Shown piece by piece: positions 1 to 55,605 of a stretch of DNA of 55,605 nucleotides. The translations under genes were made by a program, and so were the position numbers. Location: positions 1 through 55,605 of the forward strand of contig JAFTMD010000040.1 of assembly GCA_017452585.1 (NCBI GenBank), written 5' to 3'. The notes below the pieces were generated by a model. The model did not search any database, had not been told where the DNA came from, and saw only the letters and a program-made list of their open reading frames with translations. Each line of letters opens with the position of its first letter. Position 1 is the first letter of the stretch. Source of the DNA: Clostridia bacterium. Its GTDB lineage: Bacteria; Bacillota; Clostridia; Christensenellales; Borkfalkiaceae.

Positions 1-1822
1 CATCAATCGAAGTTACGCTGTCGGGGATCACCATGCTCGTCAAGCTGTTACAAAAACGGAATGCAGAATCATCAATCGAAGTTACGCTGTCGGGGATCAC
101 CATGCTCGTCAAGCTGTCGCAATAAGCGAATGCCCAAGAACCAATTGAAGTTACGCTGTCGCCAATCATCACACTTGTCAAACTGTCACAATTACGGAAC
201 GCAGAATCATCAATCAAAGTTACACTGTCGCCAATCACCACACTTGTCAAGCTGGTGCAATTAGAAAACGCATCCTCACCAATCGTCTTTACAGGCAAAC
301 CTTTGTAGGTGTTTGCAATGACAATATCCGTATCTTCACAAGTGCCAATTCCGCTGACGATATAATAGGTTCCATCATAGGAAAGGGTGTATTTCAACCC
401 CTCGCTTGCTTTAAGCACGTCACCCCAAATTGCAATTCTACCATTAACGTAATGCCAATAATTGCCTTCTTCAGTGGGTTGGTTTTCGCTGTAATAATAA
501 CGGGTTGCATTGATTAAATTATCATTATAAAAGTAGCCGATTGAAATTTTCTTCCAATCTTTCTCCAGACCTTTGTAATATACGCTCGTCAGGCTCTTGC
601 AATAATCGAACGCAAGATCATCAATTGAAGTTACGCTGTCACCAATCACTACACTTGTCAAGTTAGCACAATTTTCGAACGCAGAAAGACCAATCGAAGT
701 TACGCTGTTACCAATCACTATGCTTGTCAAATTGTCGCAATTTTCGAACGCCCCTCTACCAATCGAAGTTACGCCGTCAGGAATAGTAAATTTCGTTGCT
801 ATTTTTCCAATGGCATATTGAATCAATGTTTCCCCATCTTTTGTATATAAATTTCCGTCTATGGATTGATAGTTTGCATTTCCTTCGTGTACTGTAATGC
901 TCGTCAAGCTATCGCAAGAACGGAACGCATACTCATCAATAGTCGTTACGCTGTCGGGAATGGTAAATTCCGTTGCCGTTTTCCCGATTGCATATTGAAT
1001 AAATATTTTCCCATTCTTTGTATATAAATTTCCGTCTATGGATTGATAGTTTGCATTTCCTTCGTGTACTGTAATGCTCGTCAAATTGCCGCAATCACGG
1101 AACGCCTGATTACCAATCGAAGTTACGCCGTCGCCAATCATCACGCTTGTCAAGTTAGCACAATCTTCAAATGCATTGCAACCAATACTTGTCACGCTGT
1201 CGGGAATCACCACGCTCGTCAATCTTTCGCAAGCATCGAACGCATCATCACCAATCGAAGTTATAGGTTTCCCTTCGTATGTAGAAGGAATGACAAGAGC
1301 CGTATCCGTACAGGTGCCAATTCCACTGACGATATAATAGATTCCATCATCAGAAAGGGTATATTCTAACCCTTCGCTGGCAGTTTTTTCTAAAACAGGA
1401 ATCTCTTCCGTCTGTAAAACTTCATGACAAACGGTGCATTCCTTATATTTAGATCCTGCATTTTCATATGTAGCTTCTTTATCCACAATCCAATCGCTTT
1501 CCGTATGGCCAAGTTTCTGTACGGGAGTATCGGTATAGTTATCTCCGCATTCGCAGGTATAGGTGGTAAATCCGCCCTCCGTGCAAGTGGGTGCCGTTAC
1601 CGTTTCCGTATAAGAATGTACGTGCTCGCCCGAAGGGGGAGTCAACGTGGAATCACCATCTGTGCTGTTAGACGAAGAGTCAGCATTTGGGGGGGCAGTG
1701 GTGGAGTTGCTATTTGTGCTATTGGACGAGGAGTCGGTTGGCGAAGGCCCACAAGCGGCTACGCACGCCAAAGTGGCGCTTGCTAGCAATAAAATTGCCA
1801 AAAGTTCCCGTGACTTTTTCAT
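1..1822 (-). CDS. BspA-like leucine-rich-repeat (LRR_5 type) surface lipoprotein; 3' end runs off the left edge
   Basis: Absent from the ORF track because the reverse frame stays open to position 1. Reverse-strand ATG at 1822-1820, AGGAGG at 1836-1831. My translation starts MKKSRELLAILLLASATLACVAACGPSPTDSSSNS (signal peptide, VAAC lipobox, Ser/Asn/Thr linker). A Cys-rich segment follows, then many ~23-aa units of the form DSVTSIGxxAFxxCxxLTSVxI. Confidence 0.8.
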   Translation of the reverse strand, partial: MKKSRELLAILLLASATLACVAACGPSPTDSSSNSTNSNSTTAPPNADSSSNSTDGDSTLTPPSGEHVHSYTETVTAPTCTEGGFTTYTCECGDNYTDTPVQKLGHTESDWIVDKEATYENAGSKYKECTVCHEVLQTEEIPVLEKTASEGLEYTLSDDGIYYIVSGIGTCTDTALVIPSTYEGKPITSIGDDAFDACERLTSVVIPDSVTSIGCNAFEDCANLTSVMIGDGVTSIGNQAFRDCGNLTSITVHEGNANYQSIDGNLYTKNGKIFIQYAIGKTATEFTIPDSVTTIDEYAFRSCDSLTSITVHEGNANYQSIDGNLYTKDGETLIQYAIGKIATKFTIPDGVTSIGRGAFENCDNLTSIVIGNSVTSIGLSAFENCANLTSVVIGDSVTSIDDLAFDYCKSLTSVYYKGLEKDWKKISIGYFYNDNLINATRYYYSENQPTEEGNYWHYVNGRIAIWGDVLKASEGLKYTLSYDGTYYIVSGIGTCEDTDIVIANTYKGLPVKTIGEDAFSNCTSLTSVVIGDSVTLIDDSAFRNCDSLTSVMIGDSVTSIGSWAFAYCDSLTSMVIPDSVTSIDDSAFRFCNSLTSMVIPDSVTSID

Positions 1823-1909
1823 GTAAAAGTCCTCCTATAATAATAATTGTAAAAGGTGTCGCTTACTATTATATAAACGAACGTACAAAATTCGATGTAT
1901 CGCAACTTT

Positions 1910-1938
1910 ATTATACCACTTTCTTTTTTAAATTGCAA
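1910..1938 (-). promoter_or_regulatory. sigma-70-type promoter of LRR gene 1
   Basis: Reverse strand: TTGCAA (1938-1933), 17-nt spacer, TGG-extended TATAAT (1915-1910). Same architecture as the promoter at 4599-4627. Confidence 0.6.
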
Positions 1939-1961
1939 TATGTTTATGAAATTTTCCGGGA

Positions 1962-1998
1962 TAAAAAAAGAACGAAGTTTTTACGCTTCGTCTTTTTT
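1962..1998 (-). terminator. weak intrinsic terminator after LRR gene 2
   Basis: 6-bp stem ACGAAG/CTTCGT (1972-1977 / 1986-1991) flanked by an A7 run and a T6 run. The stem is short, so confidence is modest. Confidence 0.45.
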
Positions 1999-2019
1999 AC
2001 ATAAGTTTATTTTATTTGA

Positions 2020-4500
2020 TTATTTCTTATAATTCCAAACAACGGTGCAATAGTTGGTGCCGTTGGAGTGGTTATAACAATAGCTCCAATCTGCTTCCCA
2101 ACCTTCGGGTTGCGTGGGAACTTCGCAATATACCGTCACGTTTTCACAGTGGTGGAGAATGCAAGAACCAACGTTGATTACGTTTTGAGGGATAACCAAT
2201 TCAGTCAAGCTTCTGCAGTTTTCAAACGCGCCGTCATCAATCGTTGTCAACGTTTCGGGAAGGGTGATCGATTGGATATTCGCGCAACCGTAGAAGGCGT
2301 ATGCCGTGATTTCCGCGCCACCCGTGAGGGTTACCGCTTTCAACGCGGAGGGTACGCATTTTGCGTTGTCAGCATAATTTGCTGCGCCGAAGATATACCC
2401 GAAGTGGGTGTTTTCCGTGCCGTTCAATTCTGCGCCGAGGAAGGGAAGGGTGATGGATTGTAAACTTCCACAACCTGCAAATGCAGATTTGCCAATCGAG
2501 GTTACTTTGGAAGGAACGACGATGGAAAGCAAGCTGCTGCAATTTGCAAAAGTATTCGCGCCGATTGCCGTCAACGTTTCGGGAAGAGTGATCGACTGGA
2601 TGTTTGCGCAGTTTGCAAATGCGGAATCCACGAGGAACAAGCCCTTATGAATGACAACTTTTTTCAAAGATTTGGGTACGTTATCCGCGAAGATGAAGCC
2701 GAAGTCCTTATTTTGCGTTTCTGCCAACGTTTCGCCAACGAAGGGAAGTTCGATAGATGTCAAACCGGAACAGCCATAGAAAGCGCCTTCGCCGATAATG
2801 GTAACGGTGTTGGGAACAACAACGTTCGTGATGGATTTGCAACCCATGAATGCGTAGGGAGCGATGGTTACAACGCTGCCGTCTGCGGGAATGATGCTCT
2901 TATTTGTACCAACCAACAAGGTTTGCGTGGTTCTGTCGATCAAGCAGTTGTCTACGGTCTTATATCTTGCGTTTTCCGCATCGATAGTGATTTCCTGTAA
3001 ACCGCCACAGTTATAGAAAGCATTTTCCCCAATCGAAGTAATCGTCTTAGGAAGGGTGATCGACGTCAAGTAGCTGCAATTCTTAAATGCGTTTGCAGCG
3101 ATGATTTCGCCACCCGTCAATTTTACAGTTTTCAAGCTGGAGGGAACGCTTCCGCCGAAGATATAAGCGAAGGTAGAATCGTTCGCAGCCACTGCATCAG
3201 ATCCAAGGAAGGGAAGGGTGATTGCGGTCAAACTGTTGAATCCTTCAAATGCGCCTTCACCGATAGAAGTAATCGTTTGGGGAATATTGAGAGTGGAAAC
3301 GTTGGAACACAATGCAAACGCACCGTCTTCAATCGTGGTGATGTTTGCATGGAAATACAAATCCGTCAAAGAGGAGCAACCATAGAAAGCGTTTTCTTCA
3401 ATGACGTTCATGCTGTAGGGGAAGGTAATTTCCTTCAAGGAAGAACAACCTTGGAAAGCTGCTTTACCGATGGATTCGATGTTATCGTGCAAGGAAACTG
3501 TTTCCAAACCAAAACAGCCGTAGAAAGTTTTGGGTTGAATTTCCGTCACTTTCGTGGGGATAGTCAATTTTTGCAAGCTGGAGCAATTATAGAAAGCCTC
3601 TTCGCCAATCGTTTTAACGGTTTTGGGAATGGAGAAGGATTCCAAGTTTTTGCACTGATAGAAAGCCTGATCCTCAATTGCAGTAACGTAGGACATTTCA
3701 AAGGATTCCATAGAGGAACAACCATAGAATGCCTGTTGAGGAATGGTTTCTACATCCGAGGGTAAATCCATCGAATTCAATTGAGCGCAACCATAGAATA
3801 CTCTATCGCCGATAGACGCCAATAGGCTGTTGAAATCGTATGTAACGCTTGCAAGTGAGGTGCAACCTTCAAAGGTTGACGTACCAATGGACGTAGTAGC
3901 TGCAGGAATCTTGATAGAGGTCAAGCTGGAGCAGTTATAGAACGCTCTGTCTGCAATGATCTCCAATTCGTTGGAGAGGGAAACCGTCTTCAAACTGGTG
4001 CATCCTGCAAAAGCATTGGCGCTGATCCCTTTCACTTGAGAGGGCAATTTAATTTCTTCCAACGAAGTACATCCTTCAAACGCGCCTTCGGAAATGCAAC
4101 ACAATTGAGAAGGAGCTTTCGTCGTGGTGACGAAGGTAACCGATTTCAAATTGGTGCAACCCTTGAATGCGTCTTTTCCGATGGAGGAAACCGATGCGGG
4201 AATACGAATGGAAACGACGTCTTCGCAATTCAAGAAGGCTTCGTCTTTAATTTCCGTGATACCTTGCGAAATAGCAATCTTTTTCATACCCAAGTCCACG
4301 GCGGTCTTGTATTCGCCCAAGCCAATCATGATGAGAGGCAACACAGTAAAGACGAAAAGCCCTGCCAGAGCAACTACGCTGGCAACTGCCATCGCAACGG
4401 TATTCACCAAAGAGCGTTTGGTAAACACATTAGAGCTCTTTTTGGTGGCAGTGGGGTATACTGCCTTTTCATTCGCTTTTGTTTTTTCTTTTCTACTCAT
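2020..4500 (-). CDS. BspA-like leucine-rich-repeat surface protein with N-terminal signal-anchor helix
   Basis: ORF track 2020..4569. Start moved to the ATG at 4500 (GAGGTG 7 nt upstream; MSRKEKTKANEK). A basic N-tail and one TM helix (VNTVAMAVASVVALAGLFVFTVLPLIMIGL) are followed by more than 25 repeats of AFxxCxxLxSIxIPxxVxxIG. Confidence 0.85.
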   Translation of the reverse strand: MSRKEKTKANEKAVYPTATKKSSNVFTKRSLVNTVAMAVASVVALAGLFVFTVLPLIMIGLGEYKTAVDLGMKKIAISQGITEIKDEAFLNCEDVVSIRIPASVSSIGKDAFKGCTNLKSVTFVTTTKAPSQLCCISEGAFEGCTSLEEIKLPSQVKGISANAFAGCTSLKTVSLSNELEIIADRAFYNCSSLTSIKIPAATTSIGTSTFEGCTSLASVTYDFNSLLASIGDRVFYGCAQLNSMDLPSDVETIPQQAFYGCSSMESFEMSYVTAIEDQAFYQCKNLESFSIPKTVKTIGEEAFYNCSSLQKLTIPTKVTEIQPKTFYGCFGLETVSLHDNIESIGKAAFQGCSSLKEITFPYSMNVIEENAFYGCSSLTDLYFHANITTIEDGAFALCSNVSTLNIPQTITSIGEGAFEGFNSLTAITLPFLGSDAVAANDSTFAYIFGGSVPSSLKTVKLTGGEIIAANAFKNCSYLTSITLPKTITSIGENAFYNCGGLQEITIDAENARYKTVDNCLIDRTTQTLLVGTNKSIIPADGSVVTIAPYAFMGCKSITNVVVPNTVTIIGEGAFYGCSGLTSIELPFVGETLAETQNKDFGFIFADNVPKSLKKVVIHKGLFLVDSAFANCANIQSITLPETLTAIGANTFANCSSLLSIVVPSKVTSIGKSAFAGCGSLQSITLPFLGAELNGTENTHFGYIFGAANYADNAKCVPSALKAVTLTGGAEITAYAFYGCANIQSITLPETLTTIDDGAFENCRSLTELVIPQNVINVGSCILHHCENVTVYCEVPTQPEGWEADWSYCYNHSNGTNYCTVVWNYKK

Positions 4501-4598
4501 TTTTTTCACCTCAAAATGGAGTGTATTAGAACACAAAAGTAGTACACTTCCGCAAGAAGTATACTTCACTTAAAGTATCCCATAATTGTCATAACACT

Positions 4599-4627
4599 AT
4601 TATACCATGTATTTTTAAAAATTGCAA
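4599..4627 (-). promoter_or_regulatory. sigma-70-type promoter of LRR gene 2
   Basis: Reverse strand: TTGCAA (4627-4622), 17-nt spacer, TGG-extended TATAAT (4604-4599). Confidence 0.6.
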
Positions 4628-4736
4628 TAGTTTTGGGAAAAATTTTCACTAAAAAATTTACAAATTGCAAGCTTTTTTATGGAAAAATTTTCCTAACAGC
4701 CGGAAAAACAATTTTTTTAAAAAATTGCGTATGCGC

Positions 4737-5708
4737 TCACACTTTTTTCAACTGATAGATGGTTGTCGTTTTATAGCTATCTCCCTTTTTCAAAATGGGG
4801 GAGGGATAGCGATCACAATGGATTGCATTGGGGAAGTTTTGCGTCTCCAAAGCGATTCCGTTTGGATTGCCGGTGTAGATTTGCATGCCGGGTTGATCTG
4901 TCCAAACATCCATAGAAATGCCACTTTCCGTTGAGGAGAGGGTGGCAATTTTGCGAAGACCTTCCCCGTTCAAAACGAAGTTTTCGTCGTAGCACCCACG
5001 CTTATTGAGGACGGGATCCTGGGAAAGATCCGTGCAGAAAGGACGGGGAGCACGGAAATCGTAAAGGGTATTCTCCACCGAGAGGAACGTGTTGTGGGGG
5101 ATGAGTTTCTCATCCACGGGCGTAATCTGGTCAGCGTCAATGGACAAAAGCAACCCTTCCGTCGTCTTTTCAATGCCGTGGAGGTTGAAATAGGTGTGGT
5201 TGGTTAAATTGACGATGGTGTCTTGGTCGCATTGCGCTTCGTAATCAATGCGCAACCCCTCATTTTCCAGCGTATAGGTAACAATCGTCTGCAAAGTGCC
5301 GGGGAATCCCTCCTCTCCGTCGGGGCTGACATAGCGCAAGCGCAGCTGCGTTTCGCTTTCGAAAAGAACTTCCCAAAGCTTGTCGTGAAAACCGCTTTTC
5401 CCGCCGTGTAACGTGTTGTTTCCTTCGTTTTGTGTTAAGTGATACGTCTTGCCGTTTAAGGTAAATTGCCCGTTTTCAAGACGATTTCCCAAACGACCAA
5501 TGATAGCGCCGTAATACCCATCACCATCTTGATAGGCTTCCGCGCTCTCCCTCGTCAAAGCGATAGAGAGTGGATTGCCCTGTTTATCGGGATAACGGAT
5601 GCTTTGAACGATCCCCCCGTAGGTCAAAATAGACACTTCCAAATTTCTCTGTCGCAGCGTGTAGCAATAGATGTCTTGCGAATTGAATTGCCCAAATAAA
5701 GTACGCAT
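4737..5708 (-). CDS. galM: aldose 1-epimerase (galactose mutarotase)
   Basis: 323 aa. GAIIGRLGNRLENGQFTLNGKTYHLTQNEGNNTLHGG and TNHTYFNL resemble aldose-1-epimerase family signatures. The gene is divergent from a Leloir operon. Confidence 0.9.
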   Translation of the reverse strand: MRTLFGQFNSQDIYCYTLRQRNLEVSILTYGGIVQSIRYPDKQGNPLSIALTRESAEAYQDGDGYYGAIIGRLGNRLENGQFTLNGKTYHLTQNEGNNTLHGGKSGFHDKLWEVLFESETQLRLRYVSPDGEEGFPGTLQTIVTYTLENEGLRIDYEAQCDQDTIVNLTNHTYFNLHGIEKTTEGLLLSIDADQITPVDEKLIPHNTFLSVENTLYDFRAPRPFCTDLSQDPVLNKRGCYDENFVLNGEGLRKIATLSSTESGISMDVWTDQPGMQIYTGNPNGIALETQNFPNAIHCDRYPSPILKKGDSYKTTTIYQLKKV

Positions 5709-5737
5709 GATAAGCTCCTGAAACTATTTTTTTTTCT

Positions 5738-5766
5738 ATTGTAACACGGAAAGATAATTTTGTCAA
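5738..5766 (-). promoter_or_regulatory. galM promoter
   Basis: Reverse strand: TTGACA (5766-5761), 17-nt spacer, TACAAT (5743-5738). Confidence 0.6.
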
Positions 5767-5799
5767 GGGAAAAGGGATAAATTAGCGAATTCATTTATC

Positions 5800-5813
5800 T
5801 CAACGCATACCTG
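5800..5813 (-). repeat. iterated motif copy (13/15 to CCATGTATGCGTTGA)
   Basis: The reverse complement reads ACAGGTATGCGTTGAGATA. It lies about 34 nt upstream of the galM -35. Confidence 0.8.
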
Positions 5814-5955
5814 TATGGGGGCTGGTGTGAAATATTGTGAAATAAGGGATATGTAGACAAAAAAGTATTATATTTCGCTTTTCATGTTTTATAATTTTGC
5901 AAAAAAATTTTTACTACAATAAATGTCAAAAATGCTGCAAATTATGCCAAAAATG

Positions 5956-5983
5956 TTGCTTTTTTAAGAAAATATGCTATAAT
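5956..5983 (+). promoter_or_regulatory. promoter of the GH2-galTKE operon
   Basis: TTGCTT (5956-5961), 16-nt spacer, TGc-extended TATAAT (5978-5983). About 180-nt AT-rich leader. Confidence 0.55.
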
Positions 5984-6162
5984 ATATAAAATGGTGATAT
6001 TTTGCCAAGTGGACAATAGGCTCGCAAATTAAAAAAAATCGTCACGAAGTGGGCGCTGGATATGAGTTTATGATTAAAAAAATAGAATTTAAGCAGAACT
6101 TATTGAAAAAAAGAAAAAGTTTTTTATAATGGTATAAATAATAAAAATTGGAGGACTATGCA

Positions 6163-8505
6163 ATGTTGCAAGTGAACTTTAACAACAATTGGAGTTGGCG
6201 TAAGCTTGGCGAAGGAGAATGGAAAGAAACCGACCTTCCCCATGACGCAATGCAGTATGAAGAACGTAAGGCAGGTATGCCCAGCGGTGTAAATGCCGGT
6301 TGGTATGATTGCTATGACTATGAATATAAAAAGACGTTCACCATTCCCAAGGAATACAAAGGCAAAAAACTCGTCTTTGAATTTGAAGGGGTATACCGCA
6401 ACGCGGAAGTGTATTTAAACGGAGAAAAGGTTGCCTATCGTCCGTATGGTTACACCAATTTTTATGTGGATGCGACCACCCATGTACGCATTGACGAAGA
6501 AAATGAGATGCGCGTTGTTGCAAAAAATTCCGATCAGCCCAACAGCCGTTGGTATTCCGGTACGGGGATCTATCGTCCCGTTTCTCTTTGGATTGCCGAC
6601 GAAAAACACATCTTGCAGAATGGCATAAAGATCAAAACATTGCAAATTGACCCCGCAGTGGTGGAAATTAAGGTGCAGACCTCTTGCGAAGGGGAAGTCT
6701 TCCTCACTTTGGAAGGAAAAACGTATACGGAGCAGACGGAAAACAACACTGCAACCTTCGTTATTTCAGTGGAAAATGCAAAGCTTTGGACACCAGAAAC
6801 CCCTACCATGTATGCGTTGAACGCAAAATTCTATGAAGATACGCGCACGGAAAAATTCGGTATTCGTCTCGTTTCTTGCACGCCTGAAAAGGGGTTCTGT
6901 CTCAACGGCAAACGCGTCATTTTGCGCGGCGCTTGTATGCACCACGACAATGGGATTTTGGGTGCGAGAGAATATCGTGAAGCGGCGTTCAGAAAGGTTG
7001 CCATCTTAAAAGAAAATGGCTACAACGCCATTCGTTCGGCGCACAACCCTTGCTCGAAGGATATGTTGGACGCCTGCGACGAATTGGGTATGCTCATGAT
7101 GGACGAGTACGTAGATATGTGGTATATCCATAAGACGATGTACGATTATGCAGATTACGTGGCAGATTGGTACGAACAGGATATCGCCGACATGATCGAC
7201 AAAGACTATAACCATCCCTGCGTTGTGATGTATTCCTTCGGGAATGAAGTAGCGGAAACGGGACAAAAGCGCGGGATTGAATTTTTCAAAAAAATGCGTG
7301 ACGTCTGTCATCGTCTGGACGGCACTCGCCCGACGACGGTTGGTGTGAATATCTTCTTCAACTGGCTTCATTCGATGGGTTTTGGCGTATACAGCGACAA
7401 GAAGGCGAAGGAAAATCCTGATGCGAAGGTGGGCAGTGAGTTCTTCAACGTCGTTGCGGGCATCATGGGGGACGGATTTATGAAATTCATGGCAACCTTG
7501 TACCCTTGTGACGTCAAGACGCGCGATTGCTATGCGGCGATGGACGTTGCCGGCTATAACTACGGTATCATGCGCTATAAGCACGACGTTAAGAAATATC
7601 CAAACCGTATTATTTTGGGTAGTGAAACCTTCTGTTCGGATGCGTACGAATTCTATGAACTTGCCAAAAAATACCCCTCCATCATTGGGGACTTCGTTTG
7701 GTCGGGATTTGACTATTTGGGCGAACTTGCCCTCGGCGCATGGGAATATAAAGAATATACGGACGACTTTGTGAAAGGCTTGGGTTGGATTTCTGCAGGG
7801 CAGGGTAGAATTGACCTTGTCGGCAATCCTTACGCAGAAACGTTGTATACGAAGGTGGCGTTTGAGTTGGAGGATAAACCTTTGATTGGCGTTGTGCCCG
7901 TCAACCACACCAACGAACGTCATTCCCCCTCCGCATGGAGATGCTCCAATGCAATTCCCACTTGGTCGTGGAATGGCTTAAACGGCCAGCCTGCCAAGGT
8001 GGAAGTGTATACGCGCGCGCCCTATGTTGCGCTCTACGTCAACGAAAAACTTGTGGGTAAGAAAAAACGTGGCAACGATTGTATGGTCAAGTTTAAAACC
8101 ACCTACTTTGACGGCGAAATTACGGCGGTCAACTTGGACGAACAGGGGAAAGAACTTTCGAGACATTCCCTCCGTACGGGTGGCAACGAAACCGTTTTGT
8201 CGGTTATGCCTGAAAAGAAAGAAGTGAAGAAGGGGGAGGTTTGCTTCGTACATCTTGCGTATACGGATAAGGCATGCAACTTTAAGCCGTTGGAACACCA
8301 CAGAATTTCCGTCAAAGTGGAAGGTGGGGAATTGTTGGCGCTTGGCCATGGCGCTCCCTTCAACAAAGAAGGTTATATGAAAGCGGATACAGATACATAT
8401 TACGGTAGAGCATTGGCCGTTGTGAAAGCAACGGGGGACAAAGTTGTCATCACTGCCACCGGAAATAACCTGGTTGGCAAAGCGGAGATTTTAGTGAAAG
8501 AATGA
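6163..8505 (+). CDS. glycoside hydrolase family 2 beta-galactosidase
   Basis: ORF track 6148..8505. Start moved to the ATG at 6163 (GGAGG 6150-6154). NAEVYLNG, WYSGTGIYRPV, KLWTPETPTMYAL and NHPCVVMYSFGNE match the GH2 layout (sugar-binding domain, acid/base region). Confidence 0.9.
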   Translation: MLQVNFNNNWSWRKLGEGEWKETDLPHDAMQYEERKAGMPSGVNAGWYDCYDYEYKKTFTIPKEYKGKKLVFEFEGVYRNAEVYLNGEKVAYRPYGYTNFYVDATTHVRIDEENEMRVVAKNSDQPNSRWYSGTGIYRPVSLWIADEKHILQNGIKIKTLQIDPAVVEIKVQTSCEGEVFLTLEGKTYTEQTENNTATFVISVENAKLWTPETPTMYALNAKFYEDTRTEKFGIRLVSCTPEKGFCLNGKRVILRGACMHHDNGILGAREYREAAFRKVAILKENGYNAIRSAHNPCSKDMLDACDELGMLMMDEYVDMWYIHKTMYDYADYVADWYEQDIADMIDKDYNHPCVVMYSFGNEVAETGQKRGIEFFKKMRDVCHRLDGTRPTTVGVNIFFNWLHSMGFGVYSDKKAKENPDAKVGSEFFNVVAGIMGDGFMKFMATLYPCDVKTRDCYAAMDVAGYNYGIMRYKHDVKKYPNRIILGSETFCSDAYEFYELAKKYPSIIGDFVWSGFDYLGELALGAWEYKEYTDDFVKGLGWISAGQGRIDLVGNPYAETLYTKVAFELEDKPLIGVVPVNHTNERHSPSAWRCSNAIPTWSWNGLNGQPAKVEVYTRAPYVALYVNEKLVGKKKRGNDCMVKFKTTYFDGEITAVNLDEQGKELSRHSLRTGGNETVLSVMPEKKEVKKGEVCFVHLAYTDKACNFKPLEHHRISVKVEGGELLALGHGAPFNKEGYMKADTDTYYGRALAVVKATGDKVVITATGNNLVGKAEILVKE
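6806..6820 (+). repeat. iterated motif copy (15/15)
   Basis: CCATGTATGCGTTGA, exact, inside the GH2 CDS, read as T-M-Y-A-L-N. The following AACGCAAAA is also shared with the copy in the glyQS terminator. Confidence 0.9.
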
Positions 8506-9941
8506 GAAAGATTGATCAAGTAATCAGCGATTTGATAGCGTATGCCAAAACCCACCTTCATTTATTGGAGGAAGATACCATGTATGCGTTGAATTCCATT
8601 TTAGAGCTGTTAAATTTGGAGAGCGTGGAGATTGTTCCGCCTGAAAACAGCTTTGAAAAGCCTGACGCATTGTTGGAAGAATTGGTGGCGTACGCTCTGC
8701 AGGAAAAGCGCATAGAAGAATGGGAGCAGGAACGCTTGTGCGACCAAGTGATGGGGCTTTTGTCCCTGCGTCCTTCGGAAGTTCAGAAGGAGTTTGATAA
8801 GCGTTACGCCGTTGGGGCAAAAGAAGCCACTGATTGGTTTTATGGCTATTGTGTTTATAATTATTATGTAAAGCGCGCGCGATTGGATAAAAATCCTCGC
8901 TTTGACGTGAACGGTTTGACGGTTACGATCAACAAGTCCAAGCCCGAATTTCGCGATCCAAACAAGGCGAAGGCGGGTAATTCCGTCAAAGGGGGATATC
9001 CCAAATGCGTCATTTGTCGAGAAAACGAAGGGTATGCGCCCCGTGATAAACGTACGTTGCGTGCGGTGTCCATGACGCTCGGTGGAGAAAACTTCTTCTG
9101 GCAGTATTCTCCGTACGGCTATTTTCATGAACACGGGATTGCCGTCAACTGCACCCATACCCCCATGTACGTGGATAAATCCACCTTCTATAAGCTGATG
9201 GATTTCGTCGATTTATTTCCCCATTATTTCATTGGTTGCAACGCGCCTCTGCCTCGCATTGGAGGGAGCGTTCTCGCGCATGACCACTACCAAGGCGGTG
9301 GAGAAATTCTCCCTTTGCACAAGGCGAAGATTAAAACCTATCTGCAAATGGAAGGGTATGACAGCGTGAAAATTGGCATTCTCGATTGGCCGGGGACGGT
9401 GCTTAGAATCGTCGGTGAGGACAGAGATGCTATTGCAGAAGTGGGGGATAAAATCCGCTTGGCATGGAATGTCTATTCCAATCCCGCCCTGCAAATTGTG
9501 GCAGAGGACGAGAATGGCGTGCATAATGCCATCAGCCCTACTGTGATAAAGCAGGGGGGCAGGTATGAGATGAACATCATTTTACGTTCGAATATCACAA
9601 ACTCACAATATCCCGACGGCATCTTCCATGCGCATCCCGAATACCATATGATCAAGAAGGAGAGCATTGGCCTTATCGAAGCGCAGGGGCTGTTTATTCT
9701 CCCCGGTAGATTGGAAGCGCAACTTGCGGAAGTGGAAAAGTGTATAGCGAATGGACAGCTCAGTGAGGACTTGCAGGAATTTGCGCTCGTCTATGAAGAA
9801 GTGAAGGCGATGGGTGGAGATATTCACGAAGGAATGCAGAGGGAACTCGGTTCAATTTGTCAAAGAATTTTGGAAAATACAGCGGTGTTTACCGACGAAC
9901 AATTCATTGAATTTTTAAAAGGAGTGGGTTGCCATGAATGA
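8502..9941 (+). CDS. galT: UDP-glucose--hexose-1-phosphate uridylyltransferase (long, type 2)
   Basis: 479 aa, the length and layout of the Firmicute-type GalT. HDHYQGG histidine motif. The start ATG overlaps the GH2 stop (ATGA 8502-8505). Confidence 0.9.
   Translation: MRKIDQVISDLIAYAKTHLHLLEEDTMYALNSILELLNLESVEIVPPENSFEKPDALLEELVAYALQEKRIEEWEQERLCDQVMGLLSLRPSEVQKEFDKRYAVGAKEATDWFYGYCVYNYYVKRARLDKNPRFDVNGLTVTINKSKPEFRDPNKAKAGNSVKGGYPKCVICRENEGYAPRDKRTLRAVSMTLGGENFFWQYSPYGYFHEHGIAVNCTHTPMYVDKSTFYKLMDFVDLFPHYFIGCNAPLPRIGGSVLAHDHYQGGGEILPLHKAKIKTYLQMEGYDSVKIGILDWPGTVLRIVGEDRDAIAEVGDKIRLAWNVYSNPALQIVAEDENGVHNAISPTVIKQGGRYEMNIILRSNITNSQYPDGIFHAHPEYHMIKKESIGLIEAQGLFILPGRLEAQLAEVEKCIANGQLSEDLQEFALVYEEVKAMGGDIHEGMQRELGSICQRILENTAVFTDEQFIEFLKGVGCHE
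8578..8592 (+). repeat. iterated motif copy (15/15)
   Basis: CCATGTATGCGTTGA, exact, inside galT, read as T-M-Y-A-L-N. Confidence 0.9.
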
Positions 9942-11049
9942 ATACGCTTATAAAGTGACGGCGGCGGGCCGTATCAACATCATTGGTGAACACGTGGACT
10001 ACTGCGGTGGGAAGGTGTTTCCTGCGGCGCTGACCTTGACGAACACCGTTTACGTACGTCCAAACGGCACCAATCAAATCAATTTGTCGTGGACGACGTT
10101 GCCCGATAAGGTGACGCTCGATTTGGATAAATTGGAGAGTTATCAGGATTTAAAATATGGAAATTATCAAGCAGGGAGTGCCTTGATGTGGAAACGCGCA
10201 GGGCATAAACTGGTTGGTTGCGATATGTTGCAGGATTGTAAAGTTCCCTTCGGTTCAGGGCTTTCCTCCTCGGCGGCGATGGAAGTGTCGACGATTGCGG
10301 CGCTCGCCGTGGTGGCAGGGGAAGAGGTTGATCCTGTAGAAATTGCCCTTCTTGCGCAGAAGGCAGAGCGTGAATATACGGGCGTCAACTGTGGGATTAT
10401 GGATCAATACGCCTCCGCTTGCGGGAAAAAGGATATGGCAATGCTGCTCGATTGCAAGGAGCTCACCTGCTCGTATGTGCCTTTGGAACTTGGCGAATAC
10501 GCGCTTGTCATTGCCAACACCAACAAACCGCACAGCCTTGTGGTGAGCAAGTATAACGAACGTCGCGCGGAGTGCGAAGAAGCACTTGCGATTTTGCAGG
10601 AAAAACTCCCCATCACCTGTTTGGCAGAGCTTAAGAAGGAAGATTTGGAGACACATAAACATCTGCTTCGTGAAATCGTGTATACGAGGGTCAGCCACGT
10701 CGTGGAAGAATGTGAACGCGTCAACCAAGCTGTGCAAGCAATGCAAGCGGGGGATATTCCCTTGCTTGGGAAATTGCTCAACGCTTCCCATGCGTCTTTG
10801 AAAAATAAGTATGAAGTGACGGGTATTGAACTGGATACGTTGGCGGAATCCGCCCAAAGACAGGGGGCATGTATGGGTTCACGTATGATTGGCGGTGGAT
10901 TTGGCGGTTGTACCATCTCGATCGTCAAGCAGGAATGCGTGGAAGAATTTAAGAAAATTGTCAGCAAAGAATACGAAGATGTCATTGGCTATGCACCTAC
11001 CTTCTACGAGGCGGGCATTGGCGATGGAATCACCGTAACGAAATTATAA
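9934..11049 (+). CDS. galK: galactokinase
   Basis: [15 protein letters not shown] (galactokinase signature) and [11 protein letters not shown] (GHMP kinase motif). Overlaps the galT end by 8 nt. Confidence 0.92.
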
Positions 11050-11060
11050 GGAGATTGATT

Positions 11061-12074
11061 ATGAAAATTTTGGTTACCGGCGGAGCTGGTTATATTGGTT
11101 CGCATACGGTTGTGGAGCTCTTGGAAAAAGGCTACGAAGTTGTCGTTATTGACAACTACTACAACTCTTGCAAAAAAGCGGTGGAACGCGTGGAAGAAAT
11201 CACGGGAAAATCGGTGGCGCTCTATGAAGGGGACGTGCGCGATAAAGGATTGCTTAGAAAAATTTTCACCGAGCATACCATTGATTGGGTTATTCATTTT
11301 GCGGGCCTCAAGGCTGTTGGCGAAAGCTGTTCTAAGCCGATTTTCTATTATGATAACAACATTGGCGGAACGCTTGCCCTCGTGGAAGTGATGGCGGAAT
11401 TTAATTGCAAAAAGATTGTTTTCTCCTCCTCAGCAACGGTGTATGGAGATCCGGAAGTGCTTCCTTTGACGGAAAATTGCAAGGTGGGCGGTACGACCAA
11501 TCCTTACGGCACGAGTAAATTGTATCAGGAAAAGATTTTGTCGGATATGTACGAAGCGGATAAGGATTGGACGGTTGTTCTCCTTCGCTATTTCAACCCC
11601 GTAGGCGCGCATGAAAGCGGTTTGATCGGGGAAGATCCGCAGGGAATTCCCAACAATTTAACTCCCTATATTGCCAAAGTGGCCATTGGGGAATTGGAAC
11701 GTGTCGGTGTATTTGGGAATGATTATCCTACGCCCGACGGAACGGGCGTGCGTGATTATATCCACGTGGTGGATTTGGCGCAAGGTCACGTCAGTGCCAT
11801 TGAAAAGATTGCGACGACGGGTGTGTTCGTATACAATTTAGGGACGGGGGTTGGCTATTCGGTTCTGGACGTTCTTCATGCCTTTGATAAGGCTTGTGGA
11901 CACGAACTCCCCTACGCCATTTTGCCTAGAAGACCTGGGGATATCGCAACGTGTTATGCCGATCCTACCAAGGCGAAAGTGGAACTTGGTTGGGAAGCCA
12001 AGCTTGGTATTGAAGAAATGTGTGGCAGCCTTTGGAAGTGGCAATCCATGAATCCCAAGGGATATAAATCGTAA
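11061..12074 (+). CDS. galE: UDP-glucose 4-epimerase
   Basis: ORF track 11055..12074. Start moved to the ATG at 11061 (AAGGAG 11048-11053). [14 protein letters not shown] Rossmann motif and YGTSK (YxxxK) catalytic motif. Confidence 0.93.
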
Positions 12075-12115
12075 AATTAGACAGTTTTTTGTTTTAATAA
12101 CTCCTTTTCAAAAGG

Positions 12116-12146
12116 GCCAATCTCGGTGGTGAGATTGGCTCTTTTA
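12116..12146 (+). terminator. intrinsic terminator of the gal operon
   Basis: GCCAATCTC-GGTGGT-GAGATTGGC hairpin followed by TCTTTT. Confidence 0.8.
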
Positions 12147-12216
12147 CGTAGAAATCTATTTTTGTATACAAGATTTTTATTTTTTCTCACATACTGTCAT
12201 GGGAGGAAGAAGACGA

Positions 12217-12798
12217 ATGGAAAGAGGAGTAAAAAGGCAAAACGAAGGGGGTATGTATGCGTTGAGCGCAAAATACTTCCTTCTATTCATGCTCATTTCC
12301 TTCTTTGGTTGGGGATTTGAGGTGCTGTTGATGCGCGTATTGTACGGGGAATGGTTCGATCGTGGCTGGATGCAACTTCCCTTCTGCCCCATCTACGGCA
12401 GTTCGGTGATGGCGATCTATTTCTTATTGGGAACACCCGACGAACCGAGAGGGATTTTACGGGGAATCACGGGGCGAACGAAATGCATATTGGCGTACTT
12501 GTTCTTCGCATTCCTCATTCCTACGTTGGCAGAATTGATAGTGGGAGCATTTTTCGATGAGGTTATGCACAGGGAATTGTGGACGTATGTGGGGTTGCCG
12601 TTTAGCTTTCGTGGATACATCAGTTTGCCCGTTTCTTTGGGGTGGATGGGGTTGATTTTTGTGTTCATGAAGTGGCTGTTTCCCTTCTTACGCAAGGCGA
12701 TCCTGCGTATTCCAAATGGCGTAGCTACCCTGTTGGCAAGCGTGCTGTTGTTGGTCAGTGTTGCAGACGTGTACTATTCTTTTTTCGTTAATAGGTAA
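12217..12798 (+). CDS. small polytopic membrane protein resembling the 'putative ABC-transporter type IV' (CmpB-like) family
   Basis: ORF track 12199..12798. FFGWGFEVLL...RGWMQLPFCPIYG resembles that family as I recall it. Start uncertain: ATG 12217 has GGGAGG 10 nt upstream, and ATG 12253 lies inside an iterated-motif copy. Confidence 0.6.
   Translation: MERGVKRQNEGGMYALSAKYFLLFMLISFFGWGFEVLLMRVLYGEWFDRGWMQLPFCPIYGSSVMAIYFLLGTPDEPRGILRGITGRTKCILAYLFFAFLIPTLAELIVGAFFDEVMHRELWTYVGLPFSFRGYISLPVSLGWMGLIFVFMKWLFPFLRKAILRIPNGVATLLASVLLLVSVADVYYSFFVNR
12251..12265 (+). repeat. iterated motif copy (13/15)
   Basis: GTATGTATGCGTTGAGCGC, read as G-M-Y-A-L-S at or near the 5' end of the membrane-protein gene. 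Confidence 0.8.
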
Positions 12799-12803
12799 AA
12801 AAA

Positions 12804-12827
12804 GAGCGTGGAGAGAACTCCACACTC
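12804..12827. terminator. hairpin between convergent genes (likely terminator for the minus-strand PII operon)
   Basis: GTGGAG-AGAA-CTCCAC core (12808-12823), preceded by an A-run (a T-run on the minus strand). Confidence 0.5.
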
Positions 12828-12845
12828 ATTAGAATTATATTCTTT

Positions 12846-13172
12846 TTATTTTGTTTCCGGTTCTTCCGAAAGTCCAACTACGCTATCGACGGGGAGTGCA
12901 AAGGCAATCCCCTGACCGGGTGTGTCGAGCCCGACTTCCTTATACAAGGCGTGCAAAAGGGAATCCTTGATGGCGGTGGGAACCACGATCATGACGATCT
13001 CCTTTTCCGGCTGAATGGTAATGCCGAAAAAGGTTTCCGCGTTTTTGTTGGCCGTTCCACGTGCATTGAGGATCGTGCCACCGCGCGCTCCTAATTTTTT
13101 TGCGGCGTCCATAACTTGTTCGCTGTAACCGCTGTTGACAATACAAAAAATAGTTTGATATTGAAATTCCAT
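12846..13172 (-). CDS. P-II family (nitrogen-regulator-like) signal protein
   Basis: 108 aa. GARGGTILNARGTA (T-loop region) and GQGIAFALPVDSVVGL parallel the GlnB-like GVGGMTV..GFG and GDGKIFV motifs. Confidence 0.8.
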   Translation of the reverse strand: MEFQYQTIFCIVNSGYSEQVMDAAKKLGARGGTILNARGTANKNAETFFGITIQPEKEIVMIVVPTAIKDSLLHALYKEVGLDTPGQGIAFALPVDSVVGLSEEPETK

Positions 13173-13185
13173 AATTTTTTCTCCT

Positions 13186-13596
13186 TTATTGACTGCGCTG
13201 ATCGCTTAAAAAACGATAGGCGGAAACCCCGATGATACTCGACAGGGGGATAGTGAAGGCGATACCCTTCCCGTTTTTCAGTGTGTGGAACTTTTCGTTT
13301 AAGCCCTGCAAAATCCCTTCCGCCAAATCTTCGCGAAGGATGCTGAAAAGGACGCTTTTGTCCGATTCGTCTAAACCAAGCAGATAGAGCGTATCACTTG
13401 AGGCGGTGCCTTTGCCTGCAACGGCTGTTTGAAAGTTGACGCCTTGCGAGGTTAAATAATCCATATACGAATCCGCCTTATGGCGGTTGACGACGGTAAC
13501 GAGGAGTTTTAATTTCCGAAAATCCGTCTTAAGAGGCTGGGGCCTCGTTTGGGGAGTTTGCGTGTCTTTTTTGGTTTGTTTTTTAAATAAACGCAT
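13186..13596 (-). CDS. P-II-like protein with an N-terminal basic extension
   Basis: 136 aa. LKLLVTVVNRHKADSYMDYL...GKGTASSD...GKGIAFTIPLSSIIGV shows a PII-like fold pattern. The start codon lies inside an iterated-motif copy. Confidence 0.7.
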   Translation of the reverse strand: MRLFKKQTKKDTQTPQTRPQPLKTDFRKLKLLVTVVNRHKADSYMDYLTSQGVNFQTAVAGKGTASSDTLYLLGLDESDKSVLFSILREDLAEGILQGLNEKFHTLKNGKGIAFTIPLSSIIGVSAYRFLSDQRSQ

Positions 13597-13602
13597 ACAT
13601 GG
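13590..13602 (-). repeat. iterated motif copy (14/15)
   Basis: The reverse complement reads GGTACCATGTATGCGTTTA. It fills the gap between the DUF1538 stop and the start of the second PII gene. Confidence 0.85.
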
Positions 13603-13605
13603 TAC

Positions 13606-15138
13606 CTACATAAAGGAAATAATTTGTTCGTCATCAGCATCCAAAATACGACGCATGGTGGTGCGTTCACGGAGATGACGGGAGGCTACCGAACGGAAGC
13701 CAAGCACTTGAATGGTGATAAGGGGAGTCATGGCAACCATTGCCACAAGCCCAAATGCGTCGGTGAGAATCTTTCCCTCGCCTTGCAATACGAAGCAAAT
13801 ACCAACGATGAAGGGGAGGATAAAGGTCGAGGTCAAAGGACCACTCGCTACGCCACCAGAGTCAAAGGCAATGGCCGTGTAGATTTTGGGAACAAAGAAG
13901 GAAAGCCCCAAGGAGAGGAAATAGCCGGGAATCATATAATAAAGAATATTGAAATCGAAAATTACACGAATCACGGAGAGGGCAATAGACACAGCTACGC
14001 CCACTGAAAGAGCGATAAGCATGGAGCGTTCGCTGACGGCGCCCCCGGTTACCGCTTCCACCTGACGTTTCAAAACGTGAATGGCAGGTTCTGCCAACAC
14101 GACAACGAAACCCAATATAAAAGCGATAATGACGAGGAGGGTAGGATTTGCATTTTCCGCAAGCTGCGTGCCCAATTTATAGCCAATGGGCATAAAGCCA
14201 AGGTTGACGGCCACCAAGAAAATTACCAAGCCAACGAAGGTATAGGCAACGCCAATTAAAATTTGAAAAATACGCTTTTTCGGGAGTTTTATAAGTAGGA
14301 AATTGAGCAGGAAAAAGCAACACAAAATCGGGAGCAAAGCGATGATCACCTCAACCATGGTATGCCCGAATTTAGAAAATAGGGTATCCAATTGCATGGT
14401 GTAATCGGGGAGTTTGTAAGTCATTTCGCCCGAAGCGAAAATCCCTAAGAGCATCACCGCCAAGATAGGGCCAATCGAGCAAAGGGCGATAAATCCAAAG
14501 CTGGCTTCACGATCCTTCTGGTCGCCGAGGCTGCTGGCGATCCCGATGCCGAGCGCCATCAAAAAGGGAACGGTGATCGGCCCTGTCGTTACCCCACCCG
14601 AATCGAAAGCAAGGGGGAGAAATGCTTCGTTTCCACCAATAATGACGAGGGAGACGAGGGCAAACAACAACAGATAAAAGAAAGTCAACATTTGCGCCAA
14701 ATGGACGCGGAAGACAATCTTTAATACGGCAAGGATAAGGAAAATTCCCACACCGATTGCGATGGCGAAGGTGAGCAGGGTGGGCTGGAGTACCTCTTTT
14801 ACCTGCGAAGCCAGCACGGATAAGTCGGGTTCCGCCAAAGTGATAAAGAGTCCCATCACAAAGCAAACCACCAGTAATAGACTGAATTTTCCCGATTTGG
14901 GTAATGTCGAGCCGATTTGTTCTCCCATTGGCGTCATGGCGATGTCTGCTCCTAAATTAAAGAGGGAAATCCCCAAAATCAAGGCGATGGAAGCGCATAC
15001 AAAAACAACCGTTTCCTGCCACGTAAAAGTTACGAGGGGGGTACAGTTGAGAAGGAGCACCAACAGGGCTACGGGAAGGACGGAAATCGTCGCTTCTTTA
15101 AGTTTTTCCAATAAAGCTTTTAACATTGTTTTACGCAT
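13606..15138 (-). CDS. DUF1538-family polytopic membrane protein (two homologous halves)
   Basis: 510 aa, more than 10 predicted TM helices. The repeated motifs AFDSGGVTTGPITVPF and AFDSGGVASGPLTSTF define two halves. Co-operonic with two PII-like genes. Confidence 0.8.
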   Translation of the reverse strand: MRKTMLKALLEKLKEATISVLPVALLVLLLNCTPLVTFTWQETVVFVCASIALILGISLFNLGADIAMTPMGEQIGSTLPKSGKFSLLLVVCFVMGLFITLAEPDLSVLASQVKEVLQPTLLTFAIAIGVGIFLILAVLKIVFRVHLAQMLTFFYLLLFALVSLVIIGGNEAFLPLAFDSGGVTTGPITVPFLMALGIGIASSLGDQKDREASFGFIALCSIGPILAVMLLGIFASGEMTYKLPDYTMQLDTLFSKFGHTMVEVIIALLPILCCFFLLNFLLIKLPKKRIFQILIGVAYTFVGLVIFLVAVNLGFMPIGYKLGTQLAENANPTLLVIIAFILGFVVVLAEPAIHVLKRQVEAVTGGAVSERSMLIALSVGVAVSIALSVIRVIFDFNILYYMIPGYFLSLGLSFFVPKIYTAIAFDSGGVASGPLTSTFILPFIVGICFVLQGEGKILTDAFGLVAMVAMTPLITIQVLGFRSVASRHLRERTTMRRILDADDEQIISFM

Positions 15139-15234
15139 ATCTATATTATATCATAAACTTTTGAATATGACAAGAAAAAAAGGTGAAAATTGCACAAAAT
15201 ATTTTTTAAAAAATGATAGATATACAGCGAGAGG

Positions 15235-15258
15235 GCATACTATGTATGCGTTGAGATA
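15235..15258 (+). repeat. iterated motif copy, long palindromic form (14/15 core)
   Basis: GCATAC-TAT-GTATGC-GTTGAGATA. Intergenic, between divergent operons. Confidence 0.85.
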
Positions 15259-15335
15259 TGTTTGAGGAATGTATAAAAGCTGTGGACTAGTGGTTTGACA
15301 AATTTAGACAAATTTAAAATTTTCCTCAAAATTTG

Positions 15336-15364
15336 TTTACTTTTTCGGGGAAGTATGGTATAAT
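15336..15364 (+). promoter_or_regulatory. uvrB promoter
   Basis: TTTACT (15336-15341), 17-nt spacer, TGG-extended TATAAT (15359-15364). Confidence 0.65.
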
Positions 15365-15365
15365 A

Positions 15366-15377
15366 GAACAAATGTTT
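15366..15377 (+). promoter_or_regulatory. LexA (Cheo-box-like) operator candidate
   Basis: GAACAAATGTTT lies immediately after the -10. It matches the Gram-positive SOS box GAAC-N4-GTTC in 11 of 12 positions. uvrB is a classic SOS gene. Confidence 0.6.
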
Positions 15378-15444
15378 GCTAAAAGAAAAAAGGTAAAACT
15401 TCTGCCTTCATCAAAGTGGATATGGAGCAGAAAAAGGAGGGAAA

Positions 15445-17406
<1,962 letters not shown>

Positions 17407-17427
17407 GGAAAATGGGTGGACAGCCTA

Positions 17428-17447
17428 CCCATGTATGCGTTGAGATA
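17428..17447 (+). repeat. iterated motif copy (15/15 core)
   Basis: CCCATGTATGCGTTGAGATA, 22 nt after the uvrB stop. Preceded by GGGTGG (17413-17418), which can pair with CTACCC. Confidence 0.9.
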
Positions 17448-17455
17448 GAAAAATT

Positions 17456-20272
17456 ATGCAAGAAAATATTGTTATTAAAGGTGCGAAAGAAAATAATTTA
17501 AAAAACGTGAATGTAACCATTCCCAGAAATAAGCTCACCGTTTTGACGGGGCTTTCGGGCAGCGGAAAATCCACGCTTGCGTTTGATACGATTTTTGCAG
17601 AGGGGCAAAGACGATATGTGGAAAGTCTCTCCTCTTACGCACGCCAATTTTTAGGACAGATGGAAAAGCCGGATGTGGAGAGCATTGAAGGGCTTTCGCC
17701 TGCTATTTCCATTGATCAAAAAACGACGTCGCGCAACCCGCGTTCGACGGTGGGAACGGTGACGGAAATTTACGATTATTTCCGTTTATTGTTTGCGAGG
17801 ATTGGTGTTCCGCACTGTCCAAAATGCGGTCGACCTATTCGTCGTCAAACGGTGGATGAGATATGTGATCAAATACTTGGTATGCCCGAAGGGAGTAAAA
17901 TTCTCGTCAACGCCCCTGTGGTGCGTGGCAGAAAAGGGGAGTACGTCAAGGAACTGAACGGCTTTAAAAAGAGTGGGTACGGCAGGGTAAAAATTGACGG
18001 AATCGTCTATGACTTGCAAGAGGAGATCAAGCTGGAGAAAAACATCAAGCACAACATCTCCGTCGTGATCGATCGTTTGATCGTCAAACCCACCATTCAA
18101 AAGCGTTTGACGGACAGCTTGGAAGCGGCGTTGAAACTTGCGGACGGGTTGGTTATTATCGACTGCGATGGGCATGAGGAGCTCTATTCGGTCAATTACG
18201 CCTGCCCCGATTGCGGTATTTCCATTGAGGAGATCGAACCGAGAATGTTCTCCTTTAATACGGTATACGGTGCTTGCCCCACCTGTTCGGGGTTGGGATT
18301 TAAGCAATTTGTCGACCCTGATTTGATTTGCCCGGATAAGACCAAGACCTTGCGTGAAGGCGCGATGAAGGTGACCGGTTGGAATTTGGGTTCAGGTTCG
18401 ATGGCGCTCATGGAATTGTCTGCCCTGGCGAAGGTGTACAATTTCTCTTTGGATACGCCCGTGAAGGATTTACCGGAAGGGGTGTACGAAATTTTGATGT
18501 ACGGCAGTGATCGCGCGGTGGATATGCGCTATGAAACCCGATCTTTTTCAGGGAGTTTTAAAAAGACGTGGGAAGGCTACGTCAACAATATGACGCGTCG
18601 ATATGGCACGACTACTTCCGACGGGGTAAAAAGCGATATTGAGAAACTCATGCGCGCAGCGCCCTGTGACGATTGCGAAGGTAAGCGTCTTAAAAAGGAA
18701 GCCCTCGCCGTGCGGGTAGGCGGGAAAAATATTTGGGACGTCTGCGAACTGTCTGTGGATAAGCTGTGCGATTTCATGGATGAATTGCAACCTACGCTTA
18801 CAACCACGGAACATTTGATTGCCGACGCAATCATCAAAGAAATCAACAATCGTTTGGGATTTTTACGAAACGTAGGGTTGAATTATTTGACGTTGACGCG
18901 CGCGGCAGGTACGCTTTCAGGCGGAGAGAGCCAGCGTATTCGTCTGGCGACGCAGATTGGGAGCGCTTTGACAGGCGTCCTCTATATCTTGGACGAGCCG
19001 AGTATTGGGCTTCATCAACGGGATAATGAAAAGCTGTTGCATTCCTTGCAAGGGCTTCGTGATTTAGGAAACACCCTTATCGTCGTAGAACATGACGAGG
19101 ATACGATGCGCGCCGCCGATTATATCGTGGATATCGGCCCGAAGGCGGGGGTGCATGGAGGGGAAGTGGTCGCTTGCGGTACGCAAGAGGAGATTATGGC
19201 AGAGCCTCGTTCGATTACGGGGGATTATCTGGCGGGCAGACGCAAGATAGAAGTGCCACTTGTAAGAAAAACGCCCAACGAACAATGGTTAAAATTGTAC
19301 GGTTGCGCGCAGAATAATTTAAAAAATATTGATGTCAAAGTGCCCGTTGGGCTGATTACGGCAGTGACGGGGGTTTCGGGAAGCGGTAAATCGAGCTTCG
19401 TCAACGAGATCGTGTATCCTCTGCTTGCCAACACGCACAATGGAGCAAAACACGCGTTGGGCAAATATACCAAAGCGGAGGGTGTGGAATATTTTGATAA
19501 AGTAATTGCCATTGACCAATCGCCAATCGGCAGAACGCCGAGGAGTAATCCTGCCACGTATACGGGCGTGTTCAACGCCATTCGTGATTTGTTTGCCATG
19601 ACGCCCGACGCCAAAGAGCGTGGGTATAAGGCAGGTAGATTTTCCTTCAACGTGTCGGGCGGCCGCTGTGAGCATTGTTTTGGGGACGGCATCATCAAAA
19701 TTGAGATGCACTTCCTGCCCGATATCTTCGTGCCTTGCGAAGTGTGTGGAGGGAAACGCTACAACCGTGAAACGCTGGAGGTTAAATACAAGGGAAAGAG
19801 CATTGCCGACATTTTGGATATGACGGTGGAGGAGGCGTGTGAATTCTTCCAACCCGTGCCTACCATTTACAATAAAATCAAGGCGTTGAATGCCGTAGGG
19901 CTTGGGTATATCAAATTGGGGCAGAGCTCCACAACCCTTTCCGGTGGGGAAGCGCAACGCGTCAAACTTGCCACCGAGCTTGCTAAACGTTCGACGGGCA
20001 AAACCATGTATATTTTGGACGAACCGACGACGGGGTTGCATAGTTATGACGTAGATAAATTGATTAAGATATTGTTACAGCTTCGTGAAGCCGGCAACAC
20101 TGTGCTGGTTATCGAGCATAATTTGGATGTAATTAAGACGGCGGATTACCTCATTGATTTGGGGCCTGAAGGAGGCAACGGTGGGGGAACGATTGTCTGT
20201 GAAGGGACGCCCGAAGAGGTGGCGCAGGTAGAAAACAGCTACACAGGGCAATTTTTAAAACACGTATTGTAA
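17456..20272 (+). CDS. uvrA: excinuclease ABC subunit A
   Basis: 938 aa. Two ABC modules (GLSGSGKST, GVSGSGKSS), LSGGE signatures, Cys-rich zinc modules. Confidence 0.97.
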   Translation: MQENIVIKGAKENNLKNVNVTIPRNKLTVLTGLSGSGKSTLAFDTIFAEGQRRYVESLSSYARQFLGQMEKPDVESIEGLSPAISIDQKTTSRNPRSTVGTVTEIYDYFRLLFARIGVPHCPKCGRPIRRQTVDEICDQILGMPEGSKILVNAPVVRGRKGEYVKELNGFKKSGYGRVKIDGIVYDLQEEIKLEKNIKHNISVVIDRLIVKPTIQKRLTDSLEAALKLADGLVIIDCDGHEELYSVNYACPDCGISIEEIEPRMFSFNTVYGACPTCSGLGFKQFVDPDLICPDKTKTLREGAMKVTGWNLGSGSMALMELSALAKVYNFSLDTPVKDLPEGVYEILMYGSDRAVDMRYETRSFSGSFKKTWEGYVNNMTRRYGTTTSDGVKSDIEKLMRAAPCDDCEGKRLKKEALAVRVGGKNIWDVCELSVDKLCDFMDELQPTLTTTEHLIADAIIKEINNRLGFLRNVGLNYLTLTRAAGTLSGGESQRIRLATQIGSALTGVLYILDEPSIGLHQRDNEKLLHSLQGLRDLGNTLIVVEHDEDTMRAADYIVDIGPKAGVHGGEVVACGTQEEIMAEPRSITGDYLAGRRKIEVPLVRKTPNEQWLKLYGCAQNNLKNIDVKVPVGLITAVTGVSGSGKSSFVNEIVYPLLANTHNGAKHALGKYTKAEGVEYFDKVIAIDQSPIGRTPRSNPATYTGVFNAIRDLFAMTPDAKERGYKAGRFSFNVSGGRCEHCFGDGIIKIEMHFLPDIFVPCEVCGGKRYNRETLEVKYKGKSIADILDMTVEEACEFFQPVPTIYNKIKALNAVGLGYIKLGQSSTTLSGGEAQRVKLATELAKRSTGKTMYILDEPTTGLHSYDVDKLIKILLQLREAGNTVLVIEHNLDVIKTADYLIDLGPEGGNGGGTIVCEGTPEEVAQVENSYTGQFLKHVL

Positions 20273-20314
20273 AAAACATGGGTGGTTCATTTTTGTGAGA
20301 AAAACAAAAACGGG

Positions 20315-20404
20315 CCACCCATGTATGCGCTGAACGCTATGTCCTTGGCTTCTCCTTGAGGAGAAGCTGTCGAAAACGAAGTTTGGGACTGATGAGGTGG
20401 AAAA
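20315..20404 (+). repeat. 90-nt direct repeat, copy 1 (left flank of the XRE cassette)
   Basis: Matches 21120-21209 with 4 mismatches. Begins with an iterated-motif copy (CCCATGTATGCGCTGA, 20318-20333) and contains the hairpin CTTCTCC-TTGA-GGAGAAG (A-family left arm, 20342-20400). Confidence 0.9.
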
Positions 20405-20420
20405 GAGAATTTATAAGCCA

Positions 20421-20436
20421 CCCATGTATGCGTTAA
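20421..20436 (+). repeat. iterated motif copy (14/15)
   Basis: CCCATGTATGCGTTAA. The 22 nt ATTTATAAGCCACCCATGTATG (20409-20430) are identical to 21111-21132. Confidence 0.85.
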
Positions 20437-20446
20437 TATAGGAAAA

Positions 20447-20671
20447 TTAAAATTCTTTAGGGCGTTCTACGCAAAGAATTTCATTGGCATCTAAATCCAA
20501 CACGGTGCAAAGTCTGGAAAAGGTATCCAAGGCAGGCAAGGTTTTTCCAGTGAGATAGCTGGAAATTTGTTGTTGTCGAACACCGATTTTTGCGGCGATC
20601 TCCCTCTGTGTTAAATGACTCTGTTGAATGGCTTCCGCTAACTTTTTTGAAATTTCAATGATGGTTGTCAT
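20447..20671 (-). CDS. XRE-family helix-turn-helix regulator
   Basis: 74 aa. LTQREIAAKIGVRQQQISSYLTGKTLP is a canonical HTH_3 pattern. Confidence 0.85.
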   Translation of the reverse strand: MTTIIEISKKLAEAIQQSHLTQREIAAKIGVRQQQISSYLTGKTLPALDTFSRLCTVLDLDANEILCVERPKEF

Positions 20672-20708
20672 GATATACTCCTAATCTTTTTCTTTATTTT
20701 ACATCTTA

Positions 20709-20748
20709 TGCATGTATTTTTTCTTGACTTACACGTGTTGCATGTATT
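20709..20748. promoter_or_regulatory. operator-like direct repeats between the divergent XRE genes
   Basis: TGCATGTATT occurs at 20709-20718 and 20739-20748 (30-nt phasing). The second copy abuts or overlaps the -10 of the + promoter. Confidence 0.5.
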
Positions 20749-20753
20749 ATAAT
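20724..20753 (+). promoter_or_regulatory. promoter of the + strand XRE gene
   Basis: TTGACT (20724-20729), 18-nt spacer, TATAAT (20748-20753). AGGAGG lies ahead of the ATG at 20774. Confidence 0.6.
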
Positions 20754-20773
20754 ATTAAAAAAGGAGGAGAGTT

Positions 20774-21118
20774 ATGAAATATAGCGAACTACTGATGAGA
20801 TTACGTGCGGAACGCCTAACGAGGAAAATTTCTGTAAAGAAGATGGCGGAAGGGTTAGGTTTATCTGCTTGTTCGATTTGTAATATGGAAAAAGGGAAAA
20901 CGCCGATCACTTTGGAAAAATATTTAAAGATCTGTGAAATCATGAACGTAGACGTTTGTACGATTTTTAGGAATAATGAATGTAGTCTTCCTAATTCTCC
21001 ATATAGAGAAAGAGAACTGGAGTATATGGAAGCAAAAATGCGTTGCTTAGAGGAACGTGATTTTAGAATTTTGAAAGACTTATTGCTATTAATGACGACG
21101 GAAAAAGAGGATTTATAA
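20774..21118 (+). CDS. XRE-family helix-turn-helix regulator
   Basis: 114 aa. ISVKKMAEGLGLSACSICNMEKGKTPITLEKYLKICE is an HTH_3 pattern, followed by a C-terminal helical extension. Confidence 0.8.
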   Translation: MKYSELLMRLRAERLTRKISVKKMAEGLGLSACSICNMEKGKTPITLEKYLKICEIMNVDVCTIFRNNECSLPNSPYRERELEYMEAKMRCLEERDFRILKDLLLLMTTEKEDL

Positions 21119-21119
21119 G

Positions 21120-21209
21120 CCACCCATGTATGAGGTGAACGCTATTTCCTTGGCTTCTCCTTGAGGAGAAGCTGTCGAAAACGAAGTTTGAGACTGATGA
21201 GGTGGAAAA
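21120..21209 (+). repeat. 90-nt direct repeat, copy 2 (right flank of the XRE cassette; leader of DUF559)
   Basis: See 20315-20404. Begins with the motif copy CCCATGTATGAGGTGA (21123-21138, 13/15) and contains the A-family left arm (21147-21205). Confidence 0.9.
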
Positions 21210-21655
21210 TGAATTCTATACAAAATCCTAAATTAACACTGAATGCCCGAAAACTCCGCAAGGAGATGACGGAAGAGGAACGGAAACTTTGGTATACATT
21301 CTTGAAAAAGTTGCCATTTACGGTGCATAGACAAAAGGTGATACAGCGGTATATTGTAGATTTTTATATCGCTGAAGCGAAAATTGTGATAGAACTAGAT
21401 GGTTCTCAGCATTACGAGGAAAAGGGCGAACAGGCGGACAAGGAAAGAGATTTGGCGTTGAAAGAGTTAGGCTTTACTGTGTTGCGCTATACAAATTTAG
21501 ATATACAACGAAAATTTAAAATGGTCTGTGAGATATTTGGAATCGGGTGGAAGCCGCAGTTGCCACCTCATCCGTCACTCCGTGACACCTTCTCCTCAAG
21601 GCGAAGGCAAGGGGGGATTTTCAGCGAAGGCAAGGGGCATGTATGCGTCGAATGA
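21209..21655 (+). CDS. DUF559 endonuclease-fold protein (Vsr-like); C-terminal tail reads into repeat DNA
   Basis: ORF track 21161..21655. Start moved to the ATG at 21209 (MNSIQNPKL). ARKLRKEMTEEERKLWYTFLKK...FTVHRQKVIQRYIVDFYIAEAKIVIELDGSQH...LGFTVLRYTNLDI matches the DUF559 pattern. The last ~35 aa (PHPSLRDTFSSRRRQ...) are encoded by the A-family right arm. Confidence 0.8.
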   Translation: MNSIQNPKLTLNARKLRKEMTEEERKLWYTFLKKLPFTVHRQKVIQRYIVDFYIAEAKIVIELDGSQHYEEKGEQADKERDLALKELGFTVLRYTNLDIQRKFKMVCEIFGIGWKPQLPPHPSLRDTFSSRRRQGGIFSEGKGHVCVE

Positions 21656-21755
21656 AAATTTAAAATGGTCTGTGAGATATTTGGAATCGAGTGGAAGCCG
21701 CAGTTTTCACCTCATCCGTCACTCCGTGACACCTTCTCCTCAAGGCGAAGGCAAG
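21511..21755 (+). repeat. tandem duplication, period 144 nt, of the DUF559 3' end plus the A-family right arm
   Basis: 21511-21611 and 21655-21755 differ at 3 of 101 positions. Each copy carries CACCTCATCCGTCACTCCGTGACACCTTCTCCTCAAGGCGAAGGCAAG. The 43-nt joint contains the motif copy GCATGTATGCGTCGA (21637-21651, 13/15). Confidence 0.9.
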
Positions 21756-21804
21756 AGAAATATGCTCTGCGTAGGCAAGTTGACACTTTCAAGGATGTGT
21801 GGGG

Positions 21805-22084
21805 TAGCCAGATAAGAATAATACGAACCAGCCTCAAAGGCGTCTTTTCCGTATCTTTTGGCAAATGCGTTCTTGCCGTATGTCCAATACGCCTGCGCCC
21901 ACCTTTTCCAAAATCTATCGAAAAATCCTCTCTTTGAGGTGCGAAGCAATTTTGGGTAGGCAGATTTTGGATCAGACAAGGCAAAACCGCAGGGCAACCT
22001 TGTGACAGTTGGTTGAGGATTTTAACGCAGTATCAGACAAAATCAGCCATTCAAAATCAGGTTTGTATTATTCTTATCTGGCTA
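21805..22084. repeat. 280-bp element bounded by a perfect 20-bp terminal inverted repeat (MITE-like)
   Basis: TAGCCAGATAAGAATAATAC (21805-21824) is the exact reverse complement of GTATTATTCTTATCTGGCTA (22065-22084). Internal complements: CCTCAAAG/CTTTGAGG and CCAAAATCT/AGATTTTGG. Confidence 0.75.
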
Positions 22085-22143
22085 TCCAATTTCCTGCCAC
22101 GTTTCGGTGCTGTTGTTATGTCTTAAAATTGAATAAAAATACG

Positions 22144-22175
22144 CCCGCTGTCTTCTATTAAGACGGTGGGTTTTG
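22144..22175 (+). terminator. intrinsic terminator upstream of gyrB
   Basis: CCCGCTGTCTT-CTATT-AAGACGGTGGG (two G-U or mismatched pairs) followed by TTTT. Confidence 0.55.
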
Positions 22176-22258
22176 TCGATTTTAGGGGGAAAAGAAGGCT
22201 AAAAAAGCGGATAATTGCAAAAAACTTGTGGATAACTTATTTTCTCACGCAAAATTGA

Positions 22259-22287
22259 TTTACAAATTTTTTTATTTGTGGTATAAT
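22259..22287 (+). promoter_or_regulatory. gyrB promoter
   Basis: TTTACA (22259-22264), 17-nt spacer, TGG-extended TATAAT (22282-22287). Confidence 0.65.
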
Positions 22288-22302
22288 AGGAGCGTAAAAT
22301 AA

Positions 22303-24264
<1,962 letters not shown>

Positions 24265-24274
24265 GGAGAATACT

Positions 24275-26899
24275 ATGGCAAAGAAAGAAACTAGCCCGGA
24301 ATTGACAGAGGAATTTAGAAAAACACTCTCCATGACCAAGATGTTGGACATTGAGGTGGATGACGAATTAAAACGCTCCGTCATCGCGTATGCAATGGCG
24401 GTAAACAAATCCCGTGCCATTCCCGATGCGCGCGACGGTTTGAAACCCGTCCATAGACGTATTTTGTACTCGATGCATGAAATGGGGCTGTATAATGATA
24501 AGGCGTTTAAAAAGTGCGCCCGTATCGTCGGGGACTGTATGGGTAAATACCACCCCCACGGCGACAGCTCGGTATATGACGCGCTCGTTCGTTTGGCACA
24601 GGAATTCACCATCAGCTTCCCCTTGGTAGACGGCCATGGGAACTTTGGTTCGGTGGACGGCGACCCTGCGGCAGCAATGCGTTATACGGAAGCAAGACTT
24701 AGCAAGCTCGCTTCGGAAATGCTGAAAGATTTGGATAAGGATACGGTAGACTTTATCCCCAACTTTGACGGCAGTGAAGAAGAACCTACCGTTCTGCCCG
24801 CAAGATATCCCAACCTTTTGGTAAATGGCGCGGACGGGATTGCAGTTGGTATGGCAACCAACATTCCTCCGCATAACTTGGCGGAAGTTATTGACGGCAC
24901 GATTGCACTGATCGACAACCCCGACATTACGGTAGATGAATTGATGGAATACATTCCCGCGCCCGATTTCCCCACAGGGGGCATCATCATGGGCAGAAGC
25001 GGGATCAAACGCGCGTACAGAACGGGACAGGGCAACCTTGTCATTCGCTCGAAGTGCGAAATTGAAGAATATGGCAGTGGCAACAATCTTCGTTCCCGCA
25101 TTGTCGTGACGGAAATTCCTTATCAGGTGAATAAGGCAAACCTCATCAAGGCAATTGCCGATATGGTCAATGATAAGAAATTGGAAGGCATCTCCGATAT
25201 CCGTGATGAATCGGATAGAGACGGTCTTCGTATCGTTATCGAATGTAAGAAGGACGCCAATGCGCAGGTCGTGCTCAACACCCTCTACAAAAAGACGAAA
25301 TTGCAGATCAGCGACGGGATTATCCTTTTGGCGCTTGTCGAAAACGGCACAGAACCCAAAACGCTGAACTTGCGTGAAATTTTGTTCCACTATCTCGAAC
25401 ATCAGAAGGAAGTTATCACGAGAAGAACGAGATATGAACTCAACAAAACAGAGGAAAGAGCGCACATTATCGCAGGTTTGGTGCTTGCCCTCGCCAACGT
25501 GGACGAAGTCATTCGTATCATCAAGGCTTCGGCGGATAAAAACGAGGCAATTATCGGCTTGACATCGGCATTTGAATTGGACGAAAAACAAGCCAACGCT
25601 ATTTTGGAAATGAGATTGCAGAGATTGACCTCTCTCGAAGTGGAAAAACTCAAGGCAGAATTGGACGAACTCCGCGCGACGATCGCAGATTTGAAAGATA
25701 TTTTGGCAAACGAATATCGCGTGTTGAATATTATCCGCACCGATTTGCAGACGATTCGCGATAAATATCCTTCCCCCAGAAAGACGGAGATTTCCGTGGA
25801 ATTTGGCAACATTGAAGACGAAGATTTGATTGACCGTGAAGACGTGGTTATCACGATTACCCACGGTGGATACATCAAGCGCTTGCCCGTGGACGAATAT
25901 AAGGCGCAGGGGCGTGGTGGCAGAGGGATTACCGGACATAGACCTAAAGATGAGGACTACGTCGAAAAGATGTTCGTCTGCTGTACGCACGATCCTATCT
26001 TGCTCTTCTCCTCAAAGGGTAAGGTATACTCCATCAAAGGGTATGAAATTCCGGAAGCCAACCGAACGGCAAGGGGCAGAGCTGTCGTCAATATTGTTCA
26101 GCTGGAACAGGGCGAAAAGATCGAAGCCGTACTTCCCGTCTTGGAAGACGGAACGGGCTATCTCGTGATGGCAACGGAAAAGGGCTTGATCAAAAAGACG
26201 CATACGGATGAATTTAAACGTATTGCGAAAAATGGTAAAATTGCCATTAAATTGCAGGAAAATGACCGCTTGATCGGGGTGCAATTCACGACGGGCGAAC
26301 AGGAAATTTTGGTGGCGTCGCGAGGCGGGAAATGTATCCGCTTCTCTGAAGAGGACGTTCGTCCTACCGGCAGAGGTACGCAGGGCGTCAAGGCGATTAC
26401 ACTCGGCAAAGAGGATATCGTGGTGGATATGCTCATTATTGATCCCTTGCAGGATTTGTTCACATTGACCTCCCTCGGATATGGAAAACGTTCCAAGATT
26501 GAGGATTATCGTTTGCAGACGCGTGGCGGTAAGGGTATCAAAGCAGGTGTGTTCAACGAAAAGACGGGCTATCTCGTCAATTTGAAGGCGGTCACCGATA
26601 ACGACGATATCATGATCATCACGACGGGTGGAACGATTATTCGTATGCACGCCGACGCCATCAGTTGTATCGGCAGAAGCACCCGTGGCGTACGCGTTAT
26701 GAACGTCAAGGACAGCGAAGTGGCAACGGTCGACATCACCGAACGTGATGACGAAGCGGAAACGCAAGCTCCCGAAGAAACGGCGGCGGATTTGAGCCCT
26801 GAAGATTTGGCAGAAGTCATGGATGAAACGGAAGAAGTGGAAGAAACTGTCGTTTTGGACGAAGTAGAAGAAGCAGAAGAAGCTTCCACCGAAGAATAA
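24275..26899 (+). CDS. gyrA: DNA gyrase subunit A
   Basis: 874 aa. [17 protein letters not shown] (QRDR region), [10 protein letters not shown] catalytic Tyr, C-terminal beta-pinwheel, long acidic tail. Confidence 0.97.
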
Positions 26900-26914
26900 T
26901 CGAATAAAAAACGT

Positions 26915-26946
26915 AAAAAATCTCCCTTTTTGAGGGAGATTTTCGT
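26915..26946 (+). terminator. gyrA terminator
   Basis: AAAATCTCCC-TTTTTGA-GGGAGATTTT. Nearly identical to the hairpin at 27010-27041. Confidence 0.8.
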
Positions 26947-26989
26947 TTAGTAAATTCAAAAATGGCAGGGGAAATAATCTAAAATGCCC

Positions 26990-27007
26990 ATACCATGTAT
27001 GCGATTA
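26990..27007 (+). repeat. iterated motif copy (13/15)
   Basis: CATACCATGTATGCGATTA, with a partial palindrome (CATAC-CAT-GTATG). Lies between the twin terminators. Confidence 0.8.
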
Positions 27008-27009
27008 CA

Positions 27010-27041
27010 TAAAAAATCTCCCTTTTAGAGGGAGATTTTTT
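27010..27041 (-). terminator. terminator of the P-type ATPase gene
   Basis: AAAATCTCCC-TTTTAGA-GGGAGATTTT, with A/T runs on both sides. Confidence 0.8.
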
Positions 27042-27051
27042 GATGGAATGA

Positions 27052-29652
27052 TTATTCTTCGGCTGGGTTCATTAAATCGAACGCCTTGATTAGGAAACTG
27101 GATATCGGGAAGGCTGCTTGAATGATGATGATAACCAGCAGCAGTTGTTCTAAGGTGAATTCCAGCTGATCCCAATTGGTAAAGACAATGTTTCCAAGAT
27201 AGGGAATACTTACGAAGGCAATACACAGCAGGGCAGTGCCCGCAAACAGAATTGTTCGATAAAGATTGAAGGGTTGACAAATTCTAAAGAGCATTACCAG
27301 TCCGCAGAAGGTCAACACCAACATCATAAGCGCATGATAGATGGGGGTGTCTTCTCCCATGGAGTTGACTAACCCAAAATCGTTTGCCAACGGTGTTTTA
27401 TGCAGGACGTAGAGGGAGATAATTCCCATCGCCATGGTGATAGACCCCGGCATGGCTCGGCTCAAGACGTAAGGGATGAATTTTCCCTTGACGCGATTGG
27501 TGTTGGGTTGCAAGGAGAGGAAGAAGGAGGGAATAGCGCTGATCAAGAATTCAAACATAAGCATATTGTTTGTCTTGAAGAAGTATTCGCTCTTTAAGAA
27601 AATACAGGTTACTGCCAAAATCAAGATGAGCAAAGTCTTCATGATGTAGAGGGAGGCAGAGTTTTTCACGTTGTTGATAACACGTCTGCCCTCGTAAACG
27701 ACTTTGGGCATGGAGCCAAAATTGTTGTCCTGCAAAACAAGGTTGGAAACGTTTCTGGCCGCTTCGCTCCCCGAAGCTACGGAGATGGCGCAATCGGCTT
27801 CTTTCATTGCCAAAATATCATTGACGCCGTCCCCCGTCATGGCGACGGTGTTGCCTGCTTTTTTGATGGCGCGCACCAAAATAGCCTTCTGTTCCGGGGT
27901 TACACGCCCGAATACGGTGTATTGATTGGCGGCGTTTTCCACTTCGATATTGGAAAGCCCTTCCAACGAGAGATACTGTGAAGCATTTTTAATTCCTGCG
28001 CGACGCGCCACTTCGGATACGGTAACGGGGTTATCCCCGGAAATAACCTTGACGTTGACGTCGTTTTCTTTAAACCATTTGATGGTTTCAATGGCATCGG
28101 GACGAATATTATCCGCAAGCGTGATGATGGCAACCGAACGAAGGGCGGTGGGCACTTTATCTCCCTGTAAGGGGGAGGGGGAATGCGCCAAAACCAACAC
28201 ACGCAAACCCATTTGGGCGTATTGTTTGACGATTTTATCTATGCGCGCGGGGACGGGCTTTAAAACAAATTCAGGCGCGCCCAACACGTAAGTGCCCGCT
28301 TCTTCAAAGGTAACGGCGGAGAATTTTCTCGCTGACGAGAAGGGAAGGGTAGCGGAGGCCGACAAAGCGGACGAATGTCCGAAACGCTCGTACAAGGCAA
28401 TGGAGGTTTGGTTATTGTCGGAAAGGGATGCCAACATAGAACCAATGACGTTATCAACGCTGTGTTCCCCCGTTGCATTCAGTAAGATACAATCGCTCAC
28501 CTTCATTCTGCCGTCGGTGATCGTTCCCGTCTTATCCAAACAGAGTACGTTGACGCGGGCAAGCATTTCCAAAGAGTAGATGTCTTGCACCAAGGTGTTG
28601 TAGCGGGCAAGATTGAGGATTCCCATCGTGAGGGCGGCGGTTGTCAACAAAAGCAGCCCGGAAGGGATCATACCAATGACGACGGAAGCCGTCTTTTGAA
28701 TGGTTTTGCAAAGGGTGTCGCCACCGGCAAAGAGATGCCCTAAAAATCCGCCCGTGGCCTCTAGTTCTTCCCAACTTCCGCCGATGGCTTCATAATTGGT
28801 CATAAACATCAAAATGGCAATCGGGATAATCAACAAACCGATCATCTTGATGAACAAGCTGATGGAGTTCATGATTTCAGAATTGGGACGCTTATAAGTT
28901 TTTGCGCGAGAGGTGAGTTTGCTGATGTAGGTATCTTCACCAATCTTATCCACGCGGACGATAATTTGACCACTTGCCATGAAGGAGCCGGCGTAGAGCA
29001 GAGATTCCGGTTCTTTTTTAATGGGGACGGATTCCCCTGTCAAGAGGGATTCGTTGACCTCTGCCATACCCTCCAGGGCAATACAGTCGGCGGGGATTTG
29101 TTGACCTGCCGTGAGGACGAGGACATCATCTAAGACAATTTCTTGGGTGGATATCTCCATTTTCCTTCCGTTTCGAATAACCGTCGCCATTGGCGCGGAC
29201 AGAATGGAGAGTTTGTCAAGTTTGCGTTTTGCGCGGATTTCAAAGATGATGCCTACGGCGATATTAATGGCAAAGATAAGCACGAACAGAAACTGCGTAT
29301 ACTCTGCGCGCGCCATAAGCAGCGCAATTGCGGCAAGGGCGCAGATGAGATTGAACCCCGTGCATATATTGCCCACGAAGATACTCAAATAGGACTTAGA
29401 ATATTTCTTTCCGCCCGTGTTGATAAGCCCGCTCTGAATACGTTCGTTGATTTGCGACGTATTCAGCCCGTCTTTGACGGTGGGATGATAGCGCACGATG
29501 TCTGCCATGGACGGTTTTTTACGCTTTTGTTTTTTTTCTTTTTGTTTTGGGAAAAGGGATAGAAAATGTTTATCCTGCTTTTCCTGTTCCGAAGTATATT
29601 CGGTTGTATTCTCTTTTTCTTTCATTTTTGTACAAAACTCCATGAAAATCAT
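27052..29652 (-). CDS. cation-translocating P-type ATPase (HAD-IC type)
   Basis: CLDKTGTITDG phosphorylation site, LTGESVP, MTGDGVNDILAMKEADCAISV hinge, multiple TM helices. Start uncertain: the alternative ATG at 29625 (MKEKEN) has GGAG 12 nt upstream. Confidence 0.9.
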   Translation of the reverse strand: MIFMEFCTKMKEKENTTEYTSEQEKQDKHFLSLFPKQKEKKQKRKKPSMADIVRYHPTVKDGLNTSQINERIQSGLINTGGKKYSKSYLSIFVGNICTGFNLICALAAIALLMARAEYTQFLFVLIFAINIAVGIIFEIRAKRKLDKLSILSAPMATVIRNGRKMEISTQEIVLDDVLVLTAGQQIPADCIALEGMAEVNESLLTGESVPIKKEPESLLYAGSFMASGQIIVRVDKIGEDTYISKLTSRAKTYKRPNSEIMNSISLFIKMIGLLIIPIAILMFMTNYEAIGGSWEELEATGGFLGHLFAGGDTLCKTIQKTASVVIGMIPSGLLLLTTAALTMGILNLARYNTLVQDIYSLEMLARVNVLCLDKTGTITDGRMKVSDCILLNATGEHSVDNVIGSMLASLSDNNQTSIALYERFGHSSALSASATLPFSSARKFSAVTFEEAGTYVLGAPEFVLKPVPARIDKIVKQYAQMGLRVLVLAHSPSPLQGDKVPTALRSVAIITLADNIRPDAIETIKWFKENDVNVKVISGDNPVTVSEVARRAGIKNASQYLSLEGLSNIEVENAANQYTVFGRVTPEQKAILVRAIKKAGNTVAMTGDGVNDILAMKEADCAISVASGSEAARNVSNLVLQDNNFGSMPKVVYEGRRVINNVKNSASLYIMKTLLILILAVTCIFLKSEYFFKTNNMLMFEFLISAIPSFFLSLQPNTNRVKGKFIPYVLSRAMPGSITMAMGIISLYVLHKTPLANDFGLVNSMGEDTPIYHALMMLVLTFCGLVMLFRICQPFNLYRTILFAGTALLCIAFVSIPYLGNIVFTNWDQLEFTLEQLLLVIIIIQAAFPISSFLIKAFDLMNPAEE

Positions 29653-29741
29653 TTGATGTTACTATTATAGCATATACAAAGAAAAAATACAAGTTTTTTA
29701 TGGAAAATTTACAGAAATCAAGATTAGTTGATTTGTTTTAA

Positions 29742-29770
29742 TTGATTTTACTTGCAAAAAGTTGTATAAT
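29742..29770 (+). promoter_or_regulatory. serS promoter
   Basis: TTGATT (29742-29747), 17-nt spacer, TGt-extended TATAAT (29765-29770). The leader is only ~85 nt. Confidence 0.6.
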
Positions 29771-29862
29771 AGAAGAGTATTATGTTTACGGGATAGGCTT
29801 TGCTAAGTCACCGTCAAACAAGCGATTTGATTTGAAGAAAGATAAAAATAGAGGTATTACGC

Positions 29863-31152
29863 ATGATTGATATTAATTTGATTCGTACGAATCCCGAACT
29901 CGTTAAAGAGAATATTCGTAAAAAATTCCAAGACCATAAATTGGTGTTGGTTGATAAGGTATTAGAGCTCGACGCAAAGCGTCGTGCGCTCATCTCGGAA
30001 GGGGATGCCCTTCGCGCTGCCAGAAACACCCTTTCCAAACAGGTGGGGATGCTCATGAAAGAGGGCAAAAAAGAGGAAGCAGAAGGGGTTAAGGCACAGG
30101 TAAAAGCGGATGCAGAACGCCTGGTTGCCATTGAAACGGAAAATGCGGAAGTGGAAGCGGAACTCAAGAAAGCCATGATGTCCATTCCCAATATTATCGC
30201 AGACGACGTTCCCCTTGGCAAAAGTGACGAGGAAAATGTCGAATTGCAGCGTTTTGGGGAAGCAAAGACGCCCGATTTTGAAGTGCCTTATCACCTTGAT
30301 ATCCTTGAAAAATTGGATGGCATTGACGTAGACGCTGCACGTCGCACGTCGGGACAAGGCTTCTATTATTTGACGGGGGATATTGCGCGTTTGCATTCCG
30401 CCGTGCTTTCCTATGCGAGAGATTTCATGATTGACAAAGGTTTCACCTACGTCATTCCTCCCTACATGATCCACGGCGACGTAGTATCTGGGGTTATGAG
30501 CTTTGACGAAATGGAAAACATGATGTACAAAATCGAAGGGGAAGATCTTTACCTTATCGGTACGAGTGAACATTCCATGATCGGCAGATTTATGGGCCAG
30601 ATTATCGACGGCAAAAAGTTGCCCATGGCAATGACCAGCTATTCGCCTTGCTTCAGAAAGGAAAAGGGGGCGCATGGCATTGAAGAACGTGGCATCTATC
30701 GTATTCACCAATTTGAAAAACAGGAAATGATCGTGGTTTGCCGTCCGGAAGAAAGCGACGCATGGTATGAAAAATTGTGGAGCTATACGGTAGAATTATT
30801 CCGTTCGTTGGATATTCCCGTTCGTCAGCTTGGCTGCTGTTCGGGGGATTTGGCAGACCTCAAATATAAGAGCTGTGACGTAGAGGCGTGGAGCCCTCGT
30901 CAGCAGAAATATTTTGAAGTGGGCTCCTGTTCCAACTTGACGGATGCGCAGGCGCGCCGCCTTTCCATTCGCTATAAAGACGATGATGGTAAGACGAAGC
31001 TTGCCCACACGTTGAACAACACGGTGGTTGCTCCTCCTCGTATGTTGATTGCATTTGTGGAAAATCATTTGCAGGCAGACGGCAGCGTAACCATTCCCGA
31101 AGCGTTGCGTCCCTATATGGGTGGCAAGGCAGTAATTACGCCTAAGAAGTAA
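29863..31152 (+). CDS. serS: serine--tRNA ligase
   Basis: 429 aa. N-terminal coiled-coil arm (MIDINLIRTNPELVKENIRKK), class II core motifs (FRKEKGAHG, GSCSNLTDAQARR). Confidence 0.95.
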   Translation: MIDINLIRTNPELVKENIRKKFQDHKLVLVDKVLELDAKRRALISEGDALRAARNTLSKQVGMLMKEGKKEEAEGVKAQVKADAERLVAIETENAEVEAELKKAMMSIPNIIADDVPLGKSDEENVELQRFGEAKTPDFEVPYHLDILEKLDGIDVDAARRTSGQGFYYLTGDIARLHSAVLSYARDFMIDKGFTYVIPPYMIHGDVVSGVMSFDEMENMMYKIEGEDLYLIGTSEHSMIGRFMGQIIDGKKLPMAMTSYSPCFRKEKGAHGIEERGIYRIHQFEKQEMIVVCRPEESDAWYEKLWSYTVELFRSLDIPVRQLGCCSGDLADLKYKSCDVEAWSPRQQKYFEVGSCSNLTDAQARRLSIRYKDDDGKTKLAHTLNNTVVAPPRMLIAFVENHLQADGSVTIPEALRPYMGGKAVITPKK

Positions 31153-31155
31153 ATT

Positions 31156-31238
31156 GGCTCTAATCACTTGGTTGATTTTCTAGTCAAATCGCTGAAAATA
31201 AATTTCAGCTAAAATCAACCATTCTCTGTGACACAGCC
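31156..31238 (+). repeat. B-family palindromic repeat, short form (83 bp)
   Basis: GGCTCTAATCACTTGGTTGATTTT ... AAAATCAACCATTCTCTGTGACACAGCC, with the central hairpin GCTGAAA-ATAA-ATTTCAGC. Starts 4 nt after the serS stop. Confidence 0.8.
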
Positions 31239-31256
31239 AACAAATATTACAAAAGA

Positions 31257-31276
31257 GCATACCATGTATGCGTTGA
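31257..31276 (+). repeat. iterated motif copy, palindromic form (15/15 core)
   Basis: GCATAC-CAT-GTATGC-GTTGA. Confidence 0.9.
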
Positions 31277-31296
31277 CATTAAAATAAAAAGAAAAA

Positions 31297-31318
31297 AGAC
31301 CGCGTTTTGCGGTCTTTT
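31297..31318 (+). terminator. serS terminator
   Basis: AGACCGC-GTTTT-GCGGTCT followed by TTT. It ends 10 nt before the next start codon. Confidence 0.7.
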
Positions 31319-31328
31319 CCAAGAGTGT

Positions 31329-32297
31329 ATGAAGTATTTATTTTTCGATATTGAGTGCTCGGTCGTATCCAAGACGGCGGCGAAGATTTGCGCCTTTGGA
31401 TATTGCTTGACCGATGAGAAATTTAATATTCTCGAAAAGGAGGATTTGCTCATCAATCCGCAGGGGGGATTTCATCTCACCGATCGGAAGGGGGAGCAAG
31501 GCCTTGTTTTGCCGTACGAATATGGAAAATTTAAAAGCTTTCCCACTTTCTTAGAATATGCCGATAAAATTTACGCGCTGTTGCAAGATCCCGACACCTT
31601 GGTGGTGGGGCACGCAACGATGAATGACGTCAAATATCTCAACTTGGAAAGCAAACGCTTTCGGTTGCCCTCTTTTTCCTTCCGCTTTGCCGATACGCAG
31701 TTTTTGTATATGAACCGCATTGGCGAATTTTCTCGCCAGTTTGGTCTGGGCGTGATTGCGGAGCAGTTGGGGGTGGAATTCGTCGCGCACCGCGCGGTGG
31801 ACGACGCGTATGCAACCATGAAAATTGCAGAGGCGCTCTGCAAAATGGAGGGCGAGGGGGTTACTCTTTCCGATTTGATTGAAAAATATCAAATCACCCT
31901 TGGGAAAATTGACGACTACACCATCACAACCGCAACGTCCGCGGGGTTTGAAAATTATCGCTTGGAATTAGAGAAACGAAAAGAAGAGCGTGAACGCACC
32001 AAAATTGAGTTTTACCGCTTTGCGGATCGAGAAAAGCGCAAGCGCGCCAAAGAGGGGTTGTTGAAAAATAAGATGGTTTGTTTCTCTCACCCTTTAGAGT
32101 TGGAGCTCGCCATCTCGAAAAAACTGCTCAATGCCATCTTTGCGGAAGGCGCATTTTTCACCTCGCATGCAGAGGAATGTGATGTTTACGTCTGCTTTGA
32201 AGGCGAGGGTGGGCCACGCATGAAGTCGGTGAAAAAAGGTCGCATTTTGACCGTTGACGAATTTTCTGCCTATCTGGGATTGGAGATGAACGCATGA
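31329..32297 (+). CDS. DEDDh-family 3'-5' exonuclease domain protein with a C-terminal extension
   Basis: YLFFDIECS (Exo I), VVGHATMNDVKYL (Exo II), HRAVDDAYATMKI (Exo III, H-x4-D). The C-terminal ~100 aa are of unclear fold, possibly BRCT-like. Confidence 0.75.
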   Translation: MKYLFFDIECSVVSKTAAKICAFGYCLTDEKFNILEKEDLLINPQGGFHLTDRKGEQGLVLPYEYGKFKSFPTFLEYADKIYALLQDPDTLVVGHATMNDVKYLNLESKRFRLPSFSFRFADTQFLYMNRIGEFSRQFGLGVIAEQLGVEFVAHRAVDDAYATMKIAEALCKMEGEGVTLSDLIEKYQITLGKIDDYTITTATSAGFENYRLELEKRKEERERTKIEFYRFADREKRKRAKEGLLKNKMVCFSHPLELELAISKKLLNAIFAEGAFFTSHAEECDVYVCFEGEGGPRMKSVKKGRILTVDEFSAYLGLEMNA

Positions 32298-33598
32298 CGA
32301 AATTGCCCGAACAATTTATCGAAAATATGAAAAAACAGCTTCCCGAACAGGAATGGGAGGCTTTTTTTGCCGTCTATGAAAATCCTCCGTACAAAGGGGT
32401 GCGTTTAAACCCGTTGAAGGGTACCATGTCTGCGTTGACGGAGCTTTTACCCTTCTTGGGTGAACCCATTCCGTGGGAGGAAAACGGCTTTTATACCACG
32501 GCAGAGAGGGTGGGAAATTCTCCCTTCCACGCTGCGGGGCTTTTCTATTCGCAAGAGCCGTCTGCCATGAGCGCAGCGCCACTTTTGCAGGTGCAGCCGG
32601 GGGAAAGAGTGCTCGATCTTTGCTCCGCGCCCGGAGGAAAGGGAACGCAACTCGCTTGTAAAATGGCGAGGAAGGGATTGATTGTTTTAAACGAGCCCGT
32701 TTTTGCGCGCGCGAAGATCTTGTCGCAGAACGTGGAGCGCATGGGCATTCCCAATGCCGTCGTTATCAGTGAACTGCCTGAAAAACTTTCGACAAAATTT
32801 GCGGGGTATTTTGATAAAATTCTCGTTGACGCCCCCTGTTCGGGGGAAGGAATGTTCCGCAAAAATGCGGAGGAAGCCCTTGGTGAATGGTCGCAAGAAA
32901 ACGTGGAAATGTGTGCCGAACGGCAAGCGCATATTTTGGAAGAAGCCACAAAAATGTTGACGGTTGGGGGGAAGCTTTGCTACTCAACCTGCACCTTCTC
33001 CACACTCGAAGACGAGGGGCAGGTATGCGATTACTTACAAAAACACCCTGAAATGCGGCTTTTGAAATCGGAAAAATTATACCCGCACAAAGTGGCAGGT
33101 GAAGGGCATTTTGTTGCGCTTTTTGAAAAGATTGCCAAGAGTGGGGAATGGGATACTCGTCTGAAGGAGTGTAAACTTTCTTGTACGCAGGATGGGCAGA
33201 AAGCCTATCGCGCCTTTGAAAAGGAATTCTTCCACGAAAAATTTGCCACGAGGCTTTATGAAGCGAATGGAATTTTGTACGATTTGCCGGAAGGGATGTT
33301 CGATTGGAAGGGGCTTCAGGTGCTTCGCGTTGGCGTACGCTTGGGGGAAGTGAAAAATGGTCGGTTTGAACCCTCCCACTCGCTTGCCCTCTGCACAAAA
33401 AAGGAAGATTGTAAACGAGTGGTCGATTTATCGGAAGAGGATCTTCGATTGGAAAAATATTTCAAAGGAGAAACGATAGAGGTGGAGGAAATTTCCAACG
33501 GTTGGTGTCTTGTTTGCGTACATGGGTACCCCGTCGGGCTTGGAAAGGCGGTAAATGGCACACTCAAAAATCATTATCCAAAGGGACTTCGACATTAA
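32294..33598 (+). CDS. RsmB/RsmF-family rRNA cytosine-C5 methyltransferase
   Basis: 434 aa. DLCSAPGGKGTQLA SAM motif, VDAPCSGEGMFRK and YSTCTFS catalytic Cys motifs, C-terminal PUA-like part. The start overlaps the previous stop (ATGA). Confidence 0.88.
   Translation: MTKLPEQFIENMKKQLPEQEWEAFFAVYENPPYKGVRLNPLKGTMSALTELLPFLGEPIPWEENGFYTTAERVGNSPFHAAGLFYSQEPSAMSAAPLLQVQPGERVLDLCSAPGGKGTQLACKMARKGLIVLNEPVFARAKILSQNVERMGIPNAVVISELPEKLSTKFAGYFDKILVDAPCSGEGMFRKNAEEALGEWSQENVEMCAERQAHILEEATKMLTVGGKLCYSTCTFSTLEDEGQVCDYLQKHPEMRLLKSEKLYPHKVAGEGHFVALFEKIAKSGEWDTRLKECKLSCTQDGQKAYRAFEKEFFHEKFATRLYEANGILYDLPEGMFDWKGLQVLRVGVRLGEVKNGRFEPSHSLALCTKKEDCKRVVDLSEEDLRLEKYFKGETIEVEEISNGWCLVCVHGYPVGLGKAVNGTLKNHYPKGLRH
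32424..32438 (+). repeat. iterated motif copy (14/15)
   Basis: CCATGTCTGCGTTGA inside the methyltransferase CDS, read as T-M-S-A-L-T. Confidence 0.8.
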
Positions 33599-33616
33599 AT
33601 AGGGGGAGTTATGCAG

Positions 33617-34198
33617 ATGGATATAAGAAATAAAAACCTGTCTTTATTTTTATCCTTTCTCAAAATAGGTCTGTTTACGTTTGGTGGCGGATATGCCATG
33701 ATTGCGGTTTTGGAAAGAGAGTGTGTAGAAAAACGTCAATGGATTAACGAGGAAGAATTTACAAGCCTCGTAGCGATTGCTGAGTCAACGCCGGGGCCGA
33801 TTGCCATCAATGCGGCGACCTATATAGGCTATAAAATGAGTAAAATGTTGGGGGCCTTGTTGGCGACAACTGCCATTATTCTGCCATCCTTCACCATTAT
33901 TTTTGTAATATCACTATTCTTTGACGCCTTTTTGAGTTTGGAAATTGTAGGGTATGCATTCAAAGGGATTCAAGTGTGTGTAGCCTATCTTATCCTCTCA
34001 GCCGGCATCAAAATGCTGAAGAAAATGAAGAAGACGAAGCTTGGCTATCTCCTGTTTGGAGCAACGCTTATAGGAATGTTGTTAGTCACTCTTTTTTCAG
34101 TGAAACTCTCCACCATTCTTTTTATCCTGACAGGGGCGAGTATTGGTGTCGCTTGTTATGTGGGTAAGCAAAACAAGGAAAGGGAGGATAAAAAATGA
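33617..34198 (+). CDS. chrA: chromate-transporter (CHR) family protein, short half-size form
   Basis: ORF track 33611..34198. The ATG at 33617 has better spacing from GGGGAG. FGGGYAMIAV...ESTPGPIAINAATYIG is the CHR signature. Confidence 0.85.
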   Translation: MDIRNKNLSLFLSFLKIGLFTFGGGYAMIAVLERECVEKRQWINEEEFTSLVAIAESTPGPIAINAATYIGYKMSKMLGALLATTAIILPSFTIIFVISLFFDAFLSLEIVGYAFKGIQVCVAYLILSAGIKMLKKMKKTKLGYLLFGATLIGMLLVTLFSVKLSTILFILTGASIGVACYVGKQNKEREDKK

Positions 34199-34770
34199 TT
34201 TATCTCGAACTTTTGCTTGCATTTTTACAGGTAGGCGCGTTTTCTTTTGGCGGCGCGTATGGAATGATTCCCGTCATTCGCGATATGTGTCTTTCGAACA
34301 ATTGGCTCACCGAAGAGGAAATCCTCAATTTTATCGCCGTTGCCGAGTCCACGCCCGGACCAATAGCCGTGAATATGGCGACGTTTGTTGGTTCTTCGCA
34401 AGCGGGCATTTTCGGTTCGTTGGTTGCCACCTTGGGTGTGGTGTTGCCTTCCTTTAGTATTATTTTGTTAATCGCCTCGGTAATGGCGAATTTGATAAAG
34501 TATCAAGGTGTGCAGGCGGGGCTGAATGGGACGAAACCCGTGGTTGTGGGATTGATTATAGCAACCGGCGCAACCATGCTGGTTTCCTTACTGTTTGGAG
34601 TGAAAAATTTAGACAGTCAATTTGCGTTTGACGGCAAAGCACTTTTCATATTTTTATTAATTGTGGCAGTCAACATGGTGTATAAGAGAATAAAAAATAA
34701 GCAGCTATCTCCCATTCTTTCCATTCTTTTTTCGGCGTTGTTGGGGATTTTGCTGTATGGCGCGCTGTAA
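34195..34770 (+). CDS. chrA: chromate-transporter (CHR) family protein, second half-size form
   Basis: FGGAYGMIPVI...ESTPGPIAVNMATFVG. Overlaps the first half-gene (ATGA). Confidence 0.85.
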   Translation: MIYLELLLAFLQVGAFSFGGAYGMIPVIRDMCLSNNWLTEEEILNFIAVAESTPGPIAVNMATFVGSSQAGIFGSLVATLGVVLPSFSIILLIASVMANLIKYQGVQAGLNGTKPVVVGLIIATGATMLVSLLFGVKNLDSQFAFDGKALFIFLLIVAVNMVYKRIKNKQLSPILSILFSALLGILLYGAL

Positions 34771-34789
34771 AATTTTCGTAAATAAACAA

Positions 34790-34826
34790 AAGAACTCCGC
34801 TTGAGAAATCAAGCGGAGTTTCTTTA
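34790..34826. terminator. bidirectional terminator between convergent genes
   Basis: AACTCCGCTTGA-GAAA-TCAAGCGGAGTT (12-bp stem) with flanking A and T runs. Confidence 0.85.
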
Positions 34827-34839
34827 TGATAATCGGTGA

Positions 34840-37800
34840 TTATTTGTTTTTCTTAACAACGTTTACGTGCGCTTTTGCAGCTTTTCTCTTTTTAACCACT
34901 TTGAGAATTCTCTGGGTTGCGATACCACCAATTGCTACGAGCAATGCAGCGGCTACTGCGATCGAGCTGATAAGCATGAATACGTTCATTCCGTCTTCAT
35001 CCGTTTCAACATCTTCTTCCGTATCGTTGTCGTCATCATCAAGGTCAGGCGCTGCTGGCGTGATGGTTACGTCTGCGAAGGAGTAGTCAGCGAAGATGGT
35101 GTAGTTGCCATTTTCAACATATTTAAGATATGCATAACCGGATTCGTAAGAGGACTGCATGAAGCTGTCGATGTAAAGGTTGCCCACTTCATCCGTATCC
35201 TTAGCCTTTTCATAACGAACGTGTTTGTCGGTGTCATAGTAGGAGAATACGCTTTCAAAGCTATCTACTACGTTTTCACTGTCTTTGTATTCTTCAAGGA
35301 GACCGTCGTAGTTGGAGGATGCCGTACCAGGATTGTTGGTATCGAAGATTACATACGTACCTGCAGGATTGCTTTCGCCTGCTCTCGTACCACTCCAAAC
35401 TTCCAAACGATAATTCTTCGCTGCGTTGCCTTTCTTAACGTAGAAGGTGATGGTTTTCCATTCGCCATTGGTTTCAACGTTTTCAACGCAAAGGTTTCTG
35501 TCTGCTTCTTCGGTGTAGCGAGGTTCAACGAGGCCCTTAATGTCGAGTACTTTCGTGCCACCGGTCTTTTCGGTGTACCAATCGTTGCCCTGTTTGAAGA
35601 ATACTGCGCGATCCCAATCGGAGTTGTGATAATAATGCTTTGCGCTGTTTTCAGCTGCGTAGAGGACGCCGTCCTTTTCCGTGTAAGCAGAGAGGTTAGC
35701 GTATGCGTTTTCTTTGATTACTTCGCTGTAGCCGCTCCATTTCTTATCTGCGCTGTAAAGGCCGGTCTTCTTGTTCAAACGGAATGCAAGTTCGGAACCA
35801 TCTTTGAGGGGATCACCCGTCCAAATGTTACCGTTGTCATCATACCAGTAGGTGAGGATACCATTAACGGAGAGGAAGCTCTGACGGGTTTCGTCATTCA
35901 TATCTACCAAGTAGATGGAAGCCTTCGCGCCTTCGCTGGTCTTTACACGAACGGAAATAGCCGTATGAGAAGCGGAGATCGTAGTGGAGTTGCCGAAGAA
36001 GCCGTAGGATTTGCCATCCATGCCGTCATTCCAAATGAGGAGGGGCTGGGTTGCATTGCCGAATACGTTCTTCCAAATTTCTTCTGCATTTGCGCCTTCT
36101 TTCTGTAAGCCCTTGAACCAAGCCGCATCTTTGTTGAGTTCTGCGATATTGTCGTAAGATTCCAAGAAGGATGTCTTATTCAAAAGACCTGCATTTGCGT
36201 ATGCGTTGATTTCACGGTTGTTCCCGCCTTTGTCGGGAAGAGCTACGTAATAGCTGTCGTTGTAAACGCCTTTGTAGTTTTGAGGATTTGCAAGCCCATT
36301 TTCCAAAGCGTTGGTAGGCGTGCCTGCTACTGTGTCGAAACCAGCGTTGCCAGCTGCTTCTTCATCTGCTTCTGCCTTGAGGGTGTACTTCTGTGCGTAC
36401 GTGCCCGTCTGTGCGCATTCATATTCACGCGCGGACATATTCAACGTTTCAAACTGCGTAAGCGCTGCGAACCCTGCGGAGAAGGCAGTGTTTGCAGTGG
36501 AAACGGTAACGTCGGTAGGGCCGTAGTTCAAGGTGAGGCTGAATTCTTGCGCGCCTTCCAAATCTTCCCCTCTTTCCAAGAAGAAGTAGCAACGCTGCCA
36601 ACCATCATAATAATCTTCAATGCCGTCGATGGTAACGCCTGTCAAATCCGCCGTGCTGATGGAGGAGAAGGAGGTGCTGTTTTTACCATGATTCAACGTG
36701 ATGGTAAGGCCGGTGCCTTCGTCGAAATCAGAGGTCTTCACGAAGAAGGAAACTGCCATCTGATCGGTTTCAGCGTCCATCGTGAATTTGTATGCGTCTT
36801 CCCACGTATATGCTGCGCCTTTTGCGGAGAGCATCATAAGCGTAGAAGAGGTGTTGTTCTTATAGAAGTCGTTATCTTCTTCCGTATCCTTGAAGAAGTG
36901 TTCGTATACCGTCTTCAAGTAACCGCTGGTTGCTGCTGCTTCCAAAGCTGCATTGTTTGCGTAGTATTTATTGATGTCTTCATCAGACTTCAATTTGCTG
37001 TTTGCTTTAGAACCGTCCGAGCTGGTGGTTAAGCCTGCTTCCCCGTTGATTGCATAATCTGCGGGAAGAGCCTTCCATTCTGCTTTATGGAAGTCCATCG
37101 AGAAGGTTTTCTGTGCCGTCTTGTTGACGTTGACAATTTTATCTTCCTTCTTGGTTTCCAAGGTCACTTCGTTGGCGATATCGTCGGGATAGTTGTTGAA
37201 TTCTACTTCTTCAAACGTAATGTTATCGAAGAAAGCGTATCCGTTGACGTAATCGAGGTGATCGGTACCACCGCCCTGACCAAGACCAAGCGCAATCGTG
37301 AAGGACGTATCTGCAAAGGAGGAACCTTTGATATAGAACGTGTATTCCGTCCATTCGTCCGTCTGAATGTTTTTGATCATGTAGGGATCTAACGTCTTGC
37401 CACCAACGGTTTGGGAAATGCTGATGTAAGCACCCTTGTCCACAGCTGCCTGTTCGTTCTTGCTGCTGTCAACGGAGGTAAGGCCAGACGTCTTAACCCA
37501 AATGGAGAACTTTGCAGCAGAACCTGCCGTAATCTTCCTGGAAGAGGAGGTGAACTTCTGCGCGGTACCAATCGAGTTGTTGTTGTGAAGCATCAATACT
37601 TGCGTATCAACTTCTCTGTCTTTGCCTGCCTGATCCTTATCGGGTTGGTTTTCGGGCGTGCCGGGGTTAGCAACCGTAGGAAGGTCTTCGCTGTCAATGT
37701 TGAAGGACTGATAGACGTCTTCTTTGACTTTTTCAAATTCTTCGTCGATGTCAAGCTTTTCGTTGGCATCTCTGTCTTCCCAATCTTCATAGAACGCAAG

Positions 37801-38244
37801 TTTATCTGCGGTCGTAAGGGAATCCCATTGACTGATGGCGTCTTTGATTTGCATTTCAGCAATCTGTTCGTCCGTCTTGGTGCGTTCCGTCAAATCTTTC
37901 CAAGCATCTTCAGCCGTGTCAATGACACCGCTTGCCGATTTGGAGGAGGGAGCAGAACCGGTCGTTGCGGAGTTTACCGAACGAGACCAACCGGTAACTG
38001 ACGTACCGATTTTAACGGTTTCGCTGAGTTTAGTGAAGTCAAAATGACTATTCTTAATTGTCCCGTTATCCACTCTGTCCGTTGTGGAGCTGGAGCTCGA
38101 CGAAGAGGAAGAGCTGGAGGAGGACGAGGAATCGGTATTGTTTTCCGTACAGGAAGCAAATGCTGCGCCCATGGAGGAGAGCACCATTACCGATAAGAAG
38201 AGGGCAAGGAACTTGCTCTTGCGAGTGTTGTTTGTTGTTTTCAT
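34840..38244 (-). CDS. large surface protein of unknown function: lipoprotein signal, poly-Ser linker, C-terminal TM anchor
   Basis: 1134 aa. N-terminus MKTTNNTRKSKFLALFLSVMVLSSMGAAFASC (FASC lipobox), then S17. Acidic DLDDDDNDTEEDVETDEDG, then the TM helix VFMLISSIAVAAALLVAIGGIA and a Lys-rich tail. I recognise no catalytic motif. Confidence 0.8.
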   Translation of the reverse strand: MKTTNNTRKSKFLALFLSVMVLSSMGAAFASCTENNTDSSSSSSSSSSSSSSSTTDRVDNGTIKNSHFDFTKLSETVKIGTSVTGWSRSVNSATTGSAPSSKSASGVIDTAEDAWKDLTERTKTDEQIAEMQIKDAISQWDSLTTADKLAFYEDWEDRDANEKLDIDEEFEKVKEDVYQSFNIDSEDLPTVANPGTPENQPDKDQAGKDREVDTQVLMLHNNNSIGTAQKFTSSSRKITAGSAAKFSIWVKTSGLTSVDSSKNEQAAVDKGAYISISQTVGGKTLDPYMIKNIQTDEWTEYTFYIKGSSFADTSFTIALGLGQGGGTDHLDYVNGYAFFDNITFEEVEFNNYPDDIANEVTLETKKEDKIVNVNKTAQKTFSMDFHKAEWKALPADYAINGEAGLTTSSDGSKANSKLKSDEDINKYYANNAALEAAATSGYLKTVYEHFFKDTEEDNDFYKNNTSSTLMMLSAKGAAYTWEDAYKFTMDAETDQMAVSFFVKTSDFDEGTGLTITLNHGKNSTSFSSISTADLTGVTIDGIEDYYDGWQRCYFFLERGEDLEGAQEFSLTLNYGPTDVTVSTANTAFSAGFAALTQFETLNMSAREYECAQTGTYAQKYTLKAEADEEAAGNAGFDTVAGTPTNALENGLANPQNYKGVYNDSYYVALPDKGGNNREINAYANAGLLNKTSFLESYDNIAELNKDAAWFKGLQKEGANAEEIWKNVFGNATQPLLIWNDGMDGKSYGFFGNSTTISASHTAISVRVKTSEGAKASIYLVDMNDETRQSFLSVNGILTYWYDDNGNIWTGDPLKDGSELAFRLNKKTGLYSADKKWSGYSEVIKENAYANLSAYTEKDGVLYAAENSAKHYYHNSDWDRAVFFKQGNDWYTEKTGGTKVLDIKGLVEPRYTEEADRNLCVENVETNGEWKTITFYVKKGNAAKNYRLEVWSGTRAGESNPAGTYVIFDTNNPGTASSNYDGLLEEYKDSENVVDSFESVFSYYDTDKHVRYEKAKDTDEVGNLYIDSFMQSSYESGYAYLKYVENGNYTIFADYSFADVTITPAAPDLDDDDNDTEEDVETDEDGMNVFMLISSIAVAAALLVAIGGIATQRILKVVKKRKAAKAHVNVVKKNK

Positions 38245-38504
38245 GTAACCACCTTTGGTTTAATTGATTTTCGTGTGACCTAAAAGGTCAGGGGCAAAAC
38301 TTAAAAATGATTCTCTCAAATGTATAAAGAAAGCCTTTATAATTTTGCACTATACTATTTTAATACAAAATGAAAGAGTTGGCAAGCGTTTCCGCCTTAA
38401 ATTTCAAGAAAAGTTTGATAAAATTTTAATTTTTTCTCAATATATATAGTAATGGGGAAGATTTGGACGGATTTTTTCCGTTTTTTGGAGGTAAAAATAG
38501 GGAA

Positions 38505-38870
38505 ATGAGAAAAGTGGTGCAAAAAAATTGGCAACGAATCATCTGTGGCGCTGGCGTAGGAACAGCCAGCAGTTTGTTTGGAGGGGGAGGGGGAATGTTG
38601 GCTGTGCCCCTTCTGCAAAAGGTTGGCTTGACGGGACGGGAGGCGCACGCCACGGCGATTTTACTTATTTTGCCGGTGGCTGGTCTTTCCTTTCTATTTT
38701 ACGTATGGAAAGGGTTTTACGATTTTTCCATTCTTTTGCCCACGGCAATCGGCGTGACGGCAGGTGGATACGTAGGGGCGAAATTATTGGGCAAGCTCCC
38801 CATGCGTATGGTCAATTGGATCTTCGTCGTCTTGCAGGCGGTGGCGGGCATTTTTTTGCTGTTGCGCTGA
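38505..38870 (+). CDS. TSUP (TauE/SafE) family transporter, half-size (4-TM) subunit
   Basis: ORF track 38463..38870. Start at the ATG 38505 (MRKVVQ). GAGVGTASSLFGGGGGMLAVPLL is the typical TSUP N-terminal motif. Confidence 0.75.
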   Translation: MRKVVQKNWQRIICGAGVGTASSLFGGGGGMLAVPLLQKVGLTGREAHATAILLILPVAGLSFLFYVWKGFYDFSILLPTAIGVTAGGYVGAKLLGKLPMRMVNWIFVVLQAVAGIFLLLR

Positions 38871-38884
38871 AGGAGGAAAATCGT

Positions 38885-39247
38885 ATGTCTTTTTATTTGT
38901 ATATAATATTGGGATTTTTAGGAGGTATTCCCGCTGGCATGGGCATGGGGGGAGGAACGGTAACCATTCCCCTTTTGGTGTTGATCGGCGGGGTGGAACA
39001 AAAGCTTGCGCAATGCGCCAACCTCTTTGCCTTCCTGCCCATGAGTGGCTTTGCCATCAAGACGCATGTCAACAATAAACTCGTGCGGACGGAGGGGATT
39101 ACGTGGCTGATTTTGCCGGCGCTTGCCTTTTCCCTGTTTGGAGCCATTTTAGCGACGTGGTTGCCCTCGGTTTTGCTCCGTAGGGCGTTTGGCGCATTCT
39201 TGCTCGTTTTGGCGCTAATCGGCTTTATACGGCTTAAAAATGATTGA
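38885..39247 (+). CDS. TSUP (TauE/SafE) family transporter, second half-size subunit
   Basis: Lies within the mis-framed ORF-track entry 38528..39247. ATG 38885, with AGGAGG at 38871-38876. GIPAGMGMGGGTVTIPLLVLIGG. Confidence 0.75.
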   Translation: MSFYLYIILGFLGGIPAGMGMGGGTVTIPLLVLIGGVEQKLAQCANLFAFLPMSGFAIKTHVNNKLVRTEGITWLILPALAFSLFGAILATWLPSVLLRRAFGAFLLVLALIGFIRLKND

Positions 39248-39299
39248 CAAAGAGAAAAGACTGTGGTAAAATTTCTCCGTAAAAAGGTTGGAGAAATGT

Positions 39300-39956
39300 A
39301 TGAAACAGTATCGCGCAATTTTATTTGATTTAGACGGCACGCTCACCTATTCGCATACGGGTATTCACGCCTGTTTTCGGTATGCGCTTGCCAAGCTTGG
39401 CGAGGGGGAACCGACCAAGGAACAGCTTGCCCGTTGTATCGGCCCGTCGTTGATGTATTCTTTCCAGACCTATTTTGGTCTGTCTGAAGAGCGCGCCAGA
39501 GAGGCAACGGCGCTCTATCGAGAACGGTACGCCGTCAAGGGAATTTGGGAAAACGAGGTTATTCCTGGCGCTTTGGAATTGTTAAAGGAATTGAAGGAAA
39601 AGGGATATAAAATTGCCATGGCAACTTCTAAGCCTCTGTATTTCGCTGCGCAAATTTCCAAGAAGTTTGGATTTGCCCCCTATATGGATGTGGAAGTGGG
39701 CAGTGGCATGGACGAAAAAACGTTGTCCACCAAGGCGGCGGTGATCGCGGAGGCCATTCGTCAATTAGGGGTAGAAAAAGCGGAATGTTTGATGGTGGGC
39801 GACCGTTTTCACGATGCGGAAGGCGCGAGGGAAAACGGCATTGACTGCGCCCTTTTAAAGGTGGGGTATGCCGAAAACGAGGAGGAGTTCGTTCGCGCTG
39901 AACCGACGTATATTTTTGAAAACTTTAATAATTTAAAGACATTGTTATTAAAATAG
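39300..39956 (+). CDS. HAD-superfamily phosphatase (phosphoglycolate-phosphatase-like)
   Basis: ILFDLDGTLT (motif I), ATSK (motif II), VGDRFHDAEGA (motif IV). Start at the ATG 39300 (GGAG 7 nt upstream). Confidence 0.85.
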   Translation: MKQYRAILFDLDGTLTYSHTGIHACFRYALAKLGEGEPTKEQLARCIGPSLMYSFQTYFGLSEERAREATALYRERYAVKGIWENEVIPGALELLKELKEKGYKIAMATSKPLYFAAQISKKFGFAPYMDVEVGSGMDEKTLSTKAAVIAEAIRQLGVEKAECLMVGDRFHDAEGARENGIDCALLKVGYAENEEEFVRAEPTYIFENFNNLKTLLLK

Positions 39957-40136
39957 GCTCTGTCTCATCACCTGGTTGATTTTTGACGGAAAAATGCTAC
40001 GAAATACGGCGCAAAATGCTCGGTTACAGACAGCAGAGGGTATGCGCCCTCGCATTTCACTTGTCTCTCTTGTATTTTTTCTCGTCAAGTCGCTGAAATA
40101 AATTTCAGCTAAATCAACCATTCTCTGGACATAGCC
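39956..40136 (+). repeat. B-family palindromic repeat, long nested form (181 bp)
   Basis: Same outer arms as 31156-31238 (GGCTCTGTC..GGTTGATTT / AAATCAACC..GACATAGCC), with an inner palindrome TTGACGGAAAAAT ... TTTTTTCTCGTCAA. Begins in the HAD stop codon. Confidence 0.8.
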
Positions 40137-40441
40137 TTAAGATAATAAAGAAGGAGGCGAAAAGGCCTCTTTTTCTTTTCTTCAAATTATGTAAACCACG
40201 CACATTTTTTGTCAAAAATAATGAAAATATGTCAAAATAAGTTGATAAATAAAAAAAATAAAAAATTTTTTAAACTTTTTTTCAAAAAGGTATTTACAAA
40301 TTGGTTTTTATGTGGTAAACTATGGGCAAATTATAATAGGGTAAAAAGGCATATTCGTTCCTTTTGTTGAAAAAACACAAAGCAAAAGGGAAAATTGTTT
40401 TCTAAATAAATTAAGATAAACCAAAAAGAGGTTAAAAAAAA

Positions 40442-41953
40442 GTGGAAAAAATAGGCATTATTGATTTGGGATCAAATACGGCGAGGCTTCTCATCGTCAA
40501 TATGTTCTCTGAAGGCCACTACATGGTGGTAGATGAACTAAAAGAGAGTGTTCGCCTTGGTCAAGATATGGATAGAGATGGCTTCTTGAAGCCCCAACGA
40601 ATTGCGGAGACGATTAAAACGTTGAAAATGTTCAAACGTCTTTGTGATACAAGCGGTGTAGAGCGTATTATTGCGGTTGGCACGGCTGCCGTGCGCAGAG
40701 CGAAAAATCAGCGTTCCTTTTTGGATGAAATTCAGGTGAGCTGTAACATCACGATTCGCGTACTTTCCGAAGAGGAAGAGGCGCTTCTCGTCTATCGTGG
40801 CGTCATCAACTCGATGGATATTCCCAAAGGGTTGATTTTGGAAATTGGCGGTGGAAGCACAAAAATCATCTACTATAACAGACGTAACGTATTGGGATAT
40901 GCGTCCTTGCCGTTTGGCGCGGTGACGTTGACCGATTTGTTTGCAAACGATGCAAGCCCTGAAGAATCGGCTTTGCATATTGAAGAGTTCTTCACCGAAC
41001 AACTGAAGAAGGTGGAATGGTTGCACGATTTAGACCCCGAAACGCAGATGATCGGCGTGGGCGGTTCGTTCAGAAACCTTTTCAAAATCGGACGTATGGT
41101 TAAGAAATATCCCTTGACGACACCGCATAATTATAAGTTGGCAACTGAAGATTTTGTCAGTATTTACGATATGCTTCGTGTATTGGACGTGGATAGACGT
41201 AAAAAGATCAAAGGCTTATCGCCCGCTCGCGCGGACATTATGCCTGCAGCAATGGCAATCGTCAAATCCTTCGTCGATTACACTCATTTTGAAACCATGA
41301 CGATTGGTGGACACGGACTTAGAGATGGGATTATGGTCAACCAGGCAATGCCCATTACATTAGAAAAACCCATTTCTGACGTCCTTGGTTATTCCCTCGA
41401 TCGTTTGGTGAAGTATCACGGATGTGATCCCAAGCACGTGGAACACGTCTTGCAACTTTCCGTGATGCTGTTTAAACAGCTTCGCGTGTTGCATAAATTC
41501 TCCCGTCAGTATTTGAAGGTGTTGAAGATCGCTGCCAGCTTGCACGATATCGGCATGGACATGCAGTACTTCGGGCATCCTTCGCACAGCTGGTATGCAA
41601 TTTTGAATTCGCCCATTTATGGCGCAACCCATCGTGAAATTGTCTTGGCTGCCTTTGTGGCAAGATGTCACAATAAGGAAGACGTTCCTCTTGCCGATTG
41701 GCAGAGATATAAGGACATTGTCTCGGAAGAAGATTTTGACGCTGTCAAGAAATTGGGTGTGCTCCTTCGTATTGCGGAAAGTTTGGACAGAAGCCACTGT
41801 GGTGTGGTAACCGGTTTAAATTGTGATGTCTTGGGTGATTCTGTAATCATGAAGACAATGGTTACAGGAGATGCAGCGTTGGAAATCTGTGATGCGGAAA
41901 GCGCAGGCGCTGAATTCAGAAAGGCATTCAGAAAAAATTTGGAAATTTTGTAA
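40442..41953 (+). CDS. Ppx/GppA-family exopolyphosphatase with C-terminal HD domain
   Basis: 503 aa, GTG start. IIDLGSNTARL and EIGGGSTK (ASKHA motifs). LHDIG in the C-terminal HD region. Confidence 0.88.
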   Translation: MEKIGIIDLGSNTARLLIVNMFSEGHYMVVDELKESVRLGQDMDRDGFLKPQRIAETIKTLKMFKRLCDTSGVERIIAVGTAAVRRAKNQRSFLDEIQVSCNITIRVLSEEEEALLVYRGVINSMDIPKGLILEIGGGSTKIIYYNRRNVLGYASLPFGAVTLTDLFANDASPEESALHIEEFFTEQLKKVEWLHDLDPETQMIGVGGSFRNLFKIGRMVKKYPLTTPHNYKLATEDFVSIYDMLRVLDVDRRKKIKGLSPARADIMPAAMAIVKSFVDYTHFETMTIGGHGLRDGIMVNQAMPITLEKPISDVLGYSLDRLVKYHGCDPKHVEHVLQLSVMLFKQLRVLHKFSRQYLKVLKIAASLHDIGMDMQYFGHPSHSWYAILNSPIYGATHREIVLAAFVARCHNKEDVPLADWQRYKDIVSEEDFDAVKKLGVLLRIAESLDRSHCGVVTGLNCDVLGDSVIMKTMVTGDAALEICDAESAGAEFRKAFRKNLEIL

Positions 41954-42052
41954 TTTCGCAACAGAGAAGAAAAAGCTTGAGTAAAGGCGCCGCCCTTTCT
42001 CCTCACGGGAGGGGAATGGGCGGCGTTAGTCACATTTGCAAAGTGGAAGAAT

Positions 42053-42625
42053 ATGGAATGGATTTTAGCAAGCGCTTCTCCGCGGCGCAAGGAATTATTT
42101 GCGGAACTTGTCAAACAATTTGAAATTCTTCCCTCTCACGCAGAGGAAGTGGTGGAAGGAACGCCCACTCCGGCGGAGCTCGTGCAACAGCTGGCTTGCT
42201 TAAAGGCGAGAGAAGTTGCCCTTCGTCAAGAAGCGCAGGGGAAGGCGGTGCTTGGCTCGGATACGATCGTAGCGCTAGCAGGAGTTGTCCTCGGCAAGCC
42301 CAAGGATGAAGCAGATGCGTTTGCGATGCTCTCCGCCCTTTCGGGAAAAACGCACGAAGTGTATACAGGGGTGTGTATGAATTATCCGACGGCGCAGGGG
42401 GAACGCAGGGAGTTGGTTGACGTTGCCTGCACCAAAGTAACGTTTGTTTCCCTTTCTGAGGAGGAGATTTGGGCGTATATTGCCACGGGCTCTCCAATGG
42501 ATAAGGCGGGGGCTTACGGCATTCAAGATGGAGGACTCGTGAAGGAAATTCAGGGGAGCTACTCCAACGTCGTCGGGTTTCCGTTAGAGCTCTGCAAAGC
42601 GATGCTCGAGAAGATAACTAATTAA
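42053..42625 (+). CDS. maf: Maf-like nucleoside triphosphate pyrophosphatase
   Basis: 190 aa. ILASASPRRKELF, GSDTIV, KAGAYGIQ. Confidence 0.92.
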   Translation: MEWILASASPRRKELFAELVKQFEILPSHAEEVVEGTPTPAELVQQLACLKAREVALRQEAQGKAVLGSDTIVALAGVVLGKPKDEADAFAMLSALSGKTHEVYTGVCMNYPTAQGERRELVDVACTKVTFVSLSEEEIWAYIATGSPMDKAGAYGIQDGGLVKEIQGSYSNVVGFPLELCKAMLEKITN

Positions 42626-42642
42626 CAAAAAATATATCTGAA

Positions 42643-42659
42643 CTCATACCTGGTATGAG
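42643..42659 (-). repeat. degenerate palindromic iterated-motif copy (12/15)
   Basis: CTCATACC-T-GGTATGAG. The reverse complement CATACCAGGTATGAGTTCAGATA aligns with the long consensus. Confidence 0.6.
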
Positions 42660-42675
42660 GGTTTGGAGGAAATGT

Positions 42676-43683
42676 ATGATAAAACTTGCAATTGATTTGG
42701 GTTCGTCCATGACGAAAATTTACCGTGCCGACACGAACAGTGGAGTGGTTTTGGCAGAGCCTTCCTGCGTGGCGATTGTGGGTGCAAATCAAGAGGTAAA
42801 AGCGATTGGGAAAGAGGCGAAAAATCTGATTGGGAGGACTGCAGAATATATGCAGATCGTCTACCCGATCTATGAGGGTGTCATTGTCAATATGCGTTTG
42901 GCGGTGCTGATGTTGCAGGATTTTTTGTCCCGCATTGGCATTCCGAAAACGGCGCTTCGTCATGCGCAAATTTTAATGAGTGTTCCCTGTGGTTTTGGAG
43001 GGCAGTTGCTCACCGATTATGAAACCTTGGTGGAGGAATGTGGATTGAAACGGGTGCGTTTTGTCGAACAACCCTATTTGGGCGCGCTTGGCGGAGGGGC
43101 AATCCTCAGTGAAACGGATCCCATTTTCTGTCTGGATATTGGCGGTGGGGTGTCGAACGCCGCGGTCATTTCCGCCAATGGAATTATTTCCGGGATCGCC
43201 ATCAACGTCGGTGGAAACAATATGGACGCCAACATCATTGCAAAAATAGCCAACACCAATCAGCTTCATATCGGGGCATTGACGGCGGAAAAAATTAAAA
43301 ACGAAATCGGTACGTTATCTTTAAGCGCACTCGGCACGATGGTGGCAGAGGGAAGCTCTACGATCACCTTCCAGCCTTCCTCCACGTCTGTGCAGGCGTC
43401 GGAGTTGACCGAATGTATTCGTGTGTACATCAATAAAATTTTAGAATACGCGGGAGGCGTTTTGTGTGGATTGCCCGCAGAAGTAGCTGCAGCGGTCAAC
43501 CGCAACGGCGTCTACCTTTCCGGTGGGGTGATGAAGATTGCGCACGTTCCGCAGTACATTAGCAGCAAGTTGGGAATGCGCTATCACATCACCGAAGAAC
43601 CGCAGTTTGCGACGGTGCTGGGCGGTGGAGTGCTCCTCCAAGAAAAGGATTTGTTGCGTCGTTTTGCAGGAAAAATGGAATAA
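42676..43683 (+). CDS. MreB/Mbl-like actin-family protein (divergent)
   Basis: ORF track 42655..43683. ATG 42676 (GGAGG 42663-42667). IDLGSSMTKIY, DIGGGVSN, LSGGV phosphate and adenosine motifs. No mreC or mreD follows. Confidence 0.8.
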   Translation: MIKLAIDLGSSMTKIYRADTNSGVVLAEPSCVAIVGANQEVKAIGKEAKNLIGRTAEYMQIVYPIYEGVIVNMRLAVLMLQDFLSRIGIPKTALRHAQILMSVPCGFGGQLLTDYETLVEECGLKRVRFVEQPYLGALGGGAILSETDPIFCLDIGGGVSNAAVISANGIISGIAINVGGNNMDANIIAKIANTNQLHIGALTAEKIKNEIGTLSLSALGTMVAEGSSTITFQPSSTSVQASELTECIRVYINKILEYAGGVLCGLPAEVAAAVNRNGVYLSGGVMKIAHVPQYISSKLGMRYHITEEPQFATVLGGGVLLQEKDLLRRFAGKME

Positions 43684-43702
43684 AATTAAAAAAAATTAGA
43701 AG

Positions 43703-43730
43703 AGTCGTCCGAAATTGGGCGACTTTTTTC
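43703..43730 (+). terminator. terminator of the MreB-like gene
   Basis: GTCGTCC-GAAATT-GGGCGAC followed by TTTTTT. Confidence 0.8.
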
Positions 43731-43872
43731 TCTCGCACGCGCGTGCGTAGGCGCGCGCAAATACGATAATATAAGCTATAAAAAAGATAGTATTTTCCTC
43801 AACTATCGAAAAAATGAATTAAATCAATCGAAAAATTCCATTAAAAAATCCGATTTTTTTTTGAAAAACCCC

Positions 43873-43900
43873 TTGACAAATAAAAAAAATATGCTATAAT
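43873..43900 (+). promoter_or_regulatory. strong promoter of the ORF-less transcription unit
   Basis: Consensus TTGACA (43873-43878), 16-nt spacer, TGc-extended TATAAT (43895-43900). A-rich UP-like tract upstream. Confidence 0.75.
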
Positions 43901-43906
43901 AGAATC

Positions 43907-44548
43907 ACAAAAGGAAATGGACAACACAAAAAGTTGGAAGTTTTCAAATAAAAAAGAGAGGATACTCCAATGAAAATGTAAGGAGTGCCGACAGAGGTCG
44001 GCAAAGTGTCGCAGGGATGCGACGAAAAAATTCACGTAAAGGAGGGTATAAAGAGCGATGATTCCTTCCCATGAAGGGGCGCAAGCCTAAAGAAAAAATG
44101 TAACTTACTAGCAAACCTAGATGAGATGTACTCGGAAGGCGTGACCGCGGAACGATAGAAGCGGCCTACAAAATACAGGAGGTACGCATAAATGATTTGT
44201 TTAGTTGCACAGAAGATTAATACGGAGGAGGGCACTCCAACGAACACGTGACGCTCTTCTACCGACGTGAGTTGGTGGATTTCATAAAATTTGTTAAAGG
44301 AGGTACGAAGGAAGATGATTTTAAAACTTACCACGGTATGGTACTTTAGCAAAGAAGAGAGGAGAGGTATAGTCCAATGAACAATTTCAGTGAGGAATGC
44401 GAATAAGCATAGATCCGTAAAGTGAGCGCGGGAACACCGCAAGGCGAAATTATGTTCGAAAAGAAACGGATGAAAATAATGAAATAGGCATTCTTAAAAC
44501 TTAATAGATCAGCAATCCCCCTGTCGATCGGCAGGGGGTTATCTTTTT
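43907..44548 (+). ncRNA. candidate ~640-nt noncoding (or micropeptide-encoding) transcript; family not recognised
   Basis: Bounded by the promoter above and by the terminator 44517-44548. No + strand ORF of 60 aa or more. Several GNRA-capped hairpins and long-range complementary segments (see findings). Confidence 0.55.
44517..44548 (+). terminator. intrinsic terminator closing the ORF-less unit
   Basis: CCCCCTG-TCGATCG-GCAGGGGG, then TTATCTTTTT. Confidence 0.85.
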
Positions 44549-44623
44549 AATTTGGAGAAAAAGTGGCTGGTTGTGGCGTGTTGTGGTGGTAAAAATTTGA
44601 AGGTGAGGAAGTAGAAGGAAGTA

Positions 44624-44652
44624 TTGACTTTTTTTCTTATTCGTGGTATAAT
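44624..44652 (+). promoter_or_regulatory. promoter of the helicase-sbcD-sbcC-like operon
   Basis: TTGACT (44624-44629), 17-nt spacer, TGG-extended TATAAT (44647-44652). Confidence 0.7.
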
Positions 44653-44702
44653 ACTGATATACAAGCTTGATTTAAGTGGCAGACAAAAAAGGGGTGACGG
44701 TT

Positions 44703-47387
44703 ATGGAACGCAAACCGAATGAGGAGCAACTTCTCGTCATTGAGGAGCTTGCGCACAATTTAATCGTGTTTGCAAGCGCGGGGACGGGGAAAACGTTCAC
44801 CGTGGCAAACCGCGTGGGGGAAATTTTGTCGAAAAATTTGGCAACCCCTGCGCAAATTTTGCTCTTGACCTTTACCACCAAGGCGTGCGAAGAAATGCGC
44901 GCGGATATTCGTCAATACGTGGGGGAATTGGCCAATCATATTCCCATTCACACCATTCACAGTTTTTGTTATCGACTCTTGCGTGAGGAAAATCGTCTGC
45001 GTGGGGATAAGTATTTGGACGCCACCGTCTGTGATGAGATGGACAGCGAGGAGCTTTTAAAAAGTATCCTTGCGTCGCAGTATGCGCTTTGGAAGGGGGA
45101 AGATATAGAATCTTTTGATGAACTTCCCTATCAGCCGTTTGCCATATTTGAGCGAAAAGGGAAGTTGCAACACTTCATCAGCCATTTAAAACACGTGCGC
45201 GAGGAGCAGGGGTTTTATTCGGAAAATGAGGAAGAGGACTATCAAAAAACGTATACATATATCCAAAGCAAGCAGCCCGATTTATACGAGAAATTGTTTA
45301 CCTTTCCAAGCAAAGGAGGGGGGTATGTATGCGATCACGAATTTCAAATGGCAATGGATACCTACGCGGGGCGCTTGGCATTCGCCTATGACGACTATCT
45401 TAAAAAGAGCAATCGGGTAGACTATGACGACTTGATTATCTTCGCTGGCCGTTATCTTCGAGAACCGGAAATTTTGGAAAAGTGGGCCAATCGGTATGCC
45501 TATATTGTCGTGGATGAGATGCAGGACACCAGCTTGCTGGAGTATTCTGTCTTGCGGAAGATTTTTGGGAAAAACAACGTCATGATGTGTGGGGATTTTT
45601 TCCAATCGATCTACGAGTGGCGTGGTTCTCGCCCCGAACAGGTGTTAGGGGCGTTCATGCAGGAATTTTCCCCCAAAGTGTATCATTTTTCCGAAAACTA
45701 CCGTTCGACCAAGCTCTTGACGGAGGCGACGTTTGGCTATTTGCAGGAGACTTATCCCGCGCTGCTCGGCAAATATTGCCCTGAGCAGGTGAAAATCAAT
45801 AGCCGTGAAGAGGGAGAGAAAATTTTACTGCTGGGTTTTGACAATCGGCAGGAAGAGGCGCACCGCATCTATCGGTATTTGAAAAAATGCCTGTCGGAAG
45901 GGCGCACCAATCTTTGCGTGATGGCACGTTCGAATTTTTATCTATCCGCCCTGTTGCGCGCGTTTGAAAGTTTTAATATGGAACAATCTGACGAGGAAAA
46001 AATACGTTTCTTCACAGCGGAAGAGGACTTGCAATTTTATAGAAAACCCGTCGTTAAGGACGTATTGGCAATGCTGAAGCTGTTATTCAATCCCACCGAT
46101 CGAGTTAGCATGGAGCGCATCTCCGAACGATTTGTACGGCAGGTGGGCGCGGTTACGTTAGAGAAAATCCGTATGGAAAATCGGGTGGGCGTGTCGGTTG
46201 CTTCTTTCCTCGACGAGCAGGTGCATAAGTACTTAGACCCCTACCATGTCCTTGTTGAAAGCTTTTTACAGGGTGAAATCGTCGTCTATGACACGGAGAC
46301 GACCGGCTTGGATCTGGGACGTGATGAGATGGTGCAGTTGTCTGCCATTCGCCTGGATAAAGAGGGGAATGTCGCGGAAGTTTTCGATAAAATGATTGTG
46401 CCAACGATACCGATTGGGCAGGGCGCGCAGGAGACGCATGGTTTTGATTTGGAATACATATATGCGCACGGTGGAGTATCCGCCAAGGAAGCGCTTGCGG
46501 AATTTTCCAATTTCGTGCGTGGCAAGACGCTCGTCGGGCATAACAGCATGCGCTTTGATGCGGTGTTGATTGCGCGGCAACTCAAAGAGAACGGTTTGCC
46601 GGCTTTGGAGATAAAAGGGGAGTATGACACGTTGACGATTGCCAAGGAATTTCATGGCAATTTGCCTGATTTCCGATTGTCAACCCTCTGTTTTAAATAT
46701 GACATTGTCAACGAAGCGGCGCACAATGCCTACGGGGACATTGTTGCAACGGGGAAGGTTTTGCGTCATTTTTTGACGGAAGATATCTTGCCCACCATGC
46801 TGGAAAGACAGAAAATTTACGAAAAATATAGGGATAAATTCACTAATTTATATACGTTTTTCAATCAATTTAGGCAGAAATTACGTACTGAGAACGCGGA
46901 AGAATTGCTTTCGTGGCTGATGGAAGGCATGCGCATGAGCAAAAAATGCCAAAATGACGGAGATCGTCGGGCATTGGAATGGCTGTTGGCAAGCTTTCGT
47001 GGTATACCCAAAGAGGAAACGGAGACGGCATTGTTGGCGTTTATCTCCAATGCGGAGCTTTCCTCGGCGCATGCGGAGGAACTCTTCACGCGCAATCGAG
47101 CGATTCCCCTGCTCACCGTGCATCAGGCAAAGGGGTGTGAGTTTGACACCGTCATTTTGGCGGGGGCGGATGACCACAATTTCCCTAGCTTTCGCGCGCA
47201 AGAAGAAGGGCAGGTGGAAGGAGAGAAGAAGCTGTTCTATGTGGCGATTAGTCGCGCGAAGAAACGGCTGATCATGACAAGGGCGTCTTATCAGGGAAGG
47301 GAGAAACTCTATCCCTCGCCCTTTGCGCAAAAACTCCCTGAAAATTGCCTTTGGAAAAATGAAGGCTGGGAAGGGTTTGAAGAATAA
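44703..47387 (+). CDS. UvrD/PcrA-like superfamily-1 helicase with an embedded DEDDh 3'-5' exonuclease domain
   Basis: ORF track 44676..47387. The ATG at 44703 is the more likely start (GGGGTG 8 nt upstream; the GTG at 44676 is too close to the predicted TSS). ASAGTGKT Walker A, VVDEMQDT, YRST. The insert IVVYDTETTGLD ... VGHNSMRFD ... HNAYGDIVAT gives Exo I-III. C-terminal VHQAKGCEFD, YVAISRAK. Confidence 0.88.
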   Translation: MERKPNEEQLLVIEELAHNLIVFASAGTGKTFTVANRVGEILSKNLATPAQILLLTFTTKACEEMRADIRQYVGELANHIPIHTIHSFCYRLLREENRLRGDKYLDATVCDEMDSEELLKSILASQYALWKGEDIESFDELPYQPFAIFERKGKLQHFISHLKHVREEQGFYSENEEEDYQKTYTYIQSKQPDLYEKLFTFPSKGGGYVCDHEFQMAMDTYAGRLAFAYDDYLKKSNRVDYDDLIIFAGRYLREPEILEKWANRYAYIVVDEMQDTSLLEYSVLRKIFGKNNVMMCGDFFQSIYEWRGSRPEQVLGAFMQEFSPKVYHFSENYRSTKLLTEATFGYLQETYPALLGKYCPEQVKINSREEGEKILLLGFDNRQEEAHRIYRYLKKCLSEGRTNLCVMARSNFYLSALLRAFESFNMEQSDEEKIRFFTAEEDLQFYRKPVVKDVLAMLKLLFNPTDRVSMERISERFVRQVGAVTLEKIRMENRVGVSVASFLDEQVHKYLDPYHVLVESFLQGEIVVYDTETTGLDLGRDEMVQLSAIRLDKEGNVAEVFDKMIVPTIPIGQGAQETHGFDLEYIYAHGGVSAKEALAEFSNFVRGKTLVGHNSMRFDAVLIARQLKENGLPALEIKGEYDTLTIAKEFHGNLPDFRLSTLCFKYDIVNEAAHNAYGDIVATGKVLRHFLTEDILPTMLERQKIYEKYRDKFTNLYTFFNQFRQKLRTENAEELLSWLMEGMRMSKKCQNDGDRRALEWLLASFRGIPKEETETALLAFISNAELSSAHAEELFTRNRAIPLLTVHQAKGCEFDTVILAGADDHNFPSFRAQEEGQVEGEKKLFYVAISRAKKRLIMTRASYQGREKLYPSPFAQKLPENCLWKNEGWEGFEE

Positions 47388-47391
47388 AATC

Positions 47392-47415
47392 GGCATACCA
47401 GGTATGCGTTGAGAT
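47392..47415 (+). repeat. iterated motif copy, long palindromic form (14/15 core)
   Basis: GCATAC-CAG-GTATGC-GTTGAGATA, 5 nt after the helicase stop. Confidence 0.9.
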
Positions 47416-47444
47416 ACTTTTTAAGAAAGAAAAAGGAGAAGATT

Positions 47445-48509
47445 ATGATAAAATTTATCCATTGCGCGGATGTGCATTTGGGTTCAAAAATGGAAGCAAA
47501 ACTTCCCAAAAATAAGGTGGAAGAGAGGCGTAGAGAGGTAGCGGATACCTTTCGTCGCATGGTAGAATACGCCAAACAGGAAGGGGTGCGCGCCATTCTT
47601 TTGGTGGGAGACGTGTTTGATTCGGATCGTCCCTTCAAGCGGGATAAAGAATTTTTCTATCAAGTGGTAAAGGGATTTCCCGAAATTGATTTCCTCTATT
47701 TGCGTGGCAATCACGACGGACAGGAGTCGTACACCGAAGGATTGGATAATTTAAAGCTTTTTTCCAACGAGTGGACGAGCTATTCCTACGGTCAGGTGCA
47801 AATCACAGGATTGGAACTTTCTCCTGAAAACTCCCTTTCCATGTACAGCACGCTTTCGTTGGACGCAGGCAAGAAAAACATTCTCATGTTGCATGGCCAG
47901 GTGGCGACGACGGTGGGCAACGAGAAGATCCACGTGGGGAAATTTGCCGAAAAAAATATTGATTATTTGGCGCTTGGTCATATCCATTCGCACAGTGAAA
48001 ATAAGCTGGACGATAGGGGCAGGTATGCGTACAGCGGTTGTTTAGAGGGACGTGGCTTTGATGAATGCGGCGAAAAAGGGTTTGTCCTTTTGGAGGTGGA
48101 TGAGGAGATCAAAAGCACCTTCCACCCCTTCGCGAAACGCAAGATTGAGGAATGGGAAGTGGATATTACGGGCGCGGAAAATGCCTTTTCTGCCTATCAA
48201 CGTGTGAAAGCAACCATTTCCTTCCAAGCCTCCAACCTCTATCGCATTCGTTTAAAGGGCGAGGTTACCTTTGAAAAGGAAAATTTGGAGGAGGATATTG
48301 CGCGCTATTTGGCAGGGGATTGCTATTTTGTGTCCGTCAAGGATAAGAGTTTGCAAAAGATTGATCCGCGCGCGTACGCGGGGGACATTTCCTTAAAGGG
48401 AGAGTTTGTCCGCAGCGTTTTGGAACGGCAGGATTGGGATGACGAGAAAAAGAGCAAGGTGATTGCGCTCGGTTTAAAGGCCTTGGCGCAGAGGGAGTTG
48501 ACGATATGA
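47445..48509 (+). CDS. sbcD: SbcD/Mre11-family nuclease
   Basis: ORF track 47409..48509. ATG 47445 (AGGAG upstream). IHCADVHLG, GDVFD, RGNHD, GHIH metallophosphoesterase motifs. Confidence 0.88.
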   Translation: MIKFIHCADVHLGSKMEAKLPKNKVEERRREVADTFRRMVEYAKQEGVRAILLVGDVFDSDRPFKRDKEFFYQVVKGFPEIDFLYLRGNHDGQESYTEGLDNLKLFSNEWTSYSYGQVQITGLELSPENSLSMYSTLSLDAGKKNILMLHGQVATTVGNEKIHVGKFAEKNIDYLALGHIHSHSENKLDDRGRYAYSGCLEGRGFDECGEKGFVLLEVDEEIKSTFHPFAKRKIEEWEVDITGAENAFSAYQRVKATISFQASNLYRIRLKGEVTFEKENLEEDIARYLAGDCYFVSVKDKSLQKIDPRAYAGDISLKGEFVRSVLERQDWDDEKKSKVIALGLKALAQRELTI

Positions 48510-51052
48510 AACTTTTATCCTATCACATTGAAAATTACGGAAAAATTCACGACCAAGACGGGAATTTTTCAGAGGGAATTACCTCCTATTGCGAGCAGAA
48601 CGGCTTTGGTAAAAGCACCCTCGTTTCCTTTCTAAAGGCGATGTTTTACGGCCTTGCCTCGTACACGGCTGTCACGAAAGGGTTTGTCGATCGCCTGCAT
48701 TACTATCCCTTCAGCGGTGGAAAATTCGGGGGCAATTTAACCTTTTTCTGGGAAGGGGACGTATATAAAATTGAACGTTTTTTTGATAAAAAGAGTGCAA
48801 AAGGGGACGAGTGTATCGTCTATCGAAACGGCGAAGTGTATACGGGTTTTGGAGAGGAAATTGGCAAGGCTGTGTTTGGCTTAGATGAGGAGTCCTTCCA
48901 AAAAACGCTCTTTATCACCGCCGAGGACGTGGAAGTTTCCTCCACGCACAGCATCAATGAGAAATTGAACAGCAGCGTAGAAGGTGGATTGGAAGAAAAC
49001 GACTTTGAAGGGGCGATGGAGGCCCTCGATCGGGCGAGAAAGGATTTGAAAGCCGCCCGTGGCTCTGGTGGTAAAATCAATGAAACCAAGACGGCAATCT
49101 CCGATTTGAGTATACAGTTAAAAAATTATGAAGACATGGAGAGAAGCTTGACGGAGGCGTATATCTCTCGAGAGGGGCTTTCACGGGAGGTTGCTACGCT
49201 AGAGGACGCCTATCAAGAAGCGGGCGCGCGAGGGCTGGTGTTGCAAAAATGGGAAACCTTCGATAGAATGATTGCCAAGAAAAAGGAGCGTGAGGAAACG
49301 CTTGCTAAGTGGCAATTGCGCTATCCCAACGGCTTGCCGAACGACGAGGAACGCAAAGAATTGCAAAAAAACGTCGAAGAAATGGGAAAATTGGAGGAGC
49401 GTTTGCATTCGGTTGCCTTCCCCAGCGGAAAGGAAACGGAACGAAAAATGTTGGAAAGCAGGTTTTCCAATGGTATTCCCAGCCCCACTTTGATGAATAC
49501 AATGCAAGAAAAAATCAATCGTCTGCAAACGGCAAAAGGGGAACGAGAACGTCTGATGAATCAGACTTTGACGGTGGAGGAAACCCTGCTCAAACAGAAA
49601 TTCCAGGATAAAAAACCTACCTTGCAGGATTGGCAGGAGGGGAGGAATTCGTTGGAGGAATACAAGCGAAAACAGGCGCTACTTTCCGAATTGTCTTCCA
49701 AACTGCTGCAACCGAAAAAAGAGGAGAAAAAATTCTCCTTTAAAACGTACGCGTTGGTGATTGGCTGCGCCCTTCTCTGCGCTGGGTTGGGACTTTTCTT
49801 CGTACAGATGATTTTGGGGATTGCGCTTATGGGGAGCGGGGTAGTTTTTTTGGTGGTAAGCCTGCTCATGAAGTCCGTGAACGCAGACATGCCCCGGCCC
49901 AATGGTGATTTTGACGTCGTTTCTTTGCAATCAGAATGTAAGCTTTTAGAGGAAAAACTCCGCACGTTTACCATTCCGTACGGGTATTATAGTGAGGGTG
50001 GCGTCGTGTATGATTTCCTGCAGATGGAGGAAGGATTTAAAAATTATCAGGCGCTTTTGGAAAAGGAAGAGGCCAGTCAGGCGCAGGTGAAGGAAATCAC
50101 CGAGGAAATGGAAACTTTACAACGGGAAATTCAGCTTTTCTTGCATACGTATGGGGAGCGAACGGAAAACTTACAAAGCGGTTTGCAACAGATCTATGTG
50201 GCAATCCAAAGTTATCAGACGTTGACGCAGGATTGGGAAAATTCCAAGCGCGAACAAGCCCAATTAAAAGAGCTTTATCAAAAGGCAAAAGACGAGGTAG
50301 AGAAGTTGCTTCAAAAGTACAATTTCTCTGCGGACGCAGGTACCATGTATGGGTTGAGCGCATTAAATCGGGACATTTTGTCCATCGCGCATACCCGCGC
50401 GGAAGTGGAAAATTTGCGGTTAGAATTGGAAGATTATCAAGAAAAAAACGACTTGGGCGAACGCCCCGAAGAACTGTCCGTATCGGCGCAGGAACTCTAT
50501 CATTCGTTGTCCGAAGCGCGTAATAGATTGCTCGATTGCGATCGCAAAATTGTCGATACCGAGCGGTATGTTGAGAAAAAGGCGGATACGCAAGTGGAAT
50601 TGGCGCTTGCGGAGGAGAAATTGGAAAAACAGCAGGACACGTACGAACTGTTGATGGACACAATGATTGCCATCGAAAATGCAGAACAGCGGTTGAAAGA
50701 TCAGTATATTGCGCCCATTAAGGGGAGATTTTCCGTGTACGTCCAAGCGCTGGAAAAGGTGTTGGACGAGAAGGTGAGCATGGATAAAAACTTCCGCATC
50801 GTCTTTGAACGTGGCGGACAGTCACGTAGTGATCGGTACTTAAGCGCCGGGGAAAAGAGCGTTTGCGCACTCTGTATGCGCTTGGCGCTCATTGACAATA
50901 TGTACGAAGGGGAACAGCCGTTTATTTTGATGGACGATCCATTTGTGCATCTGGACGCGATACATTTAGAGCGCGCCAAAAAGCTATTGCATGAGTTATC
51001 TGAACGCCGTCAGATTTTGTATTTTTGCTGTCATGAAAGTAGAAAAGTTTAA
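48506..51052 (+). CDS. SbcC/Rad50-like AAA ATPase with a central transmembrane hairpin
   Basis: 848 aa. N-terminal QNGFGKST Walker A, long coiled coils, C-terminal LSAGE signature and ILMDDPF Walker B. The coiled-coil apex is replaced by two hydrophobic helices (YALVIGCALLCAGLGLFFVQMILGIALMGSGVVFLVVSLLM, nt ~49746-49872). Confidence 0.85.
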   Translation: MKLLSYHIENYGKIHDQDGNFSEGITSYCEQNGFGKSTLVSFLKAMFYGLASYTAVTKGFVDRLHYYPFSGGKFGGNLTFFWEGDVYKIERFFDKKSAKGDECIVYRNGEVYTGFGEEIGKAVFGLDEESFQKTLFITAEDVEVSSTHSINEKLNSSVEGGLEENDFEGAMEALDRARKDLKAARGSGGKINETKTAISDLSIQLKNYEDMERSLTEAYISREGLSREVATLEDAYQEAGARGLVLQKWETFDRMIAKKKEREETLAKWQLRYPNGLPNDEERKELQKNVEEMGKLEERLHSVAFPSGKETERKMLESRFSNGIPSPTLMNTMQEKINRLQTAKGERERLMNQTLTVEETLLKQKFQDKKPTLQDWQEGRNSLEEYKRKQALLSELSSKLLQPKKEEKKFSFKTYALVIGCALLCAGLGLFFVQMILGIALMGSGVVFLVVSLLMKSVNADMPRPNGDFDVVSLQSECKLLEEKLRTFTIPYGYYSEGGVVYDFLQMEEGFKNYQALLEKEEASQAQVKEITEEMETLQREIQLFLHTYGERTENLQSGLQQIYVAIQSYQTLTQDWENSKREQAQLKELYQKAKDEVEKLLQKYNFSADAGTMYGLSALNRDILSIAHTRAEVENLRLELEDYQEKNDLGERPEELSVSAQELYHSLSEARNRLLDCDRKIVDTERYVEKKADTQVELALAEEKLEKQQDTYELLMDTMIAIENAEQRLKDQYIAPIKGRFSVYVQALEKVLDEKVSMDKNFRIVFERGGQSRSDRYLSAGEKSVCALCMRLALIDNMYEGEQPFILMDDPFVHLDAIHLERAKKLLHELSERRQILYFCCHESRKV
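50343..50357 (+). repeat. iterated motif copy (14/15)
   Basis: CCATGTATGGGTTGA inside the SbcC-like CDS, read as T-M-Y-G-L-S. Confidence 0.8.
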
Positions 51053-51070
51053 AAATTATGTAGAAATACG

Positions 51071-51100
51071 TTGTCAATTGTAAATTAAATATGGTATAAT
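51071..51100 (+). promoter_or_regulatory. promoter of the downstream membrane-protein gene
   Basis: TTGTCA (51071-51076), 18-nt spacer, TGG-extended TATAAT (51095-51100). Confidence 0.55.
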
Positions 51101-51233
51101 ATAAATACAAAAAATATAAAATAGCGCCGCCTGCACAAGGGCAAAAAGGACGTCCTTTTTGTTTTGCTTTCAGCAAAACAAAAATAGAATTGATTGTATG
51201 ATTGCAGGAGAAATGGCGCGAAGGAGTTTTCTT

Positions 51234-51977
51234 ATGGTCTGGGGCACATTCAGTACCAATCATATTATTTCTTTAGTGGCTACTGTTTGTATTATTGCTG
51301 CGCTTTTCTTCATTTTAAGAAAACGTTCACAGAAGGTACAAACGATTGTCTTGGGGATGTTATCCTTTTCGGGTATGGGAGCAATTATCTTCAATCTTTT
51401 GATGTGGGATTCTCCCTTGGAATACTTACCCTTGCACCTTTGCTCTTTGAACGCGCTCGTGCTTCCCTTTGCGGTGTTTACGAAAAATAAAACCCTCAAC
51501 AACTTGCTTTTGTTCTGGGCATTAGGGGCATTGTTGGCGCTCGTTATCAACACGGCGCAGGCGCACTTTGAAATTTTCAGCTGGACGTTCGTCTTCTATT
51601 ATTTCCCGCACACGTTAGAGCTTGGTATTCCCATTTTGATGTTTGCTTTGGGATTGGTAAAGAAGGACGTACGTTGCATCATCTCCACTATCGTCATTAC
51701 GTTGGTTTGTTATACCTTGATTCACTTTATTAACGTGGGGCTTAACGCGTATTGCTTGGCAAACAACATTTTGGATACGGCAGGGAGCGTCATTCAGGTC
51801 AACTATATGTATTCGATCACCCCTGCAAACCCCGTTTTGCAACTTTTCTATTCCATTGTGCCTATGCCTTATTGGTATATGCTTTTGGCAGTGCCTGTCA
51901 TTGTTGTCTATCTCGGTGGGGTATATTTCCCCGAAATTATCACTGCAATACGCAATAAGAAGGCGCAAAAAGCATAA
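51234..51977 (+). CDS. polytopic integral membrane protein (YwaF / TIGR02206-like, from memory)
   Basis: ORF track 51159..51977. ATG 51234 (AGGAG 7 nt upstream). About 7 TM helices. LEYLPLHLCSLNALVLPFAV resembles that family. Confidence 0.65.
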   Translation: MVWGTFSTNHIISLVATVCIIAALFFILRKRSQKVQTIVLGMLSFSGMGAIIFNLLMWDSPLEYLPLHLCSLNALVLPFAVFTKNKTLNNLLLFWALGALLALVINTAQAHFEIFSWTFVFYYFPHTLELGIPILMFALGLVKKDVRCIISTIVITLVCYTLIHFINVGLNAYCLANNILDTAGSVIQVNYMYSITPANPVLQLFYSIVPMPYWYMLLAVPVIVVYLGGVYFPEIITAIRNKKAQKA

Positions 51978-52177
51978 ATTTGGTAAAACAGACAAAAAAA
52001 ACCAAGTCGTTTGGCTTGGTTTTTTGTTGCACAAAATTAAAAATAAAGTTAAGAAAATTAAAAAAAATTTTTAAAAAAACTATTGACAAATAGGAAAAAC
52101 TCTGTTATAATGTCGCTACAAAGTAAGTGGGACATAAAGGAAACACTGAAAAAAATAAAAAACGGAGGAAATCCATT

Positions 52178-52543
52178 ATGAAAAAAATGAAAGTTTTATT
52201 GGTAGGTATGTTGACACTCGTTATGAGTTTGCTTTGCTTTAGCAGTTGCTTCTTGCACTATGGCAAGTATACGGCTGTTGAACACAGAACGGAAGTTTTG
52301 GGAAGCCAAGTTGTAACAGAATTGGAAGATTCTAAGATCGACGTAGAATTGAAAGGTGACAACGTTGCATTTTATTCCCAAGAAGTGCTCGGCAAGCAAG
52401 TGATCTCGGAAGGCACCTGGGCAAACGGTGAAGAATTTGGCCAGTATGTCATGACCATTGATAACGCTACGTACAACATCACGGTTGAAGGCAGCACGAT
52501 GACGTTGGAAGGCAGTTTTGGTACATACATTCTTAAAAAATAA
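52178..52543 (+). CDS. small lipoprotein of unknown function
   Basis: ORF track 52127..52543. ATG 52178 (GGAGG upstream). MKKMKVLLVGMLTLVMSLLCFSSC (FSSC lipobox). Confidence 0.7.
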   Translation: MKKMKVLLVGMLTLVMSLLCFSSCFLHYGKYTAVEHRTEVLGSQVVTELEDSKIDVELKGDNVAFYSQEVLGKQVISEGTWANGEEFGQYVMTIDNATYNITVEGSTMTLEGSFGTYILKK

Positions 52544-52552
52544 GTGAATGAG

Positions 52553-52584
52553 AAAAAACGGATGCAGCTGCATCCGTTTTTTTG
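52553..52584 (+). terminator. intrinsic terminator
   Basis: ACGGATGCAG-CTGCATCCGT perfect palindrome, flanked by A6 and T7. Confidence 0.85.
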
Positions 52585-52707
52585 TGCATGAAATACGGCG
52601 AAGCGGAATTTCGCAGAAACTACGTGATAGTCGCGTGGTTGGTGGCGGTTTACCAATGAGTAGAAAAACTTATTTTTTGTTAATACGAATACAATAAAGA
52701 TAGTAAA

Positions 52708-52907
52708 CTTGCCTTCTCCTTGAGGAGAAGGTGGCGGCGAAGCCGTCGGATGAGGTGGAATATTGTTTTACATTAAGAACACCTCATCAGTCACTCAACG
52801 TGCTACGCTTCGTGTTCGTGACAGCTTTTCCTTCAGCGGAGACGCAAACCCCTTTGTCCTGCGGACATTTCCCCTAGCAGGGGAATTTCCTCAAGGGGAA
52901 GCCAAGG
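52708..52907. repeat. 'empty' A-family inverted-repeat pair (no gene between the arms)
   Basis: The left arm CTTGCCTTCTCCTTGAGGAGAAGGTGGCGGCGAAGCCGTCGGATGAGGTGG (52708-52758) and the right arm CACCTCATCAGTC...TCCTCAAGGGGAAGCCAAGG (52770-52907) are homologous to the arms flanking DUF559. They are separated by only 11 nt. Confidence 0.8.
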
Positions 52908-52982
52908 AAAGTGCCGTTTTCACGATTGGTCGGTAAAGGATGTATGACTGTTTGATCAACCCAAGATCCATTTATGCTATAC

Positions 52983-53026
52983 ACAAAAACGGGGGCAGGT
53001 TTTGCGTTCAACGCATACCTGCCCCC
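52983..53026 (-). terminator. glyQS terminator containing an iterated-motif copy
   Basis: Minus strand: GGGGGCAGG-TATGCGTTGAACGCAAAA-CCTGCCCCC followed by GTTTTTGT. The motif copy is at 53008-53021 (13/15). Confidence 0.85.
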
Positions 53027-53045
53027 GTCATTTTATAATTTTTAC

Positions 53046-54446
53046 TTAGAAATCAATCTTTTCTTCAATGTAACGAATGGCGTCTTCCACGCTCAAACGA
53101 ATCTGTTCCATGCTGTCGCGGTCGCGAATGGTAACCGCTCCGTTTTCAAGGGTGTCAAAGTCGATGGTTACGCAGAAGGGAGTGCCGATTTCGTCCTGAC
53201 GGCGATAACGTTTCCCGATGGAACCCGTAACGTCGTAGGTCGTGGAAAATCTCTTTGCCATCTGGGTGTAAATCTCATCTGCCTTTTCAGAAAGGTTTTT
53301 CTGAAGGGGAAGCACCGCGCACTTGTAGGGCGCAAGGAAGGGATGCAAGTGAAGAACGGTACGAACGTCGTTCTTTTCTGCATTGACCACTTCTTCGTCA
53401 TAAGCGTCGGTAAGGAATGCCAATACGACGCGGTCAGCCCCCAAGGAGGGTTCGACAACGTAGGGAACGTAACGTTCGTTCGTGATGGGATCCAAATAAT
53501 TGATAGGCTTGCCACATTCTTTTGCGTGTTGATTGAGGTCGTAGTCCGTTCTGTCTGCAATCCCCCAAAGTTCCCCCCAACCGAATGCGAAGTTGTATTC
53601 AAAGTCGGTGGTAGCCTTGGAATAGAAGCAAAGTTCTTCGGGAGAATGGTCACGAAGGTGCAAGTTTTCTTCTTTCATGCCGAGGGACAAAAGCCAGTTT
53701 TTGCAGTAGTCCTTCCAGTATGCGAACCATTCCAAATCGGTGCCCGGTTTGCAGAAGAATTCAAGTTCCATCTGTTCAAATTCACGGGTACGGAAGGTAA
53801 AGTTACCGGGGGTGATTTCGTTACGGAAAGATTTACCGATTTGCGCGATCCCGAAAGGAACTTTCATACGGGTGGAGCGTTGTACGTTTTCAAAGTTGAC
53901 AAAGATACCCTGCGCCGTTTCGGGACGAAGGTAAACCGTGTTTGCGGAATCTTCCGTAACCCCTTGGAAGGTTTTGAACATGAGGTTGAATTTACGGATA
54001 GAGGTGAAGTTGTGGTTGCCACAGATGGGGCAGACGAGCTGATATTCTTCAATGAACTTTTCCAGTTCTTCATTGCTCATGCTTTCCACTTTCGTATCCA
54101 TACCCTTCTTCGCCACGTAGTTTTCTACGAGGTTGTCAGCGCGATGACGGGCTTTACAGCTCTTACAGTCCATCAAAGGATCGGAAAATCCGCCAAGGTG
54201 ACCACTTGCCTGCCAGGTACGTGTGTTCATCAAAATAGCACAGTCAACACCCGTGTTGTAGGGGTTTTCCTGTACGAATTTCTTCCACCAAGCTTTTTTG
54301 ACGTTGTTTTTGAGTTCTACACCCAAAGGACCATAATCCCACGTGTTTGCAAGACCACCGTAGATTTCACTGCCGGGGAAGATGAACCCTCTGTTTTTAC
54401 AAAGGGAAACGAGTTTTTCCATCGTTACAGCTCTCTTTTCTGCCAT
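53046..54446 (-). CDS. glyQS: glycine--tRNA ligase (homodimeric GlyQS type)
   Basis: 466 aa. [48 protein letters not shown], class II motifs. Confidence 0.96.
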
Positions 54447-54475
54447 AATATATCTCCTAATTCTTTTAAATTCTT

Positions 54476-54647
54476 GGCTCTGTCACCCTTTCCGTTTGAT
54501 TTTTGACGGAAAAATCCTGTGAAATACTGCGCTTTTTGCTCAGTTACAGATATTTGCATTCTGCGCCTTCACAAAAAACTTGTCTTTCTTGTATTTTTCT
54601 CGTCAAAACGCAAAATCTGTTAATCAAACGTTAAATATGACATCGCC
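54476..54647 (+). repeat. B-family palindromic repeat, long nested form, diverged (172 bp)
   Basis: GGCTCTGTCACC..GTTTGATTTTTGACGGAAAAAT...ATTTTTCTCGTCAA...AATCAAACG...GACATCGCC. Collinear with 39956-40136. Lies inside the glyQS leader in antisense orientation. Confidence 0.75.
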
Positions 54648-54708
54648 AAATGCTTCTGTACTTTTGTTGGAAGGGGGGGTATACCGCCGAAAACTTCCCA
54701 TCTAATCT

Positions 54709-54738
54709 ATTATACAAAATTTCCCCCCGTTAAGTCAA
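54709..54738 (-). promoter_or_regulatory. glyQS promoter
   Basis: Reverse strand: TTGACT (54738-54733), 18-nt spacer, TGt-extended TATAAT (54714-54709). Predicts a ~255-nt leader. Confidence 0.55.
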
Positions 54739-54752
54739 ACCATTACGGGGGG
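54716..54752 (-). terminator. terminator of the PAP2 gene
   Basis: Minus strand: CCCCCCGT-AATGGTTTGACTTA-ACGGGGGG followed by AAATTTT. Confidence 0.7.
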
Positions 54753-54775
54753 AAAATGCGTGATTTTCTGAAAAA

Positions 54776-55605
54776 TTAGATTTTGAATTTCTTAAAGAGG
54801 GCGGGCGCGACCAAAGTTGCCACAACGACAGTTAAGAAATATTTGATAAATTTCCATTCGAGAAGTTCTAAGAAAGCGAATGGAAGCACGGAAAATCCGC
54901 CGTAAACGATACCCACGCATAAAAATCCTACGAGCAGGCGCAACACCTTATTTTTTGCGCCGGAGGTATTCTCGAATCGAATAAATTTATGTTCGAGGGG
55001 AAGGCAGATGGCTGCAGCCACGGACATTGCGCACACCTCTACCTGCGTCTTATCGCCGGGGAAAAGGAAAACGAGTCCGATAGAAAGGAGTGCAAACAGC
55101 GCCAAAGCGAGGTAAAGCACACCTTCTTTTTGTTTTAAAATCCAATCCCACAGGAAGGCAAAGGCAATCCCAAACGTCGCGCCAACCAATACGTCGGAAG
55201 GATAATGCACCCCAAAATACAATCTGGAGAGCATGACGCCGAGGGTGAGAAGGGGGAACAAGATCCAACCCCATGCCTTGCGTTTGTGCAGCGCGCAGGA
55301 GAAGAAGAGCCCACCACTCATCTGCGAGTGTCCACTAGGGAAAGATTGCAGATCGTGCAATTCCGTTGTGGAGATCAGGGGATTGTCAATGTCCAAGCGA
55401 GACACCTTTCCCGTCGTGTAGGGACGAGGTCTTGCGAAAAGATTTTTAAGCCCCGTATTCACCGTCATGGACGAGAAGGTAACCAGCATGATGCGTTCGC
55501 CAAGCTGTTTGTTGACGATCCAATAGATCGCGCAAAGGAGCACGACGAGGAAGATGGTTTCCCCAAAAAGGGAAAACAGGCATGCCATCAAAGTGGCAAT
55601 GTCAC
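54776..55605 (-). CDS. PAP2-family phosphatase (membrane); N-terminus probably beyond the right edge
   Basis: KNLFARPRP, SFPSGHS and SRLYFGVHYPSDV are the three PAP2 motifs. The reverse frame is still open at 55605, so the TTG at 55591 in the ORF track is unlikely to be the real start. Confidence 0.85.
   Translation of the reverse strand, partial: DIATLMACLFSLFGETIFLVVLLCAIYWIVNKQLGERIMLVTFSSMTVNTGLKNLFARPRPYTTGKVSRLDIDNPLISTTELHDLQSFPSGHSQMSGGLFFSCALHKRKAWGWILFPLLTLGVMLSRLYFGVHYPSDVLVGATFGIAFAFLWDWILKQKEGVLYLALALFALLSIGLVFLFPGDKTQVEVCAMSVAAAICLPLEHKFIRFENTSGAKNKVLRLLVGFLCVGIVYGGFSVLPFAFLELLEWKFIKYFLTVVVATLVAPALFKKFKI

Follow-up and report, generated by a model that had tools for sequence, protein, structure and literature searches.

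Copies of the motif in the window

The window is the whole stretch of 55,605 nucleotides analysed here. Within its genes and in the spacers between them a 15-base word, CCATGTATGCGTTGA, is iterated as a real and highly repeated signal, as the initial annotation had proposed. The copies are:

5800..5814, minus strand: ACAGGTATGCGTTGA with GATA tail, divergent spacer upstream of galM (match scan, matrix)
6480..6494, plus strand: in-gene CCATGTACGCATTGA, GH2 beta-galactosidase, frame T-H-V-R-I-D (ungapped against PDB 7rsk; matrix scan)
6806..6820, plus strand: exact in-gene copy, GH2 beta-galactosidase, encoding T-M-Y-A-L on the conserved 'P-x-L-Y-x-L'
8578..8592, plus strand: exact in-gene copy, galT residues 26-30, frame T-M-Y-A-L (galT models match from residue 1-2)
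9559..9573, plus strand: weak GCAGGTATGAGATGA after GGGGG, within galT (matrix score 18.2)
10867..10881, plus strand: weak GCATGTATGGGTTCA after GGGG, within galK (matrix score 15.7)
12251..12265, plus strand: GTATGTATGCGTTGA after GGGG, at or near the 5' end of a CmpB-like membrane protein gene
13588..13602, minus strand: copy separating a DUF1538 stop codon from the start of a P-II-like gene (both genes minus), the motif's second ATG being the start codon of the latter
15240..15254, plus strand: copy with arm GCATAC-TAT-GTATGC and GAGATA tail, divergent spacer upstream of uvrB
17429..17443, plus strand: exact copy, spacer from uvrB to uvrA, 12 nt ahead of the uvrA start
20319..20333, plus strand: copy after uvrA, its first bases forming the 3' arm of a 21-nt hairpin (20276-20296 / 20304-20324)
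20422..20436, plus strand: copy at the left edge of an HTH-HTH module, within the 30-nt repeat AAAAGAGnATTTATAAGCCACCCATGTATG
21124..21138, plus strand: copy bordering the HTH-HTH module on the right; the second copy of a 102-nt repeat comes next
21637..21651, plus strand: GCATGTATGCGTCGA after GGGG, flanked by two tandem units of 105 nt downstream of a DUF559 gene
26993..27007, plus strand: copy behind gyrA with full upstream box AAAATGCCCATA, followed by hairpin and T-tract
31262..31276, plus strand: exact copy in the serS-exonuclease spacer, bearing the palindromic arm and preceding a terminator
32424..32438, plus strand: in-gene CCATGTCTGCGTTGA, rsmF, frame T-M-S-A-L (L187 orthologue has GCATGGCTGCGTTGA)
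33019..33033, plus strand: weak GCAGGTATGCGATTA after GGG, within rsmF (matrix score 16.4)
42639..42653, minus strand: degenerate CCAGGTATGAGTTCA, maf-mreB spacer (exact copy in the orthologous spacer of L160)
47398..47412, plus strand: copy with full upstream box, palindromic arm and GAGATA tail, the helicase stop TAA lying exactly 10 nt upstream
49878..49892, minus strand: weak anti-oriented GCATGTCTGCGTTCA, within an SbcC-like gene (matrix score 18.1)
50343..50357, plus strand: in-gene CCATGTATGGGTTGA, SbcC-like gene, frame T-M-Y-G-L
53008..53022, minus strand: GGGGGCAGG-form copy in the terminator hairpin GGGGGCAGG...CCTGCCCCC-GTTTTT after a class II aminoacyl-tRNA synthetase gene (glyQS in the initial annotation)

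With two or fewer mismatches the word is matched 18 times, as against 0.11 ± 0.31 matches expected from dinucleotide shuffles of the window, none of 100 of which reached 18. The 17 copies counted initially stand as an observation, with one plus-strand copy at 6480 (CCATGTACGCATTGA) missed; its addition changes the orientation from 14 plus and 3 minus to 15 and 3. The minus copy placed at 13590 starts at 13588. Among the degenerate copies proposed, that at 33019 is supported by the weight-matrix scan, and the one near 42643 is a copy with three mismatches, located at 42639 and on the minus rather than the plus strand. Those at 36195 (given as 36197), 45323 and 48019 have four mismatches each, a class that barely exceeds chance in the window (18 seen, about 11 expected by our own count), and nothing was found at 50872. 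The weak copies at 9559, 10867 and 49878 (minus) were added by the weight matrix. The density corresponds to a copy every 3 kb in the window and roughly every 10 kb in relatives.

Intergenic copies have a full unit of 28-31 nt, AAAAYGRGCATA-CCATGTATGCGTTGA-A, and sequence shared between copies ends at that length. The site is long, asymmetric and information-rich, with a core of 14-15 nt; the core's sub-words of 6-8 nt show no enrichment apart from full copies. The palindromic extension GCATAC-NNN-GTATGC described initially was confirmed at 15240, 31262 and 47398, and a complementary arm preceding a copy (ACATGGGTGG...CCACCCATGT at 20276/20304) is real; a GAGATA tail occurs at 5800, 15240, 17429 and 47398 and is absent at 31262. 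Overall, a 6-bp palindrome with one covarying base pair is present in about one third of copies, and the small hairpin of the unit is weak (−6 kcal/mol, mean z-score −0.8).

The repeat-rich island at 20.3-21.7 kb holds four copies. A two-gene HTH module is flanked by 30-nt direct repeats ending in the motif, resembling an att core.

Distribution among related genomes

At least 38 species-level MAGs, from 'Candidatus Scatosoma' and uncultured gut Clostridia related to it, contain the exact 17-mer TACCATGTATGCGTTGA, at loci with a GC content of 38 to 55%, and unrelated taxa and viral contigs gave single matches only. Scanned with the weight matrix, 597 kb of clade DNA returned 224 copies, compared with about 3 in shuffled sequence. 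Throughout this lineage each genome has hundreds of copies.

Position is conserved as well. The initial annotation had proposed a comparison of motif positions between relatives, and copies are often kept at orthologous sites of genomes just 65-80% identical, an apparent conservation that is inflated by the recovery of most related loci through exact seeds. The orthologous site of L187 holds an exact copy matching that at 31262 in the serS-exonuclease spacer, and in L123 an exact copy lies immediately 3' of the uvrA stop codon; the copy at 17429 is missing from the orthologous uvrB-uvrA spacer of L123, this spacer being longer where the motif is present. Close genome pairs at hand showed no insertion polymorphism at orthologous motif sites.

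The initial annotation had named two outcomes that would refute its reading, a history of local duplication and identity with the end of a known IS or MITE family; the four copies in the island would speak for this explanation. It can practically be dismissed, given the occurrence in at least 38 other genomes with nothing shared beyond 28-31 nt and single matches only in viral contigs. The IS and plasmid sequences searched gave no match, nor did phage.

Association with gene ends

The motif is associated with gene ends. Non-coding sequence, 13% of the DNA, holds 111 of 149 copies, which adjoin gene ends and lie beside or within terminators; a terminator follows many copies, and terminator stems are built from the GGGCAGG form. 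In about a dozen copies a stop codon lies exactly 10 nt upstream, often overlapping the TAAAA of the unit. Close pairs are direct in 25 cases and inverted in 5; the direct pairs, in places forming head-to-tail arrays, have spacings of 31 nt (13 times) or 41-42 nt (7 times), equivalent to about 3 and 4 helical turns. The clustering around repair genes suggested initially was not supported: in-gene copies lie in beta-galactosidase, galT, galK, rsmF and the SbcC-like gene, and the arrays of relatives adjoin unrelated housekeeping genes.

One serious rival among the interpretations considered below is a REP-like extragenic repeat of 28-31 nt, in which the hairpin and a conserved 3' flank (GTTGA) would be the target of an HUH enzyme (RAYT / IS200-like), or one similar to it, that copies the unit into gene-end spacers and builds arrays. 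The concentration in spacers, both gene-end and intercistronic ones, the arrays of whole units, the palindrome with its covarying pair, the stop codons overlapping TAAAA and the longer uvrB-uvrA spacer all suit this model. We nevertheless regard it as unlikely, because the hairpin is weak, the unit has no GTAG-type 5' box, copies are stable at orthologous sites without insertion polymorphism in close pairs, and an exact core is common to at least 38 species. A REP consensus is usually confined to one species or one RAYT type. No Y1 transposase was found in the roughly 650 kb sampled, which is weak evidence as the query was approximate.

Copies within genes

Coding copies lie mostly in one frame, as had been observed, with T-M-Y-A-L dominant (6806, 8578, 32424, 50343, 12251) and 6480 differing (T-H-V-R-I-D). 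Of 12 MYAL occurrences 11 use ATGTATGCGTTG, and of 6 NAYM occurrences 5 use the reverse complement. The GH2 copies align with PDB homologues without gaps, that at 6806 reading 'lwtpetptmyaln' against 'lwsidnpylyqvv', and the V-ATPase subunit I gene of L151 contains a complete 28-nt consensus with its length unchanged relative to 8wci. These findings show that in-gene copies arise by substitution and not by insertion. The absence of a length change, even with a complete unit, further argues against the REP-like model.

Orientation

GC skew is positive across the whole window, and the plus strand is therefore the presumed leading strand throughout. The initial annotation held that polarity follows transcription. 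The window offers one informative case, the copy at 13588, which alone separates gene strand from skew strand; divergent and convergent spacers are uninformative. All clear in-gene window copies are co-oriented, and in spacers between co-directional genes 49 copies are co-oriented and 13 anti-oriented, the spacer bias being 3-4:1. In relatives, strong in-gene copies do not support the claim, with 13 co-oriented and 19 anti-oriented. At least four anti-oriented copies lie within Pfam domain matches, and one anti-oriented copy is preserved intact in three species with 53-73% identity in the flanks. Overall, strong in-gene copies divide 19 to 19, so that both strands of genes are occupied, and by replication strand 16 are leading and 17 lagging. 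With genes on the leading strand co-oriented copies prevail by about 5:1, and with genes on the lagging strand the ratio is about 1:1. When orientation was compared with gene strand and skew, the spacer bias of about 4:1 was inseparable from a replication-strand bias; the co-orientation of the window corresponds to only about 3:1 elsewhere and is not assignable to transcription or replication.

These data bear on three further alternatives. An RNA-level signal in 3' UTRs or intercistronic regions, acting in mRNA stability, processing or translation termination, would account for the co-oriented spacer and window copies and for the recurring 10-nt stop-codon distance. The presence of in-gene copies on both gene strands, including the anti-oriented one conserved in three species, argues against an mRNA signal, as do the lagging-strand genes without preference, the weak structure and an Rfam search without a family match; we consider it quite improbable. 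Lower still is the probability of a polar chromosome motif of Chi or KOPS/SRS type, read by AddAB or an FtsK/SpoIIIE translocase. The G-rich strand does carry 83% of window copies and about 78% of the spacer copies of relatives, at a density comparable to that of Chi, but the core of 14-15 nt with its unenriched sub-words, the 16 to 17 split of in-gene copies, and the spacer concentration and tandem arrays are unlike Chi or KOPS. The 5:1 and 1:1 ratios would suit a single-strand mechanism of the REP-like kind.

The other serious rival is a network of binding sites for a chromosomal protein (a nucleoid-organising, partition-like, translocase-guiding or site-specific recombination factor), with a putative bipartite site of an AAAAYG box and a CAKGTATGCGTTGA box and cooperative binding at arrays. 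Direct-pair spacings of about 3 and 4 helical turns, the long asymmetric site, conservation of positions across genera, the lack of strand preference in genes and the att-like repeats around the HTH module favour it. Known chromosomal site networks have shorter or palindromic sites in far fewer copies. Here, selection would have to make and keep hundreds of 15-28-nt matches site by site, some of them within genes; the arrays lie beside unrelated housekeeping genes, and no candidate binding protein was found. Its probability is small, on a par with that of the REP-like model.

Comparison with known repeats

Competent Neisseriaceae and Pasteurellaceae cells preferentially take up and recombine signal-bearing fragments. 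The neisserial DUS is GCCGTCTGAA and the Pasteurellaceae USS is AAGTGCGGT with AT-rich flanks; both characteristically form inverted pairs. Like these, the motif is a short asymmetric word, hugely over-represented in a clade of family level with minor variants. In genes it is accommodated by the choice of codons and residues, not by insertion; it occupies both gene strands and favours certain frames. It is concentrated at gene ends and built into terminators, and has an extended AT-rich flanking consensus best met outside genes. The likeness to uptake sequences drawn initially thus holds for clade-wide conservation, substitutional origin in genes and the tie to gene ends and terminators. It fails for density, arrays and inverted pairs: classical DUS/USS number roughly 1,000 or more copies per genome (PMC1852404), the motif being 3-10 times less dense, and neighbouring copies are mostly direct, head-to-tail, and rarely inverted. 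Further differences are the longer core (28-31 nt with flanks), the strand bias of spacer copies, and a host of Gram-positive type, where sequence-specific uptake is not known to occur.

REP/BIME elements of enterobacteria and pseudomonads, associated with RAYT transposases, share 28-35-nt units clustered in gene-end and intercistronic spacers, a small palindrome and frequent nearness to stop codons; the motif differs in its substitutional in-gene copies, its weak and optional palindrome, its direct rather than alternating arrays and its single core across many species, besides lacking the GTAG box and any RAYT in the DNA sampled. Neisserial dRS3/NIME and cyanobacterial HIP1 (GCGATCGC) are likewise highly repeated short words whose function is unknown or debated. 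In genes, HIP1 spreads through substitution; dRS3 is a mark of spacers and acts as an integration site. Both are short palindromes or inverted repeats, unlike the long asymmetric motif. Chi and KOPS/SRS are also strand-biased, over-represented words at about one per several kb, but they have 5-8 nt, lie mostly in genes and owe their numbers mainly to chance and mild selection, whereas the motif's sub-words are not enriched alone and its strong in-gene copies have no skew.

A possible double-stranded DNA signal

By analogy, the motif most resembles DNA uptake signals, and we tentatively favour, as possible rather than probable, a signal in double-stranded DNA that host machinery reads and that substitutional drive has spread, being neither a mobile element nor an mRNA signal. 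To our knowledge, the molecular drive behind Neisseriaceae and Pasteurellaceae uptake sequences is the only documented process of this kind, such signals are known solely from these two Gram-negative families, and Gram-positive uptake is sequence-independent wherever studied. Several observations weigh against the uptake reading, in addition to density, arrays and rare inverted pairs: the bipartite unit is longer than known uptake signals, the spacer strand bias is not predicted by uptake, the fixed 10-nt stop-codon distance could point to insertion, and the covarying base pair hints at a single-stranded form.

In the favoured reading, a conserved host machine of this Clostridia lineage would recognise the motif as double-stranded DNA. 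New copies would appear by point substitution wherever the sequence is tolerated and would be kept by a bias towards better matches, the driving process presumably being biased DNA uptake. Coding constraint would keep most copies out of genes, leading to their accumulation in short gene-end spacers, which would allow the full 28-31-nt form and the incorporation of some copies into terminator stems. On its opposite strand the unit would form a small hairpin followed by TTTT, resembling a terminator, and selection against such antisense hairpins inside operons could cause the spacer orientation bias. The reverse strands of 31262 and 47398 were flagged by the scan as hairpin plus T-tract.

Abundance and distribution of the motif

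The 15-mer CCATGTATGCGTTGA occurs 18 times in the 55.6-kb window at two or fewer mismatches (15 copies on the + strand, three on the − strand), against 0.11 expected from dinucleotide-preserving shuffles, and every one of 100 such shuffles held at most one copy. The initial annotation was therefore right about the iteration, although its list lacked the copy at 6480 and gave as 13590 the copy that starts at 13588. A-rich words and one protein repeat aside, the top 9- to 11-mers of the window are words of the motif. Sub-words shorter than the motif are not enriched outside full copies, and the motif unit is hence really about 15 nt long.

In 597 kb of DNA from the clade, that is 'Candidatus Scatosoma' and related uncultured gut Clostridia, 224 copies were counted, compared with about three in shuffled sequence. 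The window has one copy every 3 kb and the relatives have about one every 10 kb. The relatives are MAGs only, viewed as 8-kb blocks at loci (L-numbers) gathered by exact seeds, so that this sample is biased to conserved copies. Variants resembling dialects, GTACGCG and GCAGGTATGCG, recur among the copies.

Among one genome per bacterial or archaeal species, the 17-mer TACCATGTATGCGTTGA was found in at least 96 stretches. About 80 of those listed belong to the clade and come from at least 38 species-representative MAGs, labelled 'Candidatus Scatosoma' or unclassified Clostridia or Clostridiales, from human, chicken, goat, sheep and deer guts; the remaining stretches among the matches listed are single matches in unrelated phyla. 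The motif is thus not local to the window; confinement to it was an outcome that the initial annotation had named as refuting. Clade loci usually contain extra copies, and unrelated loci contain the seed copy alone. In the viral contigs scanned all matches were single, and a metagenome scan with an 18-mer gave 32 matches, the true ones mostly on short contigs of assembly JAEIGA01. Identity of 68–82% to four clade loci over syntenic genes indicates that the window belongs to the motif-bearing lineage, though to none of the sampled species.

One copy each of the 17-mer is also present in unrelated loci (L138, L195, L196, L201, L213; L105, L193, L199) of Binatia, Desulfobulbaceae and environmental contigs, where it encodes part of a conserved stretch of protein (GTMYALN(A/G)HEKHY; SSGSTTMYALK). 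Such matches are coincidences of coding and lie outside the repeat family.

Anatomy of the unit

Alignment of spacer copies gave a unit that reads AAAA-Y-G-R-G-C-A-T-A, then CCATGTATGCGTTGA, an A and an A/T-rich tail; beyond 28–31 nt the sequence is not common to the copies. In 27 of 84 copies (about a third) the left part extends to a full 6-bp palindrome, GCATAC-CAT-GTATGC, whose third pair covaries, being A with T or, in the GTACGC variant, G with C. A second form has a G run in place of the left arm (GGGGGCAGGTATGCGTTGA) and often contributes an arm to a true terminator stem, examples being 53008 in the window and copies in L106, L111 and L158. Inverted GGGCAGGTATGCGATGA stems are found in L106, L111 and L124.

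Close pairs of units are direct in 25 cases out of 30 and inverted in the other five, and the direct pairs are spaced by 31 nt (13 times) or 41–42 nt (seven times). Relatives carry head-to-tail arrays of two to four units:

L157, 3948–4083
L140, 2200–2276
L101, 5230–5275
L106, L111 and L124

At the last three loci a CCATG-type unit is followed 41–42 nt later by a GGGCAGG-type unit, and an inverted copy of the latter completes the terminator stem. A protein bound to one face of double-stranded DNA accounts best for direct pairs that are spaced by helical turns. Such a protein is compatible with an uptake receptor and equally with some other chromosomal binding protein. The same spacing speaks for a network of protein-binding arrays, a reading we consider improbable.

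Genes adjacent to arrays (SPFH, DegV, DNA polymerase III delta', aldo-keto reductase and solute-binding protein) are unrelated in function; the arrays are therefore not a regulon, and an operator was rejected on this ground. A promoter with TTGAAA as −35 box was discarded since no consistent −10 box lies at the right distance. The CcpA cre, the LexA box and the DnaA box do not fit the motif, mini-ORF readings (ATG CGT TGA; MGIPCMR*) are lost among variants, and an integron attC or dif-like site is a misfit in length and architecture.

Location at gene ends and within genes

Gene calls followed a heuristic of our own, a codon-usage model fitted to long ORFs, by which 111 of 149 strong copies lie in non-coding DNA, which makes up 13% of clade DNA, and 38 inside genes. 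About a third of the window's spacers are occupied by the motif. Spacer copies are located at gene ends: about a dozen have the stop codon precisely 10 nt upstream, where it overlaps the TAAAA of the unit, and 3' of many there follows a hairpin with a T-tract, or directly the next ribosome-binding site. Convergent spacers hold 20 copies against 10 in divergent ones.

The exact copy at 6806 encodes P-E-T-P-T-M-Y-A-L-N, which aligns ungapped with I-D-N-P-Y-L-Y-Q-V-V of the GH2 structure 7rsk and falls on the conserved 'P-x-L-Y' stretch of GH2; the copy at 6480 aligns to 7rsk likewise without gaps. In L151 the complete 28-nt consensus, CAAAATGAGCATACCATGTATGCGTTGAAAG, stands within a V-ATPase subunit I gene, whose product is equal in length to an Enterococcus homologue between well-aligned anchors on either side. 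MYAL is written as ATGTATGCGTTG in 11 of 12 occurrences, where 48 codings are possible, and NAYM as the reverse complement of ATGTATGCGTTG in five of six. The ungapped alignments and the skewed coding show substitution in the DNA to be the origin of in-gene copies: the force behind them acts on DNA and not on protein sequence, and it does not work by insertion. No clean insertion polymorphism of the unit was seen among the few close genome pairs.

These in-gene copies bear on whether the unit is a REP-like element. It shares size, spacer location and clustering with REP/BIME elements. For the imperfect palindrome of 20–40 nt with a stable hairpin that typifies them the evidence is mixed: the 6-bp arm has one covarying pair, and the consensus unit folds at −6.3 kcal/mol with a mean z-score of −0.8. 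REP/BIME elements are, however, strictly extragenic, whereas roughly a quarter of the strong motif copies are in genes, several of them verified by Pfam domains and PDB homologues. The substitutional nature of these copies and the breadth across species also argue against such an element, as may the weakness of the hairpin, and we hold it to be improbable. No RAYT or Y1 transposase gene is present within the window, and an approximate IS200 TnpA query had no tblastn match below E = 0.1 across about 650 kb.

The end of a known IS or MITE, a longer element with terminal repeats and target duplications, was the other outcome that the initial annotation had named as refuting; it was rejected because copies share no sequence past 28–31 nt, there is no plasmid or IS match and viral matches are single. 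BLAST of a 40-nt consensus against plasmids gave chance matches only.

Orientation

GC skew is positive over the entire window, and +, the presumed leading strand, carries most genes. Every clear in-gene copy in the window is co-oriented with its gene, but as all those genes are on +, co-orientation there is uninformative on cause. Spacers flanked by divergent or convergent genes yield no information on it either, which leaves 13588 as the one copy at which gene strand and skew strand differ.

The relatives supply the contrast. Their strong in-gene copies are co-oriented in 13 cases and anti-oriented in 19 (19:19 with the window included). Weak in-gene copies, scored with a more sensitive matrix, lean towards co-orientation, 54:33. 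At least four anti-oriented copies lie within Pfam domain matches (RCC1-like domain, aldehyde dehydrogenase, dehydroquinase and V-ATPase subunit C), and three species with 53–73% identity in the flanks all carry one anti-oriented in-gene copy unaltered. With this copy retained, an mRNA signal is excluded as a general explanation. A structured cis-RNA requires the transcribed strand, with which conserved anti-oriented copies inside genes are at odds, and an RNA-level signal of any kind appears very improbable. Rfam searches, at gathering thresholds for the window and permissive ones for the uvrA-gyrB island and eight array-bearing loci, gave no match overlapping the motif.

By skew strand, 16 of the strong in-gene copies are leading and 17 lagging. 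Polar motifs of the Chi or KOPS type are skewed to the leading strand in genes too, and they are words of 5–8 nt, in contrast to a motif whose sub-words are unenriched by themselves; we give a motif of this type hardly any credence.

Spacer copies between co-directional genes are co-oriented in 49 cases and anti-oriented in 13. Split by local skew, there are 46–53 co-oriented against 7–10 anti-oriented copies next to leading-strand genes, and 2–3 against 2–5 next to lagging-strand genes, strands being assigned by our own heuristic from the noisy skew of 8-kb blocks. The initial annotation had held that polarity follows transcription. As a pure rule this is rejected by the co-directional spacer copies (Fisher p = 0.002), and 13588 is the one copy in the window that could inform it. 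Because of the small lagging-strand numbers and the noisy skew, a replication rule is not established either. The orientation bias of about 3:1 is real. A terminator scan flags the reverse strand of the unit at 31262 and 47398 as a hairpin followed by TTTT, and a candidate cause of the bias is that the unit, read in reverse as a terminator, may be harmful within operons.

Conservation of position

Orthologous regions often keep their motif positions even where genome identity is only 65–80% (L145/L173/L182; L113/L164; L127/L136/L143). Comparisons of window sites with single loci, which are free of the seed bias, gave the following:

31262: orthologous site exact in L187
20319, after uvrA: copy in the window and in L123, arrangements differing
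42639, degenerate: exact in L160
32424: L187 site with three mismatches
13588: L171 site with four mismatches
17429, uvrB-uvrA spacer: absent in L123

About half of the testable copies of the window are shared at about 70–80% identity.

Comparison with DNA uptake sequences

The DNA uptake sequences of Neisseriaceae and Pasteurellaceae (DUS/USS) occur about once per kb, with at least 1,000 copies per genome (PMC1852404). Like them, the motif is a fixed short word, greatly over-represented in window and clade DNA alike, and is common to related species with dialects, as in the clade MAGs. Its in-gene copies are made by substitution, on either gene strand and in preferred frames, its copies are concentrated at gene ends and terminators, and its extended consensus is AT-rich. 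It departs from DUS/USS in a density 3–10 times below that benchmark, in a longer unit, in close pairs that are mostly direct and in the strand bias of its spacer copies. As to the closely spaced inverted pairs that form terminator stems in DUS/USS the picture is mixed: five of 30 close pairs of the motif are inverted, yet inverted GGGCAGGTATGCGATGA stems exist in three loci and the window copy at 53008 is part of a terminator stem. In behaviour DUS/USS are the closest known system, and the analogy drawn in the initial annotation is the best at hand, though still unestablished. Competent cells preferentially take up DNA with DUS/USS and have a specific receptor for it; competence genes are absent from the gene content of the 55.6 kb, and literature searches for the motif string, Clostridia uptake sequences and Scatosoma returned nothing relevant beyond general USS facts.

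The finding itself is real and extends far past the window. By analogy, the motif might be a double-stranded DNA signal that is read by the host and spread by uptake-like drive, a reading we favour only tentatively. That it is the first uptake signal outside Proteobacteria, belonging to an uncultured family-level lineage of gut Clostridia with sequence-specific natural transformation and spread by molecular drive as a 15-nt core in a 28–31-nt unit, is a doubtful proposition at present. Were the motif an uptake signal, sequence-biased transformation would have evolved independently in Gram-positive-type gut anaerobes, a sequence tag would be at hand to trace gene flow within the clade in metagenomes, and donor DNA bearing the motif would offer a handle for the genetics of an uncultured lineage. 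Were it REP-like or protein-binding instead, it would still be an undescribed, clade-defining genomic signal that constrains protein sequences (T-M-Y-A-L and N-A-Y-M patches) and marks gene ends and terminators. On either reading it is a taxonomic marker useful for binning and a clean test case for long motifs spreading by substitution.

Gene content of the window and other repeats

The window contains ordinary housekeeping genes:

LRR surface protein, galM, GH2 beta-galactosidase, galT, galK, galE
DUF1538/P-II operon; uvrB, uvrA, gyrB, gyrA
P-type ATPase, serS, exonuclease, rsmF, chromate transporters, ppx, maf, mreB
UvrD-like helicase, SbcD/SbcC-like genes, class II aminoacyl-tRNA synthetase

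No transposase or recombinase genes were found in the window, and a scan of it for tRNA and tmRNA was negative.

The uvrA-gyrB spacer of the window (20273–22350) has about 2.1 kb, against only about 280 nt at the syntenic locus L123. This island comprises:

20447–20671 (−) and 20774–21118 (+), XRE-type HTH genes
21209–21655, DUF559 endonuclease-like gene
20314–20415 and 21119–21220, 102-nt direct repeat
21507–21611 and 21651–21755, 105-nt tandem

The HTH pair is flanked, in the manner of an att core, by a 30-nt repeat with the motif at its end. At 52705–52910 a palindromic, MITE-like element some 200 nt long separates a small ORF from the synthetase terminator; it has the modules CCTTCTCCTTGAGGAGAAGG and GATGAGGTGG in common with the repeats of the 20–22 kb island. 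With up to two mismatches allowed, the word GACTGATGAGGTGG occurs six times in the window, and it is missing from all 192 loci compared. A hammerhead-like CUGAUGAG box, contained here and in the island repeat, has no Rfam match, was seen in this genome only and was set aside as belonging to a different repeat.

Residues 536–696 of the UvrD/PcrA-like helicase (44676–47387, +) form an RNase_T (DEDDh) exonuclease domain that interrupts its C-terminal helicase domain. An ORF of 1134 residues (34840–38244, −) with a strong coding signal and no Pfam match lies within a 15-kb stretch (32.4–47.4 kb) free of strong motif copies. At 1–1133, inside the − strand gene for an LRR/PARCEL-type surface protein, lie tandem repeats of 69-nt (23-residue) and 177-nt period. 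They are the source of CAATCGAAGTTACGCTGTC, which ranks second in frequency among the long words of the window. A LexA-box-like GAACAAATGTTT (15366–15377) lies just 3' of a −10-like TATAAT upstream of uvrB; the sequence around it is still alignable with L123, and it is distinct from the motif copy at 15240. A DnaA-box-like TGTGGATAA (22227–22235) stands upstream of gyrB, and gyrB and gyrA adjoin uvrBA in the window rather than dnaA/dnaN.

Follow-up and report, generated by a model that had tools for sequence, protein, structure and literature searches.

The closest described counterparts of the RNA reported here are dual-function RNAs such as RNAIII/hld, SgrS/SgrT, SR1/SR1P and rnTrpL/peTrpL. 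These are stand-alone, structured transcripts with their own promoter and terminator that also contain translated small ORFs. To our knowledge, there is no dual-function bacterial RNA with more than one small ORF. Phrases sought in one review (PMC12612679) gave no multi-sORF case. Leader peptides form a second group. The trp and his leaders and the erm and cat leader ORFs combine very short ORFs and strong Shine-Dalgarno sites (SDs) with conserved residues near the ORF end, and in leader-peptide attenuators and ribosome-actuated switches translation melts downstream pairing. The large RNAs OLE, ROOL, GOLLD and raiA, of Bacillota or gut and rumen origin, have many covarying helices and GNRA-type loops; we know of no description of these RNAs with conserved SD-ATG mini-cistrons. 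Minigenes and ribosome-dependent stabilisers (lambda bar minigenes, Bacillus STAB-SD, ermC-type stabilisers) have a strong SD near the 5' end. Lastly, CsrB and RsmZ carry repeated purine-rich, GGA-containing sites.

The unit described here lies in the window, the 55,605-nt stretch of Clostridia DNA that was analysed. Judged from its sequence, the ~640-nt unit is a real stand-alone RNA gene without a long ORF, running from a promoter to an intrinsic terminator. It is a new RNA family absent from Rfam and an unusual variant of a dual-function RNA. Like the dual-function RNAs it is found in Bacillota, and sequence and conservation both point to a transcript that starts and terminates independently of its neighbours. 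It differs from them in its 4-6 ORFs, which have 2-21 codons each and are arranged as paralogous modules in tandem; several of the ORFs overlap covarying helices, and there is no sequence homology. The following features delimit the unit:

43873..43900, + strand: sigma-70-type promoter (TTGACA, 16 nt, TGcTATAAT)
near 43907, + strand: predicted transcription start, inferred from the promoter
44517..44548, + strand: intrinsic terminator, CCCCCTGTC-GATC-GGCAGGGGG and then a T run, with a 9-bp stem at 44517-44538
44624-44652, + strand: helicase promoter (11/12 with TG), 3' of the unit's terminator

The promoter scores 12/12 with a TG extension and is the best site within 42000-46000. TTGACA is complete in 55 of 58 aligned homologues (the other three rows begin one base into the hexamer), and TGnTATAAT is present in 58/58 at a fixed spacing from it. 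All aligned homologues keep the terminator hairpin and T run, while the stem sequences differ. From promoter to terminator, the longest + strand ORF is 33 aa. The purine content is 62.9%, compared to 53.5% for the window, ranking 3rd among 1100 sliding windows. The minimum free energy is -171.4 kcal/mol (z = -4.76 against dinucleotide shuffles). The first-pass annotation of this DNA had proposed such a purine-rich promoter-to-terminator unit with no + strand ORF of 60 aa or more, and these results bear it out. Its bounds, an mreB-like terminator upstream and the helicase promoter downstream, also held. The mreB terminator (~43703-43730) is absent from our terminator scan list; its fold, flanked by A and T runs, has an energy of -19.8 kcal/mol.

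The minus strand of the unit contains two ORFs of 64 and 136 aa, which the first-pass annotation had regarded as noise. A protein-coding gene or a decayed pseudogene on this strand would fit the long stop-free stretches that occur across homologues (median 115 aa). However, a purine-rich + strand depletes minus-strand stops, and both promoter and terminator lie on the + strand. The distances between conserved blocks are uniform modulo 3 and, therefore, no reading frame is kept across the whole element, including the blocks that these ORFs span. Neither ORF has a Pfam match, even at E <= 1. We consider a minus-strand gene or pseudogene extremely improbable.

Searches against known RNA families were conducted with Rfam 15. 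Cmscan over the whole window gave no matches at gathering scores, and at E <= 10 the region 43650-44720 gave terminator-like matches only (17-22 bits). The first-pass annotation had noted that the size class is that of OLE, ROOL and GOLLD and had proposed this comparison, including raiA. No known family was matched: the covariance models of all four had no match in the unit even at E <= 10, and beyond size there is no evidence that it is related to the ornate large RNAs. The unit also differs from these RNAs in being modular, with a length that varies by module gain and loss, although it shares their many covarying helices, GNRA-type loops and origin. The models for RNase P, 6S, SRP and tmRNA had no match in the unit, and ARAGORN called neither a tRNA nor a tmRNA in the window, in agreement with the earlier statement that hallmarks of these RNAs are absent. 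We found nothing in the literature on RNAs of Candidatus Scatosoma, and the matches in the literature on dual-function and large ornate RNAs included no described RNA with the unit's architecture.

Homologues of 426-1043 nt occur in ~64 of 80 Candidatus Scatosoma or related Clostridia species, with one unit per locus. Family members change in length through gain and loss of modules, and the RNA is modular. The short forms (426-520 nt) are without the variable middle module. The first-pass annotation had advised checking which genes flank the homologues. One side is constant: the unit adjoins mreB and may point either way, with the inverted arrangement in at least 8 loci. The far-side neighbours vary by species and include a helicase, SbcD, an FtsH-like protease and lipoproteins; in some loci the neighbour is an opposite-strand gene that we take, from its sequence by eye, to be glycyl-tRNA synthetase. 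The genes after the unit (up to 3 ORFs of at least 100 aa per locus) form more than 60 clusters, some on the opposite strand.

This arrangement bears on whether the unit acts in cis, as a leader or attenuator whose leader peptides control read-through into the helicase/SbcCD genes. Attenuators likewise have short ORFs and then a terminator, and the helicase gene is next on the same strand. However, the helicase has its own 11/12 promoter past the terminator. Most species have a different or opposite-strand downstream gene, with no conserved same-strand gene to regulate, and the inverted loci also argue against a leader. In contrast to leader-peptide attenuators, the unit has its own terminator, several ORFs in series and a large junction domain. 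We therefore regard an attenuator as very improbable: since the unit occurs in both orientations beside mreB and the far-side gene varies, it is an independent gene and not a leader.

The unit was also sought outside chromosomes. Blastn against 50,697 phage and 72,556 plasmid records gave no nucleotide matches. Metagenomes and viral contigs were scanned with the pattern TCCAATGAAC-N97-127-AMAAYTRAATA, which is too loose: of at least 120 metagenome stretches, only 2 were true homologues by nhmmer among the matches listed, and none of the 16 viral-contig matches was homologous by nhmmer. A mobile-element reading was rejected, since the phage, plasmid and viral-contig searches yielded no homologue.

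Besides the promoter, the strongest conserved features are SD-plus-ATG modules that start 4-6 mini-ORFs of 2-21 codons behind near-perfect SDs, which the first-pass annotation had missed. In the present sequence they are:

43956-61 and 43970-43981, + strand: SD (GAGAGG) and mini-ORF-A (MKM, stop)
44038-46 and 44058-44090, + strand: SD (AAAGGAGGG) and mini-ORF-B (MIPSHEGAQA, stop)
44096..44290, + strand: variable middle module, with an SD, ORF-C and a P2-like hairpin
44176-83 and 44192-44251, + strand: SD (CAGGAGGT) and mini-ORF-C (MICLVAQKINTEEGTPTNT, stop)
44296-304 and 44315-44380, + strand: SD (AAAGGAGGT) and mini-ORF-D (MILKLTTVWYFSKEERRGIVQ, stop)
44360-67 and 44377-44406, + strand: SD (AGGAGAGG) and mini-ORF-E (MNNFSEECE, stop), which overlaps the ORF-D stop (ATGA)

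ORF-A consists of CCRATG and a stop (TAA, TAG or TGA) after 2-3 codons in 58/58 homologues, and its peptide sequence varies. With a strong SD near the 5' end and a 2-3 codon ORF, it is like the minigene and STAB-SD elements. By this analogy, it is likely that ribosome binding matters here rather than the peptide. Those elements occur singly, within phage DNA or at the start of an mRNA, whereas ORF-A is part of a multi-module RNA. ORF-B has the family form MIPSHxEAxA and is present with its SD and ATG in 53/58 homologues (stops TAA 41, TGA 11, TAG 1), with exactly 10 codons in 49 of these. ORF-C takes the form M-x(n)-(E/G)DTPTY(T)-stop in ~43/58 homologues. In ~20 loci the middle module gives weaker second matches to model R2, which indicates internal duplication. 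ORF-D has its SD and ATG in 54/58 homologues, with the consensus M-x6-8-RYFNKE(D)KAR-stop. For ORF-E, TCCAATGAAC is near-invariant, and an ORF of 9-11 codons occurs in 58/58 homologues; SD, ATG and length are conserved and the peptide sequence is not. The ATG of both ORF-A and ORF-E is found in all 58 aligned species.

The mini-ORFs appear to be translated, judging from comparative signatures: 3n indels, an absence of in-frame stops and conserved SDs and ATGs. The distance from the ORF-C ATG to its motif falls into ten length classes (15, 18, 24, 27, 39, 42, 45, 48, 51 or 66 nt) and is 3n in 33/35 cases. For ORF-D, the ATG-to-TAC distance is 21, 24 or 27 nt and in frame in 51/51; between ATG and motif there are 0, 30 and 15 stops in frames 0, 1 and 2, respectively. 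Fewer independent indel events than sequences lie behind this 3n pattern. The spacing of ORFs and of conserved blocks, used as a control, is uniform modulo 3. Codons of the RYFNKE motif change synonymously (AGG/CGG, TAC/TAT, TTT/TTC, AAA/AAG). Many synonymous sites of the motifs (ACT, ACG, CCT, AAC) never vary and, therefore, much of the apparent peptide conservation could be RNA-level constraint. The first-pass annotation had called the unit a candidate large structured RNA and its sequence non-coding. It is indeed self-contained, and it is conserved with abundant covarying structure, but SD-ATG mini-ORFs, two of them with 3n-only indels, mean that it is not simply non-coding.

A purely non-coding RNA would require the SD-like and AUG elements to be binding or structural motifs, as in a 30S or CsrA-type sponge. 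GGAGG is indeed repeated (5 in the unit compared to 1.1 expected from dinucleotide shuffles, with 1/500 shuffles reaching 5), and nucleotides are strongly invariant at synonymous sites. ARGGAU is the core of high-affinity CsrA ligands, and the loop AGGGAU of hairpin P3 matches it. Like CsrB/RsmZ, the unit has repeated purine-rich sites with GGA, one of which would lie in a hairpin loop (P3). However, these sites are complete SDs, after which come ATGs that open conserved frames, and the nine-base match AAAGGAGGT points to the 16S anti-SD and not to a GGA-binding protein. GGA is not enriched (19 in the unit compared to 17.3 +/- 2.7 in shuffles) and lies in a hairpin loop only in P3. A search of the window and of the first 80 loci retrieved gave no CsrA signature, although this is a weak test. 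A CsrB/RsmZ-type sponge was rejected on these GGA, loop and CsrA results. ORF-C and ORF-D with 3n-only indels and no in-frame stops, next to inter-ORF spacers that are random modulo 3, likewise do not fit, and we find a purely non-coding RNA quite unlikely.

The RNA is also folded. The helices and one unpaired block are:

43913..43945, + strand: hairpin P1 at the 5' end (outer helix 43913-17/43941-45, inner helix 43921-25/43933-37, A-rich loop)
43987..44002, + strand: hairpin P2, GCCGA(C)-loop-(G)TCGGC
44008..44023, + strand: hairpin P3, conserved AGGGAY loop (GGGA, GNRA-type tetraloop)
44077..44088, + strand: hairpin P4 within ORF-B (codons 7-10 and the T of the stop codon)
44262-75, + strand: P2-like hairpin of the middle module, CCGAC-GTGA-GTTGG
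44393..44495, + strand: 3' domain, in which helix E closes helix J, and J closes a three-way junction with hairpins K and L
44393-400/44488-95, + strand: helix E
44413-18/44466-71, + strand: helix J
44428-31/44437-40, + strand: hairpin K
44445-48/44455-58, + strand: hairpin L
44496..44508, + strand: block that is conserved and apparently unpaired (consensus ACAACUGAAUA; AAAACUUAAUAGA in this sequence)

When the 3' half was simply aligned by MAFFT, RNAalifold predicted no pairs, because the variable helices are misaligned. Seed models (R1, R2), cmsearch alignments and alignment-free tests were used instead. The 5' domain is paired in 91.6% of cells, with compensatory changes in 18/25 pairs (model R2, alignment A8). 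In P1 the outer helix is 90.4% and the inner 81.6% paired, with compensatory changes in 5/10 pairs (R2, A8). Pairing reaches 98.0% in P2, 95.5% in P3 and 91.6% in P4, with both-side changes in 4/5, 5/6 and 4/4 pairs, respectively; the P3 loop is near-invariant. The P2-like hairpin downstream of ORF-C recurs across homologues with altered sequences. The 3' domain is paired in 91.9% of cells, with both-side changes in 20/22 pairs and 318 compensatory cells (R1, A4, 64 sequences). These values are reached by 0/500 shuffles, and when partners are slid, pairing drops to 28-42% of cells. Taking both domains together, nine helices are supported by covariation and compensatory changes occur in 38/47 pairs; 0/500 shuffles match the observation in percentage of paired cells, number of compensatory cells or covariation score. 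At helix E the register shifts by 1-2 nt, so that pairing at a fixed offset failed; duplex energies tested by permutation across species settled it (-11.6 for own arms compared to -7.5 for cross-species arms, 0/10000 permutations as good). Single-sequence folds of the inner segment recovered the three-way junction in 18/19 species. The alignment-free tests and an unbiased column-pair scan, from which the terminator was left out, agree with the covariation models, and the scan refound P2. Block 44496-44508 is near-invariant (alignment A1), and the scan gave no partner for it.

The first-pass annotation had proposed a search for homologues and covarying pairs, and the unit is found in ~60 species with abundant covarying helices. 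Three of the five hairpins it listed covary: P2 (given as 43986-44003), P3 (44008-44023) and P4 (GGC-GCAA-GCC). The other two are genome-specific. CCTTC/GAAGG exists here, yet it is paired in only 49.5% of cells across species, and CC-GCAA-GG (44437-44444) overlaps the 3' arm of the real hairpin K and is not conserved. Its long-range pairings divided in the same way: ATCCGT/ACGGAT is helix J and covaries, while GGAGTGCC/GGCACTCC (43982-89/44231-38) is genome-specific and was rejected as a conserved feature (-7.08 for own-species compared to -6.89 for cross-species arms, 2223/10000 permutations as good).

Several mini-ORFs overlap helix strands. Codons 6-8 of ORF-E are the 5' strand of helix E, whose covariation alters ORF-E codons at the cost of the peptide sequence. 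UUCCUU at 44062-67, in ORF-B, is complementary to ORF-B's own SD, and this pairing holds in at least 85% of sequences; being nearly invariant, it gives no covariation test. Around the ORF-D SD, the arms of a putative helix, GUUAAAG/CUUUAAC, are invariant in most species, and the few variants (L032, L033) are not compensatory. These putative SD-sequestering pairings are nearly invariant, which places them outside covariation tests.

The unit could also be a plain polycistronic micropeptide operon, in which the peptides are the only products that matter and the helices are ordinary mRNA features (stabilisers, processing sites or initiation control). The frame conservation and synonymous changes of ORF-C and ORF-D agree with this, as do paralogous mini-ORFs in short-form relatives that join a MIP(S/Y) start to a YFNK end and so suggest that duplication gave rise to a family of peptides. 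However, the ORF-A and ORF-E peptides are unconserved, yet their SD, ATG and length are kept, and covariation of helix E changes ORF-E codons. No ORF covers the ~110 nt of covarying three-way junction or the conserved unpaired block. It would also be unusual for a folded effector to be a peptide of 9-20 residues in which only 4-6 positions are conserved. We consider such an operon unlikely.

Reading the sequence as a whole, we lean modestly towards a stand-alone gene whose modular RNA product both folds and is translated, and whose fold would be remodelled by ribosomes on the mini-ORFs. The transcript would start at a strong sigma-A-type promoter, open with P1, continue with modules of hairpin(s), near-perfect SD, ATG and mini-ORF (2-21 codons), and end with the covarying three-way-junction domain and the intrinsic terminator. 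Ribosomes would load on the mini-ORFs, each of which enters a strand that is otherwise base-paired: ORF-B a tract complementary to its own SD, and P4; ORF-D a segment complementary to its own SD flanks; and ORF-E the 5' strand of helix E. Translation would, therefore, unwind and remodel the RNA, much as it melts downstream pairing in leader-peptide attenuators. ORF-D stops within the SD and start of ORF-E or immediately upstream, an arrangement that would couple the two ORFs. The RNA would then alternate between two states, open when translated and folded when not, and an RNA-level activity of the 3' domain and the conserved ACAACUGAAUA block would depend on the translation status of the cell. 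The MIPSH, DTPTY and RYFNKE motifs may also act as micropeptides or nascent chains.

A bolder interpretation, which we offer tentatively and with some doubt, is a new class of ribosome-actuated RNA in which serial mini-cistrons are inputs rather than genes. Ribosomes would successively open the SD-sequestering hairpins and then the three-way-junction domain, with no cis-regulated gene, so that the RNA would be a stand-alone sensor of translational capacity, a timer or a sponge. If translation does gate the fold, this would be a free-standing form of the leader-peptide principle and a natural system for ribosome-driven RNA remodelling. With this unit, Clostridia that are abundant in gut and rumen but uncultured gain an RNA family that is well supported and unclassified. 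Its tandem paralogous hairpin and mini-ORF modules blur the line between mRNA and structured non-coding RNA: helices covary through coding sequence, and ORFs of as few as two codons are still conserved. Annotation pipelines and RNA-motif hunters would both misfile such an RNA.

Some smaller observations concern the motifs. We considered whether the P3 loop (GGGA) forms a pseudoknot with UCCC of ORF-B; this is unsupported, because the loop is constant in species with a changed UCCC. Pairing of the P3 loop with UCCUU is possible and is invariant across species. The DTPT codons resemble the SD-start module GAGGATACTCC-R-AYG, which counts against our preferred reading.

The stretch between mreB and the helicase gene is a self-contained promoter-to-terminator unit without a long ORF, as the first-pass annotation had proposed. 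The upstream mreB terminator and the downstream helicase promoter that it placed around the unit are both present. The boundary features are as follows.

43695-43730: mreB terminator hairpin, A run before and T run after, folding at -19.8 kcal/mol
From 43873 (region start), plus strand: unit promoter, TTGACA, 16 nt, TGcTATAAT; 12/12 with the TG extension
44517-44538, plus strand: unit terminator, a 9-bp G+C-rich hairpin followed by a T run; region end 44548
44624-44652, plus strand: helicase gene promoter, 11/12 with TG

The unit promoter is the top promoter-like site within 42000-46000, and the longest plus-strand ORF between promoter and terminator is 33 aa. The transcript is purine-rich, as had been claimed (62.9% vs a window mean of 53.5%; third among 1100 sliding windows), and the unit folds better than its dinucleotide shuffles (z = -4.76). 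No Rfam 15 family matched the whole window at gathering scores, a search at E <= 10 returned terminator look-alikes only, and ARAGORN found neither a tRNA nor a tmRNA. Membership of OLE, ROOL, GOLLD or raiA, the large RNAs to which the unit had been compared, was tested by model matches, and the unit belongs to none of them.

Homologues were surveyed in 80 loci from species-representative genomes, fetched with the MreB protein; these are, without exception, Candidatus Scatosoma or unnamed Clostridia MAGs of ruminant, chicken and human gut origin. With the unit as query, nhmmer found a homologue in 63 of the 80 loci, and the total rises to about 64-67 once structural models are added. Homologues are 426-1043 nt long, with conserved 5' and 3' parts and a variable middle. 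The -35 TTGACA is complete in 55 of 58 aligned rows (the other three begin one base into the hexamer), and TGnTATAAT is kept at fixed spacing in 58/58 homologues. The phage collection, the plasmid collection and the viral contigs held no homologue.

Each locus has one copy, always directly past mreB, which is partly an effect of fetching loci via MreB. In the window, Ppx/GppA, Maf and MreB lie upstream, and a UvrD-type helicase with an RNase T-like exonuclease domain, SbcD and SbcC follow downstream. This order would suit a leader or attenuator of the helicase gene, but that reading is very improbable since the far-side gene differs widely (helicase in 6 loci, SbcD in 3, an FtsH-like protease, lipoproteins and others in further loci) and the unit is inverted in at least 8 loci. 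In some loci the far-side gene, on the opposite strand, is one that we take by eye to be glycyl-tRNA synthetase. Given the single copy per locus, the inversions and the varied far-side genes, the compared loci indicate that the unit is an independent gene and not the leader of the helicase. Separately, no copy lies within 6 kb of mreB in L006, L007, L045, L046 and some others that extend several kb past that gene, close relatives (MreB 67-77% identical) among them. In those genomes the unit is either sited elsewhere or lost.

The 3' domain was modeled with R1, a covariance model built from a seed of three sequences whose structure was drawn by hand. RNAalifold on a plain MAFFT alignment of this domain gave nothing because MAFFT misaligned the variable helices. 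R1 comprises four helices.

44393-400/44488-95, plus strand: helix E, enclosing helix J
44413-18/44466-71, plus strand: helix J, closing a three-way junction with hairpins K and L
44428-31/44437-40, plus strand: hairpin K, within the junction
44445-48/44455-58, plus strand: hairpin L, within the junction

The R1 search gave 64 full-length matches. Once aligned, these have 91.9% of cells paired, both sides change in 20 of the 22 pairs, and compensatory cells total 318; none of 500 shuffles came up to the real values for percentage paired, number of compensatory cells or covariation score. Pairing falls to 28-42% when the partner is shifted by 1-3 columns. Helix E was also tested independently of the fitted alignment, with its arms located solely by flanking invariant motifs. 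The arms pair at -11.6 kcal/mol within species vs -7.5 across species, and 0/10000 permutations were as good. When the inner segment was folded one sequence at a time for 19 species, 18 of them arrived at this junction, each from a sequence that differed from the others.

The 5' domain is described by a second covariance model, R2.

43913-45, plus strand: P1
43987-44002, plus strand: P2
44008-23, plus strand: P3, with a conserved AGGGAY loop
44077-88, plus strand: P4

Its alignment is 91.6% paired, with changes on both sides in 18/25 pairs and 112 compensatory cells, and on none of the five measures does any of 500 shuffles equal the real alignment. When every column pair was scanned without bias, the top matches were E, P2, J, P4 and P3, and no convincing helix joined the 5' and 3' domains. 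The four pairings P2, P3, P4 and J, drawn earlier from this sequence alone, are real and conserved. Others drawn at the same time are particular to this genome: CCTTC/GAAGG (49.5% paired across species), the CC-GCAA-GG hairpin, incompatible with hairpin K, and the long-range pair GGAGTGCC/GGCACTCC.

The view of the unit as non-coding missed its Shine-Dalgarno (SD) plus ATG modules, which start mini-ORFs and are the most conserved blocks besides the promoter.

43970-81, plus strand: ORF-A, SD GAGAGG, peptide MKM-stop
44058-90, plus strand: ORF-B, SD AAAGGAGGG, peptide MIPSHEGAQA-stop
44192-251, plus strand: ORF-C, SD CAGGAGGT, peptide MICLVAQKINTEEGTPTNT-stop
44315-80, plus strand: ORF-D, SD AAAGGAGGT, peptide MILKLTTVWYFSKEERRGIVQ-stop
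44377-406, plus strand: ORF-E, SD AGGAGAGG, peptide MNNFSEECE-stop

ORF-A has 2-3 codons in 58/58 species, with an unconserved peptide and all three stop codons in use; ORF-B has exactly 10 codons in 49/53 (consensus MIPSHxEAxA), and ORF-E has 9-11 in 58/58. ORF-C takes the form M-x(n)-(E/G)DTPTY(T)-stop. Its ATG-to-motif distances (15, 18, 24, 27, 39, 42, 45, 48, 51 and 66 nt) are all multiples of three and account for 33 of the 35 sequences; in the remaining two the wrong upstream ATG had been picked. ORF-D takes the form M-x6-8-RYFNKE(D)KAR-stop, with 21, 24 or 27 nt to its motif in 51/51 sequences; across this variable stretch the ORF's own frame meets 0 stops, and the alternative frames 30 and 15. 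Within RYFNKE, codons are exchanged synonymously (AGG/CGG, TAC/TAT, TTT/TTC, AAA/AAG) and residues are replaced conservatively (F by Y; N by H or S). Such frame and codon patterns suggest that the ORFs are translated.

The inter-ORF distances (A-B, B-D, D-E, E-3' block) provide an internal control: they are even across residues modulo 3, so neither strand has a conserved long ORF. We give almost no weight to a minus-strand gene: long ORFs do exist on that strand, but they lack a conserved frame and a Pfam match and are a by-product of the purine-rich plus strand. Their earlier dismissal as noise was sound.

There are 5 copies of GGAGG vs 1.1 expected, a number reached by 1/500 shuffles, while bare GGA is not enriched (19 vs 17.3 expected). 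This difference favors ribosomes over a GGA-binding protein. That the RNA has no coding role and acts purely as a sponge or scaffold is doubtful.

A P2-like hairpin, at times with a P3-like one, repeats ahead of ORF-D. R2 has secondary, weaker matches within the same element in about 20 loci (e.g. L041:7718-7913 and L063:2978-3156), two 5'-type modules stand in tandem in L061 (3674-3996, minus strand), and short-form relatives have fused mini-ORFs such as MIPYSSVYGYFNKEGKER. These repeats suggest that the RNA is built of related modules arrayed in tandem, which accounts for its length variation. Duplication, loss and recombination have evidently all acted on the modules.

Coding and structure are interlocked. 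P4 falls within ORF-B and reaches one base into the stop codon. The SD of ORF-B has a complement in codons 2-4 of the same ORF (aUU CCU Ucc); at least 85% of sequences keep this pairing, though with nearly invariant arms. The ORF-D Y-F-N codons (GUACUUUAAC) are complementary to the flanks of their SD (GUUAAAG..GUAC); this pairing is invariant and hence has no covariation support, and in the L043 group an ACGAAG/CUUCGU pair replaces it, as read from the alignment. The ORF-D stop usually comes directly after the GAGG serving ORF-E, and in the window the two ORFs overlap as ATGA. Many synonymous positions in the mini-ORF motifs never vary, which implies constraint at the RNA level too. The 5' strand of helix E is ORF-E codons 6-8, which covary with the 3' strand at the peptide's expense; at least 12 different arm pairs are readable across species. 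A plain micropeptide operon would fit the frame conservation of ORFs C and D, and we consider it unlikely beside the covariation in helix E.

Comparison across species shows a conserved, independent RNA with both covarying helices and frame-conserved mini-ORFs. We lean, by a modest degree, toward an RNA that is both structured and translated, with the two functionally coupled. Ribosomes would load at the strong SDs, and reading the mini-ORFs would open the pairings that those ORFs enter, so that the RNA would alternate, being open while translated and folded while not. Translational status would then decide the activity of the 3' junction domain and of the conserved ACAACUGAAUA block. In Bacillus, ribosome-dependent stabilisers protect the 5' end; by analogy, ORF-A may chiefly do the same. 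The motifs of ORFs B, C and D may additionally serve as micropeptides or nascent chains.

The unit is a new RNA family. In its way of working it would come nearest to dual-function RNAs, but the unit differs by its four to six ORFs in paralogous modules, and we know of no dual-function RNA with more than one small ORF. Phrase searches of one review (PMC12612679) brought up no multi-sORF case. Leader-peptide switches are alike in principle, but the unit has no regulated gene. Our literature search for RNAs of Candidatus Scatosoma came back without a paper. The comparative evidence is strong and the architecture unusual, in a clade that is narrow and uncultured.

Several features neighbor the unit. 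The mreB terminator hairpin could act in both directions, judging from the A and T runs that flank it. Between it and the unit promoter lies a G+C-rich near-palindrome, CGCACGCGCGTGCG-TAGG-CGCGCGCA (43731-43762; -17.3 kcal/mol), whose sole Rfam look-alike is a non-significant minus-strand BSnc120 (E = 0.056). Between the unit terminator and the helicase promoter (44556-44620), a G/T-rich GTGGCTGGTTGTGGCGTGTTGTGGTGG is followed by a purine-rich GAAGGTGAGGAAGTAGAAGGAAG; neither is conserved in the aligned flanks. A 510-aa ORF at 52974-54506 has no Pfam match at E <= 0.001. In many Bacillota, mreC and mreD follow mreB. Here, at 42053-43683, mreB comes directly after maf and ends in a terminator, with no mreC or mreD next, and in about 60 species the RNA unit takes the position after mreB. 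Past the unit, genes for a UvrD/Rep-type helicase (44703-47387) whose residues 527-687 are an inserted RNase T/DnaQ-like exonuclease domain, an SbcD-like protein (47409-48509) and an SbcC-like protein (48506-51052) form a compact helicase-nuclease and SbcCD cluster.
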